Positions 1-58,218 of a DNA stretch of 58,218 bases are shown here, one piece after another; position 1 is the first letter of the stretch; the number at the start of each line of letters is the position of its first letter. A program made the translations under genes and the position numbers. The notes under the pieces were generated by a model. That model was not told the DNA's origin. It did not search any database and saw only the letters and a list, made by a program, of their open reading frames with translations. This DNA is from an uncultured virus (IMG/VR IMGVR_UViG_2140918032_000035) (lineage: Duplodnaviria; Heunggongvirae; Uroviricota; Caudoviricetes), in the IMG/VR virus record IMGVR_UViG_2140918032_000035; one strand, written 5' to 3'.

Positions 1-357
1 AAAAGATATGGCAAGATCAGAATAAGAGAATGCGACATCGCATACCGTTTCAGCAGGAACGGAGAACCGCCCAAGTCGGTACTCATTCACATGCCTGACA
101 CGGGGCACTACAATCGCTGTGCCTTTTGGCATCCTGCGAGTCTGTTGTTTCCCGGCACGGTACCCGATACATTCTTACTATCGTATGACGCTGAATCGTG
201 GGAGTTTATCATAACTTCCGAAGACAAGAACGATGAAGGCCGTCATGACAAAGTGGCTTCAATCGGTCCACGCGATATGGAAGCGGAGTGGGCTGCGATC
301 GACTCCGAGATCCGTCGCCAGGAGCGACTGATAAGGAAAGGACAAAAGGTGTCCTGA
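1..357 (+). CDS. Hypothetical protein, 5'-truncated
   Basis: Frame of ORF 91..357 is open from base 1. Confidence 0.6.
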   Translation, partial: KRYGKIRIRECDIAYRFSRNGEPPKSVLIHMPDTGHYNRCAFWHPASLLFPGTVPDTFLLSYDAESWEFIITSEDKNDEGRHDKVASIGPRDMEAEWAAIDSEIRRQERLIRKGQKVS

Positions 358-512
358 GCGTGTTTATTTTTCCAGAAAGGTGAATAGACTAATGGACAAT
401 CAGTTACGGGTGTGGAAAGACACTTGACCAACACGAGCGAGGGGAAGGATGCGAAATGTGTTCTTCCTATCTGCTCGGGAAAATCTATCCTAAAGAATTG
501 GAGAAAGTTTGT

Positions 513-1277
513 ATGAAAACCAAGAAAGTTATTGCAGTTTTACTGTCTCTCGGAATGCTGTTCTCACTTGCAGCATGTACTGTCCGAGAAAAGAAGTCCG
601 AGCCGGTCGAATCGAATCCGAGCGAGACTTCATCCCGTGCAGCTGACAACCGATATGCTTCGTATGACATCGGTGAAACGGGACGAGACGGAAGTATTGA
701 GATGTGTGTCGATGCCGTCGAGCTTGTCACTTGGGAACAGGTCGATTGGTCGGGTGTCGTTTACGATACTCACAATCTCATCAAAGCACATGTGTCGATC
801 ACCAATCTCGGTGACGAAGACTTGACCTTCAAGCCTTCAGACATCCGATGTTATATCGACAACGAAGAGCTGATGGTTACCCGTACTACTCAGGCTTATG
901 ATACAGTCGGTATCGGAGGCGACCTGATCGAGAATGCCACCATTCACAGCGGCCGTTCTGAAACAGGCTGGATCCTCTATGAGTATTACCGTGATTGGAA
1001 CGAGTTTGAACTTCAGTACCTCGACACTTCATTGGACTTCACGATGAACTTCAATAAGAACGATGTCCAGGAAGTTCAGAGCTTGATCGACATACCTGAA
1101 GGTTCGGGTACGGATGTAAGCACCGCTACTCCTACCGAGTCCGGTACCACTGCTGAGACATCGGCATCCGGAGGCGGTCTCACAATACCCGTTACTACTG
1201 CAGAAACTACTGCTGCCACAGAAGGCGGCACTACACAATCTTCCGGCGGAGGTCTTACGATCCCACCTGTCGGATAA
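513..1277 (+). CDS. DUF4352-like lipoprotein with Thr/Gly-rich tail
   Basis: MKTKK signal peptide with lipobox LAAC; Ig-like segment VSITNLGDE..TIHSGRSETGWI. Confidence 0.7.
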   Translation: MKTKKVIAVLLSLGMLFSLAACTVREKKSEPVESNPSETSSRAADNRYASYDIGETGRDGSIEMCVDAVELVTWEQVDWSGVVYDTHNLIKAHVSITNLGDEDLTFKPSDIRCYIDNEELMVTRTTQAYDTVGIGGDLIENATIHSGRSETGWILYEYYRDWNEFELQYLDTSLDFTMNFNKNDVQEVQSLIDIPEGSGTDVSTATPTESGTTAETSASGGGLTIPVTTAETTAATEGGTTQSSGGGLTIPPVG

Positions 1278-1298
1278 GGAACTTTAAGGAGGCCGGAC

Positions 1299-1691
1299 AT
1301 GAGAGATTTTAAGATGCCTGATCTTGACAAGGTCATCGACAGACCTAAGGGTGAGGTAAGAAGCAAGACCGAAGCAGAATATGAGCAGGCTGCGACAGAA
1401 TTGTTCCGCACAGTCAAGTACATGTTCCCGGGCGAGACCAGATGGTTCGGTACAGACACTCCCGGTGTTAAAGCCGTCGGTGTCAGGAACGACAAGGACA
1501 GTCCCGTGCTTCTGATGAAACTCACCCGTTTCAATCCTGACGGCGGAGAAATGAGATACCGCCTCGGATCACTGAACGATTTGAGAAAATTGGACCAGCT
1601 TAGCGAGATCCGTTGGTTCGTAAATAATTGGCGTTCTCTGATGCCCAATCTTGAGCAGCAGGTTCAGCCGATTCCCGGAAGAAACTTTTAA
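1299..1691 (+). CDS. Hypothetical protein, C-terminus PGRNF
   Basis: ORF with AAGGAGG RBS. Confidence 0.75.
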   Translation: MRDFKMPDLDKVIDRPKGEVRSKTEAEYEQAATELFRTVKYMFPGETRWFGTDTPGVKAVGVRNDKDSPVLLMKLTRFNPDGGEMRYRLGSLNDLRKLDQLSEIRWFVNNWRSLMPNLEQQVQPIPGRNF

Positions 1692-1730
1692 TCCCGAGGA
1701 AACACTTTTTCACTTTAACGGAGGAAACTT

Positions 1731-2384
1731 ATGCACTTTATTGATACGACCGATTTATCGCTTTTAACAACTAACGCCGATACAATTAAATCCGATTGTT
1801 GCTTCAGGTACGCTCCGAAAGACTATGCCACCCATATCCTCTTTGACATGGACGGTACGCTGGCAAAGTTTCTTCGCTTGGGCGAACCTTATCACAGCTC
1901 TATTTTCGGAGAGCAGCATTTCCACGCAGAGCATTTATACAGAGAAGGTTACTTCTCCGATCTGCCTCCGCACATGAATGTCGTAAGAACCGTTAACTAC
2001 CTTCACCAGCACGAGAAGGAACTCGGCATCGTCGTCGGGATAATGTCATCCTTCCTTTCCGAATCCAGATTCGCTCTGAATGAGAAAAACGGATGGGTTG
2101 ATTATCACACGCCCGACATCGAAGAACGCATCTTCGTTCCCTGCGGTGTTCCCAAGGCTATGCAGCTTAACCGCGAAGCAGGTGATTGGTTCCTGGTTGA
2201 CGATCTGACAGACAATCTTGTTGAAATGGATAAGGCCGGTATGAACGGTATCAAGATCCTTAACGGCATCAATGATACCCACCACAGCTGGCAGGGGATC
2301 CGCGTTGATAAAGATGATCCCAACCTGGCACAATCGGTGCTGAACGCCGTTCACAAAATCCAAGAACAGAGACTTATGAAATAA
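1731..2384 (+). CDS. HAD-superfamily 5'(3')-nucleotidase-like protein
   Basis: Motif I FDMDGTL, motif IV LVDD..DNL; GGAGG RBS. Confidence 0.75.
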   Translation: MHFIDTTDLSLLTTNADTIKSDCCFRYAPKDYATHILFDMDGTLAKFLRLGEPYHSSIFGEQHFHAEHLYREGYFSDLPPHMNVVRTVNYLHQHEKELGIVVGIMSSFLSESRFALNEKNGWVDYHTPDIEERIFVPCGVPKAMQLNREAGDWFLVDDLTDNLVEMDKAGMNGIKILNGINDTHHSWQGIRVDKDDPNLAQSVLNAVHKIQEQRLMK

Positions 2385-2398
2385 GTCGGGAGGACAAC

Positions 2399-2833
2399 AT
2401 GCCTTTACACAAAAGATACGCCCAGCAGTTAGGCAGGACTGAGTCTAAATCCTGCGTCGTTCCTATCGACGGTATGGACTGCCTTTATGCACTTTCTCTT
2501 ACCAACACTGTGTTTTCAAGAACCGGTGATCCTAACCCTGCCGATTTCACTTCTACGATCGACAACGGTTTGATAACGGGAGACCTCAAGTGCATAGCCA
2601 AGGCTCAGATCAAAAAGCCTTTCTCTGAAGATACCATTCCAGGGGTGATCGTGACTTTGCGTACAGGCGTTGAAGAAGAGCGTTCGTATGATTTTTATGT
2701 CAGTGGGGCGGATATAGCGGATCATGTCCGCTCTGACAAAAAACCCGAACTCATCAATGCTGCTTTGGATAAGGTAGTAGCCCAGGTTACTCAGCGGATT
2801 GAAGACGCTTTGAGTTATACTGTTTTCCGATAA
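2399..2833 (+). CDS. Hypothetical protein
   Basis: ORF with GGGAGG RBS. Confidence 0.7.
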   Translation: MPLHKRYAQQLGRTESKSCVVPIDGMDCLYALSLTNTVFSRTGDPNPADFTSTIDNGLITGDLKCIAKAQIKKPFSEDTIPGVIVTLRTGVEEERSYDFYVSGADIADHVRSDKKPELINAALDKVVAQVTQRIEDALSYTVFR

Positions 2834-2870
2834 GAACTGCTTTAGCAGATAAGAAGAAAGGATATGAGAT

Positions 2871-3254
2871 ATGAGAGCCGTTGACATTGAATGGGACATC
2901 GACATTAACGAGGCTTTGGAAAAGATCCACCGTATGCCGGTTGCCGAGCAGGCAAAGACGATCGAGATGAATCCTCTGCATTATGAGAGACTGAGCATTG
3001 AGCACAGAGACGACCATATCAGGGACTATTATCATCATCGTCCGGGTGCTCTTTTGGACCTTATGCAACTGCCTACTGAAGTGGAGCTCCCTGAGGCTAT
3101 GACGGATACTGAAGATATTGCAAATTATCTGTCCGATCATTACGGTTTTTGCCATCGCGGATTTGAACTTCAGGGTAAGTCAAAACGCAGTCCTGTTATC
3201 TCGGATTATAACGACCTTTGTGACCTGGATCCGGGCACTTTTTTGTTCAGATGA
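2871..3254 (+). CDS. Hypothetical protein
   Basis: ORF with AAAGGA RBS. Confidence 0.7.
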   Translation: MRAVDIEWDIDINEALEKIHRMPVAEQAKTIEMNPLHYERLSIEHRDDHIRDYYHHRPGALLDLMQLPTEVELPEAMTDTEDIANYLSDHYGFCHRGFELQGKSKRSPVISDYNDLCDLDPGTFLFR

Positions 3255-3386
3255 TTCGAGAGTGTTTTTGCGGTTTTGAAGTGACATTTGCACAAGAAAA
3301 AAGCATCCATTTGGTGCAAAAATCAGCTTGAAAAATACCACCCACAACATCTTGGGTTTCCGCCCGATTTGGGACACTATATATAG

Positions 3387-3423
3387 TTGACTTCTTCGTA
3401 AAAATTGTATACGCTGTATACAA
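3387..3423 (+). promoter_or_regulatory. Probable TA-operon promoter with palindromic operator
   Basis: TTGACT at 3387; inverted repeat TTGTATAC-GCT-GTATACAA at 3405-3423 over the -10 region. Confidence 0.55.
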
Positions 3424-3473
3424 AATGTAGAAATTTTATTGAACTTCGAGGTATTTTTGGAAAAATCTGGCTT

Positions 3474-4139
3474 ATGAGAAATGTAAAGACTTTAAGAGAA
3501 ATGATGGGATTAAATCAGACTAAGTTCGCGGAACGATACGGCATTCCCAGACAGACTTTGATCGCCTGGGAATCAGGTCGCCGAGTCCCGCCTGAATATG
3601 TCGTAAATATGCTTGAGCGTCTGGTCAAGGCGGATGCTCTGAATCGCCGTGCGTTATCTCTTCTTCCATCGAAGGATCGCGGCCATAACAAGAAGGCTCT
3701 GCCGACGAGCGGAGACTATATCCAGACACGCGATTGGCTGACCGACATTGTCAATGAATTGGGCAATGTCGTGCTGGCTTTGGACAATGCTTTGATGTGT
3801 GACGGATCATACCTTGGTATGAATAACGAATACATCGTTTACTGCTACGGTCCAAAGGAACTTGCGGCTGAATACCGCGGTGTCGTTGTAATTGGAGAAA
3901 GCATCCCGGAATCGGATGTCGTTGAGACTCCGGACGGGTTAAGATATACAAAGTTTAACAGGACATTGATAGACGCTTTGGCGAACGATGATCTGCTGGA
4001 TATGCAGGGTATCACTGAAGCGTTGAATAATTACTATTGCAAGCATAACTGCACTTTTGACGGCCTGGTCATTCCGCCGCATCTGCAGGAAAAGTTTGAG
4101 CAGTATTCAAATTGGGCAATGGAGTATTACACATATTAA
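3474..4139 (+). CDS. XRE-HTH protein, AbiEi-like type IV antitoxin
   Basis: N-terminal HTH (LNQTKFAERYGIPRQTLIAWESGRR); C-terminal GLRYTKFNRTLIDAL resembles AbiEi; directly upstream of a nucleotidyltransferase. Confidence 0.65.
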   Translation: MRNVKTLREMMGLNQTKFAERYGIPRQTLIAWESGRRVPPEYVVNMLERLVKADALNRRALSLLPSKDRGHNKKALPTSGDYIQTRDWLTDIVNELGNVVLALDNALMCDGSYLGMNNEYIVYCYGPKELAAEYRGVVVIGESIPESDVVETPDGLRYTKFNRTLIDALANDDLLDMQGITEALNNYYCKHNCTFDGLVIPPHLQEKFEQYSNWAMEYYTY

Positions 4140-4155
4140 AAGGAGGCTATTTGGT

Positions 4156-4878
4156 ATGCAGAAACTTCACGCTAACGAGACGCTGATGTATCAGATAATG
4201 ACAGCGATCTACAAATCAGGAATCCCGATCGACTACAAAGGCTCTATGGTATTGAGAGCCTTTTTGTCTGATGCGGATTTTGAAGCAATGAGACACACAA
4301 GAGATATGGATGCGAATTGGATCTCTGAAAAGGAACCTACTTCGGCTCAGATGACTTCTTCCATCCAGAGGGCAATGGACCGTGCCGGACTTGATGTTAC
4401 GGTCAGGCAGTTCCGTGAACACGGTGACGGTAAATCCGCAGGCTTTGAGTTCTTCCTCCCGGATCAGACTGAAGCGGCAGCCTATATGGATATGGATGTT
4501 AACCGTCCGTCATATATGTCTTGCGTTTATGAGATCGGCGAATTCGTTTTCCGCGGCGCTGTCGTAGAACAGATGATCGCTGATAAGCTCAGTGCATTAT
4601 CCGGTGATAAGATATTCCGCCGTTCCAAAGACCTGTTGGATATGTATTACATTTCCAAGGTCTGCGAGCTGGATGTCGTCAAAGTAAATGATGCCCTGGT
4701 CAAGATGGGCAGAGAACTCGGGACTTTCGACGGCCTCATCAACCGTATAGATGAATTGCGTCACGCTTATGACAAGTTCAAGGTTGATGACGATGTTGAG
4801 AAACCTGATTTCGATACTGTCTTCGGAGCAGTTGTTAAGTACATTGAACCTTTTATGGATCCCGGCGTGATGAGGTGA
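4156..4878 (+). CDS. AbiEii/AbiGii-family nucleotidyltransferase toxin
   Basis: KGS..L, RHTRDMD, ADKLSA, RRSKDLLD motifs; AGGAGG RBS at 4141. Confidence 0.8.
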   Translation: MQKLHANETLMYQIMTAIYKSGIPIDYKGSMVLRAFLSDADFEAMRHTRDMDANWISEKEPTSAQMTSSIQRAMDRAGLDVTVRQFREHGDGKSAGFEFFLPDQTEAAAYMDMDVNRPSYMSCVYEIGEFVFRGAVVEQMIADKLSALSGDKIFRRSKDLLDMYYISKVCELDVVKVNDALVKMGRELGTFDGLINRIDELRHAYDKFKVDDDVEKPDFDTVFGAVVKYIEPFMDPGVMR

Positions 4879-4882
4879 GACT

Positions 4883-5296
4883 ATGGATATTACAAAGTAT
4901 GAATATGAACTTCAGCAGATGTGTTCTCTTGAACTCAGTAACATTCTTCAGACTTATTACAACAAAGAGGCTGTCCGTGTTGTCGAACAGCATAATGTTC
5001 CGGGCCAGGACACGACTATCACTGCGACAGTATCGCCTAATCTCAAGATCGACGATTGTAAGAGTCTCGGCGAGGCGTTTACCAAGTTGGGTGAGCTGCT
5101 TGCTTATGGTGCCATGCTGATTGAAACGCTGCAGAAGATGAACATTGATCTTACTGCAGAGCAGTATAAGGCTATGCTTATCGCCGAAGCTAATCTTATC
5201 GACGAAGGTATGGAGATGGTCGGTCTGGCATCGTCTGATCAGTGCCGTGACAACATCGAAAGTTACCTTATGGACAACGGTTTGATGGGCCGTTGA
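4883..5296 (+). CDS. Hypothetical protein, C-terminus GLMGR
   Basis: ORF with GAGGTGA RBS. Confidence 0.7.
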   Translation: MDITKYEYELQQMCSLELSNILQTYYNKEAVRVVEQHNVPGQDTTITATVSPNLKIDDCKSLGEAFTKLGELLAYGAMLIETLQKMNIDLTAEQYKAMLIAEANLIDEGMEMVGLASSDQCRDNIESYLMDNGLMGR

Positions 5297-5300
5297 TTTC

Positions 5301-5640
5301 TTGCATTTTCTGTTACATCTTGATATACAAGTTGCACAAAGGAACGAGGCTTTGTTTCTTTGCTCCTTGTGCATATTGACGATAGATGTAACACTTTATG
5401 CAATCGTGCACAGATCTGTGCAGACATCTGTGCAGGGCCTCTAAGCCTTGATACTATTGGCTTTGCAGGTTTGGCTGCACAGATGCACAGATGTTTTCGA
5501 CATTCTTTTTTCTGAGTGTTTTGGTTTTGAAAGACTTTATAGCAAAGTAGTGTGTTATCTGTGCATGGCACTTCCTTATCTTGTGCAAACGCCCGCCGCG
5601 CAAGGCTTTGCGGGCTGCACAGATGGTGTGCACAGACCTC
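5301..5640. repeat. Non-coding iteron-like module, copy 1
   Basis: Many TGCACAGAT units in both orientations, 16-bp palindrome at 5407-5422, T-rich core; similar to 45703-46028. Confidence 0.85.
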
Positions 5641-5663
5641 GGTTTGTAGAACTTTGCCTTTAA

Positions 5664-5720
5664 TTGTCGGCTAAGGCATTGCAAGGCCGTTTCGGCACTG
5701 TTTTTGAGATGCGCTATATT
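5664..5720 (+). promoter_or_regulatory. Box-50 promoter 1
   Basis: TGTCGGCTAAGGCAT at 5665; TATATT at 5715. Confidence 0.7.
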
Positions 5721-5754
5721 ATAATCAGAGTATTTTGAAGAGAGGGTTTTCGGT

Positions 5755-6192
5755 ATGGGTAAAACAGTCAGAGGCTTGTATCTTAATTCTGAAACAGGTG
5801 ACTGTCTTTCAGAGACTCTGGAGACTCAGGATTCCAGATCTTACGAGCGTCTTCTCGGTTGGGCTTCTAATTGGGGCGATCTTCGATTCTCGTATCTTTG
5901 TGTCGGGACTCAAGGTTATTACGCCATCTCCAACCGGAACAATGATGATAAGAGGACTACCATCCGCTGCTTTAATGACGAAGGCAAGTATAAAGAGGCT
6001 ATTCACGGCCCTGTCTTTATATGCAAAGTGGAAGACGGCCCGGACGATCAGCGTACTGTGGTCAGTATGACTGAACAGGAGCTTTCAGAGCTGATGCAAA
6101 GCGTTGAATATGTCAGTCACGAGCATGATCTTCAGTTCCCCCGCCTTGATATGACTTTTTCACCTGTTTTCCCTCCCCAGATGCTACGATGA
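5755..6192 (+). CDS. DUF3846-like hypothetical protein
   Basis: IHGPVFICK..VVSMTEQEL motif; paralog-like to 6882..7529. Confidence 0.55.
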   Translation: MGKTVRGLYLNSETGDCLSETLETQDSRSYERLLGWASNWGDLRFSYLCVGTQGYYAISNRNNDDKRTTIRCFNDEGKYKEAIHGPVFICKVEDGPDDQRTVVSMTEQELSELMQSVEYVSHEHDLQFPRLDMTFSPVFPPQMLR

Positions 6193-6202
6193 GGTTTTGA
6201 TT

Positions 6203-6583
6203 ATGCCTAACGATAAGCCTTTAGTTGAAGAGTATTTTGTCTGTACTGTCCGTCCGGATTCCTGTCACGCTGTTATGCGCTACAACGAAGACGGCGAGAC
6301 CAAGCAGATGATACATTTTGCAAGTAGAGAAGAAGCCAGAGAGTTCGCACGCGACATGGCCATTAAGTTCTGTACGGAAGCGTATCAGAAAAAGGATCCT
6401 GTTCGCTGTTTCCTGGCAAAGCACACACGAACCGGCGGCGGGTTGCCTTACCTTAATGAAGACATCGGCCGTTTCGGTAAAGACGGAGTCGAGATATTCC
6501 CTGAACAGATTTCTGCAGATACCTCCGCTCCCAAGGCTGAGGTGTCGCCGATCAATCAGCAGATCTCGTTCCTGGGTATGTAA
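6203..6583 (+). CDS. Hypothetical protein
   Basis: ORF in operon with GAGG RBS. Confidence 0.65.
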   Translation: MPNDKPLVEEYFVCTVRPDSCHAVMRYNEDGETKQMIHFASREEAREFARDMAIKFCTEAYQKKDPVRCFLAKHTRTGGGLPYLNEDIGRFGKDGVEIFPEQISADTSAPKAEVSPINQQISFLGM

Positions 6584-6593
6584 GGAGGTCAAC

Positions 6594-6878
6594 ATGGCAC
6601 GCAAAGAGGGCTTGGGAGTTTATGGTATCTTCGCCAAACTTCACGATAAAGTCGATAGCGATAAGCACCCTATATTGTCAGCTGTTCTTTATGATGCTTC
6701 CTGTAAGCCCGGCACTCCCGAGTATTACGCAGGTCCGTCGAGATGGCCCGAGCCCATAAATCGTTCGGACAGTCTCGCTCCGGAATGGAGCATTGCTCAT
6801 GACCATAATATGCGAGCGATGATCGAGCATGATATGAGACAGAAAGACTTGATGGAAGAGATACGGAGTGGACGATAG
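6594..6878 (+). CDS. Hypothetical protein (N-terminus MARKEGLG, C-terminus SGR)
   Basis: AAGGAGG RBS places the start at 6594. Confidence 0.7.
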   Translation: MARKEGLGVYGIFAKLHDKVDSDKHPILSAVLYDASCKPGTPEYYAGPSRWPEPINRSDSLAPEWSIAHDHNMRAMIEHDMRQKDLMEEIRSGR

Positions 6879-6881
6879 ACT

Positions 6882-7529
6882 ATGGCAAAGATATTAGGTG
6901 AATATATCAATCCCGATATGGGTTCCCTGGAACCGCCTGCTGTTTTTTCTGATGCGGATCTTAGCAATTATCCTGTTGGCCGACAGAATCCTTTTTGGCA
7001 TCGTCAATTTGAAAAGATCGAGTTTGAAGGCTTTGGTCTGGTTGACGAAAAAGATTGGCCTGAGCTGATAGGCTGTAAAGAACCTAAAACTTTACCGTTA
7101 TTTATCGAGGGCCACCCTTTTATTGTTGTTTGTGATCCTGCAACTGTTAGGGTTAGTGAAGATAAGATTCCGTTTGATGAAGTTAAACTTATTAAAGATA
7201 TGAAAGATTCACGCTTGCTGGTTCCGATTCTCTTGTCTTGTTGGCAAGGTAAGGTGGATGGTTATATTTTTGGCCCCGTGTTTATTTGTGGGGTTGATAA
7301 TTTGGATGAGGCTACTAAAGAACCTAAGGCTATTTTGAAGTCTCATCCTGTTGATCTTTGTGTAGAGGAGATTCAATTTTTACAGTATTGGTGGGGTGTT
7401 GGAGAAACAGGTATCGGTCACGAAGCTGATCGTTTAGAAATCAGGGAACAGATGGTTCGTAATCCAAGCGGGTGCCCTGATTGGTGTTTGCCGGGGTTTG
7501 TTAATGACGAATACTTGGGAAGGTCATAA
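6882..7529 (+). CDS. DUF3846-like hypothetical protein, C-terminus LGRS
   Basis: IFGPVFICG motif; visibly T-rich DNA. Confidence 0.6.
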   Translation: MAKILGEYINPDMGSLEPPAVFSDADLSNYPVGRQNPFWHRQFEKIEFEGFGLVDEKDWPELIGCKEPKTLPLFIEGHPFIVVCDPATVRVSEDKIPFDEVKLIKDMKDSRLLVPILLSCWQGKVDGYIFGPVFICGVDNLDEATKEPKAILKSHPVDLCVEEIQFLQYWWGVGETGIGHEADRLEIREQMVRNPSGCPDWCLPGFVNDEYLGRS

Positions 7530-7541
7530 GGAGGTATTACT

Positions 7542-7799
7542 ATGGCACGCAAATCAGGTTTAGGTTTTTTCGGCGTGGTAAGACAGAGTGCCCGTCGCGA
7601 TCATCAGGCTTTTAACGCTACTCTCGGACAGGTCATTCCCGCGAGAGAACATCCGCATCTGATGGAACAGGCTGCGGAAGAAAGAGCTGCGAGACCTGCA
7701 CCAAAGTCTCACAGTTCGCACAGACATTATGATCCGAGGTCTTCGGCTTCTTTAGGAGAGACAAGACCGGCCGATGAGAACTTCGGCCGCGGTATGTGA
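7542..7799 (+). CDS. Hypothetical protein (N-terminus MARKSGLG, C-terminus GRGM)
   Basis: AAGGAGG RBS. Confidence 0.7.
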   Translation: MARKSGLGFFGVVRQSARRDHQAFNATLGQVIPAREHPHLMEQAAEERAARPAPKSHSSHRHYDPRSSASLGETRPADENFGRGM

Positions 7800-7808
7800 G
7801 GTGATATT

Positions 7809-8384
7809 ATGGCACTTGTTAATGAAGGTCAGATCAGAGATGAGCTTGCCCGCAAGAAAGGTCTCAGTGCAGAGGATATTCTTCGTTGGCGTGAGAAGCT
7901 GAATGCCAGATATACAGAGCCTTTATCCGGGCATGTTATCCTGGCTAATCGCACCAAGGTATTAGACGATCTTGCAGCTCTCGCCGAACAGGCGTATGAA
8001 GCAGGTCTTCTTCCTGCAGGTAAGTCGTTGGTCTTGAACGATGTAAAGATCCATTTCGAGTTCGATAATATAGCTGACAATCCTCATCCTGAGCAGTGCA
8101 AGGTCAATCGTCTTGTCTTTGCCACGCGTGAATACGAAGGTGAGCTCCGCAGAGGCAGGACTGCCTGGGAAGGGTTAAGGGACTTCGATATTGGTTCCGC
8201 TTCTGCTTCCAAGACTCCTGCTCAGATTCAGGCAGGACGAACTGTTGCAGCATTTGACCGTGACTTTGCCCGCATTAAAGCCGAGTTTGACGCTTTTCTC
8301 ATTCAGGCAATGAAAGAGAAAGAATTGCGTACCAGGAAACTTATGGAGATGCGAAATCATCCCAGCCGTTACTTTGGTATCTGA
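7809..8384 (+). CDS. Hypothetical protein
   Basis: GAGGTGA RBS. Confidence 0.7.
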   Translation: MALVNEGQIRDELARKKGLSAEDILRWREKLNARYTEPLSGHVILANRTKVLDDLAALAEQAYEAGLLPAGKSLVLNDVKIHFEFDNIADNPHPEQCKVNRLVFATREYEGELRRGRTAWEGLRDFDIGSASASKTPAQIQAGRTVAAFDRDFARIKAEFDAFLIQAMKEKELRTRKLMEMRNHPSRYFGI

Positions 8385-8442
8385 CATAACCGTTTACCCT
8401 AAACGGGACATTTTATAAAACATTATTTTGGAGGAAACATTT

Positions 8443-9363
8443 ATGAAGACTTTTGAAGAGTTTAGAGACAGTATTGTTGCAGATCTGCCCGGAATACTTC
8501 CCGAGAATATGGCAGACGCGAAGATCTCGGTCCAGCCGATGAAGAAGAACAGCAGAGAGGTTACCGGCATTCAGCTTTGTAAGCCTATGGGCAACGGTAT
8601 GAGCGGCGGTCCGGTATTCTATGCGGATCTGCTTTATGATGATTACCAGAAGGGTAAAGAGTATGACGCTATCATTGATGACCTGGCTCACGCTTTGCAG
8701 ACTATGATCCCGCCTAAGACTGACGGTGTCCTGGACAAGATCAAGGATCCTGCCGGTTGGCGCATTGCCGCAGTCCCGGTCAGCAGCGTTAAGGTGGAGA
8801 GGTTCAGCGGTGCCGAGATCATCGGTGATATTGCAGCTGTTCCTTATGCTGTGATCGATGCTGATGAGCGTGGTATGTCCACTGTATCTATTACCAATGA
8901 CCTTTTGGCTCTCATTGATAAGTCTGCGTCGGAGGTCCTGGAGACTGCCAAGGCTAATATGTCTCAGGTCGCTACTGCCAAGACGATGCTTGAAGTCATC
9001 TGTGGTATGATGCCTCCCGGAATGGCAGAGGCAATGATACCCAATGAAGGCCCTACAATGATAGTCGTTTCTACGAACACAGAGAAGCAGGGCGCAGGTG
9101 TCGTTTTTGATAAGACCTTTATGGATTCCGTTTGCGAGAAGTACGCAGACCTGAAGAACGGTGCTATCGTTCTTCCCTCGTCCACCGATGAGTGTATTCT
9201 TCTCCCTCTGGACTTCGGCGATCCCGGTCGTCTTACCGATATGGTTACGAACATCAACGCAGACTGCGTGGAAGAATCCATGAGACTTTCCGACTCGGTA
9301 TTTGCTTACTACCCCGGTGTCGGACTCACACCTGCGGATCCTACGCTGTTAGCCGGAAGATGA
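8443..9363 (+). CDS. DUF5688-family protein, C-terminus LAGR
   Basis: MKTFEEF start, KNS..TGI, GAG, VLPSS.DE.ILLP, LSDSVF.Y motifs. Confidence 0.7.
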   Translation: MKTFEEFRDSIVADLPGILPENMADAKISVQPMKKNSREVTGIQLCKPMGNGMSGGPVFYADLLYDDYQKGKEYDAIIDDLAHALQTMIPPKTDGVLDKIKDPAGWRIAAVPVSSVKVERFSGAEIIGDIAAVPYAVIDADERGMSTVSITNDLLALIDKSASEVLETAKANMSQVATAKTMLEVICGMMPPGMAEAMIPNEGPTMIVVSTNTEKQGAGVVFDKTFMDSVCEKYADLKNGAIVLPSSTDECILLPLDFGDPGRLTDMVTNINADCVEESMRLSDSVFAYYPGVGLTPADPTLLAGR

Positions 9364-9371
9364 TAAATGAC

Positions 9372-9405
9372 AGGGGGCAGTCAATCCGGCTGCCCTTTTC
9401 TTTTT
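9372..9405 (+). terminator. Intrinsic terminator
   Basis: GGGCAGTC/GGCTGCCC stem plus T-run. Confidence 0.75.
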
Positions 9406-9463
9406 GATTTTTCAGGTTACAATAAAGGTAACATCTACAATCAAGAAAGAGAGGTAAGTGGCT

Positions 9464-9541
9464 ATGCCTGTGATTTACATTGAAATTACTTTCAAGAGCT
9501 TTGACAATGGCTACGAGCGACTCAAAGCATATCAGAAGTAA
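9464..9541 (+). CDS. 25-aa small protein MPVIYIEITFKSFDNGYERLKAYQK
   Basis: GAGG RBS, upstream TACAAT at 9418, downstream terminator. Confidence 0.5.
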   Translation: MPVIYIEITFKSFDNGYERLKAYQK

Positions 9542-9548
9542 CCTAACG

Positions 9549-9581
9549 GCCCTCGGGAGTTTCTCGGGGGCTTTATATTTT
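9549..9581 (+). terminator. Intrinsic terminator
   Basis: GCCCTCGGGA/TCTCGGGGGC stem plus TTTATATTTT. Confidence 0.65.
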
Positions 9582-9605
9582 CCATAGCAGATAAGGAGAA
9601 ACTTT

Positions 9606-9944
9606 ATGGTTCAACTCAAGTTGACTTTTATGGGCGACGGTTCCCTTTCGATCTTCAATCCCGAAACAGGTGAGAGTCTGAAGGTCGATCAGGACCAGAA
9701 GTTCCAGCTTTACGATTCTATTCAGTTGGATTATTACAAGGAAGATGTCCGCGATCATATTAACGGAACTCTCGATCCTGAGACAGCCGCAGCTTTGGTA
9801 GTTGACAGTGAGTTCATTACACAGACAGCGGTTGATTATCAGAGTGCTATCCGTGAGAGCCAGACTATATGCGAGGCTGAGCACGAGCATCTTGAGGATA
9901 CCGTTAACGAAGCTGTTGAGAGATGCAACGGCCGTCAGGCATAA
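9606..9944 (+). CDS. Acidic hypothetical protein (YxEDV family), C-terminus GRQA
   Basis: AAGGAG RBS; paralogous to 9957 and 10877. Confidence 0.7.
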   Translation: MVQLKLTFMGDGSLSIFNPETGESLKVDQDQKFQLYDSIQLDYYKEDVRDHINGTLDPETAAALVVDSEFITQTAVDYQSAIRESQTICEAEHEHLEDTVNEAVERCNGRQA

Positions 9945-9956
9945 CGAGGTCTCATT

Positions 9957-10364
9957 ATGGATTTGGATATTAAGACTACGACTGAAGGTGTTACCTTGAC
10001 TCAGAACGGCGTGAGCATCTTTGTTGACCGCCAGCACGCTCTCCGCCTCAGCCGGGAGATCGATTGCATCTGGTACCGTGACGATGTCCTTTATGCTCTT
10101 ACTGAAGAACCGGAATCTTATTTGGATGCCTCCGAATACGATCTGGAGCGTATCAAGACTGATGTTAAAGAAGGCCGTGGTGATAAGATAGTCGAAAGAG
10201 TGCTTGACTATTATGAAGACGAACGCCACGACCACGATTCCGGCAGCGGGGAAGTCCAGGATTGGACTGAGTGTATGCAGACGGCTTTTGACAAGAGCCT
10301 GGAAGACGGCGACTGTGTCTTCGCGGCATACGCGATCGAAGAACCGGGGGTAGGTATATCATGA
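9957..10364 (+). CDS. Acidic hypothetical protein (YxEDV family)
   Basis: YRDDV..DWTECMQTA aligns with YREDV..DWQACMQMA in 10877. Confidence 0.75.
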   Translation: MDLDIKTTTEGVTLTQNGVSIFVDRQHALRLSREIDCIWYRDDVLYALTEEPESYLDASEYDLERIKTDVKEGRGDKIVERVLDYYEDERHDHDSGSGEVQDWTECMQTAFDKSLEDGDCVFAAYAIEEPGVGIS

Positions 10365-10858
10365 TAATCAAGGTGCGAGGTCTTACTGCAGACGACTATG
10401 AGGCTGCGTTGGAGCTTGATGATATGTCCGGTAACTCGCTGGCTGACAGTTACATCGACAATATAGAGCCGGGCGAGACAAGTGACTACGCCTGGGGTTT
10501 GTTTGTTGACGATGAAATGATAGGATACTGTTCCATCGGATATGCTGACGATGTTCCCGATATGATAAGGAATCATCCTCATTATAAGGATACCTGCGAT
10601 CAGCTGTTTTTGAGTGATGTGTATATTCGCCCTCTATATCGTTCCAACTGTCTTGGTCAGTATTTGGTCAGCGAAGCATTGCGTTCCCGTTGGGAGATGG
10701 AAGGCCAGAGTGTGTCCTGGGCATATCTTACGGTGCTGCATGATGACCTCGGGCTGTTCTATCAGAAACTCGGCTTCGAGTGGTGTGATGCTTCCAGGCA
10801 ATATGCTATGGCATTAGACCTCAACAAACTGACGGTGCTTAACGAGCCGTCACTATAA
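10361..10858 (+). CDS. GNAT acetyltransferase
   Basis: VYIRPLYRSNCLGQYL acetyl-CoA motif, FYQKLGF. Confidence 0.85.
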   Translation: MIIKVRGLTADDYEAALELDDMSGNSLADSYIDNIEPGETSDYAWGLFVDDEMIGYCSIGYADDVPDMIRNHPHYKDTCDQLFLSDVYIRPLYRSNCLGQYLVSEALRSRWEMEGQSVSWAYLTVLHDDLGLFYQKLGFEWCDASRQYAMALDLNKLTVLNEPSL

Positions 10859-10876
10859 AGAAAGGAGACATTTATT

Positions 10877-11380
10877 ATGTCTGACATTATCGTAGAAGTT
10901 AACGGCACGAATGACGGTCTTACTCTTATCAAGGGTGACTCCCGCATCCAGCTTACTTTAGACGAGCTGAACGAAGTCCGTAAGAAGATCAACTTTATGG
11001 ACTATCGCGAGGATGTCTATATGGTCCTTACCGAGCGTGACCATCTTGAGTGCTATTTCGATGAGGGCGAATATGACATCGACCAGATCATTGCAGATGT
11101 CGAATCCGGAGAGAACGATGAGGCTCTTACAGACATCATGAGTTACTACGGCGACCTCCGGGAAGAGCATTCCACGGGCGATCCTGATGAGATGCTCGAT
11201 TGGCAGGCTTGTATGCAAATGGCGATCGAACGCTGCATCGCGGACGGTGACTTTGCTCAGTACAAGAGAGACGGTGCCGCCAGAGAGAGTGATGATGTGC
11301 CTGATTATCTTGAGCAGGCAGACTTCGCTCACGATGACGACGCAAGCAATTTTAATAATGATATAGGGTTAGGCTTATGA
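10877..11380 (+). CDS. Acidic hypothetical protein (YxEDV family)
   Basis: AAAGGAG RBS; paralog of 9957. Confidence 0.75.
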   Translation: MSDIIVEVNGTNDGLTLIKGDSRIQLTLDELNEVRKKINFMDYREDVYMVLTERDHLECYFDEGEYDIDQIIADVESGENDEALTDIMSYYGDLREEHSTGDPDEMLDWQACMQMAIERCIADGDFAQYKRDGAARESDDVPDYLEQADFAHDDDASNFNNDIGLGL

Positions 11381-11841
11381 CACTTGAAGAATTACTGAAG
11401 TTAAAGGTTCAGGCTGATGTGGCCGTTAACCGACAGGAGAGCCAGGTATCGACTCAACGGGAAGCGTATATCGCGAGATGGAGACAGGTGGCTCCGAGGC
11501 TGCTTGCAATCCTTGAGTGTATGCTTCCCCGTGCGGTCGTGAAGATCAAGATAAAGGGTGTATTCGAGTACAAGATCATCGGCACACCTGATGGCGGGTT
11601 CGCTATGAACCTGGATAACGGTCAGAGCCTCGTCGTTATCAATGACCAGATACAGTATGTAGAGAAGGGGCCTTCGTTCACCAAGGTCATCTACTCGAAG
11701 TCCCAGGGCATCTGTGATCCGATGGTGGTCATCACAAGAGGTTCTCCTATGATGAGATACCTTCTGATGCACTGGTCGGAATTGGAGCCTCTGTTCATAG
11801 ACAACATTGCTGCCAATCTCAAGACCTGGGCACAAGGATAA
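11377..11841 (+). CDS. Hypothetical protein
   Basis: ATGA overlap with the upstream gene. Confidence 0.65.
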   Translation: MTLEELLKLKVQADVAVNRQESQVSTQREAYIARWRQVAPRLLAILECMLPRAVVKIKIKGVFEYKIIGTPDGGFAMNLDNGQSLVVINDQIQYVEKGPSFTKVIYSKSQGICDPMVVITRGSPMMRYLLMHWSELEPLFIDNIAANLKTWAQG

Positions 11842-11865
11842 GTTCACCTCATTTCCCCAAATATC

Positions 11866-11911
11866 GGCGGTGGCCGGTTCTTCTTCGGAGGGATCGGCTG
11901 CCGCCTTTTTT
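11866..11911 (+). terminator. Strong intrinsic terminator with UUCG loop
   Basis: GGCGGTGGCCGGTTCTTC-TTCG-GAGGGATCGGCTGCCGCC-TTTTTT. Confidence 0.85.
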
Positions 11912-11920
11912 CATGCCTAT

Positions 11921-11992
11921 ATGTATCAAGTTATGCAATAATGTATCAGATTATGCAGTATTTCGTTCAATAATGTATCAAGTTATGCAATA
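11921..11992. repeat. Three 20-bp direct repeats ATGTATCAAGTTATGCAATA
   Basis: Copies at 11921, 11941 (variant) and 11973. Confidence 0.85.
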
Positions 11993-12061
11993 TGCGTAGC
12001 TTGTAACAGTATTGCAGATTGTAGGACAATATGTTGTGTCCGCCTGCGTGTTTTGACATTT

Positions 12062-12118
12062 TTGTCGGTTATGGCATTTCAAAACCCGCTTTGGTTTTGC
12101 CGGATTTTCGGCTATAAT
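12062..12118 (+). promoter_or_regulatory. Box-50 promoter 2
   Basis: TGTCGGTTATGGCAT at 12063; TATAAT at 12113. Confidence 0.75.
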
Positions 12119-12161
12119 TACACTAACCGATGCGGTAATCTGTTCTTTGGAGGGCTTCAAC

Positions 12162-12890
12162 ATGCCGGATGTTCACTTCAGTTTTGGCACATCAGACGAT
12201 ACTTTGGTATCCCTTTGCGACTGCGAAATGTATCTGGCAGTCGAGTATTCCCAGGAGATAAATTACCTGCTCAAGCACTCGCCTTTGATCCTCGACGGTA
12301 AGACGATTGACCATCTTACGGTTGAGCCTGCTGTTCCGTCACAGCTTGAGGATCCCCGAAAGGCTGAGTATTATAATAAGGTGCTGCCCTGGATAACCAA
12401 GGACGACGCTTATGTCCGTTGGCACGATGACTGCGATCTTTCTACGCAGCTCCCGCTTCTCTTTTGTGAGCTCTGGGCAAAGAAGATCATAGACATCTCA
12501 CCTTCCCGTTATTACAATTATTCGGAGAGTTTTTCCGCCGGTAAGGGGCACGGGCCTTTGTATGTGCACGCCGCTCATAATTACTATGATACTGACGGCG
12601 GATACTGTCATTATTTCTGCATCGATCGCCCGGCAGGTACCTGGGGCGGTATGCAGGAATACTCAACCATAATGAAGACGGACCGCGAGCCCTGGCTTCA
12701 GAAGTGGAAGGAAATGTTCCCTGACGGCAAGGGCTCCATCGCTGATTTTTATAAGTTCCGCGAGGAGTTCACAACGGCCTTTGTTAATCAGCTTTTAGAG
12801 CATTTCTCGACTTCTCCCGATTGGGATCCGAAGCCTCTTTCCAATCCCTTAAAGGAACCGACTCTTGAGGAAAATCCTCGGATGGTTTAA
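12162..12890 (+). CDS. Hypothetical protein
   Basis: GGAGGG RBS before MPDVH. Confidence 0.7.
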   Translation: MPDVHFSFGTSDDTLVSLCDCEMYLAVEYSQEINYLLKHSPLILDGKTIDHLTVEPAVPSQLEDPRKAEYYNKVLPWITKDDAYVRWHDDCDLSTQLPLLFCELWAKKIIDISPSRYYNYSESFSAGKGHGPLYVHAAHNYYDTDGGYCHYFCIDRPAGTWGGMQEYSTIMKTDREPWLQKWKEMFPDGKGSIADFYKFREEFTTAFVNQLLEHFSTSPDWDPKPLSNPLKEPTLEENPRMV

Positions 12891-12923
12891 TATAGTCCAA
12901 TCACATAAGAAAGGAACTCTTGC

Positions 12924-13745
12924 ATGTTTAAGAAAGTTTTATCTACGCTTGTTGTTTGTACCACGATTCTTGCAGGTGTCGGATGCACCGCGAAGTACAC
13001 CCCCGGAGTCCTCGATGCCGACCGTCAGCAGATGATGACAGACCGCATCAATTCAGTCTATACGGCACTCAAAACAGACAGTGCTTCCTTTGACTCCGTA
13101 GTATCCTCTTTAGCCGAACAGAACGGAGATTCCATAGCCCAGGATACAGGTTGCCTGATGGGCGTTAAGTACGCCAATCTGTCCATGCCCAATCCTTACA
13201 ACGAGGACTATGACAGTATCTATATCGGACTCGATACCGTTAAGCCGGCTATCTATTCCACATTGACAGACCTCTCGATCACATATTCGGATCCGGTGCT
13301 CTACTCGGGCGACACCTATGCTTTCACCGCTACGGTAACAGGCAGCATCAGGGACTATCAGACTGCCTGGGATATGTACGCTTCCTGTCATGACCAGGTT
13401 GCCGCAACGGCCGGTCTGGCTCTAACTGATGCTCAGGCTGCCGCCGAACAGTTCAACGCAGACTATCTGCAGTTGCTCGAAGGCTGCTCTATGATACCTT
13501 ACACGGCAACGGCACAGTGTCTCCTTCTTTCTGACGGCTCTGTTAAGATCCTCAGCTTCTCTGACAATTCCGCTATGGAGTGCTTTCTCTTATCTGATGC
13601 GGACCGTGCAGCCGCGTTAGAGCAGGCCGGCGTTTATACGCTTGAGAACCTTTATGAAGAGAATCCCGAGAACTTCCAGGGTGCTTTCACTGAAGAAGAA
13701 TGGGCAGAGATCCAGGCTAATCAGACTGCCACTTCAGGCAACTGA
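12924..13745 (+). CDS. Lipoprotein of unknown function
   Basis: Signal peptide with lipobox-like LAGVGC. Confidence 0.7.
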   Translation: MFKKVLSTLVVCTTILAGVGCTAKYTPGVLDADRQQMMTDRINSVYTALKTDSASFDSVVSSLAEQNGDSIAQDTGCLMGVKYANLSMPNPYNEDYDSIYIGLDTVKPAIYSTLTDLSITYSDPVLYSGDTYAFTATVTGSIRDYQTAWDMYASCHDQVAATAGLALTDAQAAAEQFNADYLQLLEGCSMIPYTATAQCLLLSDGSVKILSFSDNSAMECFLLSDADRAAALEQAGVYTLENLYEENPENFQGAFTEEEWAEIQANQTATSGN

Positions 13746-13757
13746 TTTTTTCTGATT

Positions 13758-13814
13758 TTGTCGGATAAGGCATTTTAATAATTCAAATATGTCCCGAATG
13801 ATACAGGTTATACT
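13758..13814 (+). promoter_or_regulatory. Box-50 promoter 3
   Basis: TGTCGGATAAGGCAT at 13759; TATACT at 13809. Confidence 0.75.
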
Positions 13815-13829
13815 TATACTGTAATTTCA

Positions 13830-14105
13830 TGCGGGCAGGGCTCTACAAAGTCCGGTCCGCACTGATTTTGATAAAGAAAAGAAGGGTGGTGATAAAATGC
13901 GTTACCTCAGTAATGCAATCAAATCCTAAAGGGGTTACCGCATATCTGGAACGCGGTGCTCTTGAATAGAGAGACTCCTGCCCGAAGAATCGGGTAGTAA
14001 GGGGACACAGACAGCTGAGTATATAATTCCCCAAATTCAAAAGGCAGTTGTTTGTTTCCGGAGGGTTCTCTTACTGTCCGCTCCTCCGGACAGGTCGTTC
14101 CAGGA
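13830..14105 (+). ncRNA. Structured 5' leader of the adhesin gene with pseudoknot and possible 10-aa uORF
   Basis: Several hairpins; loop CTGGAAC (13946-13952) complementary to GTTCCAG (14097-14103); uORF 13897-13929. Confidence 0.5.
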
Positions 14106-14160
14106 AAGAAAGTTTTGAAGCACTTGTTTAATTCATCTTAATGAAAGGAAACTAAAGTCT

Positions 14161-17100
14161 ATGCACAAGAATAGAACATTCAAGAGTGTATGTGCCATTG
14201 CGGTATCCGCACTTCTTGTTATGCAGAACTTGTCACCGGCTGTTTCTGTTCTCGCAGACGAGATCAAGGACAACGACGAGACTAACGGCACTACTATCGT
14301 GTCCGTAGCAGAGCCTACCGTGGTTCCTGCTGAGTCTGATGAAGTCGTAGTCGTTCCTGCTGACGAGACCGAAGAGACGGTAGATGAGAATGTAGATTCT
14401 GTTCCTGCGGATGATGCCGAGCCTACTGAAGTATCAGAGGATGTTGACACCAATCCGCCTATTGAACAGACAGATGTTACCGAGCCTTCTGCCGAGACAG
14501 AAGTTACTGAGGCTACGGAAGCAACAGAGGCAACAAATGTTGAAGAAACAGAGCCCACTGAAGCGACTGAGGCAACGGAAGAAACAACTGTTGAGACAGA
14601 GGAGCCCGTCGAAGAGGTCACAGAAGATCTTACTATCGTTGACGAGCCTGCTGAAATCACGATCGCACAGTCCGCTGAGGAGTATGCTGATCTGGTAGCA
14701 GGTCTTTCTGATTATGAGAGAGTTATCGTCAATACGACAGACGATCTTAACGGCCTCGTTATTGCCGGCGGCGTATATTATGATGGTACTTATATTATAG
14801 GTTTCGCAAACGACGCAGACCTTAACAGTGCTATCGGTTATTTCGCAGCAATGGGTTATGAGTATGCTCTTGACGGCGACATGGATCTTTGTGGTGTTGG
14901 TGACGGTGTTATTCTTTATGGAGAGACCAATCCTTCCGCAACAGTTAAAGTTGCTGTTATTGACTCAGGATCCAACAATGCGAATGAGTATTATTCCGTC
15001 ATCGGAGATGATACGGCAGATTATAATGGTCACGGTACGGATATGTGTAACTATATCCTGAACGAGACTAATGATGCCTATATTATCTCTATTAAGGCTT
15101 TTGGCGATTCCAAGGCTTCTGTTGCTGATGTTACTGCTGCGATCGAACTCGCAGAGTCTCTTGATGTTGATTATATCCTTTTGGCTATGTCCATCAGAGA
15201 TAACGGTCAGTACGAGGCTTTTGAGTCTCTCATTGCCGGCACAAATGCAACGGTAGTTGCTTCTGCAGGTAATAATGGTCGTGATGCACAGAATTATCTC
15301 CCCGCACGCGTTGACGGTGTCGTTACTGTCGGTGCAGTTGAAGATGATGCAATCTATCTCCGTGATTTCTCTAACTATGGTACTTGTGTAAATTATTATA
15401 TCCAGGCTGATTCTACTTCTGAAGCAGCGGCTAAAGCGTTGGGTATCTTGATCGCAGGTACAGAAGAAGAGTTCTTGGCTATTAGCGCAATTAAGCCGAG
15501 TGTATCTATTGCGTATGCAGAGGGTTCTGCAGAATACCTTGAGTTAGACGAGGTTCGTCTTTCTGCTAATGGTGCAACACTTGAGGCTTTCTCTACTTCC
15601 GATATGCAGGCGGCTGGATATGCTAATGCTGCAGAATGGAACCAGGGAATCTTAAATCACAGAGCTGGCGGTCATTATTGCGCTGGTGGTTGTATTGAAT
15701 ATGTAAGTTGGGTTGTTAATAGAACAGGTTTGACCACTTCTCACGGAGGCGGTAGCACTTGGACTTGGAACTATGACGGTGTAACAACTTTGATGAATGG
15801 TGCCGGTTATTCAGATCCTTCTGCGGTAGGTATTATCGGTATCCGTCGTCCTTCTTACACAAATGGTAACTATGAGAGTATTGCTCAGACTGACTTTGCA
15901 GCTTTGTATAATTATATTACAACTTATGCAGAGCCCGGTGATATTCTTGTATTTGGTAATTATAGTGATACTTCAACTTCTTATAAGTGGAAGCATATTG
16001 CTATCTATAATGGTACTACAACACAAACCTGGCACGGTCAGTCTATTGCCATTTCTTTGAGCGAAGCAAACGGTAATGATTCTAATAGTAATAATAACCG
16101 TATTCTTAATGCGGAAGATTTGGTTAATTGGACTAACTCATCTGGTAGTGCAGATACTTCGAGCAACAGCGGTACAAAGAATTGGGAAACTGTAGTTATT
16201 CTTAAAGCTGCTAATACTCCTCCTGATCTTCCTCTCGGTCTCGCAAAGGTTAATACTGCGTCTGCGTACAACACAATGACTCAGGGTAACTCTTGCTATG
16301 ACTTTGCAGGTACACAGTATACTCTGTATGCCGATCAGGCTTGCACTCAGGTTCTTTTCACTTACACATTCGGTTCTGACGGACACACAACGGGTGACAT
16401 CTATAAGCTCCCCGGTGCTGAAATCGCTAATGAGCCGACCTACTTCTTGAAAGAGACTGCTGCAGGCCCGGGTTATATTATCGACAATACCGTATATTCT
16501 GTCTCCTTCCACGCTGACAGAACTGTTACGGTAAGCGGCGGTTCTAATGCAACTGTTACTATCTCTCAGTCTGCTGATGCAGACCATCCTGCCGAGATCA
16601 CTCTTGCTGATGAGCCTATGACGGACCCGTTTGGCATTACCGTTCGTAAAGAGAATAAGGTTAACACAACTACCACCTTTAGAATGGATGCAGTTACTTT
16701 CCACATTCAGTATTATGCAGGTGAGTACAATGTTAATACTTCTCTTGCAGGCGTAATTCCTACTGATGATTTCTATGTAACTATTACTAATACCTCTGCA
16801 AACGACTATATTTCAAAGATGTTGAGATTGCAGCAGTTTGCAGGTCAGGATTCTTCAGTTACGGTTACGGGCGATAACGATTATCTTGCAGGAGTGTATA
16901 ACAGCGGAGTTTCTGATAACGAGCCTTTGGGCACTTATGTTATTCAGGAATCTACTGCTCCTACGGGATACGAAGTTAACCCTACCGTTTATCGTGTTCG
17001 TATGTACGATGCGGGCAACGGTTATGCAACAACTCAGATTGTCAATGTTACTACAAACACAGATGTTACAGGTCGTATTACAGTAACTAACGGTCTCAGT

Positions 17101-20100
17101 GATTTTGCTTGGAGTATAGCTGAGTCTCATTCCATTGGTTATTATTCCTTGGTAAAGACTATCTCTGATACTCGTGAGCAGAGCAATCGTGCCGGATTCG
17201 AGTTCAGTATGTATTGGGTTGACAATGGCACATATAAGTTGTTTGCAACGGGCACTTCCCAGAGCGACGGCCGTGTTTATTGGACATACCAGCTTCCGAA
17301 CTACGGACATCTTGAGGATGACGGCGAGACTATTACTCCCTTGACGGGTACGAAGACCTACAACCTTGAGATCCTTACAGGTGAGACTTACGAAGTTCGT
17401 GAGGAGGCTGTTTACTATCCTTATGGTATCCAGGCTTCCGGACTTCAGTATATCCCTATTGCGCCTCAGGGCTGGTCCACTCAGACGACCAATGGTACGA
17501 TCGAATACTTCTATAAGTCTGTAACTCTTAATACAAGCCAGAGCTTTGCAGATACAGAAGATAACAACTGGACAGAATCCGCAGGCTTCTCTGTCTATAA
17601 GACAAAGCCTACCGGCGATTTGTTCGATTTCTCGAAGGTAACATTTACTGCTTACACTTATGTTGGTGGCACACGCTACGACATCGCAACAGGTACGGTT
17701 GACACTAACGGTAACATTACTTGGACTCGTACTGATACTTCCGGTTACGGTATCTATCAGGCAGGCAACTATGACAACCGCACTTCTGTCAACGCACTCG
17801 TTTCACTCCCTTGCGGAACCTACTATGTAGAAGAGGCTTGGGACAAGATGTATGTCGATACTCTTGACGCATCCACTCAGGCTGCTGTTGAGGTATTCGC
17901 CACTAACAACACATCAGGCTGGACTACAAACGATGCAGGTACGAAGTACATCAGTACGATTACCGTCGATTGTACGACACCTAACACAACAACAACTGTT
18001 GCTCTGAACAACCCTCAGAACGATTGGCATTATCAGTGGTTCTCCGCTAATAAGACAGTCACAGTTGCAGGCGACGCTTCGACGATCGAGTTCGAGCTCT
18101 ACTACAACAACGGTACTGACCTTGTTCTTTTCGCAACAGGTTATGCAGATACCAATGGTGTAGGCACATATCCTATCATCTGGGACGGATACCAGGGACC
18201 TGCTGAGTTCATTCAGAATAACGGACAGAAGATCGTTCTCCCTGAGGGCGATTACGAGATTCGTGAGATAGTTCCTGAGACTTACTACCAGAATGGTGCG
18301 GACAATGTTCCTTATACCTATATGGTACCTACCGGCTGGCAGGATCATCTCGGAGCAAATGGTCACTCTGACTATTTCTACAAGACATTCTCTGCTGCCA
18401 ATAATGCAGAAACGGTTATTAGCAGCATCAATCCTGTGGATACCCGTATCGAAGCAGAGCTCACAATCAGAAAGGTTGAGCAGTCTAACTCACCTTCACA
18501 GACTTTTACCTTCGCGATCTACTATCGTGGTAACGAAGATCAGCCTTTGAACCTCGGTGATTTCTCAGACGCATATCTCCTTGACACTGTGACTGTTACT
18601 ACAACGCAGGGTACAGGACTTACCACTCTGACAAAGATACCTGAAGGTTGGTATGAGGTAGTCGAGATCAACAACAATGGTTGGGAGTGCGTATGGATGA
18701 ACGATTCCACCAACACTGCTAACGGTAAGTTGGTACACGCTTCTTCCGAGAACAAGACGGTTTCCCAGATCGTCATTCAGGATAATCTTGCTATGTTCGG
18801 AACACCGCTTTCCGGTATCTGGGCTACAAACATCATCCGTCCTGATGTAACACCTGAGAAGCACGATGCTTGGACATACGACTTGCTTGCTACACCTATC
18901 GAGCATCCTGCAAATGTTCACCTCACATTCTATCTGTACGCAGATCAGAACCAGAACGGTGTTCTTGACCAGGCAGAGATCGATTTCGGTTATATGGCAC
19001 GCATCGACAGTGATGATGACGGCGAAGTCACATTCAAGAGCATTACGGCCGGTTACTATATCGTTCGTGAGGTAGCAACCGTCAACGGATACTATTTGAC
19101 TGCTGCTGACGCTCCTGTCATCGCTTCTGATCCTGTTAACTATGTTGTTCCTATGAGCAACAAGCCTTACACAGAGACAGTCAAGGTAACAAAGGTCGAT
19201 AACGAGACGGGCGATGCTCTCTCCGGTGCAGAGTTCACAGTCTATCTCGATTCTAACGACAACGGCGAATTTGACGCAGCCGACCAGGTTGCTCAGATGT
19301 GGAACGATGCTAACGGCAACGACATCGTTGACGCAGGCGAACTTTCCAACGCAGTTCTCGTTGAGACCTCAACAGGTATCTATGAGAGTTACGAGCTCCA
19401 CTTCAACGACGGATTCGTTGATGCTGACGGTGATGGTATCCTCGATGCCAACCACTTCGGCAACCGCTACTTCATCGTAGAGACCAAGGCACCTGATAAC
19501 TACTTCTTCGTTAACGCAGACGGTACTTTCTCTAACACGAGCCGTGTTGAGACCTTCACAGTTGATAAGAAGGATACTACTGCAGCTGACTTCCAGGTCG
19601 GTTCCAACGAGTACACCTTCCGCAACCAGACGGGTACAGTCTTTGCGAAGAAGACAAACCAGAACGGCGAGTTCCTTTCCGGTGCAGAGTTCACAGTTTA
19701 CTCTGATGCAGCTTGCACTCAGGTAGTCGGCGTTCTCACAGAGGATACGACTAACGAGACTTATTCCTACAAGGGACTCGGTCTTGGAACCTACTACCTC
19801 AAGGAGACTAAGGCTCCTACTGATTTCGAAGTCGATCCGAACGCTTATGAGTTCGAAGTTACACTCAACCAGGTACACCCTGTTGTTGTAAACTTCATGT
19901 CTTATAAGTACAACATCGACGGAGCGTTCGTTGATGTCGAGATCCATACAACGGCAAACGATCCTCTGATCGCTACACCTGAGAGCTCTTACAGCATCAT
20001 TGCAAGAGAGTCCACAGCAACAACGATCGTTGACCTCGTTTACTTCGACGGACTCATCATCGGCACTAACTACTCCGTAACGGGCGACCTCGTTTACCAG

Positions 20101-22074
20101 AAGGCATTTGACGGTCACGCTGCAGGTGAGGTCATCACAAGCAAGACTGTAACATTCGTTGCAGGCGACGCTAATGACGCTTCACAGCACTTCACAGTCA
20201 ATGCTGACGGCACGACAATCGAAGGTTATATCGAAGTTGAGTTCACAGTCGATACGACAAAGATCTTCACTACGATCGTCGCTTTCGAGAGAGTCGAGAA
20301 CCTTGACACGGGTATGGTAGTGGGCACACACGCTTCACTTACTGATACTCCTCAGACAAAGGTAGTACCTCACATCGGTACAACGATCACTGACCAGCAG
20401 ACCATGATCAACCAGGCTTCGCTCGGCGGTATCGTAACCCTTAACGACACAGTCGCATTCGAGAACCTTGTAAAAGGCGAGACCTATACTGTTGACGGTA
20501 TCCTCTACGATGTCGATACTCAGGCAGAGTATAAGGATGCAGACGGCAAGACTGTAACGAACTCCGTAACATTCGTCGCTGACGGCACTGTTACAGATAC
20601 CTTCGTTCTCAATGGTCAGGTCATCGAGCTCGTATCCGGCACAGTCGATGTAACATTCAAACTTGATGTTACTGATCTTGAAGGCAGAAGTTTCGTAGCT
20701 TACGAATATCTGTCTATGGTAGGTGACAACGGCCCTGTCCAGATTGCTTCTCACGAAGACATCAACGATGAAGGCCAGACGATCCATGTTCCGAAGATCA
20801 GAACACACGCGAATGTTCCTGACGAGACTATCCGCCTCGCACCTGCAGTTGAAGAGTACATCTTCACTGATACGGTTTCTTTCGAGAACCTTATCGTTGG
20901 TAAGGAATACACGGCAAGCGGTATCCTTATAAACGCAGAGACAGGTGAGATCCTTCTCGACGAAGACGGCAACCCTTACACGGGCGAGACAGTCTTCACA
21001 CCTACAACGCCTAACGGCACAGTTGATGTTCAGTTCACAGTCAACACTCTCTGGCTCCAGGGCACAACGGTCGTAGTATTCGAGGATCTGTATTACAACG
21101 GAATCAAGATTGCTACACACGCTGACCTCAAGGATACAGAGCAGAGCTTCGACATCCCTGAGCTCCATACAACTGCCACAACGGCTATCGGTAATGTTGT
21201 TGAGTATTCTACTCAGGCAGTCGTAACCGACCGCGTATTCTTCTCCAACCTCATCGTTGGTAAGGAGTACACAGTTACAGGTAACCTTGCTATCAAGGGC
21301 ACAGAGAACTTCGTTCTCGACGCTCAGGGCAACAAGGTAACGGCTACCCAGACCTTTACTGCTGAAGCAAGCGAAGGATATGTTGATGTAGTCTTCACAT
21401 TCGACGCTACGCTTTATCAGGGTGAGACTCTCGTAGCATTCGAGACGCTCACATACAACGGTATTGAGTACGCAACACACGCCAACATCGACGATGAGGA
21501 ACAGACAGTCTATGTTCCCGCGATCGGTACAACTGCCACAGACGCTAACGGCAATAAGACCTTCCAGGTAACTGACCAGGCAACCGTTATCGACGAGATC
21601 GCTTTCGAGAATCTCGAAGTCGGCAGAACATACCTCGCAGAAGGTCTCCTGATGGATAAGACCACAGGCGAGCCTCTCCTCGTCAACGGTGAGCAGGTAA
21701 CAGCAAGTGCGACATTCGTACCTGAAACTGCTAACGGCAAGGTAACAGTAACATTCACATTCAACGCGAGTGCTCTGGCCGGCAAGTCAGTAGTCGTATT
21801 CGAGAAGGTCTATGACATCTCCGGTACAACATCTATTGACAAGGATACAGGTCTTGTTGTCACAGACGAGACGGCTAAGATCCTCATTGCCACACACGAA
21901 GACATCAATGACGAGAACCAGACGGTTAACATCATTGAGACCAAGACCGGCGACAACTCCGGTTTCGGCACATTCGCAACTTGCGCTGCAATCGCCGCAG
22001 GCGTAGCAGGTATCGCAGGACTCGCTTATGTGGCACTCGGCAGAAAGAAAAAGAACCAGCAGGGTGAGGCGTAA
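14161..22074 (+). CDS. Giant sortase-anchored surface protein: S8 peptidase-like, NlpC/P60-CHAP-like, SpaA isopeptide and VaFE repeat domains
   Basis: Signal peptide; VAVIDSG, HGT, SAGN, STSE; GCIEYV..PGDILVF..HIAIY; YLKETKAP SpaA motifs; VAFE/VVFE..H.D..D..Q repeats; KTGD plus TM plus KKKN tail. Confidence 0.9.
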   Translation: MHKNRTFKSVCAIAVSALLVMQNLSPAVSVLADEIKDNDETNGTTIVSVAEPTVVPAESDEVVVVPADETEETVDENVDSVPADDAEPTEVSEDVDTNPPIEQTDVTEPSAETEVTEATEATEATNVEETEPTEATEATEETTVETEEPVEEVTEDLTIVDEPAEITIAQSAEEYADLVAGLSDYERVIVNTTDDLNGLVIAGGVYYDGTYIIGFANDADLNSAIGYFAAMGYEYALDGDMDLCGVGDGVILYGETNPSATVKVAVIDSGSNNANEYYSVIGDDTADYNGHGTDMCNYILNETNDAYIISIKAFGDSKASVADVTAAIELAESLDVDYILLAMSIRDNGQYEAFESLIAGTNATVVASAGNNGRDAQNYLPARVDGVVTVGAVEDDAIYLRDFSNYGTCVNYYIQADSTSEAAAKALGILIAGTEEEFLAISAIKPSVSIAYAEGSAEYLELDEVRLSANGATLEAFSTSDMQAAGYANAAEWNQGILNHRAGGHYCAGGCIEYVSWVVNRTGLTTSHGGGSTWTWNYDGVTTLMNGAGYSDPSAVGIIGIRRPSYTNGNYESIAQTDFAALYNYITTYAEPGDILVFGNYSDTSTSYKWKHIAIYNGTTTQTWHGQSIAISLSEANGNDSNSNNNRILNAEDLVNWTNSSGSADTSSNSGTKNWETVVILKAANTPPDLPLGLAKVNTASAYNTMTQGNSCYDFAGTQYTLYADQACTQVLFTYTFGSDGHTTGDIYKLPGAEIANEPTYFLKETAAGPGYIIDNTVYSVSFHADRTVTVSGGSNATVTISQSADADHPAEITLADEPMTDPFGITVRKENKVNTTTTFRMDAVTFHIQYYAGEYNVNTSLAGVIPTDDFYVTITNTSANDYISKMLRLQQFAGQDSSVTVTGDNDYLAGVYNSGVSDNEPLGTYVIQESTAPTGYEVNPTVYRVRMYDAGNGYATTQIVNVTTNTDVTGRITVTNGLSDFAWSIAESHSIGYYSLVKTISDTREQSNRAGFEFSMYWVDNGTYKLFATGTSQSDGRVYWTYQLPNYGHLEDDGETITPLTGTKTYNLEILTGETYEVREEAVYYPYGIQASGLQYIPIAPQGWSTQTTNGTIEYFYKSVTLNTSQSFADTEDNNWTESAGFSVYKTKPTGDLFDFSKVTFTAYTYVGGTRYDIATGTVDTNGNITWTRTDTSGYGIYQAGNYDNRTSVNALVSLPCGTYYVEEAWDKMYVDTLDASTQAAVEVFATNNTSGWTTNDAGTKYISTITVDCTTPNTTTTVALNNPQNDWHYQWFSANKTVTVAGDASTIEFELYYNNGTDLVLFATGYADTNGVGTYPIIWDGYQGPAEFIQNNGQKIVLPEGDYEIREIVPETYYQNGADNVPYTYMVPTGWQDHLGANGHSDYFYKTFSAANNAETVISSINPVDTRIEAELTIRKVEQSNSPSQTFTFAIYYRGNEDQPLNLGDFSDAYLLDTVTVTTTQGTGLTTLTKIPEGWYEVVEINNNGWECVWMNDSTNTANGKLVHASSENKTVSQIVIQDNLAMFGTPLSGIWATNIIRPDVTPEKHDAWTYDLLATPIEHPANVHLTFYLYADQNQNGVLDQAEIDFGYMARIDSDDDGEVTFKSITAGYYIVREVATVNGYYLTAADAPVIASDPVNYVVPMSNKPYTETVKVTKVDNETGDALSGAEFTVYLDSNDNGEFDAADQVAQMWNDANGNDIVDAGELSNAVLVETSTGIYESYELHFNDGFVDADGDGILDANHFGNRYFIVETKAPDNYFFVNADGTFSNTSRVETFTVDKKDTTAADFQVGSNEYTFRNQTGTVFAKKTNQNGEFLSGAEFTVYSDAACTQVVGVLTEDTTNETYSYKGLGLGTYYLKETKAPTDFEVDPNAYEFEVTLNQVHPVVVNFMSYKYNIDGAFVDVEIHTTANDPLIATPESSYSIIARESTATTIVDLVYFDGLIIGTNYSVTGDLVYQKAFDGHAAGEVITSKTVTFVAGDANDASQHFTVNADGTTIEGYIEVEFTVDTTKIFTTIVAFERVENLDTGMVVGTHASLTDTPQTKVVPHIGTTITDQQTMINQASLGGIVTLNDTVAFENLVKGETYTVDGILYDVDTQAEYKDADGKTVTNSVTFVADGTVTDTFVLNGQVIELVSGTVDVTFKLDVTDLEGRSFVAYEYLSMVGDNGPVQIASHEDINDEGQTIHVPKIRTHANVPDETIRLAPAVEEYIFTDTVSFENLIVGKEYTASGILINAETGEILLDEDGNPYTGETVFTPTTPNGTVDVQFTVNTLWLQGTTVVVFEDLYYNGIKIATHADLKDTEQSFDIPELHTTATTAIGNVVEYSTQAVVTDRVFFSNLIVGKEYTVTGNLAIKGTENFVLDAQGNKVTATQTFTAEASEGYVDVVFTFDATLYQGETLVAFETLTYNGIEYATHANIDDEEQTVYVPAIGTTATDANGNKTFQVTDQATVIDEIAFENLEVGRTYLAEGLLMDKTTGEPLLVNGEQVTASATFVPETANGKVTVTFTFNASALAGKSVVVFEKVYDISGTTSIDKDTGLVVTDETAKILIATHEDINDENQTVNIIETKTGDNSGFGTFATCAAIAAGVAGIAGLAYVALGRKKKNQQGEA

Positions 22075-22096
22075 TGCCTCCCTTGCCTCGGGCTTG

Positions 22097-22158
22097 TTCT
22101 TAGACTGACAGCGGGCCTCGGAGGTAACACTTCGGGGCCTGTTACTGAGTTTAAGAAC
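22097..22158 (+). terminator. Long intergenic stem-loop between adhesin and sortase
   Basis: GTTCTTAGAC..GGCCTCGGAG-GTAACA-CTTCGGGGCC..GTTTAAGAAC. Confidence 0.55.
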
Positions 22159-22241
22159 TCTAAATCATTCAGACAGAACACGAGCGGGGCAGTTGCCATT
22201 TTCCTTATCTGCTTCGCAGCTTGTTAGAAAGAGGGACCTTT

Positions 22242-23081
22242 GTGAACAGATTGGCACGCGTTAGAGCAAAGAACCTGGGTAAGAAAATGCTGTTAGCCGT
22301 TTGCTTCCTTGCGATCGGCGTTGCCGGTTATTTCCTTGCCCGTATGATCCTGATTGAATACACACAGCAGGAAGCAGAGAACCACTATAAGACTCTGGTT
22401 GAGGAAGTTCAGGTGGGAGAAGAAGATACCGTCGAAGAAAGACTTGAGGAGGTGCAGCCCGCTGCTCCTTTGGAAGTTCTCCCGGAGTATGCCGACCTGC
22501 TTGCAGAGTATCCCAATTTCGCAGGTTGGATAAGTATTCCGGATACGGATTTCAGTTATCCTGTTATGATCGCTCCTGAAGATGATGCGAACTACTATCT
22601 GTTCCACGCTTATGATGGTACCCGCACGGACCTCGGTTGTCCTTTCATTCCGTATTACAGCGATTACAATGCTGATAACATTCTGATATACGGTCATCAC
22701 ATTCGCAATCATCGTATGTTCGGATTCCTGTCTTATTACCAGGACGAGGACTTCTATAATGACCATCGTTTCATCTTCTATGACACACCGTACCAGCATC
22801 GCATCTATTATGTGGTCTCGGTCATGATAATCTCAGTCGAGGATCCCCGATTCCATTTCCAGAGCTTCTCTAATTGGGGTTCTTTAGGTCAGTCGCATTT
22901 CTATAACCAGGAATGCTTCAACCGCAATCTCTTTGATTCTGACACATTGCCTGACGACGGTGCGAAATTGCTCACCTTGATAACTTGTGAGTATTCCATA
23001 CCGAATGGTAAGGGAAGATTGGTCATCGTTGCCCAGGATGTCACGGCTTATGACGATAATACGAATGCCACTTCTGGTTGA
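22242..23081 (+). CDS. srtB: Class B sortase
   Basis: N-terminal TM; GWISIPDT..YPV, NILIYGHH, MFG.L, LTLITC..GR catalytic motifs. Confidence 0.9.
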   Translation: MNRLARVRAKNLGKKMLLAVCFLAIGVAGYFLARMILIEYTQQEAENHYKTLVEEVQVGEEDTVEERLEEVQPAAPLEVLPEYADLLAEYPNFAGWISIPDTDFSYPVMIAPEDDANYYLFHAYDGTRTDLGCPFIPYYSDYNADNILIYGHHIRNHRMFGFLSYYQDEDFYNDHRFIFYDTPYQHRIYYVVSVMIISVEDPRFHFQSFSNWGSLGQSHFYNQECFNRNLFDSDTLPDDGAKLLTLITCEYSIPNGKGRLVIVAQDVTAYDDNTNATSG

Positions 23082-23111
23082 TGCCCTGATATGCAGAGCA
23101 GATAAGGAGAA

Positions 23112-23261
23112 ATGCCAATGATAGAAACTGTTTTGTCCGTCGGTGTCGGCGTAGTAGCTCTCGTGTTGTGGATCCGTTACGGCGGCCGGCTTTTTGATGA
23201 AAAACCGCAGCGTTTCATCTTTGACGATGTCGCAGAAAAGTCCAAATACAAGGATCTTTGA
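23112..23261 (+). CDS. 49-aa single-TM small protein
   Basis: AAGGAG RBS; MPMIETVLSVGVGVVALVLWIRYGG. Confidence 0.55.
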   Translation: MPMIETVLSVGVGVVALVLWIRYGGRLFDEKPQRFIFDDVAEKSKYKDL

Positions 23262-23289
23262 TAAGTTTCTACTTTTGTATAGAAATATA

Positions 23290-23318
23290 TTGAAAAAAGT
23301 CGAAAAGTAGGTTATATT
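23290..23318 (+). promoter_or_regulatory. Sigma-A-type promoter
   Basis: TTGAAA-N17-TATATT; shares TTGAAAAAAGTCG with the 47899 promoter. Confidence 0.7.
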
Positions 23319-23370
23319 ATATATAGGAAAAGTAGAATAACTTAGCGATTCCGGAAGGGAGATCAATACT

Positions 23371-24151
23371 ATGAAACGCAAGAAAATGACTATCGTACTT
23401 ATGGCTATAATGGTTATGGTCGCTATGACGGCTTGTTCCGTTGCCAAATGCAATGCCAAACCTGAAGCCAAACCTGAAACAGAGACTTCTGTTACAGTTG
23501 TAAGCGGCGTTGACACAACGACAAACGCTACAACTACTGCCAAACCTACGGTTACAGGAACTCCTACAACCAACGGTACAACGACCGGCACTACTACCGG
23601 TACAACCACAACGAACGGTACTACTGTTGCGACAAACGGTACTACAACAGGTACAACTGCCGAGGGTACAACGACTGTTGCTACTACGACAGAGGGTACT
23701 ACGAAACCTACTGAGGCTACGACTACCACTACAAACGGTACGACTGCCACAACAACTACTACTACGACAACAACAACCACAACGGTTGCAGAAACAACAC
23801 CTGCACCTGTTGAGACAACACCTACACCTACTGAGCCTGAGCCTACGGCTACGACACCCGCAGAGACAACTCCCNNNNNNNNNNNNNNNNNNNNNNNNNN
23901 NNNNNNNNCCTACTGAGCCCGAGCCTGCAACACCTAATCTCCACGCTACCGCCGATGTTAGTGTTTATACTTACAACGCAGATGGCGACATGGAGTTCAC
24001 GGTTTACGGTGTTACAGTTTACAGAAACTCCGAGGATCTTCCTTGGAAAGTAGCTGATCCCGATGCTCTTGAGGCCGAGATCGAGGCCAAATGCCCTGAC
24101 TTCGGTTCTTACAGCACTACGATCACCAATGTCAGAAATGTAAGACCTTAA
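23371..24151 (+). CDS. Thr/Pro-rich mucin-like lipoprotein (interrupted by N-gap)
   Basis: Lipobox MTAC; poly-Thr and PTEPEP repeats on both sides of the gap. Confidence 0.75.
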
Positions 24152-24185
24152 TGGGACTTGCTCTACACATAATTACGAATACTAT

Positions 24186-24225
24186 GTTAAAGTCGGCAGT
24201 TCGTCGCTGTCGGCTTTAACTTTTT
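24186..24225 (+). terminator. Intrinsic terminator
   Basis: GTTAAAGTCGGCAG/CTGTCGGCTTTAAC plus TTTTT. Confidence 0.8.
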
Positions 24226-24257
24226 GAATAAGATACTTTGATCGGAGGATCTTTGTT

Positions 24258-24578
24258 ATGAGAAGCAGTTTAATGAGAATCTTGGGGCTAACATTATTCC
24301 TTATGGTCGCTTCCGGGTTTGTGTTAGCAGGAACAATTTGCAGTTTTCCGACGGTATCGGCTGATTACGGCAAAACTGAGCCCGGACAGATCGACACAAA
24401 GATTTGTAATACTTTGATCGTCGCTGACAGCCATTATACTTCCGACGGTAACCCGGGCCGGGATGAACATTACACCGATTCCGGTAGCGGCATTATGCCT
24501 GACGCAGAGCATTATGTTGCTGCTCCCGACGGTTACATTGCCGGCAAGGGTGATTTCAGACGCGTTCACGCTTTCTAA
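24258..24578 (+). CDS. Small secreted hypothetical protein
   Basis: GGAGG RBS; N-terminal hydrophobic segment. Confidence 0.6.
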   Translation: MRSSLMRILGLTLFLMVASGFVLAGTICSFPTVSADYGKTEPGQIDTKICNTLIVADSHYTSDGNPGRDEHYTDSGSGIMPDAEHYVAAPDGYIAGKGDFRRVHAF

Positions 24579-24635
24579 TTGTCGGATAGGGCATAGATAA
24601 GAGTTGTCGATGCTTTTTTTCGGCGATGTTATACT
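24579..24635 (+). promoter_or_regulatory. Box-50 promoter 4
   Basis: TGTCGGATAGGGCAT at 24580; TATACT at 24630. Confidence 0.75.
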
Positions 24636-24682
24636 TACTTTAGATACTGATTTTACTCAAGACATATAAGGAGGCTGTTATT

Positions 24683-25210
24683 ATGCTGAGTGAAGAAAGA
24701 CGCGAAGAAATATGGGAACAGGTTGCTGATGAACTCTATAACAAAAACTTCGAGTTCAGTGATCTTGAAATGGAATGCGAGGCAGAGCAGGAAGATCCCA
24801 GATGGGGTATGCCTATGTATATGTCCGGCGGATATACCAACAAGGTCACTGTCAAGTATACTTTCGATCCGGAAGAGCTTGCCGAGCACTTCGACGGCGG
24901 AGACCTGGAGAATCGTATCACTGACTTCTTCAAGTATTGTGCCAAGAAGAACCCTGAAGTCTATGCTGAACAGTACGGCATCACTTTAGATCCGGATAAG
25001 GAATATACCAGCATCGACGCTCTTGCTTCTGCAGAAGTCCTGGCAGACGAAGAGCAGTATGCGGATTATCTCCGCACTGTCATTTCCGACGCTGCGGAAC
25101 ATTGGTACGAGAACGAGGCTGAGACCGAGCTTGAGGACACAGCTATCGAGAAAGGAGAGGTAGTCCACGACGAACCTGACTACGAGGATTACCGAGGAAT
25201 GGATGACTAA
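24683..25210 (+). CDS. Very acidic hypothetical protein
   Basis: AAGGAGG RBS; Asp/Glu-rich. Confidence 0.75.
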   Translation: MLSEERREEIWEQVADELYNKNFEFSDLEMECEAEQEDPRWGMPMYMSGGYTNKVTVKYTFDPEELAEHFDGGDLENRITDFFKYCAKKNPEVYAEQYGITLDPDKEYTSIDALASAEVLADEEQYADYLRTVISDAAEHWYENEAETELEDTAIEKGEVVHDEPDYEDYRGMDD

Positions 25211-25547
25211 TGCAGCAGGATTCATTACGCGTGATCAATATGAAGAACTGCACGAGTTAGAGTTACATTGGATACCTTTTCAGAGAGACGGTTGGATTTA
25301 CGACCGTATCAATGATACCCGCTATAACTTCACAAGAAACCGCCCCGGTCATAAGACACTCAAGTTCTATGCTGTAATGGACTTTGAGAACGGGCGTTTT
25401 CATTGCGTCAGTGATTCTGACCGCATTCCCGTATGTTCGCGTACACCGGGCAAGCAGGCGTTTGTTACTCCTAAACAGATCGCTGCTCCCGTCTTTGAAA
25501 TAGAACGGTTTAAGTACCTTTTGAGAAAGGAGAAGTCTGACTTATGA
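25203..25547 (+). CDS. Hypothetical protein
   Basis: Overlapping operon arrangement. Confidence 0.6.
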   Translation: MTNAAGFITRDQYEELHELELHWIPFQRDGWIYDRINDTRYNFTRNRPGHKTLKFYAVMDFENGRFHCVSDSDRIPVCSRTPGKQAFVTPKQIAAPVFEIERFKYLLRKEKSDL

Positions 25548-26713
25548 GACAAGGTAAAGAGATAGGTGCTTTGCAAGTGGACGAGTACGGTCCGATCCCC
25601 CGTGAAGAAGCATACCGCCTGATCAATGGCGTGTCCAGAGGTTTTTTGAAGGACTTTAATCCTACGCAGACACCTCTTTCCAAGCTGCCGGTCATTGATG
25701 TTGTCAAGGCTACTGACCACTTTGACGAGATCATTTACAGCAAAGAGTTCCAGACCTGGCTGGATAACAGAAAGTGGGAAAGTCTGCTTCCGCCGTTTTC
25801 TGCCTGTTGGCTTCAGCTCAAGGTAGGTGTGGTAGGCTTGGTCAGAGCTACTAAGGACTCTATCCAGGTAGCTACCATTGTCCCGGTGCTCTCTGCTGCC
25901 GAGGTTAAGGCCGACAAGGATCCCGTTGCGTTCTCATATCCTTTGAATGTTAACGGCATCCTTCATATCAACCGCATCCAGGATAATGAATACCTCGGGG
26001 CAACCAAGAACGAGAACGGAGTCTGGGTAGATGAGGACGGTAGCCCTATCGTCGGAGCGTTCAGGACTGCTGTGTCCGAGGGTTATGCGGATTATTTCCT
26101 CGATCTTGAGGATCCCCGTAAGTTTATGAGAGACCTTGGCATTCCGTCTTCGCACTTCCCCATATATGAAGGCTTTTTCAAGAGTGTAGCCAACGATCCC
26201 GATAAGGTCGGAGGCGTTGCCGAAGAAGGCTGGGAAAGTATCAGAGGCTATATCGTTCGCTCTCTGGCGGTTACCAACTATCTCTTGTCCCGCAGAGCCA
26301 TCGAGAAAAGCGAGGACAAGGTCAGACTTATCCCTGAAACTGTGCGTTCCTTTGAAGATGACCGTCAGTACCAGAAGAAGATAATAAAAAATATGAAGTC
26401 CTTTACTTTCGACCACATCACCATTCTTTCGACTGACATGCCCAAGCGTGTTACCGAGAAGAATGTTGACACTATGTATGCCCGTGAACCTTATCAGATC
26501 CACACACCTGCCTGGCTCGTCGCAGGCCACACCAGAGCTCCTGCAAGAGCACACGAACGCCACATGAAAGACGGCCGCGTTATCCAGGTGAGAGAAGGTT
26601 CGCATTCCGTCAAGATCGACGCACATGTCAATCAGCACAAGGGCATAGATACGCCGAAGCCCAAGGTCGAGGACTTCCGTGAGATCATCCAGGTCAGAGG
26701 AGGCAATAAGTAA
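25544..26713 (+). CDS. Hypothetical phage-like protein with C-terminal W.V.GH.R motif
   Basis: WLVAGHTR..DG..I.V..H.KG segment. Confidence 0.7.
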   Translation: MRQGKEIGALQVDEYGPIPREEAYRLINGVSRGFLKDFNPTQTPLSKLPVIDVVKATDHFDEIIYSKEFQTWLDNRKWESLLPPFSACWLQLKVGVVGLVRATKDSIQVATIVPVLSAAEVKADKDPVAFSYPLNVNGILHINRIQDNEYLGATKNENGVWVDEDGSPIVGAFRTAVSEGYADYFLDLEDPRKFMRDLGIPSSHFPIYEGFFKSVANDPDKVGGVAEEGWESIRGYIVRSLAVTNYLLSRRAIEKSEDKVRLIPETVRSFEDDRQYQKKIIKNMKSFTFDHITILSTDMPKRVTEKNVDTMYAREPYQIHTPAWLVAGHTRAPARAHERHMKDGRVIQVREGSHSVKIDAHVNQHKGIDTPKPKVEDFREIIQVRGGNK

Positions 26714-27303
26714 TGGAAATAGCAGAACACACTCCGCCCTTTTATTCTCCGGTCAAGGAGATAATCTTCCCGAAGACGACTTATCCCGAGATCGGGTGTA
26801 AAGTAAGTGACGATGTCCAGGCCGCTGAATACCAGCTGTGCAGCTGGGAGCCGAACCCGTCCGTGGTACCTGCAGATAAGTTCCCGGATTGGTATGAGCG
26901 TCTGAGTACCGTATTCTACGGCGATGCCGCCTACCTTGCCGAGATCCTTCCCAGGCATCTGAAAATGGGGGAAGTCCTGGAGAAGCTCGACCGTCCTTAC
27001 GGTTGGCTGTACGGCGACCATTTCCTCGACATGTACCCTGACGCTTTGAAGAATATCGCTACTCTGATCAGACTTCCGGGCGATCATAAGACCGCAGGTG
27101 TCTGTACCAAGTTCATCGACATCGCTGTCAGTACGGCAGGAAGGCACAACTATACTCTGTTCCTGAAGAATGCTTTAAGGCAGGCCACTCAGGAGGAGAT
27201 AGACCGTACCGTGAAGATCCAGACTTTGCTCGAAAATGACGGTGTCCTTGACTTGTCTTATCTGGATGAAGCTATCGAGCCCATTATGCAATATAAGTTA
27301 TAA
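26713..27303 (+). CDS. Hypothetical protein
   Basis: TAATG overlap; GGAGG RBS. Confidence 0.7.
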   Translation: MEIAEHTPPFYSPVKEIIFPKTTYPEIGCKVSDDVQAAEYQLCSWEPNPSVVPADKFPDWYERLSTVFYGDAAYLAEILPRHLKMGEVLEKLDRPYGWLYGDHFLDMYPDALKNIATLIRLPGDHKTAGVCTKFIDIAVSTAGRHNYTLFLKNALRQATQEEIDRTVKIQTLLENDGVLDLSYLDEAIEPIMQYKL

Positions 27304-27321
27304 TCAGAAAGGTTTGTTTTT

Positions 27322-27942
27322 ATGAAGATCCGCTTGTTTCAGACTTATGTAACTACTGTCATTTTGTGTTTGCTCTCGTGTATGGTCGTAGGCTTTACCA
27401 CTACGGACTCCGCGCCTGCAACCGCCAAGCAGCCGCCCGTTAAGGCTGAGAAGGTCCTGATAACCCCTTCTCCTACCTTAACTCCGACACCTACCTCTAC
27501 GCCCACACCTACTGCGACTCCCACACCCTCGCCTACTCCTGTTATGGACTGCGTGTTTGAAGAGATCGCCACTCCGGAAGGTCTGTACTATGAAGCGTTG
27601 GAGGCAGGGGAGATAACAGGTCCGCAGAGTAAGCATCTCAATACTTATAACGGCGTGTTTCAGGGGCCTTCAGGCAGAGAGACTTTCTACAATCTGAATA
27701 TGTCACTCGTTATCAAGTATATGCGTGACCTCGGTTATTCAGAAGAAGAATATCCGTATTGGGTTCGCGAGGACGGGTGCAAGATGCTCGGCAACTATAT
27801 TATGGTGGCTGCCAACTTCTCGATCCGCCCCAAGGGTACCATTCTGGAGACTTCTCTGGGTACCGCTATCGTGTGTGATACGGGTTCATTCGTCTCTGAT
27901 TACCCTGAAGGTATAGATGTTGCTGTTGATTGGGTAATATAA
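27322..27942 (+). CDS. Secreted PT-linker protein with 3D-like cell-wall domain
   Basis: Signal peptide, PT repeats, IMVAAN..PKGTILETSLG.AIVCDTG..IDVAVDW. Confidence 0.6.
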   Translation: MKIRLFQTYVTTVILCLLSCMVVGFTTTDSAPATAKQPPVKAEKVLITPSPTLTPTPTSTPTPTATPTPSPTPVMDCVFEEIATPEGLYYEALEAGEITGPQSKHLNTYNGVFQGPSGRETFYNLNMSLVIKYMRDLGYSEEEYPYWVREDGCKMLGNYIMVAANFSIRPKGTILETSLGTAIVCDTGSFVSDYPEGIDVAVDWVI

Positions 27943-28015
27943 TTTGTAAGGAGGCTTATATGTTTTATAAACTCAAAAACATCTTTGATATATTTGCGGA
28001 GGTCTGTCGTTTGTT

Positions 28016-28858
28016 ATGTACGGGGCATTGATCGGAGACATTATCGGCAGCCGATTCGAGTTTTGCAATCTACGCTTCTCGCAGTTTGGCGAAGACAACA
28101 TCAATTTCGAGCTATTTGAGGAACGCTGCAACTTTACCGACGACTCGGTCATGACGATCGCAGTCGCCGATGCTCTTTTAACACCTTTGGCTTTGGTCTC
28201 GGAACGCAGGTTCAAGTCCGTTCTGGTCAATAAGATGCACAGTTGGGCTCTCAAATACCCGGGTGTCGGTTATGGTGACCGATTCGGTGCGTGGGTGCTT
28301 ACGAAAGATAAGAAAGTTCGCAAACAGCCATACGGCTCCTGGGGGAATGGTTCTGCGATGAGAGTGTCCCCGGTGGGACTTCTTTTCGATACCGCCGAAG
28401 AGACCTGCAGAGTTGCCCGCTGGACGGCAGAAGTGTCTCACAGTCACCCTGAGGGCGTGAAAGGAGCAGAGGCTACTGCTCTGGCCGTGTACCTGGCAAG
28501 GACCGGCGTAAGTAAAGAGGACATCCGCAGGACTATCCAGGACAAGTTCGACTATGATCTGTCACGCACTGTCTTGGACATCGGTAAGAACTACCGCTAC
28601 TATGTGGACTGTGCCCGTTCCGTGCCTGAAGCTCTTATCTGCGTCTTGGCAGCTGAGAGTTACGAGGAAGCAATCCGTAACATTGTCTGGATCGGCGGGG
28701 ATACGGATACCCTTGCCGCGATCGGAGGCGGTGTCGCTGAACTGCTGTATGGCATACCGGATGACATTTTGGAGAAAGGAATGTCATATTTTGACTTTTC
28801 TGAACAGAAGATAATGGATAAACTATATAAGAAAGGATTGTGGCCATGCCAGAATTAG
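28016..28858 (+). CDS. ADP-ribosylglycohydrolase
   Basis: GAL.GDIIGS, FTDDS, GNGSAMRVSP, GGDTDT.AAI.G motifs. Confidence 0.9.
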   Translation: MYGALIGDIIGSRFEFCNLRFSQFGEDNINFELFEERCNFTDDSVMTIAVADALLTPLALVSERRFKSVLVNKMHSWALKYPGVGYGDRFGAWVLTKDKKVRKQPYGSWGNGSAMRVSPVGLLFDTAEETCRVARWTAEVSHSHPEGVKGAEATALAVYLARTGVSKEDIRRTIQDKFDYDLSRTVLDIGKNYRYYVDCARSVPEALICVLAAESYEEAIRNIVWIGGDTDTLAAIGGGVAELLYGIPDDILEKGMSYFDFSEQKIMDKLYKKGLWPCQN

Positions 28859-28978
28859 CATTGCTTATCGGCGGCTTTGTTGCCGCGGGNNNNNNNNNNN
28901 NNNNNNNNNNNNNNNNNNNNNNNNNNNNNNNNNNNNNNNNNNNNNNNNNTGGAATGCGTGCCGCTGACGGGAGGCATT

Positions 28979-29401
28979 ATGGGACTCATCAGACTTTATA
29001 CGGGATATTTTGCACAGGTAAAGAAGTACGAAAATGCGGGAATGATGCCCGTGTCCGTATCCCGCTTTACGCCTAAGTGGTTTCACGGTCCTGTTCTTGC
29101 TGAACTCGCTCCCTCCGCTTCTTTGCTCAATCGTTTCAAGGACGGCAGGATCCCCGTCGAGGTTTTCGATAAGCAGTACCGTGCCGAGATGGCATCTGTT
29201 GACATCTTGCAGGCGATCAGGTCTCTGGATCTTGATTTCGCCGAGAACGATACTTACAGTCTGGTGTTCTGCTGCTTTGAAAAGCCCGGCGATCATTGCC
29301 ACAGACATATATTGGCTGACATCATTAAAACACGGCATCGCGTCGAGATAAACGAAGTCGATGTCGAATCTTTAACACAAGGAGTGACTTATGGACGATG
29401 A
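28979..29401 (+). CDS. DUF488-like protein
   Basis: LYTGYF, LAPS, C.EKPGD.CHR motifs; GGGAGG RBS. Confidence 0.7.
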   Translation: MGLIRLYTGYFAQVKKYENAGMMPVSVSRFTPKWFHGPVLAELAPSASLLNRFKDGRIPVEVFDKQYRAEMASVDILQAIRSLDLDFAENDTYSLVFCCFEKPGDHCHRHILADIIKTRHRVEINEVDVESLTQGVTYGR

Positions 29402-29717
29402 CAAACTTTTAGAGTATTTCAGGACTGTGCATCTGATGACTGAAGATCAGGCTCAGGCACAACTTCTGAAATTGAACAAACACCAGGATATTAAGGCGGA
29501 GCTGATAAGGTCTATCGACACGATGCTCCCCGATCCGAACAATATCGAGGTTCAGGGTTATACCGCTTGGGAACTTCGTTCATCCTTTGAAGGTATGACA
29601 CTGCTCGGTGCTTATAATTATCTGATCTACTTACGGGAAGAGCCCTTGAAAGCCCGTTATTGGCTGAGAAAGGGTATGCCATTAAAACAACTTGCGGAGG
29701 TAGTAACACATGAGTAG
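29391..29717 (+). CDS. Hypothetical protein
   Basis: AAGGAG RBS. Confidence 0.7.
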   Translation: MDDDKLLEYFRTVHLMTEDQAQAQLLKLNKHQDIKAELIRSIDTMLPDPNNIEVQGYTAWELRSSFEGMTLLGAYNYLIYLREEPLKARYWLRKGMPLKQLAEVVTHE

Positions 29718-30189
29718 AGCTTATTTTGACATGAAGACAAACATCAAGCAGCTGAACGATAAGGTTCAGTCCCCGCCTTTGGACAAACTGTTCTTTCAGT
29801 GCGAGGACAGATTCTATGAAGTTGAGTGTCAGGGAGAAGCAGAATACGGTTATTCCGACGGATTCCTTTCCGGTTCGTGGAAAGGTCAGGTCTTATACCG
29901 TGAAGTCGATGCCGCTCTTGTTCCTTTGGATGACGATTTCAAGGAGATCACTCCGTACTGCTTCTTGAGTGATGCCCGTACCCGTCTTATCGGTTTCAGG
30001 ATCGATGACGACGCTCTGGATGCTCAAGGATACACCGCTGCATTCGTTCCTTACTGCGAGTTTGCAGCCGTTTCTGCAGTTGTTTATAATCAGGATGCAG
30101 GCATCGAACAGAACTTCTCATTCCGTTCATTTCAGATGAAGACTGAAGGTGAATTGATCGCCGCTGCTTCTGAAGGCAGGGGTGTCTGA
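29710..30189 (+). CDS. Hypothetical protein, C-terminus EGRGV
   Basis: GGAGG RBS. Confidence 0.7.
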   Translation: MSRAYFDMKTNIKQLNDKVQSPPLDKLFFQCEDRFYEVECQGEAEYGYSDGFLSGSWKGQVLYREVDAALVPLDDDFKEITPYCFLSDARTRLIGFRIDDDALDAQGYTAAFVPYCEFAAVSAVVYNQDAGIEQNFSFRSFQMKTEGELIAAASEGRGV

Positions 30190-30406
30190 TATATCAGTCA
30201 TACAAGGAGGTGATACAGTGGTACCGATCGAGTTGCACTCGACTGACCTCGGCCGTGAGATATATGTTGACGCGACCGATATGCAGTCGTTTTACAAGAC
30301 CAAAGAAGGCTCTAACACGACAACGATCTTGTTTAAGAGCTCCGGGCGTTTGGTTGTAAACGAGAGCCCGGAACAGATTTTAGACTTAGTAAGAAAAGGA
30401 GCGTAA
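30182..30406 (+). CDS. FlbD-like small protein (start may be GTG at 30218)
   Basis: TTI....G.LVV.ESPEQI pattern. Confidence 0.5.
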   Translation: MSDISVIQGGDTVVPIELHSTDLGREIYVDATDMQSFYKTKEGSNTTTILFKSSGRLVVNESPEQILDLVRKGA

Positions 30407-30410
30407 GTTT

Positions 30411-30752
30411 ATGGGTAAGTATGGAAGCGGTCTGTCATCAGGACAGGTAGCAAATATGGAGAAAGAGGAAATCCGTGAGGCTTTGAACGGTCGTATCAGA
30501 GTAGGAGAGAACGAGAGCGGTTTCATTTACGAGCCGTGTGAAGATAAAGAACAGCTGAATATGGTCGTTCTCCGTGCGTATGATGCTCTCTATTATCAGT
30601 TGCAGCAGGCTTTGGCATCCGGCAGAGCTCTTGAAAAGATGCTCCAGGACGCATCGGGTAAGCCCAATCTGGCAGCCTATCAGCAGGCTTTGATGGCGAC
30701 TGCAATTACAGACGATTATGTCTATGAGGAAGACGAGATAGACGGAGAGTAA
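30411..30752 (+). CDS. Hypothetical protein
   Basis: AAGGAG RBS. Confidence 0.65.
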   Translation: MGKYGSGLSSGQVANMEKEEIREALNGRIRVGENESGFIYEPCEDKEQLNMVVLRAYDALYYQLQQALASGRALEKMLQDASGKPNLAAYQQALMATAITDDYVYEEDEIDGE

Positions 30753-30768
30753 GAAAGGGGGAAGCGTT

Positions 30769-31176
30769 ATGATGAATGATAAGCAGGAGCCTACCATCAC
30801 CGATGATGGCACAAGGCTTGTTTTTTCAGGAGCTTATGCTTCCAACTTTATGATATATTCGTATGTCTATTCTGATCCGGTCTGGGTATTCCAGAAATTG
30901 ATAAAGCGTTCGTCTTTGGATTCCAAGGCTCAATATACAATGCGTCTATCTGCTGAGAAAGCAACGACTACCACTTTGGACAGCCGTGGCAAACCGCGTG
31001 TTGCTCTGGAAGACAATCACAGAGAACTCTATCTTGAGCATCTTGATAAAGACTCTCTGGTTCCCGGCTTCGTAAGCATTGCCCAGGAGTTGGGTGTTGA
31101 TGAGTTTAATGCTATCGGCTTCCTTTCAGATACGGTCTTGACTGTTGAAGCGGAAGGAGGTCTCGATGTCGGATGA
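30769..31176 (+). CDS. Hypothetical protein
   Basis: AAAGGGGG RBS. Confidence 0.65.
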   Translation: MMNDKQEPTITDDGTRLVFSGAYASNFMIYSYVYSDPVWVFQKLIKRSSLDSKAQYTMRLSAEKATTTTLDSRGKPRVALEDNHRELYLEHLDKDSLVPGFVSIAQELGVDEFNAIGFLSDTVLTVEAEGGLDVG

Positions 31177-31339
31177 TCCGGATCAGGCTATCCAGGAGAC
31201 TATCCTGAAGTATCATCTCTCACCGAAGAGCAAACCCAAGGAGATCCTGGACGCAGCAATCAGCGAGTTTGGTATCTCGGAGGCGGGCATGTACGCTGCC
31301 GAGATGCGTCACATCCTATATGCACATAAGTACGAGTAA
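31166..31339 (+). CDS. Small hypothetical protein
   Basis: AAGGAGG RBS before MSDD. Confidence 0.6.
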   Translation: MSDDPDQAIQETILKYHLSPKSKPKEILDAAISEFGISEAGMYAAEMRHILYAHKYE

Positions 31340-31343
31340 GTAT

Positions 31344-31700
31344 ATGAACAACGATCTGAAAACAAAGATTATAGACGAGCTTCACATTGCCCGGAACAAG
31401 GCTCTGGTTGCCAAACGCACTCTGGAAGACGAGGCTATGGCCGATCCCAAGCACGAGTTCTGGATCCGCGGCAGCAAATCACATCTGCTCGGTAAGGAGC
31501 ATCGCGGGGAACTGATCGGCCTGAGCGACTTTCTATTCCGTGTGCGTGATGACGATTTCAACGCCGATGTGTTCCTTGACAAAGCCCGCCGGGAAGCCAA
31601 TCGAATGCGAACTGACGGGAATGATGAAGACAAGGCTTTTGCAGCGGGGCTGATAAAGGCACTTGACCAGATCGAAGCAGTTTGGAAAGAACCGGCCTGA
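31344..31700 (+). CDS. Hypothetical protein
   Basis: Last gene of operon, start MNNDL. Confidence 0.65.
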   Translation: MNNDLKTKIIDELHIARNKALVAKRTLEDEAMADPKHEFWIRGSKSHLLGKEHRGELIGLSDFLFRVRDDDFNADVFLDKARREANRMRTDGNDEDKAFAAGLIKALDQIEAVWKEPA

Positions 31701-31722
31701 ATATGACACTTTGATTACAGGC

Positions 31723-31750
31723 TTGAATTTTTATTTATTCCCGTTATAAT
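31723..31750 (+). promoter_or_regulatory. Sigma-A-type promoter of candidate sRNA
   Basis: TTGAAT-N16-TATAAT. Confidence 0.6.
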
Positions 31751-31756
31751 AATCTT

Positions 31757-31968
31757 AACCGTAGTATTCCTGAGCGGTTTACTTCTCGGTTAATAAACAA
31801 GGGTTCTATATAAGGCAACGCTTTTAGTTTTTTGTTTCTCAAACAAATGCCTCACGAGGAAACGCTTTACACTCAGGAAATGTCCTTCTAAGGAAACGGG
31901 TTCAACTTAAAATCGTTACTATGTCTGAACACTGCTCTCTGCGCTCCGCGTGGAGGGCGGTGTTTTTT
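31757..31968 (+). ncRNA. Candidate ~210-nt sRNA
   Basis: Own promoter and strong terminator (31928-31968); TTCCTGAG/CTCAGGAA stem; three AGG(A/C)AACG repeats; no ORF with RBS. Confidence 0.55.
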
Positions 31969-31974
31969 AACGGC

Positions 31975-32015
31975 TTGTTTTTTCTGAAATGTGAGGTTAT
32001 AATATGTATAGATAA
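31975..32015 (+). promoter_or_regulatory. tRNA promoter
   Basis: TTGTTT-N17-TATAAT; GGTTATAATATGTATAGATAA identical to the tmRNA promoter. Confidence 0.7.
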
Positions 32016-32029
32016 TTCTATAAATAACT

Positions 32030-32104
32030 GCTCGCATGGCTCAATGGTACAGCGACGGTATCGTAAACCGTAGATTCAGGGTTCGATTCCCTGTGTGAGC
32101 TCCA
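32030..32104 (+). tRNA. tRNA-Thr (anticodon CGU)
   Basis: Acceptor GCTCGCA/TGTGAGC, anticodon stem ACGGT/ACCGT with loop ATCGTAA, T-arm CAGGG-TTCGATT-CCCTG, encoded CCA. Confidence 0.92.
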
Positions 32105-32112
32105 CCCGATTC

Positions 32113-32285
32113 TTCACGAGAGGGTTTGTATTACCGGCTTTTGTAAGCTCGCTCCGGAGTTTAAGAGAGGCTCTCGTGAAACAGCATTGTTACCTCTCTT
32201 AAACACTCCTTGAACCCAAGCGAACTTTCGGCATTCTGAGTTTCTAAAGCCCTCTGTACTCGGATGCCATTACCGATCAGAGGGC
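32113..32285 (+). ncRNA. Tandem double H-type pseudoknot RNA in the tRNA trailer
   Basis: Four crossing stems of about 8-12 bp (see findings). Confidence 0.6.
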
Positions 32286-32313
32286 CCTTACTATAACTTA
32301 AAGGAGATGTGAC

Positions 32314-32565
32314 ATGTCCAACGAAATAGATCTGACGACAGCTAATTCCACTATTATTCCGCTTACCCACAGAGGCGGAATATCGGAAAAGACTATTGCT
32401 ATGATGGCAGAAGCCCACGGTAAGATGATGGAAAAGATGCACCAGGACTTAAAAGAGGGCAAGAGCGAGCTAATCGTTATGAACCCGAAAGAGAGCCTTT
32501 TACCTGAGCTGGAATATATCGGTGACGGTAAGTACCGCTTTAAGAAGGATACCCCGTCCTCTTAA
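32314..32565 (+). CDS. Hypothetical protein
   Basis: AAAGGAG RBS. Confidence 0.65.
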   Translation: MSNEIDLTTANSTIIPLTHRGGISEKTIAMMAEAHGKMMEKMHQDLKEGKSELIVMNPKESLLPELEYIGDGKYRFKKDTPSS

Positions 32566-32648
32566 AGATAAGAACACATAAAGGCAATCTGTCCTGCTGC
32601 TTCAGGGACAGAGGGTGCGGATAGCAAAGTTATGAAAGTTGGTTTATT

Positions 32649-32975
32649 ATGAGCAGAAAGTTTAATTCCGTATTCAAGAGTAAGCACGATGACATGCTCA
32701 AGAGCCTGAGGAGTGCATTGATGTTAATGGTCGCTCCGATCGTGTCTTGGGCTTTCTATTTGCGGACCGGTATGGCAGTGTCTTATTATCTGACGATGAT
32801 ATTACTCATCCCGGCTGTTGTCTTTTTCTGGGTTTTCCTCAGAGATACCGGCAGAGTCATCATCTACTACAAGTTCTATTCGCCTTATGGCGAAGACACT
32901 CCTCACGCTCAGGGTAAGAAGAAGTTATCAAAGAGACAGCGTCAGAAGTTAAAGGCTAAGGAGGGAGAGGTCTGA
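32649..32975 (+). CDS. Two-TM membrane protein
   Basis: Two hydrophobic segments, basic tail. Confidence 0.65.
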   Translation: MSRKFNSVFKSKHDDMLKSLRSALMLMVAPIVSWAFYLRTGMAVSYYLTMILLIPAVVFFWVFLRDTGRVIIYYKFYSPYGEDTPHAQGKKKLSKRQRQKLKAKEGEV

Positions 32976-33160
32976 TGAGTGATTATACTGCCGTCATACA
33001 TTGTAAAAAGTGCAATGCCGAATTATCGCGTATCCGGGCCTACCACGACAAGCCCGGAATGTTTGTTCCTCAGGACATCATGACAAAGGATTTTCAGATA
33101 GACTCGATCTTCTGTCAGGCATGTCTCAACGCTGAACCAAAGGAGGAAGCCAATGTCTAA
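32975..33160 (+). CDS. Small zinc-ribbon protein
   Basis: CKKC..CQAC. Confidence 0.6.
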   Translation: MSDYTAVIHCKKCNAELSRIRAYHDKPGMFVPQDIMTKDFQIDSIFCQACLNAEPKEEANV

Positions 33161-33872
33161 CTCACAGTTTTTAATCAAGTATCCCGAAACTATGTATTCG
33201 GACCTTATGCGTAAAGTCGATGCCGAGATAACCAAGATGGAATCTGCCATCAAGCCTACGCTGTTCAAGATGAAGAAGGCCAAGAATACCGTGACCTGGC
33301 TCTCGATCGTCTGGTTCTTCCAGGCAATCCTCTGGATGTTCCTGGTCGTTCCCGTACCGGAGAACATTATGACATTCTGGATGCTCATAGGCTTCATCCT
33401 GTTCTTTACCCTTATCGGCAATATCATCACCTTTATCGTTAAGAAGAAAAAGGTCAAGGAGATCGTTTCGCAATGTACCGGATCCCGCCAGGAAGCCAAG
33501 TACCTTTATGAAGTGGTCACCGCCGTCAGTCCCGACTTAAATCCGGCCTGGCGTGACGCTTTGGAACGAGCAGTTAAGAAGACAAAGAAGTTTGCAGATT
33601 CCCAGGCTCTTGAGTCCCTGCGTAACATCGAGCATCTTCAAAATTGCGAGAGGAATAAGAACATGTCGATTGACTTCGACGGCTGCTATAACAATGAAGT
33701 CCTGCTGTTCAACATTACCGATGCAGAACGCTGCTTCTGCACTATGCGTATCTGGATGGGCAAGGACGCTGATAAGTGCGTATCAAAGCACAAGGACGGC
33801 TTGTATGTCATCGACCTTACGGGCATCGTTAAGTTGCTCAATCCTTTTACAACAGGAGCACAATATGGATGA
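33153..33872 (+). CDS. Two-TM membrane protein
   Basis: AAGGAGG RBS; hydrophobic pair. Confidence 0.7.
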   Translation: MSNSQFLIKYPETMYSDLMRKVDAEITKMESAIKPTLFKMKKAKNTVTWLSIVWFFQAILWMFLVVPVPENIMTFWMLIGFILFFTLIGNIITFIVKKKKVKEIVSQCTGSRQEAKYLYEVVTAVSPDLNPAWRDALERAVKKTKKFADSQALESLRNIEHLQNCERNKNMSIDFDGCYNNEVLLFNITDAERCFCTMRIWMGKDADKCVSKHKDGLYVIDLTGIVKLLNPFTTGAQYG

Positions 33873-34542
33873 AGAAATGCTGTTTGAATGCGACATAAAA
33901 GAGCTGGACTATGGTATCTATGACAGGATCAGTCAGTTCGTTAAGGGCAGAGTCTCAAAAGACTTGGTCTCTCACGGTCTGGGGCTTGCTCTGACTGTCC
34001 CGATCGGAGCGGTGCTTATCGCCGGCACTTTAAGTGACCGCACATGGATCACGGTCCTGTCTGTTATCGTCTATCTCTTTCTGATCGGGCTTTTTACTTG
34101 TCTGTTGGTAAAGAAGCTGAAGATCCTCCGACAGTTAAAATATCCCGGGGACTGGAGGTGCTTTGTGAGTACCGTGCAGGAAAAGGATGCAGTCCGCGAT
34201 CCTGATAATAAAGAGAAAGTCCGTGACTATCTGTTAAAGTTCAAAGGTCTCGGCATTGCGACGGTCGATCGTGATACTTATGAGCGTTCGACCTGGGGAG
34301 ATCCCTGCTATGTTATTAAGCTCGGAACCTTTACTACGGCCGTAGAAACACCTGACCGTGCTCTGTCATCAGATGACATGCCCGACGAAGAGGAGGATAC
34401 GGAAACAAAAACCCCTGTTTCCAGAGTGTCCTGGAAGGCAGAGTCCCAATGCGATTCGTGCGACCATTCCGACAACTGTCCATTTCGCCAGGACGGAAAA
34501 GATACAGTTATTGTTAACTGCAAAAACTATAAAAACTCTTGA
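33865..34542 (+). CDS. Two-TM membrane protein with Cys-rich C-terminus
   Basis: AGGAG RBS before MDEEM; CDSC..C..C. Confidence 0.7.
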   Translation: MDEEMLFECDIKELDYGIYDRISQFVKGRVSKDLVSHGLGLALTVPIGAVLIAGTLSDRTWITVLSVIVYLFLIGLFTCLLVKKLKILRQLKYPGDWRCFVSTVQEKDAVRDPDNKEKVRDYLLKFKGLGIATVDRDTYERSTWGDPCYVIKLGTFTTAVETPDRALSSDDMPDEEEDTETKTPVSRVSWKAESQCDSCDHSDNCPFRQDGKDTVIVNCKNYKNS

Positions 34543-34567
34543 CTAATCGCGCCCAATGGGCTATAAT
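34539..34567 (+). promoter_or_regulatory. Sigma-A-type promoter
   Basis: TTGACT-N17-TATAAT. Confidence 0.7.
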
Positions 34568-34600
34568 ATACGCAAGACGATTTTAAGGAGCAACTTGCGT

Positions 34601-34834
34601 ATGACAGCCTGGGTTTTGGTTCTCGCTATTATTTATGTCATAATCTCTGTGTTCATCGGTATCCTGGATCTGGCATCTATGTATGCACAGACTCAAGAGC
34701 TTAACAGCACTCCGATCGGAGACATCGGAGAATATGTCGAACCAAGGCACATTACGGGCATACACAATATCGTGTTTCTGCCGAGCATCATCGTTATCTT
34801 ATGCGGTGTCGGTCTGTCGAAACTGACGGACTGA
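34601..34834 (+). CDS. Small membrane protein
   Basis: AAGGAG RBS before MTAWV; two hydrophobic segments. Confidence 0.6.
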   Translation: MTAWVLVLAIIYVIISVFIGILDLASMYAQTQELNSTPIGDIGEYVEPRHITGIHNIVFLPSIIVILCGVGLSKLTD

Positions 34835-34884
34835 TCCCGCATTTTTGTTATACTCAATCTATACAATACAAAGGAGGCTTTTTT

Positions 34885-35256
34885 ATGAGCACCTGGATCA
34901 GCGGAGACATTAAGTTTAAGCCGGGCGTAGGCGATGTTGAGGGTTATCAGAGAGTCAACAGTGCAGCCTGGGATCTGGGCATCAAGGACCTGCTTGATAA
35001 CAGCGGAGATACAGGGCCGGATTCCATCGAGTTCTGCGGCGATCTTCCCAACCTAAGCGAGACTGTTATTCACCAGCTCTTTGCTATGGTTGCTGACATC
35101 GTAGAATCGGCAGAGATCATTATGAGCGGAGACAGTGAATGCAAGATCACCGTCACGGACGGTGTCCTGCACAGAGCAGATGCCCGCACCGTATATGACC
35201 TCAATCAGCAGGACATAAACCTTACAACCATTCAGTTCGATGCAGGGAGGAGTTAA
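34885..35256 (+). CDS. Acidic hypothetical protein, tandem paralog 1, C-terminus AGRS
   Basis: AAGGAGG RBS; WISGDI.F start. Confidence 0.75.
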   Translation: MSTWISGDIKFKPGVGDVEGYQRVNSAAWDLGIKDLLDNSGDTGPDSIEFCGDLPNLSETVIHQLFAMVADIVESAEIIMSGDSECKITVTDGVLHRADARTVYDLNQQDINLTTIQFDAGRS

Positions 35257-35258
35257 TT

Positions 35259-35636
35259 ATGGGTACTTATTCTTATGTTGACGGTACTATTCATTTAAGA
35301 AGCACATCCGATGACGCGATTGAACAGTTACAGCAGATCGCAGGCAATATAGGCAATATGGAAGATCTCTTTGAAGACTGCGGAATAAGGCCCGGTCTTA
35401 TTGACATCGGAACCAATATGCACAATCTCGGCAGCAACGACCTTATCAAGTTCTTTGCCGCTGCCAACGATCTCATCGAGTCTGCTACGCTCTTTATCGA
35501 ACCTGATTGCGAAGTCCCTTGGAAGCTCGAAGTCAAGGACGGAAAGCTCAACACTTCTGACGGACATGTCGAGTACACTCCGAACAACGAGAACATCGAT
35601 CTTGCAACATATCTATCTGAACCCGGGAGGTCTTAA
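35259..35636 (+). CDS. Acidic hypothetical protein, tandem paralog 2, C-terminus PGRS
   Basis: YVDGTI.L..IESA..KDG.L..IDLA.Y. Confidence 0.75.
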   Translation: MGTYSYVDGTIHLRSTSDDAIEQLQQIAGNIGNMEDLFEDCGIRPGLIDIGTNMHNLGSNDLIKFFAAANDLIESATLFIEPDCEVPWKLEVKDGKLNTSDGHVEYTPNNENIDLATYLSEPGRS

Positions 35637-35639
35637 TTT

Positions 35640-36047
35640 ATGAGTAACATAGCCTATGTCAGCGGTAACATTCAGCTCAAGGACTTGCAGAACGGCATGA
35701 CGAACCGAATGATATTCGACCGTATTGAAGAGATTGCCAAGGATAACAACATCGAAGAATTGTTTTTCGACTGTGAACCTTCTTCGTCCGGCGAGGTCAA
35801 CTTTTCCGGTGTTGAGGACCATTGGTACGAACCCAGCGACTACTACAAGTTCTTCGTTCAGGCAGCGCCTTATATCGAGTATGCCTGCTTCGAGTTTGAG
35901 TACGGGGAAGAAAGCGGCTGTTATTGGCAGTTCGAATTCAAGGACGGTCAGCTGTATGAACATAACGGCCAGGTCGTCTTTACCAAGTCTGATACGCCTA
36001 TCGACCTGGCCAAGTATCAGGATCCTCCCGATTCTCCTGCCAGATAA
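35640..36047 (+). CDS. Acidic hypothetical protein, tandem paralog 3
   Basis: YVSGNI.L..IEYA..KDG.L..IDLA.Y. Confidence 0.75.
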   Translation: MSNIAYVSGNIQLKDLQNGMTNRMIFDRIEEIAKDNNIEELFFDCEPSSSGEVNFSGVEDHWYEPSDYYKFFVQAAPYIEYACFEFEYGEESGCYWQFEFKDGQLYEHNGQVVFTKSDTPIDLAKYQDPPDSPAR

Positions 36048-36050
36048 CAC

Positions 36051-36090
36051 TTGAGTTTTTACGGATTCGGGTTATAATATGTATAGATAA
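36051..36090 (+). promoter_or_regulatory. tmRNA promoter
   Basis: TTGAGT-N16-TATAAT. Confidence 0.65.
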
Positions 36091-36115
36091 ATATAGACAT
36101 TTATCTGTCATACAT

Positions 36116-36492
36116 GGGGGTGCCCGGTTTCGACAGGGCTCTTCAAACAATATAAGCGGGTGGTGCAACCCCGACGGACACCTTAAAATCTTCGGGACGC
36201 AGAAGTAACTGCAAACGAAACAGAGCTCGCAGTAGCCTGACACTGCAGCGTCTCATCTCATCTGCCGGTTGAGAACGCTCACACCGCAGACCTCGGAACA
36301 GGGCAGGTCAAGGTTCCGGTCAACCAAGCAGGTTTCTCTTATCTGCTTCTGAGACCTAAATCCCTTTAAGAGATACCGAAGAAGTCGTTTGACGGTGAAC
36401 CGCTTCTGAGGAAAATCCGATCATCGTCTGCACCCGGAGAAAGTGTTGTCCACGAGTTTTGGACAGGGGTTCGATTCCCCTCACCTCCACCA
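36116..36492 (+). ncRNA. ssrA: tmRNA, tag ANETELAVA (36211-36240)
   Basis: 5' GGGGGTG..GGTTTCGAC; 3' GGGGTTCGATTCCCC-TCACCTCCACCA with G3-U pair; TAACT then GCA resume codon. Confidence 0.95.
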
Positions 36493-36628
36493 CGATAGCG
36501 GGTAGTCTTTTCGGAGGCTACGAGAGATGAAAACCTACTCTCCGTCGAGCCATCGGCAGAAGCACAAACTCCACGCGTGGAAGAAAGCAAATGGCACCTT
36601 TTTCAAAGAAGAAAGGAGCTTGTTTATT

Positions 36629-37078
36629 ATGGCGGTAGCTGAATTCGTTTATGAAATGTCCATTGGCGTAGCGGTTTGCTGTGTTATATTTGGCGCTATT
36701 TTTTCAATTTACTTTTTCATAAGTATTCTTGACGGCACTTCAATTTTCTTTCCGTCGAGTTTCATGAATAATGGTAAGGCTCCGGTAATAAAGTTTTTGA
36801 TAAGTGCCGGAGTATTGGCGCTCGGCATTGTTATCGGTGTTGTTCATTGTAAGTATATGAGTCTTAATACCTATACAAATGACGGTTACTATTTGGACCA
36901 GATGGTTGAACAGTATGATCCCAAGCAAGTCCAATACCCGTGTGACGGTACTTTGTGGGACGAGCCTTCGTTAGTTGAAGTTACAATGTTCGACAACAGT
37001 TATTGGTATCTGTATCAGCCCAGACCTACGCCGACACCTACTCCGATCCCGCATCAGGAATTTGCCAGAGATGTTTAA
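36629..37078 (+). CDS. Membrane protein
   Basis: AAAGGAG RBS before MAVAE; two TM segments. Confidence 0.65.
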   Translation: MAVAEFVYEMSIGVAVCCVIFGAIFSIYFFISILDGTSIFFPSSFMNNGKAPVIKFLISAGVLALGIVIGVVHCKYMSLNTYTNDGYYLDQMVEQYDPKQVQYPCDGTLWDEPSLVEVTMFDNSYWYLYQPRPTPTPTPIPHQEFARDV

Positions 37079-37090
37079 GGAGGGAATAGT

Positions 37091-37168
37091 ATGAGACATT
37101 TATTCCGTTTGATGAGAGTCGGTCGCAGAGCCCGTTGTATGTGGATCATAGGCCGCAGGATATTATGA
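37091..37168 (+). CDS. 25-aa Arg-rich peptide MRHLFRLMRVGRRARCMWIIGRRIL
   Basis: Strong AAGGAGGG RBS with correct spacing. Confidence 0.55.
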   Translation: MRHLFRLMRVGRRARCMWIIGRRIL

Positions 37169-37202
37169 CTTTTGTTCTAAGGCTTTTAAGGAGATAAGAA
37201 GA

Positions 37203-37667
37203 ATGTCAATGCAGATAGAATATACTCAGGAGAATCTGGCAAAGCTCAAGCGGATCGAGCGGGAAGCGTATGCGGGTACCGGCTATATGCAGATGCAGCA
37301 TTGCGAATCCTGGTCGGATGTCGCGGCTTACTGCGAATGCTCGCTTGAGAACCTTCACATAGCGTTCATCAATGACGGTTATATCATTGCTGCCTGCCAT
37401 GACGGATTTATGGAGGTTGTAGATCTTGCGTCTTCAGGCAGGAATATGAATCTGTTTGATGCCTGGGAGTTCCTCCGAGAACTCGGTAAGCCGATGTTCC
37501 TCGATGCCAGAGAGAAGACTTCTTACCGTCTTATCAAGGGGCTCGAACGCAGAGGCGAGATCCATATTATCGAGGATACCTCTCACGATTGGGACGGCGA
37601 GATATTTCACGAGATCAAGTGTGAGTTTGCCGATCTGCACAGATACTATGAGCCCGGCCGTAATTAA
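37203..37667 (+). CDS. Hypothetical protein, possibly GNAT-like, C-terminus PGRN
   Basis: AAGGAG RBS; EVVDLAS..LDAREKTSY. Confidence 0.65.
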   Translation: MSMQIEYTQENLAKLKRIEREAYAGTGYMQMQHCESWSDVAAYCECSLENLHIAFINDGYIIAACHDGFMEVVDLASSGRNMNLFDAWEFLRELGKPMFLDAREKTSYRLIKGLERRGEIHIIEDTSHDWDGEIFHEIKCEFADLHRYYEPGRN

Positions 37668-37691
37668 GACCGGAGAAAGGGAACTCTTGTT

Positions 37692-38120
37692 ATGGAAATT
37701 ACAAAGACAGGTGAGCAGGTGCAAAAGGAAGCGGAACAGCGGAATCGCTTTGCATATCGCAAAATGAAAGCGTATGCTCAGGGTTATGTCTGTCCTGAGT
37801 GCGGTAAGACTCATTTCAAGCCGCAGGTTATCGAGCATCAGGATTGCGATGATCACTTTTTCCATTTCCGATGTGTGAGTTGCGGATGCGAGTGGAAGTC
37901 TAATGTTTATCACGCCGATTGGTCCAGAGTTGATCGGCTGATAGACAAAACGCTCGAAGACGGTAAGTACATATCTCCGTCGGGCTGGATAACTCTTTGG
38001 ATCACCAAGGCTCAGCTGAAGCATCGGTTCAAAAAGGAAATGAAGGCGTTGGAGATCGGGTATGATCCGTCAGTCAGTTATATTGACACAGAAGAAAAAA
38101 TTGTTTGTTATGAAGATTAA
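37692..38120 (+). CDS. Zinc-ribbon protein
   Basis: CPECG..CVSCGCEW. Confidence 0.7.
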   Translation: MEITKTGEQVQKEAEQRNRFAYRKMKAYAQGYVCPECGKTHFKPQVIEHQDCDDHFFHFRCVSCGCEWKSNVYHADWSRVDRLIDKTLEDGKYISPSGWITLWITKAQLKHRFKKEMKALEIGYDPSVSYIDTEEKIVCYED

Positions 38121-38193
38121 GTCTGTTATTTACCCGTCGGTAACCGTCAAGCCTTACCTTTCGTTTAAGGTATAACAAGAGAGGAGGAGCCTT

Positions 38194-38472
38194 GTGAAAA
38201 GGACTGCAGGTGTTATCGGTTTCCTGGTCGTGATCGTTGTCGTTGTTCTTACAATAGTCTTACTTCACGGGTGGCAACAGAATTATGCTGCTACTCATAC
38301 GGATTCTTTCGATGCCCGAGAGACCATTACCATTCATTTCCTGGACACTGACAGGTATGTCGAGTTCGAGAATGCTCAGGTCGTCTATTCCGGGCACGAC
38401 AGGATCCTGGTCACCGAGGACAATCAGCGTATTCAGATCGTTAATGCCGAGATAATTTATGGTGAATCTTAA
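38194..38472 (+). CDS. Small membrane-anchored protein
   Basis: AGGAGG RBS; N-terminal TM. Confidence 0.65.
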   Translation: MKRTAGVIGFLVVIVVVVLTIVLLHGWQQNYAATHTDSFDARETITIHFLDTDRYVEFENAQVVYSGHDRILVTEDNQRIQIVNAEIIYGES

Positions 38473-38489
38473 CCTCAAGATATTGTGTA

Positions 38490-38546
38490 TTGTCGGATAA
38501 CGCATTATTATATATGAGAATGGAAGATAACGAAAACCGTTATAAT
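38490..38546 (+). promoter_or_regulatory. Box-50 promoter 5
   Basis: TGTCGGATAACGCAT at 38491; TATAAT at 38541. Confidence 0.75.
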
Positions 38547-38693
38547 TATACTGTAAAAGATGGCGGCCCATATACCGGGCCCAGGCTCCGTGCCAAATGG
38601 TCAAAAGCGGAGCTCTTTCTTATCAACGGGAGGGCTCTGCTTTAGGGTTCTCCCCATTATCATTCCCGCCGGGTACGGCAGAAAGGACAACCT

Positions 38694-39128
38694 ATGAGAA
38701 AGTTAATCGGTTTGGTTTGCAGTATGGCCTGCATTGCTGTGCTCGCCTCGGGCTGCGCCAAAAAGGCAGCGGTTGACGGGACTTATCAGGCAGACATTGA
38801 TGTCGGCAGTTCCGTTACAGTCTCGGAGGTCGGAATGACTAATCCGGATGTCATTCTTCCGGTCTCTTTAGAACTTGCCGGAGGAGAGTACAAGATCATA
38901 CTCGATACAGACGCTATGGCTCGCGATTTCGAGAATGCCCGCGTAGATGATGACCATGTCGTTGCTTCCGTTGAAGCAGAAGACGAAGTCGTTTACACCG
39001 GTCACTACACCATCGAAGACGCGGCCATCATTTTTGACGGCGATCTGCATTTTACGGGTACGATCGACAAAGACTCCATCACGGCTGACAATTTCCTCGG
39101 TTTTGATGAAGTAACATTCACAAAATAA
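38694..39128 (+). CDS. Lipoprotein
   Basis: Lipobox LASGC; distant paralog of 39163. Confidence 0.75.
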   Translation: MRKLIGLVCSMACIAVLASGCAKKAAVDGTYQADIDVGSSVTVSEVGMTNPDVILPVSLELAGGEYKIILDTDAMARDFENARVDDDHVVASVEAEDEVVYTGHYTIEDAAIIFDGDLHFTGTIDKDSITADNFLGFDEVTFTK

Positions 39129-39162
39129 AACAGAGCCCTGAATCGGGCAGAAAGGACTAAAC

Positions 39163-40104
39163 ATGAAGAAGGTAAAATTCGGCAAGAAGTCGATATTAGC
39201 CATGGCTGGTGCCGGTGTTATTCTCCTCGGTGCCATCGGAGGAGTTATGGTACTCCCGAAACTCCTGAACAAGACAGAAGCCCTGCATATCAATCTTGAA
39301 GCTGAGCTGGACTGCACTGATGCAGCCTCCGACGCTCTCAATGACATTACAGGTGCTAATTACAACTATGACGGCGAGGTCATCGCACATTTCTATATGT
39401 CAATGGATGACGGTGCCTACACTTTCACTCTCGATACCGAACAGTTCAAAGAGGATCTCGATGTGTTCTTCGAGGACAACATTGACGGTATCCTTACGGC
39501 ACAGGTGGGTGCAGCAGGTCAGGCTACTGACGCTGATTCCCTTAATGCCTATGCCCAGAGCATCGGTTACGCAGATTGGAACGCCGTAGTTGATGCTACT
39601 GCCGCTTCCGTAATGGATGGCAAGGATTACACGGATCTTACAGATGGCGAGATCTCTTACGAAGGTGAGTATGTGCAGGAAGGCGCAGACCTCACTTACA
39701 CATCCGGATCCAAGACAGTTTTTACTGCAGAAGTCGAGAACGGTCTTGTCTATGTTGAATATGACTTCGACCGTAACTCTCCCCAGATGCTCTATGATTT
39801 CTTCAATCGTGGCGTATCCCTTGAGTTCCACAAGGCTTCCGACAAGGCATCCGCATCTTCTGATTCCGACAACGACCGTGATGACGACAGAGGTTCGTCA
39901 TCCGGCGACGGTGTCGTTGTAAATGTCTATGTTGAGACAGTTCCTACGACAGAAGAAACAACAGTGGAAACCACAGTCGAGACAACAGTAGAAACAACTG
40001 CTGCTTCTGCACCTACTGAGACTACGGCACCTGCAGAAACAACTGTTCCTTCCGAGACTGTTCCTTCCGAGACACCTGCCGAGACTGAGGCAGCGGAGGA
40101 ATAA
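39163..40104 (+). CDS. Membrane-anchored acidic protein with ETT-rich tail
   Basis: N-terminal TM; DGAYTFTLDT resembles GGEYKIILDT in 38694. Confidence 0.75.
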   Translation: MKKVKFGKKSILAMAGAGVILLGAIGGVMVLPKLLNKTEALHINLEAELDCTDAASDALNDITGANYNYDGEVIAHFYMSMDDGAYTFTLDTEQFKEDLDVFFEDNIDGILTAQVGAAGQATDADSLNAYAQSIGYADWNAVVDATAASVMDGKDYTDLTDGEISYEGEYVQEGADLTYTSGSKTVFTAEVENGLVYVEYDFDRNSPQMLYDFFNRGVSLEFHKASDKASASSDSDNDRDDDRGSSSGDGVVVNVYVETVPTTEETTVETTVETTVETTAASAPTETTAPAETTVPSETVPSETPAETEAAEE

Positions 40105-40105
40105 T

Positions 40106-40390
40106 ATGGTTGCACAGCTGACATGGACTTACGATATTATGAAGCATCTTGATTTTATCCTGGGTTTGCTGCAGAAGATCGAGCCTGTGTTTGGAGCAAT
40201 CGCCGGTCTCATTACTTTTATGGCTTTGGTGATCGGTTTCATCGCCTGGCATTCATCCGAAGAGCGCGATATAAAGCGGCTTTGGAAGTATATCCTTATC
40301 GCAGGCGTGTGTGCTGTTGCCATAGTTGCACTTTTTGGCTTGTTACTCGTTTATGCAAGATCTCGCAGTGTTGTCCCGCCCTTGGTCTGA
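40106..40390 (+). CDS. Small membrane protein
   Basis: Two TM segments. Confidence 0.6.
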   Translation: MVAQLTWTYDIMKHLDFILGLLQKIEPVFGAIAGLITFMALVIGFIAWHSSEERDIKRLWKYILIAGVCAVAIVALFGLLLVYARSRSVVPPLV

Positions 40391-40439
40391 TCCGGGGCGG
40401 ACTGCGAATCTGAATACAAAATAAGAGAGGTAAACCATT

Positions 40440-41027
40440 ATGATCCTAATTATCGGTCGCTCAGGTTCGGGAAAGGATTTCCTGGCACGCGAGCTTGCCA
40501 AAAACGGCTTATCACAAGTCAAGTCGTACACAACGAGACCTCCCCGCTATGAGGGCGAGGATACTCACATCTTTATCTCAGCAGAAGAAGCGTCCAGGAC
40601 AGAAGGCAAGATCGCCACAACTGTCATCAACGGCTACGAATACTTCGCAACTGCCGAGCAGATGAAAGAAAACGATGTTTACATCATCGATCCGAGAGGC
40701 ACCGCAGAGCTCTTACAGAACTGTCCTGAGGTGTCTTTTGATATTTGTTACCTTCAGGCAGACGATTCCTGCCGCCGTGCCATGGCAGTAGGTCGTGGTC
40801 AGGATATGGCAAAAGAAGCGGAGATCTACCAGATGCGTAATGCTGACGAGGATGCTCAGTTCCGTGAGTTTGAAGGAATGCTCAAGGATTCTTATGCTTT
40901 TTACGCTTTCAAGAACAAGTATCCGAATGTACGCCAGGTGTTGATCGGCCATAACGATTACCGCCCGGAGACAATGTCCGAGCTGGTAAGCTCGCTTACC
41001 GCCGGTATTGCGGGAAGAGGTGTCTGA
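40440..41027 (+). CDS. Guanylate kinase-like protein, C-terminus AGRGV
   Basis: GRSGSGKD P-loop, SYTTRPPR, H.F, YIIDP.G. Confidence 0.85.
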   Translation: MILIIGRSGSGKDFLARELAKNGLSQVKSYTTRPPRYEGEDTHIFISAEEASRTEGKIATTVINGYEYFATAEQMKENDVYIIDPRGTAELLQNCPEVSFDICYLQADDSCRRAMAVGRGQDMAKEAEIYQMRNADEDAQFREFEGMLKDSYAFYAFKNKYPNVRQVLIGHNDYRPETMSELVSSLTAGIAGRGV

Positions 41028-41029
41028 GT

Positions 41030-41404
41030 ATGAGTGACCTTACAAATGATGGCTGTGCCGAGTATATCTTGATCATTTCCAATAACCGCGATCCCTCATC
41101 TACCATGGCTGAGAAGATAACATGCCAGCCGGATGAAGTATTGCGATTTGTTGAGGCCAGGGCAAAGAAGCTGTGTACTATGCTTCACGAGAAAGGCAAG
41201 CGGGTTGACGGACCTCCGATGCAGACGAATGCCGGTATGGGTATCCAGGTCTTTACTGTTCAGAGTCAGGGCTTTTGTATGAACCTTACTCTCGTTCCGA
41301 TAGACCGTGCCCGGGAGATAGACCGCGGACAAGTCCTGGAAGAGACCAAGCAGTTTGAAACCGAATACGAAAACCTTTTCGGCGGATTGGAAACAGGACG
41401 CTGA
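41030..41404 (+). CDS. Hypothetical protein, C-terminus ETGR
   Basis: Operon context. Confidence 0.65.
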   Translation: MSDLTNDGCAEYILIISNNRDPSSTMAEKITCQPDEVLRFVEARAKKLCTMLHEKGKRVDGPPMQTNAGMGIQVFTVQSQGFCMNLTLVPIDRAREIDRGQVLEETKQFETEYENLFGGLETGR

Positions 41405-41432
41405 ACGCATTAGCAGATAAGGAGAAATTAAG

Positions 41433-41759
41433 ATGAGTGTTGAAGAAATGTTTGCCACGCTGTACGCGATGGTCCACTATTGTACTTCGATCGCAGGTGC
41501 AGCTCTTATCGTAGGGCTCGTTTGCATCGTCGGTATATTCGTTATGCTGTTGTGCTTAGTCGTTATCGACCGCAAGATCAACTATATGAGAGAGGCTATG
41601 GGTATCCTGCCGCCTGAAAGTCCGAAGCCGTCGTTGTTCGGCAGGAAGAAAAAGAGGACTGATGCTCCTAAGGCCAGCATCGGCAAGGTAGATCCTAACC
41701 CCGATACGGTCAAGGCTATGAGCCCGGAAACAACAGCTGAGGTGAAGAAAGATGACTAA
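41433..41759 (+). CDS. Single-TM protein
   Basis: AAGGAG RBS; hydrophobic segment. Confidence 0.65.
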   Translation: MSVEEMFATLYAMVHYCTSIAGAALIVGLVCIVGIFVMLLCLVVIDRKINYMREAMGILPPESPKPSLFGRKKKRTDAPKASIGKVDPNPDTVKAMSPETTAEVKKDD

Positions 41760-42069
41760 TTTTGATACTGTTACGACTGCCCCTGAATGCCTGCTCAAGA
41801 ACCTTAAATGGATCAAGCAGAACTACGGCGGGCTGGTCAGCTTCATTGATTGGGAAGCATGGCTCAAAGCTGACACTTCCAAAGCTCCGTTCGAGTTCTT
41901 CAAGGATGCTCAGTGGGGTGATCTTGAAAGTGGCGACGGAGTCAGCCGATGTGCCCTTCTCGATAAATGCAGCATCTATGGTCAGGACTACGCCCGTATT
42001 GCCGTAGAGCAGGACGGTCAGTGGCTTCTGATGAGCGTACCCGCTGCACGGGTTCGTGTTGCCGGGTAA
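41752..42069 (+). CDS. Hypothetical protein
   Basis: GAGGTGA RBS. Confidence 0.65.
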   Translation: MTNFDTVTTAPECLLKNLKWIKQNYGGLVSFIDWEAWLKADTSKAPFEFFKDAQWGDLESGDGVSRCALLDKCSIYGQDYARIAVEQDGQWLLMSVPAARVRVAG

Positions 42070-42072
42070 TGT

Positions 42073-42645
42073 ATGGTCGCGAGAAATCACATCATTACGG
42101 GAACGGCCTCGGTCGTCTGTTTGGGCACTGCGGTTTATACTCTCGCGTACAATGTCGATGTGGGTATAATATCTGTTGCTTGCAGCCGACTGATCGAACA
42201 GGCAGCAGGGGTTAATTCGCTATACAAATTATGTGCGATCCCCCTGTTTGTTCTCGGCCTCATCCTGCCTGATTGTGACCTTCGCACCTCTGTCGTAGGA
42301 AAGTTCTTTCACCTTCCGTGTAAGCATCGGACCTGGACGCATTCCGTCTGGTTCGTGCTTCCGTCGGTGATCGCCGGGATATGGTTTCTTCCTCTGTGGG
42401 CATTGGCTTTTGCTATTGTCATCCACGACTTCTGGGATAATCTGTCCAACGGCGGCGTGTGTTTCTTTTATCCTATTACCAAGTACAGGGACATGCCTAA
42501 CGGTGCCCACTTCAAGCCCGGCCACAAGGGATTTTATGCTACGGGTACTGCAGATGAGACTTTCATGACTGTTATCGCGTGCTGTATTGCGGCTCTTGCA
42601 ATCGGCTATGCGTATCTATTTTTCAAGATGAGGTGCGGAGTATGA
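42073..42645 (+). CDS. Membrane metal-dependent hydrolase (YdjM-like)
   Basis: H near N-terminus, LPDCD, HRTWTHS, H...D, GV..FYP. Confidence 0.8.
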   Translation: MVARNHIITGTASVVCLGTAVYTLAYNVDVGIISVACSRLIEQAAGVNSLYKLCAIPLFVLGLILPDCDLRTSVVGKFFHLPCKHRTWTHSVWFVLPSVIAGIWFLPLWALAFAIVIHDFWDNLSNGGVCFFYPITKYRDMPNGAHFKPGHKGFYATGTADETFMTVIACCIAALAIGYAYLFFKMRCGV

Positions 42646-43343
42646 CTTTGGAAGAATATATCCAGGTGAAAGATATGAACTATGATGAGTTCTGTGATCA
42701 TCTGAAACAGAAATACGGTAAGGCTCAGTACGATTACTTCAGGTTTCGTACAGGCGGGTATAAGCCCGGCGTGTTTGCCAGGGAGCCGAAGATCTCCCGC
42801 ACGAGTGAGGGACTGTTTGCCCACCATGTTAAAGAAGATCGTGCCATCCTGCTTTCTGTTCCGGATGTTGCGATCCGTCATCCGAGAGAATATCAGAGTA
42901 AAGAAAACATCGTCTATTGCGATTGGCTGGAGCATCTTTACGCTCATATCCTCATAGCAGAGCATCCCGCTCCCAATGCTGAAGAAGGCGTGGGGCTCGG
43001 AGGCTGTATCAATTACCTGGTACCGCAACTCAATGATATTTTTGCCGGTTACCAGCCGGGCAAACAATGGGAAAAGACTTGTGCCGATAAGGTGCTGACT
43101 ACTGACGGTAAGAGCAATTATGATTGCTATATGGTCCTGTTATCCAGGCTCAAGATGATATTTCTGAAGACTACCAGCTGCGATCCTGACATGGCTACTT
43201 ATTTCCTCTGCAATACTGCACAGGAAGACATTGTCGATCCGGAGATCCGCAGCAATCTGGATACCGTTTATAAGGACATCAAGAACTTACCGGCAGATCA
43301 TTGTCTTTCCCCGGAGAACTTTATGTTAGAAGGGAGAGGATAG
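42642..43343 (+). CDS. Hypothetical protein with HNH-like His cluster, C-terminus EGRG
   Basis: GLFAHH..ENIVYC..LEH..AH. Confidence 0.65.
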   Translation: MTLEEYIQVKDMNYDEFCDHLKQKYGKAQYDYFRFRTGGYKPGVFAREPKISRTSEGLFAHHVKEDRAILLSVPDVAIRHPREYQSKENIVYCDWLEHLYAHILIAEHPAPNAEEGVGLGGCINYLVPQLNDIFAGYQPGKQWEKTCADKVLTTDGKSNYDCYMVLLSRLKMIFLKTTSCDPDMATYFLCNTAQEDIVDPEIRSNLDTVYKDIKNLPADHCLSPENFMLEGRG

Positions 43344-43345
43344 AA

Positions 43346-44008
43346 ATGCCCAAGAATAACAACAAGCGCAGAGGAGCTGAGCCCGGTGACCTTGTGTTCC
43401 CGGATACGGCTTTTCTCAATAAGGTCTATTCAGACTCGTTCAATCACCGATGTTCGAGTTACAAGAGACCTTTCATCGTCGTAGGAAAGCACAGAAACCG
43501 TCCCGGAATGTCGGTCATCGTTCCTTTATCATCCAAGTTTTATTACAACTACACCAAGCTCAAGAGGCGTGTGGATCTCGGTCTGGAATTGTCTGATGCA
43601 CCGTCTATTATATTGGTATCCAATAACGCTCACAGGTCCCAGGGATATTATAACGCAGCATTGCTGATGGACCAGGCGATCGTCATACCGGATACTATGC
43701 TGAGCGTGTACCGCAGGGCTCATATCGACTATGATCTGGCTTCTCCAAAGCCTCCGATCCGTCCTACGGTACCTCTGAGCGACGATAACTATGATGTCAT
43801 TATGGCACGCTGGGAAAAGGCAGAAGCCGAATGGAAACAGTGCGAAGACAAGGCTTTACTCAAGTCGCAGGTAAATATCAACCTGATCGTTTCCAGAGGC
43901 AGGGACTTTATCAGGAAACTCTATCTCAAAGGCAAGATGGAAACAGATCTTGAGGCTACGATCGGTCGCGCCGCAGCTGTTCTGCATCCTGACATGCTGG
44001 AGTTCTGA
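43346..44008 (+). CDS. PemK/MazF/ToxN-fold endoribonuclease-like protein
   Basis: PGDLVF, KRPFIVV, IVPLSSK, LLMDQ motifs. Confidence 0.6.
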   Translation: MPKNNNKRRGAEPGDLVFPDTAFLNKVYSDSFNHRCSSYKRPFIVVGKHRNRPGMSVIVPLSSKFYYNYTKLKRRVDLGLELSDAPSIILVSNNAHRSQGYYNAALLMDQAIVIPDTMLSVYRRAHIDYDLASPKPPIRPTVPLSDDNYDVIMARWEKAEAEWKQCEDKALLKSQVNINLIVSRGRDFIRKLYLKGKMETDLEATIGRAAAVLHPDMLEF

Positions 44009-44017
44009 GGTGATGAC

Positions 44018-44269
44018 ATGCGAGACATACACGACGAGTTCATTGCTTCAGAGAAGCTCTTTCAGTATTCCGATCATAGACCGGAATCCGTATATAAGCA
44101 GACCTTGGCCACTGCGGTATCCAGGCTCGATACTATGATCGACGGATCCAAGAACTTTGAGTCTGAAGAGTCCTGGTTGTTGAGGCGAGACCTCATATCT
44201 CTTGCAGAAACGATACGGGCTGCGATCGGAATGAGCGATGCCGATAACTACGAAGTAGATAAGGAATAA
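44018..44269 (+). CDS. Hypothetical protein
   Basis: GAGGTGA RBS; C-terminal half resembles 48758 (SLA..(I/L)R.A(I/L)G). Confidence 0.65.
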   Translation: MRDIHDEFIASEKLFQYSDHRPESVYKQTLATAVSRLDTMIDGSKNFESEESWLLRRDLISLAETIRAAIGMSDADNYEVDKE

Positions 44270-44285
44270 AGAACGGAGGAGAACC

Positions 44286-44930
44286 ATGCGTTATATTGAC
44301 CACATCAGAAGATTGTCAGCTTACCGCCATGTCGTACAGGATAATTGGTCCTATGAACAGGTGGCAAAAGTCTATAATGTAACACTTAACGCAGTTGAGG
44401 CGATGATGCACGGGCGTAAGATGGTCGCTACCCGCGGGCTTGGTGAGGCAGATGTCGCTCTTATCTGCAGCGAGCGTGATGCAGGGTGTCCTTTGAGCGA
44501 TATAGCTCTATATTGGAACCTGCCCGAATCCGTTATTCTCGGGCTCAACAAAAGGGATCCTTATGTGCCCGGCAGAAGACCGAAGCCGGCAGGGTATGTC
44601 TTCCCCAGGGACAAGTATGATGCCCTGATCGCCGAGTATGACAGCAGACCTCCGAAGACGGAGACGCGTAAATCCATCGCTGCCAAGTACGGTCTTACGG
44701 AGAATCAGTTGTCCTGGATAGTATCCGGCAACGCCCAAAAGTCCAGGGTAGTATCGCCTGAGGTCAGAGCCCAGATCATGGAAGATATTGAGGCCCTGAA
44801 CAGTAAGAGCATCAAGTACCTTGCCCAGAAATACGCGGTACCTTACAGCATTGCGAGAAGCTGGGTGGGTAACCATCTGAAAGAGAAAAAAGAAGCAGAG
44901 GCCGACGGTCTGACCGGCCCTGTAAGATAA
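44286..44930 (+). CDS. Multi-HTH DNA-binding protein
   Basis: Four HTH-like units: SYEQVAKVYNV, LSDIALYWNL, RKSIAAKYGL, IKYLAQKYAV. Confidence 0.65.
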   Translation: MRYIDHIRRLSAYRHVVQDNWSYEQVAKVYNVTLNAVEAMMHGRKMVATRGLGEADVALICSERDAGCPLSDIALYWNLPESVILGLNKRDPYVPGRRPKPAGYVFPRDKYDALIAEYDSRPPKTETRKSIAAKYGLTENQLSWIVSGNAQKSRVVSPEVRAQIMEDIEALNSKSIKYLAQKYAVPYSIARSWVGNHLKEKKEAEADGLTGPVR

Positions 44931-44944
44931 GAAGAAGGGAATGT

Positions 44945-45697
44945 ATGAAGAACTGCTTTGGCACTGCTTTAGTCGTCGGTCTTGTTACTGCCGCGACTCT
45001 TTTACAACTGAACCAGATCCCCGTAGGCAATGGTCCTGCGGGGGCTTTTTTTATGCCTGATCCCGGCTTGGAAAAGATTCCGACAGAGATCCATAAGGAC
45101 CGTTTTGCCGTGGCACAGTTTACGGTTCAGCCTACGACTTATGAGACTAAACAAGGTCATCTGGCTGAAGATCTCGGGCTCAGCATCGAGGACTTTGACT
45201 CGCTTGAACCTGCCTTCTATGAGGAGGATTACAGTTACGAATATACCCTCGATGACATGTTCCGGGATGAGCTCGAACTGATACCTTCAGGTCATTACGA
45301 ACTGCTGATGGACTCCGGCTGGAGCATCCAGCTGACCGATATGGACCTGGCGGATGAGTATGGTTACGATGTGCCCATAGCAGGCATTACTGACTACGAT
45401 CAGAAAACTATTTACATCGCTAACAGGGAGTCTGCGATCCGGAGAGCAACGGTTCACGAGGTCGGTCACGCTCTGTCTTATGAGTACGGCAGGGCGGATC
45501 TGTCAGATGACTTTGTTGCGCTTTACGACCTGGAGAAAAGTCAGTTCCACGACCTTACTTCGATAGGGGACGGGCACGAGATCGAATCTTCTACCGAGTA
45601 TTTCGCCAGCGTCTATCAGAATATGGTTTTCGACTTTGAGGGCACCTATAACGACATTCCTTGCACAGTCGATTTCATCTACGACCTTTTATGGTGA
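44945..45697 (+). CDS. Secreted zinc metallopeptidase, anthrax-LF/PPEP-like
   Basis: Signal-like N-terminus; TVHEVGH and EYFA motifs. Confidence 0.75.
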   Translation: MKNCFGTALVVGLVTAATLLQLNQIPVGNGPAGAFFMPDPGLEKIPTEIHKDRFAVAQFTVQPTTYETKQGHLAEDLGLSIEDFDSLEPAFYEEDYSYEYTLDDMFRDELELIPSGHYELLMDSGWSIQLTDMDLADEYGYDVPIAGITDYDQKTIYIANRESAIRRATVHEVGHALSYEYGRADLSDDFVALYDLEKSQFHDLTSIGDGHEIESSTEYFASVYQNMVFDFEGTYNDIPCTVDFIYDLLW

Positions 45698-45702
45698 AAA
45701 TC

Positions 45703-46028
45703 TTGCATAACCTGTTACATCTTGCTATACAAGTTGCACAACAGATAGTGGTATGCTTTTATGCAAGTTTCACATAAGATGTATCGAGTTACGCAATTTT
45801 GCACAGATCCGCACACATCTGTGCAGACATCTGTGCGGGGCCTCAAAGCCTTGGGATTATTGACTTTGCGGGTTTAGCTGCACAGATGCACAGATGTTTT
45901 CGGCATTCTTTTTTCTGGGGGTTTAAGTTTCAATAGACTTTATAGAAATGTGGTGTGTTATCTGTGCACAGCACTTCCTTATCTTGTGCAAAGCCTTGTG
46001 CGGCGGGCATTTCGGGGCTGCACAGATG
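45703..46028. repeat. Non-coding iteron-like module, copy 2
   Basis: Colinear diverged copy of 5301-5640. Confidence 0.85.
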
Positions 46029-46094
46029 TTTGTGATCGCTGTTTTCTTGTCTGTCCGCAGGCTTTTCCTGTCCGGAAAAATAATTTCTACAAAA

Positions 46095-46151
46095 TTGTCG
46101 GATAAGGCATTTTAATTCTTGTATAGCAAATCAAAGTATATACGCTATAAT
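46095..46151 (+). promoter_or_regulatory. Box-50 promoter 6
   Basis: TGTCGGATAAGGCAT at 46096; TATAAT at 46146. Confidence 0.75.
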
Positions 46152-46227
46152 TAAGTTAGACATTTGTGATAGAATGTAGCACGGAACCAAAGACGGGTTC
46201 CTATTATTATTTTTATTGGAGGTATCT

Positions 46228-46521
46228 ATGGATACAATATCCGCTAACGCTGAAGGCAACGCTCATTATTTTGAGCTGTCTTCTATGGATCTCAAGGCTT
46301 TTGTCGATGCAGTCGAGCAGTGCCGCGGGGATGTCATTCTCTTTACTGATGAGGGTGATCGTTTCAATCTCAAGAGCACTCTTTCGAAGACTATGGGCTT
46401 TCTTGCATTGATAGAAGACGGCAAGTTTGCCGGAGCAAAGATCTACTGCCCTGATCCCGAAGATGTCACTATGCTCTTCAGGCTCGGCTTATTCGGTGAG
46501 ACTCCTAACCCGTCTCACTAA
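46228..46521 (+). CDS. HPr-like fold small protein
   Basis: FVDAV..C.GDV.L....GDR.NLKS.LS pattern; GGAGG RBS. Confidence 0.55.
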   Translation: MDTISANAEGNAHYFELSSMDLKAFVDAVEQCRGDVILFTDEGDRFNLKSTLSKTMGFLALIEDGKFAGAKIYCPDPEDVTMLFRLGLFGETPNPSH

Positions 46522-46539
46522 CACTATTCGGAGGTGCCT

Positions 46540-46824
46540 ATGTTTGTAACACTCAAGGACGGTTCTCACGGCGAGATCACTCTTGCTGAAGCACAGCGTA
46601 TCGCAATGGATATAGATGCGGAAGAAAAGGAATATGTCCGTCTTAATCTCTCAAAGGTATTGGGACCGGAGATGGCTTCCATTCCGCCTGTCGTTGCTTC
46701 GTTTACGGACATGTGGCGTTCCCTCCGTGAAGAATACGGCGAAGAAAAGGCTATGAGAAAGATAATGAATGACCTGAACAACGGAGTCATCGTTATTGAT
46801 ACTACGGGAGGTGCAAGGCATTGA
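46540..46824 (+). CDS. Hypothetical protein
   Basis: GGAGG RBS before MFVTL. Confidence 0.65.
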   Translation: MFVTLKDGSHGEITLAEAQRIAMDIDAEEKEYVRLNLSKVLGPEMASIPPVVASFTDMWRSLREEYGEEKAMRKIMNDLNNGVIVIDTTGGARH

Positions 46825-47783
46825 GCTACTCATCTGAGAATTGGTTTCGTCCCGGTGCTGCACCCGACACTGCAGATCTTACTTCGCCCTGGTTCGTAAC
46901 CGCCTACTCTGAAGTAACAGCTGACAAGGTCAAGGATTTTCTCAGCGTTACAGGTGGCAGGCTTCCTAACGGATGCCCTGATGCCGAGGCTTTGGCTTCC
47001 GCCATCCAGGTCGCCTGGAAGGGACATCTGGTTGACCGTTTCGTTCCCAGATCTTCCGGCTTCGTGCTTTTGGATCATCTGGTCAGGTTTGCCGCAGATA
47101 ATTGGCAGGCGATAGCTACTTACAAGGCTTTATCTCCATCCGCCAAGCCTAACTGCTACCTCTCACGAAGAGGGAATGTTCCCGGCATAGTCTATGCTGA
47201 CAAGTTCCTCTATATGAAGGGCAACAAGTGGACATACGATCCGAACTTTGATGCGACAGGGCTCCCGCCTATGTCGGATTTTGCTTTTAAGAGAAGGTTC
47301 GACAATGCCGATAAGTATATTGAGTCCTTTAAGCACATGACGGACTTTCGTACCGTGGTCGCTCTGGACTCTCAGTGCTTCGACGGTATCTTCTCACTGA
47401 TGAATCTGCTCCGCACTCTCGGTGCCGAGAAGGTGCTCCGCCCCGTCGTTATATTCGTGGGCAAGCCTGATATGTCGGCACGCGTGTCGGTAGGAGACAA
47501 GAAGGTCAGTCTCTTTGATGCACTCAAGGACTATGCCGAGGTGTTCGTATGCGAAACGCCCGGCCTGGTGCCTCTCTGCATCGGATGTAACCGCTCCGTG
47601 CTCATTACTTCGGACAGTGACCTCTGCGACATAGCAGCATCAAGCGGTGTCAAGGTGGTTGCGTACTGCGAGCTGTCGGCACAAAACGAATTTCCTAAGG
47701 CCATAATGTGTGTGGAGCCCGGTCACGAAGACCAGATCACAGTCGATAGTCTGACTCGATTATTCGGCCGCGGCATAGGTTAG
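46821..47783 (+). CDS. Hypothetical protein, C-terminus FGRGIG
   Basis: 320-aa ORF, TTG start with GGAGG RBS. Confidence 0.7.
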   Translation: MSYSSENWFRPGAAPDTADLTSPWFVTAYSEVTADKVKDFLSVTGGRLPNGCPDAEALASAIQVAWKGHLVDRFVPRSSGFVLLDHLVRFAADNWQAIATYKALSPSAKPNCYLSRRGNVPGIVYADKFLYMKGNKWTYDPNFDATGLPPMSDFAFKRRFDNADKYIESFKHMTDFRTVVALDSQCFDGIFSLMNLLRTLGAEKVLRPVVIFVGKPDMSARVSVGDKKVSLFDALKDYAEVFVCETPGLVPLCIGCNRSVLITSDSDLCDIAASSGVKVVAYCELSAQNEFPKAIMCVEPGHEDQITVDSLTRLFGRGIG

Positions 47784-47898
47784 TGAGTGTGCGGCGGCGC
47801 TGTGTGGCGCTATCGCGTAGGGCTGTCAGACTCGGTTTGACAATCTGCGATTGAGACACTTAAACCAGCATACTGTCTCGGTTCGATATAGATTTGTA

Positions 47899-47927
47899 TT
47901 GAAAAAAGTCGGCAGTTGGGCTATATT
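47899..47927 (+). promoter_or_regulatory. Sigma-A-type promoter, possibly driving the transfer region
   Basis: TTGAAA-N17-TATATT. Confidence 0.7.
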
Positions 47928-48092
47928 AAATATGGAACCTGACTTGCTGCATCTGGCGGCGGTGCTGATACGCGACGGTATATCAGGGATATGCTGTATC
48001 AGTCCAAAGCAGACCGGGGTGACCGTAAAGCTGGTCTTACATAAGTAAGAGAGTGGGAATAGGCTCGGCAAACAGATACCAAGGAGGGTTTT

Positions 48093-48752
48093 ATGTTTGA
48101 GGTGGACAATCTGGAGCTTGTTATGGCTAAGCCGGGTGATATTATCTTTATCTCGGATTTCTGGCTCAGAAAGCAGAAAGAGACATACAGGAACCATCAC
48201 GGTATGTGGGCAGGAAGCAGACCTTATCTGGTCCTCGCCACCGGCGGTAACAGGGAAAAGTTGTTCGCGGTACCTATGACTTCCTCGGTCGGCAGGATCG
48301 CTGATGAGATCGAGGCGGCGCAGGTAAGAAACAAGAGTTCCAGGGATATGCCGATGGCTCTGTTCTGTACCACGCTGTATCCGAACAACGGCAGACATAA
48401 CGGAGCGATAGTCCTCAACTGCCCTGTCGTTGTCCCCGCGTACTCCAAGTATTGTCATCTGCCCCGGACATTTATCGGATCCAGACTCAACGAGTTGTGG
48501 CCTCCGAGCGGACATGAGTTCCGCACCAAAGAGCTTCTGAACCGTGCCCGTGAAGGGTACGACAAAGCAAAACTCTTATCGGATTACTGTCCGATGAATT
48601 ACGACTATGACGGTGTCTATTCGGACCTGTATAGATATTGCGACAAACTGTATAAACGCAAGGCGACTCTTACCAATCCTGACGCTTATGACAGATGGAG
48701 CAATCACGAGATAGAAAAGATACGGAAAGCCTTTGAGGGCTTGAAGGCGTAG
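48093..48752 (+). CDS. PemK/MazF/ToxN-fold endoribonuclease-like protein
   Basis: PGDIIF, SRPYLVL, AVPMTSS; paralog-like to 43346. Confidence 0.6.
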   Translation: MFEVDNLELVMAKPGDIIFISDFWLRKQKETYRNHHGMWAGSRPYLVLATGGNREKLFAVPMTSSVGRIADEIEAAQVRNKSSRDMPMALFCTTLYPNNGRHNGAIVLNCPVVVPAYSKYCHLPRTFIGSRLNELWPPSGHEFRTKELLNRAREGYDKAKLLSDYCPMNYDYDGVYSDLYRYCDKLYKRKATLTNPDAYDRWSNHEIEKIRKAFEGLKA

Positions 48753-48757
48753 AAAGG

Positions 48758-49045
48758 TTGAAAGTTATGAAGTCTTACGAAGAGTTTAAGAATGAGATCT
48801 TCTCTTCCGGGCAGCCTGAGGGCAGTATTCCGGCAGAGGACGCGTGCTGGGCATTGTATTGTGCCGAGCAGGTACTTGATTCGATCGACCAGGCTCAAGA
48901 TGAGGAACTCATGAAAGTCGATCCGACGGTCGATGATGACATTCACATCTCACTTAACAGTCTGGCTTCCAGACTTCGTGAGGCTCTCGGTATAAAAAGC
49001 TATTATGGTGATACTGACGGTTCGGGATTTGTCCCGGATCCGTGA
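48758..49045 (+). CDS. Acidic hypothetical protein
   Basis: ORF following the PemK-like gene. Confidence 0.6.
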   Translation: MKVMKSYEEFKNEIFSSGQPEGSIPAEDACWALYCAEQVLDSIDQAQDEELMKVDPTVDDDIHISLNSLASRLREALGIKSYYGDTDGSGFVPDP

Positions 49046-49049
49046 TATG

Positions 49050-49087
49050 AAGCGTTGGTCTGTTCCGGCCGACGCTTTTACTATTTG
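49050..49087 (+). terminator. Terminator-like hairpin before the relaxase
   Basis: AAGCGTTGGTC-TGTTCC-GGCCGACGCTT followed by TTACTATTT. Confidence 0.55.
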
Positions 49088-49108
49088 TGAAAGGATAAGA
49101 AAGAGGAT

Positions 49109-49942
49109 ATGGCAGTAACAAAGATTTGGGCCGTTCATAGTAATGTTGACGGTGTTGCGGGTTATGATGTCAACTCGCTGAAGACGGAGTTCGATGAGCG
49201 TTCGCTCGCAGATTCCCTGTCTCTTGTTGTCGATCCTCTGAAGACTGTTGACGGCAAGCTCATCGCAGGCGTGAACTGTGATCCGAGAAAAGCCGCAGCA
49301 GAGTTCAATGAGGTTAAAGAGAAGTTCGGTAAGACTGACGGAGTTCTTGCTTATCACGGATACATTTCGTTTTCGAATTCCGACCGTCTCAACCCCATTG
49401 ATGTCCTGTCTGTCAGTGCGGAGATAGCAAAAGAGATGTGGGGAGATGCGTTCCAGGTACTCCTGGCTGTTCATACGAATACGGAGACCTTACACGCTCA
49501 TTTCCTCGTCAATTCGGTATCGTTCATTGACGGACATAAGGCTTCGGATAATGAGAAGAATTATTACAGACTGCGTGCTATTTCAGACCGCATCTGCGGT
49601 AAGTATGACCTTATCATTCCCGAGCCTTCCAAAGAGGAAGAGATAGACTATCGTGAGTTGGAAAAACGCCTTGTCGAGATCCGTATGAAAAGTCCTACGG
49701 TCGAACTGCTCAAGGCGAATCTGTCCAAGGAGGGAATGACCTACTGCGGTACCGAATATATCAAACTTAAAAACGGCAAGTATCTGAAGTTGAGTAAGAT
49801 CAGTCCGAGCATCGCGAAGCTCTTTGAGTACAAGTCTGCCGATGTTGCATCCAAGCCTGAGCTCAAGCCCGGCGAACCTGCAGCGGCGGCTCCCGATCTC
49901 GGTCTCGGCAGGAACTTCAGTTACGAGTTTAACAGGGGGTAA
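49109..49942 (+). CDS. Relaxase/mobilization nuclease (MOBP-like), short
   Basis: MAVTKIW, AYHGYISF, AVHTNT..LHAHFLVNSVS..DG.K HUH motifs. Confidence 0.9.
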   Translation: MAVTKIWAVHSNVDGVAGYDVNSLKTEFDERSLADSLSLVVDPLKTVDGKLIAGVNCDPRKAAAEFNEVKEKFGKTDGVLAYHGYISFSNSDRLNPIDVLSVSAEIAKEMWGDAFQVLLAVHTNTETLHAHFLVNSVSFIDGHKASDNEKNYYRLRAISDRICGKYDLIIPEPSKEEEIDYRELEKRLVEIRMKSPTVELLKANLSKEGMTYCGTEYIKLKNGKYLKLSKISPSIAKLFEYKSADVASKPELKPGEPAAAAPDLGLGRNFSYEFNRG

Positions 49943-49947
49943 ACATT

Positions 49948-51589
49948 ATGGCTTCCAGAAATGACAGCACACTGTTCAATCTGCTCCGTTCTTTCCAGAC
50001 TCAGCAGAATATGTTGGGCAACGAGTTTACACAGATCGGCCGTGCAGTCGGCGAAGAAGAGGCTTCTGCTGCTTTGAACTTTGCCAACATCGGTGCCGTT
50101 ATGGCTCTCGGTGCGGTTGCGTGGATGTACGGCTTCCATCTCGACAACAAAGACAAGACCGTTAAGGATTTCTTTACCAAGGCGGAACAGTTCGGAGGTC
50201 TCGGCGTTCCTATGGATGATACCGGTGCCGTGCTTGCCGACTCTGACATTCTTGTCAAGCTCAAGTCAAAGATCGGCATTGGCGATGGTACTATGAACCG
50301 CAACGAAAAGAAGGGCTTTAAGACTGTCTATAAGAGTTCCTACGACACCGTTATCGAGAATATCAGAAAGAACCAGGATACTGCCGTTCATCGTGCTCTC
50401 ACGGCGAACAATCTTTGGGACAGTTTCCTGCTCTGTCATCAGTGCAACAAGAACAACTTGTTCTTTGCAGTAACGGGTAATTGGCCGCCTTCGTTCCAGA
50501 TCAATCTCTGCGGAGTCGATCCTCAGGAGATTGCCGAGCTCAAGAAGACTCTTGCCAAGTGCGGAGTTACTATGGAAGCCTCGATGGCAGCCGGTAAAGA
50601 CGGCTTCTACAACCTCGGCGGNNNNNNNNNNNNNNNNNNNNNNNNNNNNNNNNNNNNNNNNNNNNNATTCTCTGACTAAGGCTGCTAAGGCTCTGAAGGG
50701 TAAGACTTTCAATGTTGAAGTCAAGCCTGATGTTTTTGATGATGTCAGTGCGGCAGAAATTATTACCGAGCATCGCGATAAGCATACTCTGACTTTGACT
50801 ACTACTGCAGACGACTCCGAGATGAAGTTGCTCATGCACTATTCCAAGAGGTTCGGAGGCGAGTTCACGGAACTTGATACCGACCTTGGTGTCGTTGACA
50901 TCGGCAAGGCGGATTTCAAAGAGTTTGAAAAGAACATGTCGCTTCACGGATTTGAAGTTAAAGACCTCGGCGATGGCAAGGTTTCCGTCAAGGGCAGTCT
51001 GCTGAAGATAAGAGATATGAACGGAGCATCGGTCGGCCTTGCTGACGGTGCATTCGACGGTATCAAGAAGGCGATCACAGACGGTACTCTCAAGGTATCT
51101 TATGCGTTCCACAATCCTACGGGATTTGACGGTCTGATGCAGTTGCTCTTCGTGGCAAACAGCCGTCTGTCCGGTGTCTGGGGCAACGGTTCCGGCTGCG
51201 ATACTATCAAGCAGCAGATCAAGACCTTTGCCAAGACGCTTCAGATCGATCCCCGCCGTGCCGGGCTTGGTCTTATGTACGGCGAAAAGCGTGGTGCTGC
51301 CATCTTTGAGAGATCGCTCCGTTCGCTCGTTATGGATGAGGAAATGGCTGCTATGTTCGATCTCGATATGAGGACCGAAGACGGCAAGCCTGTTCACGCA
51401 TTCTTTGACGAGAAGGGTAACTGCAAGGTTACGAACCTTCTTAATGCAGAACAGCACACTGAGTTTGCCAGAAGACAGCAGGAACAGCTGCTCGCAGGAC
51501 TCCAGGATCTTCTCAAGAATGTTCCTGTTGCACCCGACGGCTCACCTACTGCTTTTGCAAACGGTCAGTTGAACAACTTGATAAAGTAA
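49948..51589 (+). CDS. Hypothetical transfer-region protein (interrupted by N-gap; may be one gene)
   Basis: Open frames on both sides of gap 50622-50666. Confidence 0.55.
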
Positions 51590-51607
51590 CAGAAAGGAGA
51601 CCGCGAT

Positions 51608-52252
51608 ATGCCTAAGAGTATCGTAAGAAATGTGTTGGGTGTCGGCATTGAGACCTACGGCGAGAGCGAAGACAGTATGGTCCTGGCTCATTCGCTTTAC
51701 AGCGGTTTCATCATGTCACACAAGCGTACCATCAATAAGGATTCGCTCAAGAACCCTCCTTTTACGACCAAGAGAGGCGGTGACAGTACGACTCAGTCAT
51801 TCATTCTCTTTGTCCCCAATGACAAGGAAGGTGCTATGCTTGATGCTCTGCACGAAGTCGGTGCTGCCTGCTGTATGTGGTCCGGTTTCGGTGATGATTC
51901 CAAGACTCTGTTCCTGGTGGACGAGCCGGATGTCGCCGAGCGTGCCGCGAAAATGGCAGGTATCACTTTAAGCAAAGAAGATTATATTACCGTTGTCTTT
52001 ACTGACGAGGGACTTCAGGAACCCTCGCCTGACGGCGGCATAGGCTCCGAGGATGTGCGTGGGGTGGGTGAGAGCCTTGTCTTTGCTATCGGATTCCTGC
52101 ATCTGCTTGAAGAACAGGGCTGGACATATCCTGCTCTGCCCGAACGCTTCTTCTCGCCTCAGGAGTTCAAAGAGTTTCAGGAAAGGAGCAAGCTGGAGAG
52201 CGAACTCGTTGAAGAGTATAACAATCTGGCTATGAGTCAGTATGCAGAATAA
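51608..52252 (+). CDS. Hypothetical transfer-region protein
   Basis: AAAGGAG RBS. Confidence 0.7.
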   Translation: MPKSIVRNVLGVGIETYGESEDSMVLAHSLYSGFIMSHKRTINKDSLKNPPFTTKRGGDSTTQSFILFVPNDKEGAMLDALHEVGAACCMWSGFGDDSKTLFLVDEPDVAERAAKMAGITLSKEDYITVVFTDEGLQEPSPDGGIGSEDVRGVGESLVFAIGFLHLLEEQGWTYPALPERFFSPQEFKEFQERSKLESELVEEYNNLAMSQYAE

Positions 52253-54095
52253 CCAAAGAAAACGCGCCTACAAAATGTTTGCCCTGTTTATGGCTCCGTT
52301 TGTGGCCGTATTGGGCTTTCTTGAAGGTCAGAACATTGAGACGCACGGCTGGCTTAATGCTCTGCTCAAACCCGGCAATCTGGTCATCTATACTGATGAT
52401 CTGTGGCCGTCGTTTAAGTGGGCAGGTATCCTTCTTCTTATCTATGCCGCTGCTATGTTCGTGGTCATCTCAATGGTACACAACTACCGTCCGGGCGAGG
52501 AATACGGTACTACGGATTGGGGCGATCCCGAAAAGTTAGGAGAGAAATACCACGATCCGGATGACGATTCCTATAATAAGAGATTTACTGAATCGTTCTC
52601 GTTGTCTTATAACAACAAGTTTGCACAAAGAAACAGTAACTCGCTTATCCTCGGTGGTTCCGGTGCAGGTAAGACTTTCCGATACGCCATGCCGAACCTT
52701 TTGACGGCAGGCTGTTCGTTTATCGATGTCGATCCGAAAGGCGAGCACTTGGCGAATGCCGGTAACAGACTTGTCGAGCTTGGCTATGATGTCAAGGTGC
52801 TTAACCTTACTAACTTCGAGGAGTCTGACTGCTATAATCCGTTCAAGTATATCCGCGAGAACGAGTATCAGCGTGACATCGAGAACCTGGTCAACATCAT
52901 CTTCGATGCTGCTACCAACGGTTCCGAAACGAAGCAGGATCCGTTCTGGGACAACCAGGCTAAATCCGTGCTTCTTGCAATTATGTACTATGTCTATTTC
53001 GAGTATCCGAAGGCTTCACAGAACTTCGGTGCCGTTATGGAGATAAAGAGAAGGGCAACTATCGTTACAGGTTCTCCGATGCAGCCCTCGGCTCCTACTG
53101 AAGCCGATCCGTTGTTCGACGAACTCAAGGCACGCGATCCTGATCACATTGCTTTGAAGTATTGGCAGGAATATGCTCCGGCATCATCCAATGTTAAAAA
53201 GGATGTCGCGTCCACTCTGAACTCGAAGCTGTCTAACTTCAACAACGAAGGTCTTGTCAAACTTACTCGTTTCGACGATATGGACCTCGGTACTATGGGC
53301 GACAAGAAGCGTATCATCTTCCTTGTCATTTCCGATACCGATACTTCGCTGAACTTCATCGTATCCATCTTCTACTCCCAGCTGTTCAATACGCTGTTCA
53401 GAGTTGCTGATGAAGTTTACCGCGGACCGCTTCCCGTCCATGTCGAGATACTGATGGATGAGTTTGCCAACATCAAATTGCCTAAGGACTTTGATAAGGT
53501 GCTTTCGACGATGCGTTCCCGTAATGTTTCGGCATCTATCATCATTCAGTCCTTGTCGCAGCTCAAGGCTCTGTATGAAAAACAGTGGGAGACCATTATA
53601 GATAACTGTGATACCCTGTTGTTCCTCGGTTCCGGAGGTCTTGAGACAGGTAAATACTTCTCCGAGCTTCTCGGTAAGTACACCCTGGATACTCACAATT
53701 CTTCGCTCAGCAAAGGCCGTCAGGGTTCTACACAGACATCCGAGCAGCGTATTGCCAGAGACCTGTTGGATCCTTCCGAGATCCGAAGGCTCGACAATGA
53801 ACTCGCTATCGTCTTTGTCCGTGGTGAGATGCCTGTCAAAGACAACAAGATCAACATTGTCCAGGATCCTGCGTGGGCTAAGTACATTGAGTATTCGGCT
53901 TATGACAAGAAGACCGGCAAACAGTATGAACCTCCGAAAAAGCACAATGTTGAGGCTTTCGACGAGGACGAGTGCGATCTTATCGACGAGGTTTCCATTA
54001 CCCCGCCTGAAGATCTCTATTACTTCGTTTCTCAAGACGAGTTGGACTTAGTGAACTTCTCGCCTAAGAAAAATAAGAAGCGTAAAGCAGCGTAA
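52242..54095 (+). CDS. virD4: Type IV coupling protein VirD4/TraG
   Basis: Two TM segments, GGSGAGKT Walker A, DPKGE, YNPF, DPFW, LMDEFAN, QSLSQL. Confidence 0.95.
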   Translation: MQNNQRKRAYKMFALFMAPFVAVLGFLEGQNIETHGWLNALLKPGNLVIYTDDLWPSFKWAGILLLIYAAAMFVVISMVHNYRPGEEYGTTDWGDPEKLGEKYHDPDDDSYNKRFTESFSLSYNNKFAQRNSNSLILGGSGAGKTFRYAMPNLLTAGCSFIDVDPKGEHLANAGNRLVELGYDVKVLNLTNFEESDCYNPFKYIRENEYQRDIENLVNIIFDAATNGSETKQDPFWDNQAKSVLLAIMYYVYFEYPKASQNFGAVMEIKRRATIVTGSPMQPSAPTEADPLFDELKARDPDHIALKYWQEYAPASSNVKKDVASTLNSKLSNFNNEGLVKLTRFDDMDLGTMGDKKRIIFLVISDTDTSLNFIVSIFYSQLFNTLFRVADEVYRGPLPVHVEILMDEFANIKLPKDFDKVLSTMRSRNVSASIIIQSLSQLKALYEKQWETIIDNCDTLLFLGSGGLETGKYFSELLGKYTLDTHNSSLSKGRQGSTQTSEQRIARDLLDPSEIRRLDNELAIVFVRGEMPVKDNKINIVQDPAWAKYIEYSAYDKKTGKQYEPPKKHNVEAFDEDECDLIDEVSITPPEDLYYFVSQDELDLVNFSPKKNKKRKAA

Positions 54096-54171
54096 CTTTA
54101 CGATTCGCAACCCCGCCGTAGGGCTTACGGCATAAAAGATCTTTTATGAACAGGAAAGGAGATTTCCGATT

Positions 54172-54537
54172 ATGTTAAGTAACTTCTTCGTAGCAGGTGC
54201 TACAACTCTCGCGGCTGTCAAAGCCAGCCCTGTTGTCGCCGGAGCAAAGATGATGATGGCAGGTTCGTATATCATGCAGCTTGCAGGTACGGACTTTAAC
54301 ACTATGGCACAGAACTTCGCAGGTGTTGTTGCGACCGTTCTTTCTGCCGTCGGTGTCATCCTCTGCCTTTGGGGCGGATTCAACTTTGCGATGTCTCTCG
54401 AAGCTCGTGATAACAACCAGAGAATCCAGGGTGCTATCACTTTCTTCTCCGGCATCTTACTGCTCGTTCTCCCTCAGATCGTCAACACCGTATCTGGCGG
54501 AAGCGTTACTGTATCTCCTGTTGACATTACAGGCTGA
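54172..54537 (+). CDS. VirB2/pilin-like small membrane protein
   Basis: Two hydrophobic helices; position directly after virD4. Confidence 0.65.
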   Translation: MLSNFFVAGATTLAAVKASPVVAGAKMMMAGSYIMQLAGTDFNTMAQNFAGVVATVLSAVGVILCLWGGFNFAMSLEARDNNQRIQGAITFFSGILLLVLPQIVNTVSGGSVTVSPVDITG

Positions 54538-54546
54538 TGCAGATTT

Positions 54547-54585
54547 GGCTCCCTCTCTTGGCGCAAAGGGAGGGAAGCCTCTTTT
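54547..54585 (+). terminator. Stem-loop after the pilin-like gene
   Basis: GGCTCCCTCTCTT..AAAGGGAGGGAAGCC-TCTTTT. Confidence 0.5.
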
Positions 54586-54616
54586 ATATTTGTTAAAGAA
54601 AGGAGATAAATAGCTT

Positions 54617-55774
54617 ATGGATGCCTTAATGGGACTCTTAAAAGCTGTTTGGGGCATTATCGCTCTCTTGGTCAGCCTTGCCAAAGCCTTGTTCTTGCTT
54701 GGTGGTATCTCGGCCCAGACGACTTATAATGCTGCCGAAGCTCTGCTCTATAAAGTGCTGGGTTGGTCAACTAATCTTCTTATGTTTAATCCGGTCGATC
54801 TGATCGGTTCTTTCGGTGAAGGTTCTGCATCTTCAGGCGGTACTGCGGAAAGTGCAGTCAATGTCTGGTTTTCCAGCCATTTGCTCGGAGGCTCGGGTGC
54901 TAACGGTATCGGTACTATCCTTATAGAAGCCGGACTCGGATTGACGCTCATAGCGTTCTTCTACGGATTCTCTGAAAGTACCGTGCAATTAGAGAAGACC
55001 AACATTCAGTTGATCTTTTCCCGTATCCTGCGTTGGATCATTGCGGTAGGTTTGGTTACTGTCAGTTATCAGTTGGTAGGCTGGCTGTTCCTCGGCTTCC
55101 GTTCTTTCTATGACCATCTCGGTCACTTGTCTGCAGGATCCACCAATGCCGAGTCCTTCTTCCAGAACAGTTATTCGGGTGTGTTCTCAACCGGATACGG
55201 TTTGACTTCAGGAACAGACATCTTCGATTGGGATGCGGCGTTCTCACAGACCGACTTTACGGGCGGTATTGAAGATTTCGCAGCCGTTACCTCTCTCCGA
55301 TCCTCTTTGGTCGGTGCGATCGTAATGCTGTTAGGTCTCATGAAACTGTTTAAGAAACTGATCAAGTTTGTCGTAGGGCTCATTCCGAATCTTGTGCGTG
55401 TCGTCGCACTGTTCGTCTGTGCCCCTCTCGGCATCGCGATGTATGCTGCTCCCGAGACTCAACAGAAGGCCAATTCATATATCAGGACCTTTGCTGCCGC
55501 CGTCTTCTCCAACTTGCTGAAGGTAATGGCTATGGGTTTGGTTACCATTATGGCCGTTCAGTTTACAGTCGGTATTGACGGTACTGCTTACCGCCTGCTT
55601 GACACTTACGGAATCGCTTCCGCAGTTCTGCAGGGCGTGTATAACGATGATATTATGATCGACTTCGCATTCCTGATGACATCCGGCGGATTGCTCGGTA
55701 TGCACCTTGTCGTTGACCTTCTCACAAAGACTTGCGAGATTTCGGACCGATTTGCTCAGGAAGTCTTGGCATAA
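54617..55774 (+). CDS. VirB6-like polytopic membrane protein
   Basis: Multiple TM segments; APL.IA.YA..ET..A.SYIR.F motif. Confidence 0.75.
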   Translation: MDALMGLLKAVWGIIALLVSLAKALFLLGGISAQTTYNAAEALLYKVLGWSTNLLMFNPVDLIGSFGEGSASSGGTAESAVNVWFSSHLLGGSGANGIGTILIEAGLGLTLIAFFYGFSESTVQLEKTNIQLIFSRILRWIIAVGLVTVSYQLVGWLFLGFRSFYDHLGHLSAGSTNAESFFQNSYSGVFSTGYGLTSGTDIFDWDAAFSQTDFTGGIEDFAAVTSLRSSLVGAIVMLLGLMKLFKKLIKFVVGLIPNLVRVVALFVCAPLGIAMYAAPETQQKANSYIRTFAAAVFSNLLKVMAMGLVTIMAVQFTVGIDGTAYRLLDTYGIASAVLQGVYNDDIMIDFAFLMTSGGLLGMHLVVDLLTKTCEISDRFAQEVLA

Positions 55775-55790
55775 GAAAGGGGAAGTTTGT

Positions 55791-56144
55791 ATGCGTACAC
55801 AGTTCAATAAAGATGTATCAGATTACAAGTCAAACTTCTGGAAAGGTCTTACCTTCCGCCAGACAGTTTGCGGTGCTGCCGCGATCCTCTGTTTCGTCCT
55901 GTTCAGAGTAGTCTTAAACATTTGGTTTGAAGGCGTGTTCCTGAACATAGCAGGGTTTGGCGGTGCCATCTTCTTCGCTTTCCTCGGTTTCTTTAAGAAG
56001 AACCGTCTGCAGGGCGAAGAATTAGCCCTTTTGTTCCTCAGGTACAGAAGGACTCCGAAGGTTTTGTTATGCCGTAACAAACCCATTGATTTTAACGGTA
56101 TAATCGAAGAAGAAAGTGACGAGGGAAAGGAGCCTGAAGCATGA
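55791..56144 (+). CDS. prgI: PrgI (VirB3-like) protein
   Basis: KDV..Y....W.GLT.RQ motif plus two TM segments. Confidence 0.85.
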   Translation: MRTQFNKDVSDYKSNFWKGLTFRQTVCGAAAILCFVLFRVVLNIWFEGVFLNIAGFGGAIFFAFLGFFKKNRLQGEELALLFLRYRRTPKVLLCRNKPIDFNGIIEEESDEGKEPEA

Positions 56145-58218
56145 GTTTTAGAAAGTTAAAAGAATCACTCTACAAGGTGCCGTCGCGTGTCCAGGACACG
56201 ATCTATATCGAGTCCGTCAATCTTGACAAAGGCATCTTCTATCACGGTAAGGACATCTACACAAAGCAGTATGAGTTCTCCGATGTCAACTATGAGGTTA
56301 TCTCAGAAGATGATAAGGAAGCCATTGTAAGCAAGTGGTGTCAGCTTATCAATTCGTTTTCTGCCGGCGGTGAGTTCAAGATCACAATGAACAACCGTAA
56401 GATCGACGAGGCTACGCTCGAAAAGTCCGCGTTCCTTGCAGACCAGAATGACGGTCTGGATGATTACAGACACGACCTCAACGAGAACCTCAGAGAGAAG
56501 CTCGCAGCCTGCAACAACCTCGATACGCAGCTCGTTCTCACATTGCGCGTTACAGCTCGCGACTATGTCGATGCCGCTATGCAGTTTGAACAGATGGAGA
56601 AGTCCACCAGAGTCATCCTTTCCGAGATCGGCTCTGACCTGACACCTCTTTCTGCTATGGACAGAATGCGTATTCTTTACAACATTTACAGAAACGGTGA
56701 AGAGGACTTCTATGCCTTCGATCCGCACAAGGGATTCTATCTCCACGACTTCAAGGACTACATCTGTCCTGATTCCATCGAGGTCAATCCCGACTATCTC
56801 AAGCTCGGTGAAAAGTATGTCAGAACCCTGTTCCTCAAGGATTATGACAGTGCTGTTGCCGATACCGTTCTGCACAACACATTGAACCTGCCGAAGACTG
56901 CCTGCCTTTCCATCGATGTCAAGGTCATGGATCCTTCTGCAGCCAAGGAGCTTCTCGATAAGCACCTGTTCAATGTCTCCGGTGACATTACCAAGTGGCA
57001 GATGTCCCAGAACAAGCACGAGAACTACACAGCTGAGATCCCTTACGATCTCAAGCAGCCTCGTGAAGAAGCAGAACAGCAGTTGGCTGACCTCGTTGAG
57101 CACGGTCAGAACCTCTGCTATACCTGGGTATCCATCATGCTGATGGCGGATTCTCTTGACGAACTCGACGCTGACACCCAGCTCGTCATCAAGAACGGCC
57201 GTAAGAACAACATTCAGTTGATGGTAATGCCTCAGTATCAGATAGAGGCTCTTAACACTGCCATTCCGGTTGGCGTTAACCTGCATCTGATGAGCCGTCT
57301 CCTTATGACGGTCTGCCTCGCAACGCTTATGCCGTTCAGAACGCAGAACATCATGCACGATAACGGTGTCTATTACGGAGTCAATCCTCTGTCGAAGAAA
57401 CTTATCACCGTCAACCGTGATAACCTCATCAACCAGAACTCGTTTGTACTCGGTGCTCCGGGTGCAGGTAAGTCGTTTATCAGCAAGTCTGAGATCGCTT
57501 CCCTCGTACTTCGTGGCGATACCGATGTTATCATCATCGATCCTGAGTCTGAGTACGGTTCACTTGTTAAGGAACTCGGCGGAGAGCTTGTCATTCTTGA
57601 TGCCGCACGCGACATCCATATCAACGCTCTCGACTTGAACCAGGACTACGCCGAAGAGTCATCGAACCCTATCGCCGTTAAGTCCGACTTCCTTATGTCC
57701 ATTATCGCCCGTATCAACGGCGGTAACTTGACAGCTGAAGAGTCTTCGATCATTGACCGTTGCTTGGCAAAGGTCTATAAACCTTTCATCAAGAACCATT
57801 ACCAGGGCACACCGCCTACGCTCGTTGACTTCAAGGAAGAACTTGCCCGCCAGGGCGATCCGGTATCCCAGAGACTCGCTCTCTCAATCGAGTTGTTCAC
57901 GGACGGTTCCTTGAACCTGTTTGCAAAGCAGAGCAATGTTAATATCAACAGTACGCTTGTCTGCTACGACATTTTGAACCTTGGTCGTCAGCTCAAGCCT
58001 CTCGCAATGCTCATCACACTCGATGCCATCTTCAACAGAATGGCCAAGAACAGATACCTCAAGCGCAAGACTGCTATCTTCATCGACGAGATCTACTTGC
58101 TCTTCCAGGATCCGTACTCCGAGCAGTATCTTATGACACTCTGGAAGCGTTGCCGTAAGTACGGCGGTCGTATGACGGGTATTACACAGAACATCGAAGA
58201 CCTCCTGGCCTCCGACTC
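56141..58218 (+). CDS. virB4: VirB4/TraE conjugative ATPase, 3'-truncated by window end
   Basis: Frame from 56141 carries YYGVN, GAPGAGKS (57452), IIDPESEY, IFIDE, RKYGG..TGITQN. Confidence 0.93.
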   Translation, partial: MSFRKLKESLYKVPSRVQDTIYIESVNLDKGIFYHGKDIYTKQYEFSDVNYEVISEDDKEAIVSKWCQLINSFSAGGEFKITMNNRKIDEATLEKSAFLADQNDGLDDYRHDLNENLREKLAACNNLDTQLVLTLRVTARDYVDAAMQFEQMEKSTRVILSEIGSDLTPLSAMDRMRILYNIYRNGEEDFYAFDPHKGFYLHDFKDYICPDSIEVNPDYLKLGEKYVRTLFLKDYDSAVADTVLHNTLNLPKTACLSIDVKVMDPSAAKELLDKHLFNVSGDITKWQMSQNKHENYTAEIPYDLKQPREEAEQQLADLVEHGQNLCYTWVSIMLMADSLDELDADTQLVIKNGRKNNIQLMVMPQYQIEALNTAIPVGVNLHLMSRLLMTVCLATLMPFRTQNIMHDNGVYYGVNPLSKKLITVNRDNLINQNSFVLGAPGAGKSFISKSEIASLVLRGDTDVIIIDPESEYGSLVKELGGELVILDAARDIHINALDLNQDYAEESSNPIAVKSDFLMSIIARINGGNLTAEESSIIDRCLAKVYKPFIKNHYQGTPPTLVDFKEELARQGDPVSQRLALSIELFTDGSLNLFAKQSNVNINSTLVCYDILNLGRQLKPLAMLITLDAIFNRMAKNRYLKRKTAIFIDEIYLLFQDPYSEQYLMTLWKRCRKYGGRMTGITQNIEDLLASD

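What the first reader, a model, noticed from the sequence alone, without database searches (positions are those of the whole stretch)
1299..49942. Shared C-terminal Gly-Arg tag on ~17 unrelated cargo proteins: candidate mass protein-export signal for the T4SS
Seen: C-termini are PGRNF (1299), LMGR (4883), SGR (6594), LGRS (6882), FGRGM (7542), LAGR (8443), NGRQA (9606), YGR (28979), EGRGV (29710), AGRS (34885), PGRS (35259), IGRRIL (37091), PGRN (37203), AGRGV (40440), ETGR (41030), EGRG (42642) and FGRGIG (46821). The relaxase ends LGLGRNFSYEFNRG. Near variants are PGVMR, SPAR, GPVR, GGARH, PGVGIS and IGLGL. The dipeptide uses varied codons (GGC CGT, GGC CGC, GGA CGA, GGA CGC, GGA AGA, GGG AGG) and also occurs before terminators or non-coding DNA (4883, 8443, 46821), so Shine-Dalgarno overlap explains only a few cases (34885, 35259, possibly 42642; 28979 overlaps the next ATG). 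No lipoprotein, membrane protein or T4SS structural protein here has the tag. Known: VirD4-type coupling proteins recognise short Arg-containing C-terminal signals, as in Agrobacterium Vir effectors and RSF1010 MobA. Inference: the element may inject a large suite of tagged proteins (guanylate kinase-like, DUF5688, acidic paralogs, HNH-like) into recipients. An element-specific C-terminal degron is an alternative.
Basis: partly seen in the sequence, partly recalled or inferred. Interest (0 to 1): 0.88.

Follow-up and report, generated by a model that had tools for sequence, protein, structure and literature searches.

The report
Shared Gly-Arg tails on plasmid proteins
About a third of the soluble proteins of a large gut-bacterial conjugative element end in the same tiny Gly-Arg tail, which relatives of its DNA-transfer enzyme also carry, so it is probably an address label for the element's secretion machine, though this is untested.

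Summary
In my hand-picked set of 75 plus-strand genes, 16 proteins carry Gly-Arg in their last 6 residues, against about 1 expected. Controls gave 2.5% in off-frame ORFs of the window and 1.7-2.0% in other Clostridial element loci. Only two tagged proteins are paralogs. Four or five cases overlap the next gene's ribosome-binding site, and the excess survives without them. No tagged protein has a membrane segment.

The window is a Firmicutes-type conjugative element with a MobA/VirD2 relaxase, a CD1115-family VirD4, PrgI and VirB4.

The main new result is comparative. 13 of 28 short relaxases of this lineage end in x-G-R-x after a variable, disordered linker. None of 54 long relaxases of classical relatives has Gly-Arg, but 31 end in Arg. 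In those elements neighbouring cytoplasmic proteins also end in Arg.

The tail style of the known secretion substrate therefore matches that of the cargo. This supports a coupling-protein addressing tag, with confidence about 0.5. A degron remains possible, and nothing was tested directly.

The parts
1299..1691 (+). 130-aa soluble protein of unknown family, tail ...PIPGRNF
   Evidence: GR is invariant in the 14 full-length listed members of its >=90% cluster while flanking residues vary. 49 nt to the next start, so no SD overlap.
4883..5296 (+). 137-aa acidic protein, ends ...GLMGR
   Evidence: 11 of 11 listed cluster members end LMGR. Followed by about 460 nt without an accepted gene. Codons GGC CGT.
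6318..6878 (+).
   Evidence: Codons GGA CGA. The next ATG lies 3 nt after the stop; any SD overlap is weak.
6882..7529 (+). 215-aa acidic protein, tail ...EYLGRS
   Evidence: GRS or GRL in 14 of 15 listed cluster members; the other does not share this C-terminus. The real SD, GGAGG, lies after the stop.
7542..7799 (+). 85-aa protein, tail ...ENFGRGM
   Evidence: Codons GGC CGC. The SD lies after the stop.
8428..9363 (+). DUF5688 protein (likely start 8443, 306 aa), ends ...TLLAGR. The tail lies beyond the Pfam domain.
   Evidence: Pfam PF18941, E 2.9e-38, domain ends at residue 294 of 311. 10 homologues of 82-99% identity all end AGR. Among 149 distant representatives 12 have a GR tail and 29 end in R.
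9606..9944 (+). 112-aa acidic protein, tail ...CNGRQA
   Evidence: GRQA or GRLA in all 13 listed cluster members. Codons GGC CGT.
28877..29401 (+). Protein of about 174 aa (contains the masked run 28890-28949), ends ...VTYGR
   Evidence: The GR codons overlap the ATG of the next gene (29391), so this case is ambiguous.
29710..30189 (+). 159-aa acidic protein, tail ...SEGRGV
   Evidence: 15 of 15 listed cluster members. The SD of the next gene lies after the stop.
34801..35256 (+). 151-aa acidic paralog, tail ...DAGRS
   Evidence: GGG AGG overlaps the SD of the next gene, so this is weak evidence on its own.
35259..35636 (+). 125-aa acidic paralog, tail ...EPGRS. The third paralog, 35640-36047, ends SPAR.
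   Evidence: GRS or GRA in 15 of 15 listed cluster members. GGG AGG overlaps the next SD.
37203..37667 (+). 154-aa protein, tail ...YEPGRN
   Evidence: The ortholog in L108 (71% identity) ends EIGRYT and the one in L118 (55%) ends FGHNR. Codons GGC CGT.
40440..41027 (+). P-loop kinase of the guanylate-kinase-like type, 195 aa, tail ...IAGRGV
   Evidence: phrog_1815, E 1.8e-28. AF2 pLDDT 90.8, with the last 4 residues below 50. An Arg 2-3 residues from the end is nearly invariant down to about 50% identity; the Gly is present only at >=85% identity. Within the cluster the residues after GR vary: GRGV, GRSV, GRLTV, GRQTV, GRVALL. The codons overlap the next SD.
41030..41404 (+). 124-aa protein, ends ...LETGR
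   Evidence: Codons GGA CGC. No SD overlap.
42579..43343 (+). 254-aa protein with a SAV1803-related domain, tail ...LEGRG
   Evidence: NCBIfam NF053682, E 7e-36. GGG AGA GGA overlaps the next SD. The ortholog in L108 (51% identity) ends PGLHY, so the tail is lost there.
46821..47783 (+). 320-aa backbone protein conserved upstream of the relaxase, tail ...LFGRGIG
   Evidence: Orthologs end LFGLGRG (68% identity) and RVERTVG (37%). Followed by non-coding DNA. Codons GGC CGC.
49109..49942 (+). Short MobA/VirD2-type relaxase, 277 aa, ends ...GLGRNFSYEFNRG
   Evidence: Pfam PF03432, E 6e-33. AF2 model is folded to residue 244; residues 245-277 have pLDDT below 50. 13 of 28 short-clade homologues end in x-G-R-x. 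The orthologs in L111, L112 and L118 (55% identity) end VIGRS or FTGRGV.
52242..54095 (+). VirD4-like coupling protein (CD1115 family), the proposed reader of the tail. Its own end, KKNKKRKAA, is conserved.
   Evidence: Pfam PF02534, E 3.5e-60. Plasmid hits are annotated as CD1115 family. Orthologs of 63-66% identity occur in L111 and L118. Two N-terminal TM-like segments.
55707..58216 (+). PrgI-family and VirB4-like T4SS genes, untagged. VirB4 runs off the end of the window.
   Evidence: Pfam PF12666, PF19044, PF12846.
25544..26713 (+). Near-variant: 389-aa protein ending QVRGGNK
   Evidence: The ortholog in L108 (43% identity) ends QVWEGRGY, a full GR tail.
44286..44930 (+). Near-variant: 214-aa protein ending GLTGPVR
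   Evidence: The ortholog in L108 (64% identity) ends EAALGR.
37091..37198 (+). Doubtful as a gene.
   Evidence: translation. Not included in my counts.

Best explanation
The Gly-Arg tail is a short linear motif, x-G-R followed by 0-3 residues, at a disordered C-terminus. It addresses cytoplasmic proteins of this conjugative element to its type IV secretion machinery.

Proposed mechanism. The free, flexible C-terminus with its Arg is bound by the VirD4-like coupling protein or by an element-encoded adaptor next to it. The relaxase-DNA complex and a set of soluble accessory proteins are thereby recruited to the channel. At least some of them are delivered into the recipient together with, or ahead of, the DNA.

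Shown here:
- the enrichment;
- that it acts at the protein level;
- its conservation in orthologs;
- its restriction to soluble proteins;
- its presence on relaxases of the lineage;
- a parallel terminal-Arg habit in classical CD1115-type elements.

Inferred, not shown: binding to VirD4, and export.
For: 1. Real and acting at the protein level. 16 of 75 proteins are tagged against about 1 expected. Background is 1.7-2.5% in four control sets. Three Gly and five Arg codons are used, and in most cases the true SD lies after the stop.

2. Under selection. In >=90% clusters of 10 tagged proteins, GR is kept in nearly all full-length members, while neighbouring residues vary. The number and identity of trailing residues also vary. 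Orthologs of 55-85% identity keep the tail. Two near-variants in the window (RGGNK, GPVR) have full GR tails in L108. Related metagenome loci carry 27 GR tails in 311 ORFs, or 8.7%.

3. Exposed. The last 4 residues of the kinase-like protein and residues 245-277 of the relaxase have pLDDT below 50.

4. Only soluble proteins are tagged: 0 of 16 tagged have a TM-like segment, against 22 of 59 untagged. No T4SS component is tagged.

5. The known T4SS substrate carries it. 13 of 28 short relaxases have GR in the last 6 residues, and it is the only conserved element after a variable linker.

6. Tail style matches between relaxase and cargo across lineages.
- Long relaxases: 0 of 54 have GR, 31 of 54 end in R, and 49 of 54 have R in the last 4.
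- In genome loci, 35 of 37 full-length relaxase relatives end in R.
- The PcfB-like neighbour ends RDRDAR or similar.
- In the L104 element, 9 consecutive cytoplasmic proteins upstream of VirD4 end in R, while VirD4, PrgI, VirB4, sortase and CHAP do not.
- In those loci, relaxase-strand ORFs end in R in 83 of 427 cases, against 23 of 335 on the other strand. The terminal Arg codons are mostly CGC and AGA, and SDs lie after the stop.

7. Precedent from papers.
- Passages of a review (PMC10025392) describe a C-terminal Arg motif on Agrobacterium VirB/D4 substrates.
- The abstract and passages of PMC8406263 report that an F-plasmid T4SS moves six plasmid maintenance and SOS-inhibitor proteins into recipients.
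Against: - There is no direct evidence of binding or transfer.
- The tails are not net positive (mean -1.3 over the last 20 residues, with 1-3 Arg), unlike the known Agrobacterium signal.
- The window's own relaxase ends FNRG. Its GLGRNF is GLGKNF in a 97%-identical homologue.
- 15 of 28 short relaxases lack GR in the last 6 residues. Some end GLNP or GLNS.
- pCF10, the best-studied CD1115-type system, has PcfG ending KPKL, so a terminal Arg is not universal.
- The match of tail style between relaxase and cargo rests on essentially one GR lineage against the rest. It is one evolutionary contrast, not many.
- The genes form a long same-strand array upstream of the relaxase, as leading-region genes do (passages of PMC11541004). 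They could be expressed in the recipient and need no protein transfer.
- One ortholog lost the tail (42579 compared with L108).
Confidence: 0.5

Rival explanations
1. The tail is an element-wide C-terminal degron. A host or element protease or unfoldase recognises the exposed x-G-R end. The relaxase and the establishment proteins are therefore short-lived, which limits their cost after transfer or after induction.
For: The tail is C-terminal, disordered and exposed, occurs only on cytoplasmic proteins and is conserved. The tagged genes lie in a one-directional array upstream of the relaxase. Leading-region genes are known for a transient burst of expression (passages of PMC11541004; PMC8406263). 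Extended DUF5688 homologues end either in GR/R or in ALA/LAL/AL-like ends that recall ssrA tags (the resemblance is my recollection). The element carries its own tmRNA, so it does invest in protein quality control.
Against: I know of no bacterial degron that ends in Gly-Arg (recollection; none turned up in the searches). The relaxase must survive long enough to be transferred and to recircularise the DNA. Presumed host ORFs in the same loci neither avoid nor favour a terminal Arg (6.9% against a background of about 5.5-6%). The matching tail style of relaxase and cargo within a T4SS lineage is easier to explain by an element-encoded reader than by a host protease.
Confidence: 0.2
2. The tail docks proteins onto an element-encoded hub in the donor, such as the relaxosome, a PcfB-like protein, or the protein encoded after the relaxase. 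It serves assembly or regulation, and no export follows.
For: The same comparative data apply. PcfB-like proteins and the protein encoded after the relaxase carry the tail themselves: RDRDAR in classical elements and RSAGR in L111.
Against: Sixteen unrelated small proteins of unknown function would all have to join one donor complex. No candidate hub was identified; Pfam finds nothing in the neighbouring genes.
Confidence: 0.1
3. The tails are a by-product at the nucleotide level. Purine-rich GGR-AGR codons serve as the Shine-Dalgarno site of the next gene, or as a stop-codon context that tunes termination, translational coupling or tmRNA tagging.
For: Four tails overlap the next SD (34801, 35259, 40440, 42579) and one overlaps the next ATG (28877). 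From memory, rare Arg codons before a stop promote tmRNA tagging in E. coli. The element encodes a tmRNA.
Against: 10 of 69 proteins remain tagged after removing 6 overlap cases (p = 1.5e-6). Eight of the 16 Arg codons are CGN, which is not SD-like. Three tails are followed by more than 240 nt without a gene. Off-frame ORFs of the same DNA show 2.5%. GR is kept while the downstream codons change. Half of the short relaxases of other elements share the motif.
Confidence: 0.05
4. The exposed Arg is a site of post-translational modification, either arginine phosphorylation or ADP-ribosylation, that switches these proteins on or off.
For: The Arg is conserved and solvent-exposed. The element encodes an ADP-ribosylglycohydrolase at 28016-28858 (Pfam E 3e-34).
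Against: No transferase or kinase was found in the window. A modification site does not need to sit within 0-3 residues of the C-terminus. Nothing links the hydrolase to the tagged set.
Confidence: 0.05

Closest known systems
C-terminal Arg-containing transport signal of Agrobacterium VirB/D4 substrates (VirE2, VirE3, VirF, VirD5; also RSF1010 MobA)
   Same: A short, unstructured signal at the extreme C-terminus in which Arg is the critical residue. It is shared by unrelated proteins and by a relaxase and is read by a VirD4-type coupling protein. Source: passages of the review PMC10025392; the list of substrates is from memory.
   Different: The Agrobacterium signal is a net-positive cluster of several Arg. 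Here a single Arg preceded by Gly sits in an overall acidic tail. The host is a Gram-positive Clostridial element with a CD1115-family VirD4. About 30% of the element's soluble proteins in the window carry it.
Protein transfer by conjugative T4SSs (F-like pED208: ParA, ParB1, SSB, ParB2, PsiB, PsiA)
   Same: A conjugation machine moves several plasmid-encoded establishment proteins into recipients, dependent on the coupling protein and the relaxosome (PMC8406263; abstract and passages).
   Different: The passages I read report no shared C-terminal motif for those substrates. That system is Gram-negative. Here only the motif is seen, not transfer.
Classical CD1115/CD1110-type conjugative elements of Clostridia and enterococci (pCF10 family; the ICE in record NZ_OY725736.1)
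   Same: The same T4SS gene set and order: MobC or relaxase, PcfB-like, VirD4, PrgI, VirB4, plus a surface adhesin and a sortase. Relaxase and neighbouring proteins tend to end in Arg.
   Different: Their relaxases are about 450-750 aa and end in ...ER...FR or ...YR without Gly (0 of 54 have GR). The window's lineage has a 270-330 aa relaxase and a GR-style tail. pCF10 PcfG ends KPKL. The window's VirD4 is only 31-46% identical to plasmid-database members.
C-terminal degrons such as the ssrA tag (...LAA)
   Same: A short, exposed C-terminal tag that can sit on any protein.
   Different: ssrA-type tags end in small hydrophobic residues. These tails end in G-R followed by polar residues. No protease link is known.

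Membership tests
Firmicutes conjugative element with a CD1115-type VirD4 / CD1110-type VirB4 T4SS | MobA/VirD2-domain relaxase, VirD4 coupling protein, PrgI (VirB3-like) and a VirB4-like ATPase, all on one strand | tested here: met
   Pfam PF03432, PF02534/PF12696, PF12666, PF19044/PF12846. The best plasmid-database hits to the VirD4 are annotated as CD1115 family.
Agrobacterium-type VirB/D4 C-terminal transport signal | Located at the extreme C-terminus in an unstructured stretch | tested here: met
   The Arg lies 0-3 residues from the end in 16 of 16 tagged proteins. pLDDT is below 50 for the tail in two AF2 models.
Agrobacterium-type VirB/D4 C-terminal transport signal | Net positive charge with several Arg in the last 20-30 residues (consensus R-x7-R-x-R-x-R, recalled from Vergunst 2005; the review passage mentions only an Arg motif and positive charge) | tested here: not met
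   Net charge of the last 20 residues ranges from -3 to +1 (mean -1.3), with 1-3 Arg.
Agrobacterium-type VirB/D4 C-terminal transport signal | Present on a proven T4SS substrate of the same system (the relaxase) | tested here: inconclusive
   13 of 28 short-clade relaxases have the GR tail. The window's own relaxase ends FNRG, and its upstream GR is GK in a 97%-identical homologue.
Agrobacterium-type VirB/D4 C-terminal transport signal | The tail is necessary and sufficient for VirD4-dependent transfer of a reporter | not testable with these tools
   This needs Cre-fusion or similar mating assays.
ssrA-like C-terminal degron | Ends in small hydrophobic residues (LAA-like) and depends on ClpXP or a related protease | tested here: not met
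   The tails end in GR, GRS, GRN, GRG(x) or similar. Protease dependence cannot be tested here.
Shine-Dalgarno overlap artefact | GR codons are purine-rich and lie 5-10 nt upstream of the next start codon | tested here: not met
   True for 4 of 16 tails, plus one overlap with an ATG. In the rest the SD lies after the stop, or there is no downstream gene. The enrichment persists without these cases.

The most novel reading that the evidence does not exclude
A tiny C-terminal 'postal code' (x-G-R followed by 0-3 residues) is the substrate-addressing signal of a Gram-positive conjugative T4SS. This element of at least 120 kb from gut Clostridia uses it to send its relaxase and about a third of its soluble accessory proteins, presumably establishment and anti-defence factors, into the recipient as proteins. 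The code comes in lineage-specific styles, GR here and a terminal ER/AR/FR in classical CD1115-type elements. These styles co-evolve with the relaxase and coupling-protein clade. If so, substrates of Gram-positive T4SSs could be read directly from sequence.
Probability: 0.35. Interest if true: 0.9.

Novelty: new variant of a known kind. Interest (0 to 1): 0.72.

Why it matters
As far as I know, and as far as my searches showed, it is not known what marks a protein as a substrate of a Gram-positive conjugative T4SS. No paper turned up that describes a shared C-terminal Gly-Arg or terminal-Arg tail on relaxases and accessory proteins. A motif of two residues that is shared by relaxases and many unrelated element proteins would turn this question into simple experiments: delete or transplant the tail and measure transfer. 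It would also allow candidate transferred proteins to be predicted in the many conjugative elements of gut Clostridia. If the tail proves to be a degron instead, it would still be a new element-wide turnover tag.

Tried and rejected
- **Paralogy as the cause.** Rejected: there is only one tagged paralog pair.
- **SD overlap as the cause.** It explains 4-5 of 16 tails.
- **A general habit of related elements.** Rejected for GR: 1.7% in 49 relaxase loci, 2.0% in 20 DUF5688 neighbourhoods, and 0 of 87 in two plasmid-record loci.
- **Close relatives in databases.** None in the plasmid database (one distant DUF5688 hit). None in viral contigs with two proteins. The first metagenome scan, with the DUF5688 alignment, found nothing. 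The second, with the kinase-like alignment, gave L106-L134.
- **Core DUF5688 genes of Lachnospiraceae.** The family matched in 371 of 401 genomes. The 30 best loci have no extension and no GR tail, so that family as a whole is not tagged.
- **Function of the tagged proteins.** NCBIfam and PHROGs gave names for only 2 cargo proteins plus the relaxase. Pfam found nothing for the genes around the relaxase.
- **Whole genome of the window.** Not held.
- **Complex prediction of VirD4 with a tagged protein.** No verdict exists either way.
- **A link between the tails and the element's tmRNA.** Considered, but no evidence was found beyond their co-occurrence.

Full report
**What the window is.** Almost all genes lie on the plus strand. 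Pfam identifies these genes:
- a MobA/VirD2-type relaxase (49109-49942);
- a VirD4-type coupling protein (52242-54095);
- a PrgI-family protein (55707-56144);
- a VirB4-like ATPase that runs off the end of the window (56141 onward);
- a 2637-aa surface protein with TQ-ester and SpaA domains (14161-22074), next to a sortase (22221-23081);
- an AbiEii-like protein, a GNAT, an ADP-ribosylglycohydrolase, a YdjM-like membrane protein and a DUF5688 protein.

The best plasmid-database relatives of the VirD4 are annotated 'VirD4-like, CD1115 family' and are 31-46% identical. This is therefore a Firmicutes-type conjugative element. Exact copies of its proteins occur on metagenome contigs of up to 120-125 kb. 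No whole genome is held for the window. Three short runs are masked as N.

**The observation.** I picked 75 plus-strand ORFs by hand as genes; no gene finder was used.
- 16 of the 75 proteins have Gly-Arg within the last six residues. The Arg is 0, 1, 2 or 3 residues from the end in 5, 5, 5 and 1 cases.
- Inside the same proteins, GR occurs 43 times in 15664 positions, which predicts about one tagged protein.

Four control sets give background rates:
- off-frame and minus-strand ORFs of the same DNA, 6 of 241;
- greedy ORFs in 49 loci around related relaxases, 13 of 762;
- 20 DUF5688 neighbourhoods in Lachnospiraceae, 7 of 351;
- two plasmid-record loci, 0 of 87.

These greedy ORF sets include some spurious ORFs, so the rates are approximate. 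The contrast is 16/75 against 20/1200, p = 1.2e-11.

**Trivial causes.**
- Paralogy: all-against-all BLASTP finds one tagged paralog pair, 34801/35259.
- Overlap with the next ribosome-binding site: this is real for 34801, 35259, 40440 and 42579. At 28877 the GR codons overlap the next ATG. At 6318 the overlap is doubtful. At 29710 the true SD lies after the stop. Removing six cases leaves 10 of 69, p = 1.5e-6.
- Codon choice: Gly uses GGA, GGC and GGG. Arg uses AGA, AGG, CGT, CGC and CGA.
- Three tails are followed by more than 240 nt without an accepted gene.

The signal is therefore in the protein.

**Who carries it.** None of the 16 tagged proteins has a TM-like hydrophobic segment, against 22 of 59 untagged proteins. 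No T4SS component, adhesin or sortase is tagged. So 16 of 53 soluble proteins are tagged. Most tagged proteins are acidic and of unknown family. Only three have a family name: DUF5688, a guanylate-kinase-like P-loop protein, and a protein with a SAV1803-related domain. The tails are not basic. The last 20 residues have a mean net charge of -1.3 and contain 1-3 Arg.

**Is it conserved?**
- In the >=90% clusters of ten tagged proteins, GR is kept in nearly all full-length members. The residue before it varies, and so do the number and identity of the residues after it. In the kinase-like protein, for example, these are GRGV, GRSV, GRLTV, GRQTV and GRVALL.
- In that family the Gly is present only in relatives of >=85% identity (3 of 120). 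An Arg two or three residues from the end stays nearly invariant down to about 50% identity: ERRIS, SERYA, ESRHC, FNRHS, ACRTA.
- Of 149 DUF5688 representatives no more than 50% identical to one another, 12 have a GR tail. Most of those end exactly in HGR, RGR, TGR or KGR after a long hydrophilic extension. 29 end in Arg.
- The core of the DUF5688 family in Lachnospiraceae has no extension and no tail.
- A metagenome scan with the kinase-like alignment returned related elements. GR tails occur in 27 of 311 ORFs there: 6 of 38 in L108, 3 of 20 in L111 and 2 of 25 in L118.
- Ortholog mapping shows both retention and turnover. 37203 (EPGRN) becomes EIGRYT. 46821 (FGRGIG) becomes FGLGRG. The window's near-variants RGGNK and GPVR are EGRGY and ALGR in L108. 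42579 lost its tail in L108. Untagged proteins stay untagged.
- AlphaFold models place the tail outside the fold. The kinase-like protein has pLDDT 90.8 with the last four residues below 50. The relaxase is folded to residue 244, and residues 245-277 are below 50.

**The key comparison: relaxases.** Homologues of the window's relaxase fall into two groups.
- Short proteins (no more than 330 aa, 38-97% identical) belong to the window's lineage. 13 of 28 have GR in the last six residues: VIGRS, EIGRV, IAGRS, GIGRF, FIGRS, FTGRGV, MPGRN, PLGRI, SMGRR, KNGR, EGRGIL. In the alignment this x-G-R-x is the only conserved element after a variable, low-complexity linker.
- Long proteins (more than 330 aa) belong to classical elements. 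0 of 54 have GR, 31 of 54 end in Arg, and 49 of 54 have an Arg in the last four residues.
- In genome loci, 35 of 37 full-length relaxase relatives end in Arg within otherwise different tails: HYER, TWER, DIYR, DLCR, TIIR and others.
- Their terminal Arg codons are mostly CGC (30) and AGA (27), and the SD lies after the stop.

**The same habit in neighbouring genes of classical elements.**
- The PcfB-like protein after the relaxase ends RDRDAR or similar.
- In the element in record NZ_OY725736.1, nine consecutive cytoplasmic proteins upstream of VirD4 end in Arg. They are three hypothetical proteins, an SNF2 protein, a DUF3991/TOPRIM protein, a DUF3846 protein, the relaxase, PcfB and one more hypothetical protein. 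VirD4, PrgI, VirB4, the sortase and the CHAP protein do not.
- Across the 49 loci, 83 of 427 ORFs on the relaxase strand end in Arg, against 23 of 335 on the other strand.
- In an Enterococcus plasmid of the same T4SS type, the relaxase ends SEQER and PcfB ends KGQER.

The tail style of the relaxase, the one protein that must pass through the T4SS, thus matches the tail style of the surrounding cytoplasmic proteins. It is GR in this lineage and a terminal Arg without Gly in the classical ones.

**Evidence against the export reading.**
- The window's own relaxase ends FNRG. The GR nine residues upstream is GK in a 97%-identical homologue.
- 15 of 28 short relaxases lack the GR tail, and some end in GLNP or GLNS.
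- pCF10 PcfG ends KPKL, PcfB ends KGRKL and PcfD ends PTRF, so a terminal Arg is not universal in this T4SS type.
- The contrast between the two tail styles is essentially one lineage against the rest.
- The tails do not fit the net-positive Arg cluster described for Agrobacterium (review passages).
- The tagged genes form a long one-directional array upstream of the relaxase. That is how leading-region genes are arranged (passages of PMC11541004). Such genes can be expressed in the recipient, so they need not travel as proteins.

**Most likely mechanism.** I take the tail to be a short linear motif at a free, flexible C-terminus. It would be bound by the VirD4-like coupling protein or by an adaptor encoded next to it. 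That would bring the relaxase and a set of soluble accessory proteins to the secretion channel, and probably into the recipient. Confidence is about 0.5.

Two precedents exist in the papers I read:
- C-terminal Arg motifs on Agrobacterium VirB/D4 substrates (review passages).
- Transfer of six plasmid proteins by an F-like T4SS (abstract and passages of PMC8406263).

The enrichment, the protein-level selection, the exposure, the restriction to soluble proteins and the sharing with relaxases are shown here. Binding and transfer are inferred.

**Rival explanations.**
- A turnover tag (degron), about 0.2.
- Docking to a hub in the donor without export, about 0.1.
- A nucleotide-level by-product, about 0.05.
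- A modification site on the Arg, about 0.05.

**Comparison with what is known.** It works like the Agrobacterium C-terminal signal, but it is not a member of that class. The position and disorder criteria are met, the positive-charge criterion is not, and dependence on VirD4 cannot be tested here. My literature searches found no description of a shared Gly-Arg or terminal-Arg tail on relaxases and accessory proteins of Gram-positive elements. 'DUF5688' occurs in no paper of the library. The library lacks most subscription journals, so this is not proof of novelty. I rate the finding a new variant of a known kind.

**Limits.**
- The gene calls are my own.
- The loci used for comparison are fragments.
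- The rest of the element, of at least 120 kb, was not seen.

Noticed in passing
window 36116-36492 (+): A full-length tmRNA gene lies inside the element (Rfam RF00023, 134 bits, E 2e-52). ARAGORN predicts the tag ANETELAVA, which ends AVA rather than the usual LAA. It is flanked by tagged genes, and no smpB was seen. The related element L108 has one too (tag ANEPELAVA, L108 6008-6391). One paper calls a 190-kb Bifidobacterium plasmid the smallest plasmid known to carry a tmRNA (PMC10832533, passages)..
   Followed up: partly
window 32030-32104 (+); L108 5270-6848: The element carries tRNA genes. The window has tRNA-Thr(CGU). L108 has tRNA-Thr, tRNA-Met and tRNA-Lys around its tmRNA.
   Followed up: partly
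window 5664, 13758, 24579, 38490, 46095 (and 1267), all +: A box, TTGTCGGATAAGGCAT, recurs in intergenic DNA ahead of gene blocks: 6 matches against 0.25 expected. It sits about 35 nt upstream of a TATAAT- or TATACT-like hexamer. This looks like a shared regulatory or promoter element of the array. A second motif, CAGATAAGGAG, occurs 4 times against 0.05 expected, just before start codons.
   Followed up: partly
L104 (NZ_OY725736.1 423610-465268) 4151-19795; L001-L049: In classical CD1115-type elements, the relaxase, the PcfB-like protein, and the SNF2, TOPRIM and DUF3846 proteins end in Arg after Lys/Arg/Glu-rich tails. In L104 this holds for 9 consecutive genes. Among genome loci, 35 of 37 full-length relaxase relatives end in R. 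This looks like a wider pattern than the finding itself.
   Followed up: partly
proteins P0012-P0159 (DUF5688 representatives): DUF5688 proteins with long C-terminal extensions end either in GR/R or in ALA, LAL, AL or AM-like ends that recall ssrA-type tags. The family matched in 371 of 401 Lachnospiraceae genomes searched, and no paper in the library mentions it.
   Followed up: no
window 49948-51589 (+): The two ORFs after the relaxase (49948-50679 and 50531-51589) are in different frames on either side of the masked run 50622-50666. They probably form one gene of about 545 aa. Its relatives in L111 (541 aa, ends RSAGR) and L118 (593 aa) are single ORFs. Pfam finds no domain.
   Followed up: partly
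window 52242-54095 (+), C-terminus: The coupling protein's own C-terminal end (SPKKNKKRKAA) is strongly basic. It is conserved in the orthologs of 63-66% identity in L111 and L118.
   Followed up: no
window 14161-23081 (+): A 2637-aa surface protein with five TQ-ester domains and SpaA domains lies next to a sortase. This is presumably the mating adhesin of the element. A relative of 38% identity is in L118.
   Followed up: no

Follow-up and report, generated by a model that had tools for sequence, protein, structure and literature searches.

A 186-nt element encoded directly behind a tRNA-Thr gene of an uncultured phage is a real, new, conserved and transcribed non-coding RNA. The DNA analysed here (the window, 58,218 nucleotides) makes up the final 58 kb of an IMG/VR virus record of 120,218 nt, and nearly all of its long open frames lie on the + strand. 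The phage sequence was traced through public runs to cattle gut or rumen and anaerobic-digester metagenomes. Its open frames include a sortase-domain protein, an ADP-ribosylglycohydrolase and a DUF488 protein, and its genome holds 31 tRNA genes in all plus one tmRNA gene. The sortase gene hints at a Gram-positive host. To our knowledge, few phage non-coding RNAs have a known role, and several marks of function come together in this one: it changes more slowly than the adjacent protein genes, it is expressed in rumen and sludge (four studies), it follows a promoter of the type used for the tmRNA gene, and its interleaved pairing is rare. In a 120-kb phage with so many tRNAs and a tmRNA, the element may take part in a wider remodelling of host translation or RNA decay. 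The tRNA-Thr gene and the element sit in a 613-nt gap free of long open frames (31701-32313), with the following order:

31975..32015, + strand: promoter of the tRNA-element unit; TTGTTT, 17 nt, TATAAT (31998-32003) and start region, the hexamers read from the sequence
32030..32104, + strand: tRNA-Thr gene, anticodon CGT (CGU in RNA), CCA encoded; ARAGORN, Rfam tRNA 62.1 bits
32105..32290, + strand: structured RNA element, 186 nt; 3' trailer of the tRNA and 5' leader of ORF83
32291..32313, + strand: hypervariable linker, 23 nt, with the RBS AAGGAG at 32301-06
32314..32565, + strand: ORF83, 83 aa, conserved small protein of the tRNA-element unit

Transcription was assessed over 31600-32800 in six RNA runs (X5, X6 and X17-X20, from four studies) and two DNA runs (X1 and X3). 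This evidence consists of assembled contigs, in which single molecules and true ends are not shown and depth cannot rank the parts of a gene. A contig crosses the 3' end of the tRNA (32104/32105) into the element in five of the six RNA runs: X5 (32053-32641), X17 (32046-32290), X18 (32040-32209), X19 (32041-32290) and X20 (32029-32297, followed by about 1 kb more), the last starting at the mature 5' end of the tRNA (32029). Transcription past the tRNA, whose absence had been named in the initial annotation as a reason to abandon the element, is thus seen in these contigs. Furthermore, tRNA, element and ORF83 are found in one RNA contig in X5 and X20. The first arm of the structure does begin 8 nt after the CCA, which ends at 32104, as had been noted. 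Release of the element by tRNA processing, expected earlier from this spacing, is treated here as an inference; the tRNA gene encodes its own CCA, and in Firmicutes we would therefore not expect RNase Z to carry out the release.

The promoter is also of a kind with that of the tmRNA gene. Its 21-nt core, GGTTATAATATGTATAGATAA (31995-32015), recurs without any change at 36070-36090, a short way before the tmRNA gene, and once more, with 2 mismatches, at 23310-26; these copies look like a phage-specific class of strong stable-RNA promoters. The promoter of the tRNA unit is missing from our promoter-scan list because its -35 hexamer matches at only 3/6 positions. The tRNA-Thr(CGT) gene is solitary, has its own promoter and lies far from the main tRNA cluster of the genome:

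36116-36492: tmRNA gene (ARAGORN, Rfam)
Genome 18830-22832, minus strand, outside the window: cluster of 30 tRNA genes

The tmRNA is phage-encoded and one-piece, with the tag ANETELAVA and a score of 134 bits. An ORF starts with ATG at 36527, only 35 nt past the tmRNA gene, which is the same layout as that of the tRNA-Thr unit, a stable RNA and then an mRNA. Several gaps of 120-285 nt between the genes of the 30-tRNA cluster leave room for further small RNAs.

The constraint on the element is much stronger than that on the neighbouring genes. Across four related strains the element has 0, 0, 2 and 5 substitutions per 186 nt, and 6 of its 186 positions are variable in any strain, whereas the genes flanking it differ by 4-18% or cannot be aligned. 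The strains compare with the window as follows:

Strain A (X1, X5 and X6): 0/599 substitutions and one 1-nt deletion, in a T-run, over 31692-32290; 19-20/510 substitutions in the downstream flank, 32291-32800 (Fisher p=3e-7 with 19 entered)
Strain B (X3): 1/570 substitutions and two 1-nt deletions over 31692-32261; flanks 12/105 upstream and 10/214 downstream
Strain C (X17 and X19): 2 differences (32182 and 32183) in about 245-250 nt; 27/151 in ORF83 (2/245 against 27/151, p=2e-10); unalignable directly past 32290
Strain D (X20): 7 differences in 32029-32297 and 5 in 31692-31900; flanks beyond 31692 and 32297 unlike the window

Fisher tests of the conserved block against its flanks gave p values from 2e-5 to 2e-10. 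All four strains are variable or unalignable from 32291 on, and the left boundary of conservation, placed from X3 and X20, lies at 31692-31704. The 23-nt linker between element and ORF83 (where strain A has a 3-nt deletion and 5 substitutions, X3 has indels, and X17, X19 and X20 cannot be aligned) is the most variable stretch in every strain and serves as an internal gauge of the neutral rate. Neutral sites have indeed diverged in strain A, since 7 of its 8 changes in ORF83 are synonymous, against 0/186 in the element. In addition, the predicted loops and linkers are invariant to the same degree as the stems, a pattern more in keeping with sequence-specific binding than with a role of shape alone.

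The element had been proposed to form a tandem H-type pseudoknot (PK1 and PK2), with extra possible pairs. A script check found all four main pairings at the positions given for them, three exact and one bulged with a G-U pair, and the three exact ones were recovered independently by a repeat search. These pairings and the helices predicted from folding are:

32113-22 / 32171-80, + strand: PK1 stem 1, TTCACGAGAG with CTCTCGTGAA, exact reverse complement, 10 bp
32159-70 / 32193-204, + strand: PK1 stem 2, GTTTAAGAGAGG with CCTCTCTTAAAC, exact, 12 bp, 0-nt junction
32230-41 / 32258-68, + strand: PK2 stem 1, GGCATTCTGAGT with ACTCGGATGCC, 11 bp, T32235 bulged, one G-U
32249-56 / 32278-85, + strand: PK2 stem 2, GCCCTCTG with CAGAGGGC, exact, 8 bp
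32122-28 / 32211-17, + strand: helix X, GGGTTTG with TGAACCC, from the minimum-energy fold, with a compensatory change
32135..32151, + strand: hairpin H1, inside helix X, from minimum-energy folds, prediction only

In both PK1 and PK2 the arms interleave in the order 1-2-1'-2' and have no bases in common, which is the H-type arrangement. PK2 stem 1 in its paired form reads GGCAT(T)CTGAGT / ACTCGGATGCC, with a 1-nt junction. The hairpin of PK1 stem 2 can be extended to 32156-32209, and its 22-nt loop contains the 3' arm of stem 1 (32171-80). The loops of PK1 (36/12 nt) and PK2 (7/9 nt) are presumably long enough to be bridged. Such interleaving is rare: a scan for interleaved pairs of perfect helices (each of at least 8 bp, span up to 120, junction up to 1 nt) returned two in the whole 120,218-nt genome and seven altogether in thirty dinucleotide-shuffled genomes. 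Two caveats concern PK1: 5 bp of each stem come from a common GAGAG/CTCTC motif, and the G/U-rich element permits 41 alternative helices of at least 6 bp. One of the two pairs is the 10+12 bp pair of the element and the other lies at 45827-45968. The latter was considered as a sister RNA element and rejected, being a DNA repeat array built of repeated TGCACAGAT(G) motifs. At least eight copies of TGCACAGAT(G) occur in both orientations at 45800-46030 of the window, in a 468-nt gap free of long open frames, and this array looks like iterons or operators, as in an origin or a regulatory region.

Folding calculations also point to a structured RNA, with a fold z-score of -2.7 to -3.0. The best nested fold (-57.3 kcal/mol) and the knotted fold, for which a rough two-knot sum gave -59.6 kcal/mol (with a penalty of 9.6 kcal for each knot), are predicted to be about equal in stability, and forcing PK1 stem 1 in a nested fold of 32105-32300 gave -54.9 vs -58.6 kcal/mol for the unconstrained fold. 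PK2 stem 2 is present in every minimum-energy fold. In a longer fold, PK2 stem 1 finds an alternative partner at 32295-32300, and that this only strong competitor falls in the hypervariable linker is one point in favour of PK2 stem 1. Neither crossing stem (32113-22/32171-80 and 32230-41/32258-68) has a variant inside its pairs in the four strains. The element likely folds into a knotted structure, and a tandem pseudoknot is plausible. For the core, the folds lead us to infer that helix X closes a three-way junction with H1 and stem 2.

The substitutions between strains bear on this core. X20 carries both G32124>T and C32215>A, which turn a G:C into a U:A pair in helix X, and folding the reference sequence by itself also yields the pair 32124:32215 at minimum energy. 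GGGTTTG/TGAACCC, listed earlier as an extra possible pair, is therefore the sole helix with a compensatory change. Another X20 change, T32235>A, affects the bulged T of PK2 stem 1, and A32248>G would add a G:C pair with C32286 to PK2 stem 2. All three listed X20 changes outside helix X, these two included, and both X17/X19 changes are at unpaired or bulged positions, so that no proposed pair is broken; positions 32182 and 32183, which vary in X17 and X19, are in the loop of stem 2 and are the sole variable positions there. When 5-6 substitutions were placed at random, the probability of at least one compensatory change was 0.013-0.02 under the initially proposed model or the minimum-energy fold (about 0.002 with no broken pair as well) and about 0.1 when all 41 possible helices were counted (3.5e-5 with no broken pair). 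There is just one covariation event because the element homologues compared diverge by no more than about 3%, and as a single event it is suggestive of the helix X fold.

The initial annotation did not recognise the family of this RNA, and our searches agree with it. Among 4227 Rfam families, only tRNA and tmRNA matched the whole window at gathering score, and the six non-tRNA matches obtained at E<=10 in 31700-32700 are all far below gathering scores, with none within 32105-32290. Riboswitches, T-box, ribozymes, ROOL/GOLLD, 6S and Y RNA thus gave no covariance-model match for the element. A T-box reading, considered for an ACG codon in stem 1, was rejected, with no UGGA found by eye and no Rfam match. 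Homologues of the element were sought by blastn against GenBank phages, which gave no genuine match; in IMG/VR by ORF83, by the ORF83 alignment, by a 22-nt element pattern and by the 3' part of the tRNA, which gave no homologous locus; and in GTDB genomes by alignment and by a gapped element pattern, with the same outcome. An IMG/VR search with the anticodon arm of the tRNA returned 10 loci, none with the element behind it. Two JGI metagenome loci from an alignment search (L002 and L003) were discarded, as they have only an LLPELEYIGDG stretch in common with our locus and no tRNA.

A short fragment of the element was abundant in one RNA run:

32132..32233, + strand: 102-nt core, abundant short RNA insert, run X6 only

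It was recovered as a 114-nt contig in which 32132-32233 is flanked by adapter on both sides, with a word depth of 1211.6, compared to 18.5 and 55 for the flanking phage contigs of X6, contig depth being a poor measure. When the fragment is folded, H1 begins 3 nt from its 5' end and a closing helix stops 2 nt short of its 3' end, the pattern expected from exonucleases that trim an RNA down to its folded core. The fragment lacks the 5' arms of PK1 stem 1 and of helix X, and PK2 stem 1 is cut. These missing arms make it less likely that the stable form is the full tandem knot, unless the severed 5' piece remains attached. PCR may also have over-amplified the fragment by chance (a jackpot), or another source may have supplied an identical RNA.

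The most likely working reading of all these data is a processed stable RNA, with a cis-acting mRNA leader as its main rival. We tentatively favour, at somewhat less than an even chance, an element that is cut from the tRNA-led transcript and accumulates as a stable small RNA binding a conserved host or phage partner. A promoter in common with the tmRNA gene would drive a tRNA-element-ORF83 transcript, which tRNA maturation and an endonuclease would separate into tRNA, element and ORF83 parts, and nucleases would then trim the element to a core of about 100 nt. In the folded RNA, helix X, H1 and stem 2 would meet in the three-way junction, with the 32249-85 hairpin behind it, and the crossing stems 32113-22/32171-80 and 32230-41/32258-68 may add the pseudoknots in at least one state. 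The folded core would survive and act in trans through sequence-specific binding of its conserved partner. Besides the single covariation event, the one-run fragment, the limits of contig data and the chance of recombination discussed below, two points count against the stable-RNA reading. The element always precedes an ORF83 homologue in the four strains, as a cis leader would, and no trans target stands out in the phage genome: the stem-2 loop found only 8-10-mers there, with 27.5 8-mers per strand expected by chance, so that no phage-genome site exceeds chance.

A 5' leader of ORF83 acting in cis, either by protecting the new 5' end left after tRNA removal (as a 5' stabiliser or an xrRNA-like block) or by setting ORF83 translation, is possible and comes next. 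It would agree with the single RNA contigs spanning tRNA, element and ORF83 in X5 and X20, with the identical gene order in all four strains, with the start of the element 8 nt past the CCA and with the predicted three-way junction, in which the 5' tail pairs with a loop. In addition, flaviviral xrRNAs stop the bacterial RNase J1 in vitro (PMC5760640). However, a stabiliser needs shape rather than sequence, and here the loops and linkers are invariant as well. The linker to the RBS is hypervariable, which indicates that the element does not pair with the RBS. Furthermore, the abundant fragment has its 5' end (32132) within the proposed knot rather than immediately before it, and its 3' end at 32233, thus apart from ORF83. 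Even as a leader only, the element would show clearly how a tRNA can mark a processing site in front of an mRNA.

The ORF83 family comprised 21 proteins in our search, the window's own included, with SLLPxLEYIGDGKYR invariant. Its more distant homologues (P0016-P0021), known as proteins, have 52-65% identity, and two of them are encoded on contigs of 105,896 and 68,168 nt. ORF83 had no Pfam or PHROG match. Its structural model consists of one long helix and a small beta-hairpin (pLDDT 76), and a comparison with the PDB gave no match at E<=0.001 and hence no clue to RNA binding. The order tRNA-element-ORF83 is kept in four of four strains, the loose ends of the contigs reading RBS, ATG and TCT.

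A bolder form of these ideas, in which a double-pseudoknot RNA of a new class, punctuated by the tRNA in front of it, acts either as a protein-free block to bacterial 5'-to-3' exonucleases, with its 5' tail set against the three-way junction, or as a decoy capturing a conserved host RNA-binding machine during takeover, appears rather unlikely. Should the knot stop exonucleases or sequester a host factor, it would offer a compact RNA tool and a type of phage-host interaction that are both new, and an exonuclease block, if true, would be the first native xrRNA-like element of a bacterial virus. The predicted element resembles flavivirus xrRNAs in its three-way junction and in a pseudoknot that involves the 5' segment. 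It differs from them in topology, since the apical loop of stem 2 is the partner of its 5' tail, as well as in its far longer stems and the lack of an Rfam match. Moreover, the sole defined 5' end of a fragment, 32132, which comes from the contigs of one run and not from end mapping, is inside the proposed knot.

We consider it improbable that the element is a ligand- or polymerase-binding regulatory RNA, that is, a riboswitch, a ribozyme or a put-like read-through RNA that modifies RNA polymerase. Near-total invariance is typical of RNAs with a fixed partner, and the position directly behind a strong promoter and the pseudoknot-type complementarity would also agree with this. Against it, apart from tRNA and tmRNA elsewhere in the window, the 4227 Rfam families gave no match at gathering score, and none at E<=10 in 32105-32290, the element is followed by neither a terminator nor an RBS-sequestering helix, and no self-cleavage motif was recognised in it.

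The chance that there is no function at the RNA level seems small too. In that case, the cassette would have spread recently by recombination, or be a DNA site, and the pairings would be incidental. A recent exchange of the entire non-coding cassette by recombination could look like constraint, conservation does span the entire 31692-32290 block with its promoters and terminator, and the other interleaved-helix locus of the genome is a DNA repeat array. However, conservation ends sharply at about 32290 in four strains and has a left boundary in X3 and X20, the compensatory change makes sense at the RNA level only, RNA contigs come from four studies, and the fold z-score given above points the same way.

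Lastly, a type III antitoxin-like decoy (a pseudo-ToxI) against ToxN-type nucleases, as proposed in the initial annotation, is highly improbable. Type III antitoxins (ToxI) are pseudoknotted RNAs and phages can carry mimics of them, so the proposal had the suggested pseudoknot fold in its favour. ToxI-like RNAs consist of tandem direct repeats of about 34-36 nt and have a cognate gene for a ToxN/AbiQ-family endoribonuclease, and Tandem Repeats Finder gave 0 rows at a score of at least 30 in 31600-32400. The ORFs at 43346 and 48093, described earlier as ToxN-fold nucleases, are 11-16 kb from the element and had no Pfam or PADLOC match at E<=1 (43346-44008 and 48093-48752) and no PHROG match at E<=0.001 (searched as 43301-44008 and 48093-48752), so that the ToxN-fold label finds no support in their sequences. 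Lacking repeats and a nuclease-family match, the reading fails on its defining features; the element differs from ToxI in having no tandem repeat array, no adjacent ToxN-family gene and no sign of repeat-unit processing.

Closer parallels to a processed stable RNA exist. The 3'ETS-leuZ sponge and the rtT RNA of E. coli come from the spacers of tRNA precursors. The element is like them in lying directly downstream of a tRNA on the same transcript, from which it would be freed by processing to act as an RNA, and co-transcription directly downstream of the tRNA, which defines the 3'ETS type, is found in the contigs of five of six RNA runs. It is unlike them in being phage-encoded, far more structured and also the leader of a protein gene, and it has no sequence or Rfam match. 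The leaders of Firmicute mRNAs that act as 5' stabilisers, such as the ermC leader and STAB-SD, likewise place a structured or SD-like segment near the 5' end, upstream of a gene, and the element has GAGAGG motifs. In contrast to these leaders, it is much larger, is conserved throughout its length, and has a sub-fragment without the ORF as its abundant species in one run. RNAC and RNAD of phage T4 are located in the T4 tRNA gene region. The element is, like them, a phage-encoded small RNA, and the function of RNAC and RNAD is still unknown (PMC9697503). It differs from RNAC and RNAD in its place behind a lone tRNA that has a promoter to itself and lies far from the 30-tRNA cluster.

The conserved block holds a second candidate, upstream of the tRNA:

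Window 31723-31968: candidate small RNA, with a promoter-like site, body, terminator and RNA contigs

Its promoter-like site, TTGAAT-16-TATAAT at 31723-50, has 10/12 matches, and the body would be about 150-200 nt long and would end in a strong terminator, with its hairpin at about 31927-65 and a T-run behind it. Contigs run from 31767/31770 to 31900/31918 in X17 and X18, with an adapter at 31770 in X17 (depth 62); X20 covers 31692-31900 (depth 260) and X5/X6 cover 31600-31918, which makes four studies altogether. In the most distant strain 5/209 nt differ, and 31723-31968 had no Rfam match. RNA contigs of two studies end at 31918 without a loose end, whereas the DNA contigs of X1 (42 kb, from the same sample as X6) and X3 run on, and this is a weak hint that a separate upstream transcription unit ends there; 31919-32028 is uncovered by RNA contigs in all six RNA runs, which is a mere lack of cover. 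A pairing of this small RNA with the element (GGGTTCAA/TTGAACCC, 8 nt, with TCACGAG in common) was dropped because matches of such length are expected by chance, 27% of 300 shuffles being equal or better.

Runs of N (masked) occur at 23875-23908, 28890-28949 and 50622-50666 of the window, outside the region studied. At the other end of the unit, the X5 contig with tRNA, element and ORF83 (depth 101) stops at 32641 and the next contig has a depth of 3.6. In the X17 relative, 32577-32637 is replaced by 9 other letters. The 3' end of the tRNA-element-ORF83 unit may lie near 32590-32660.
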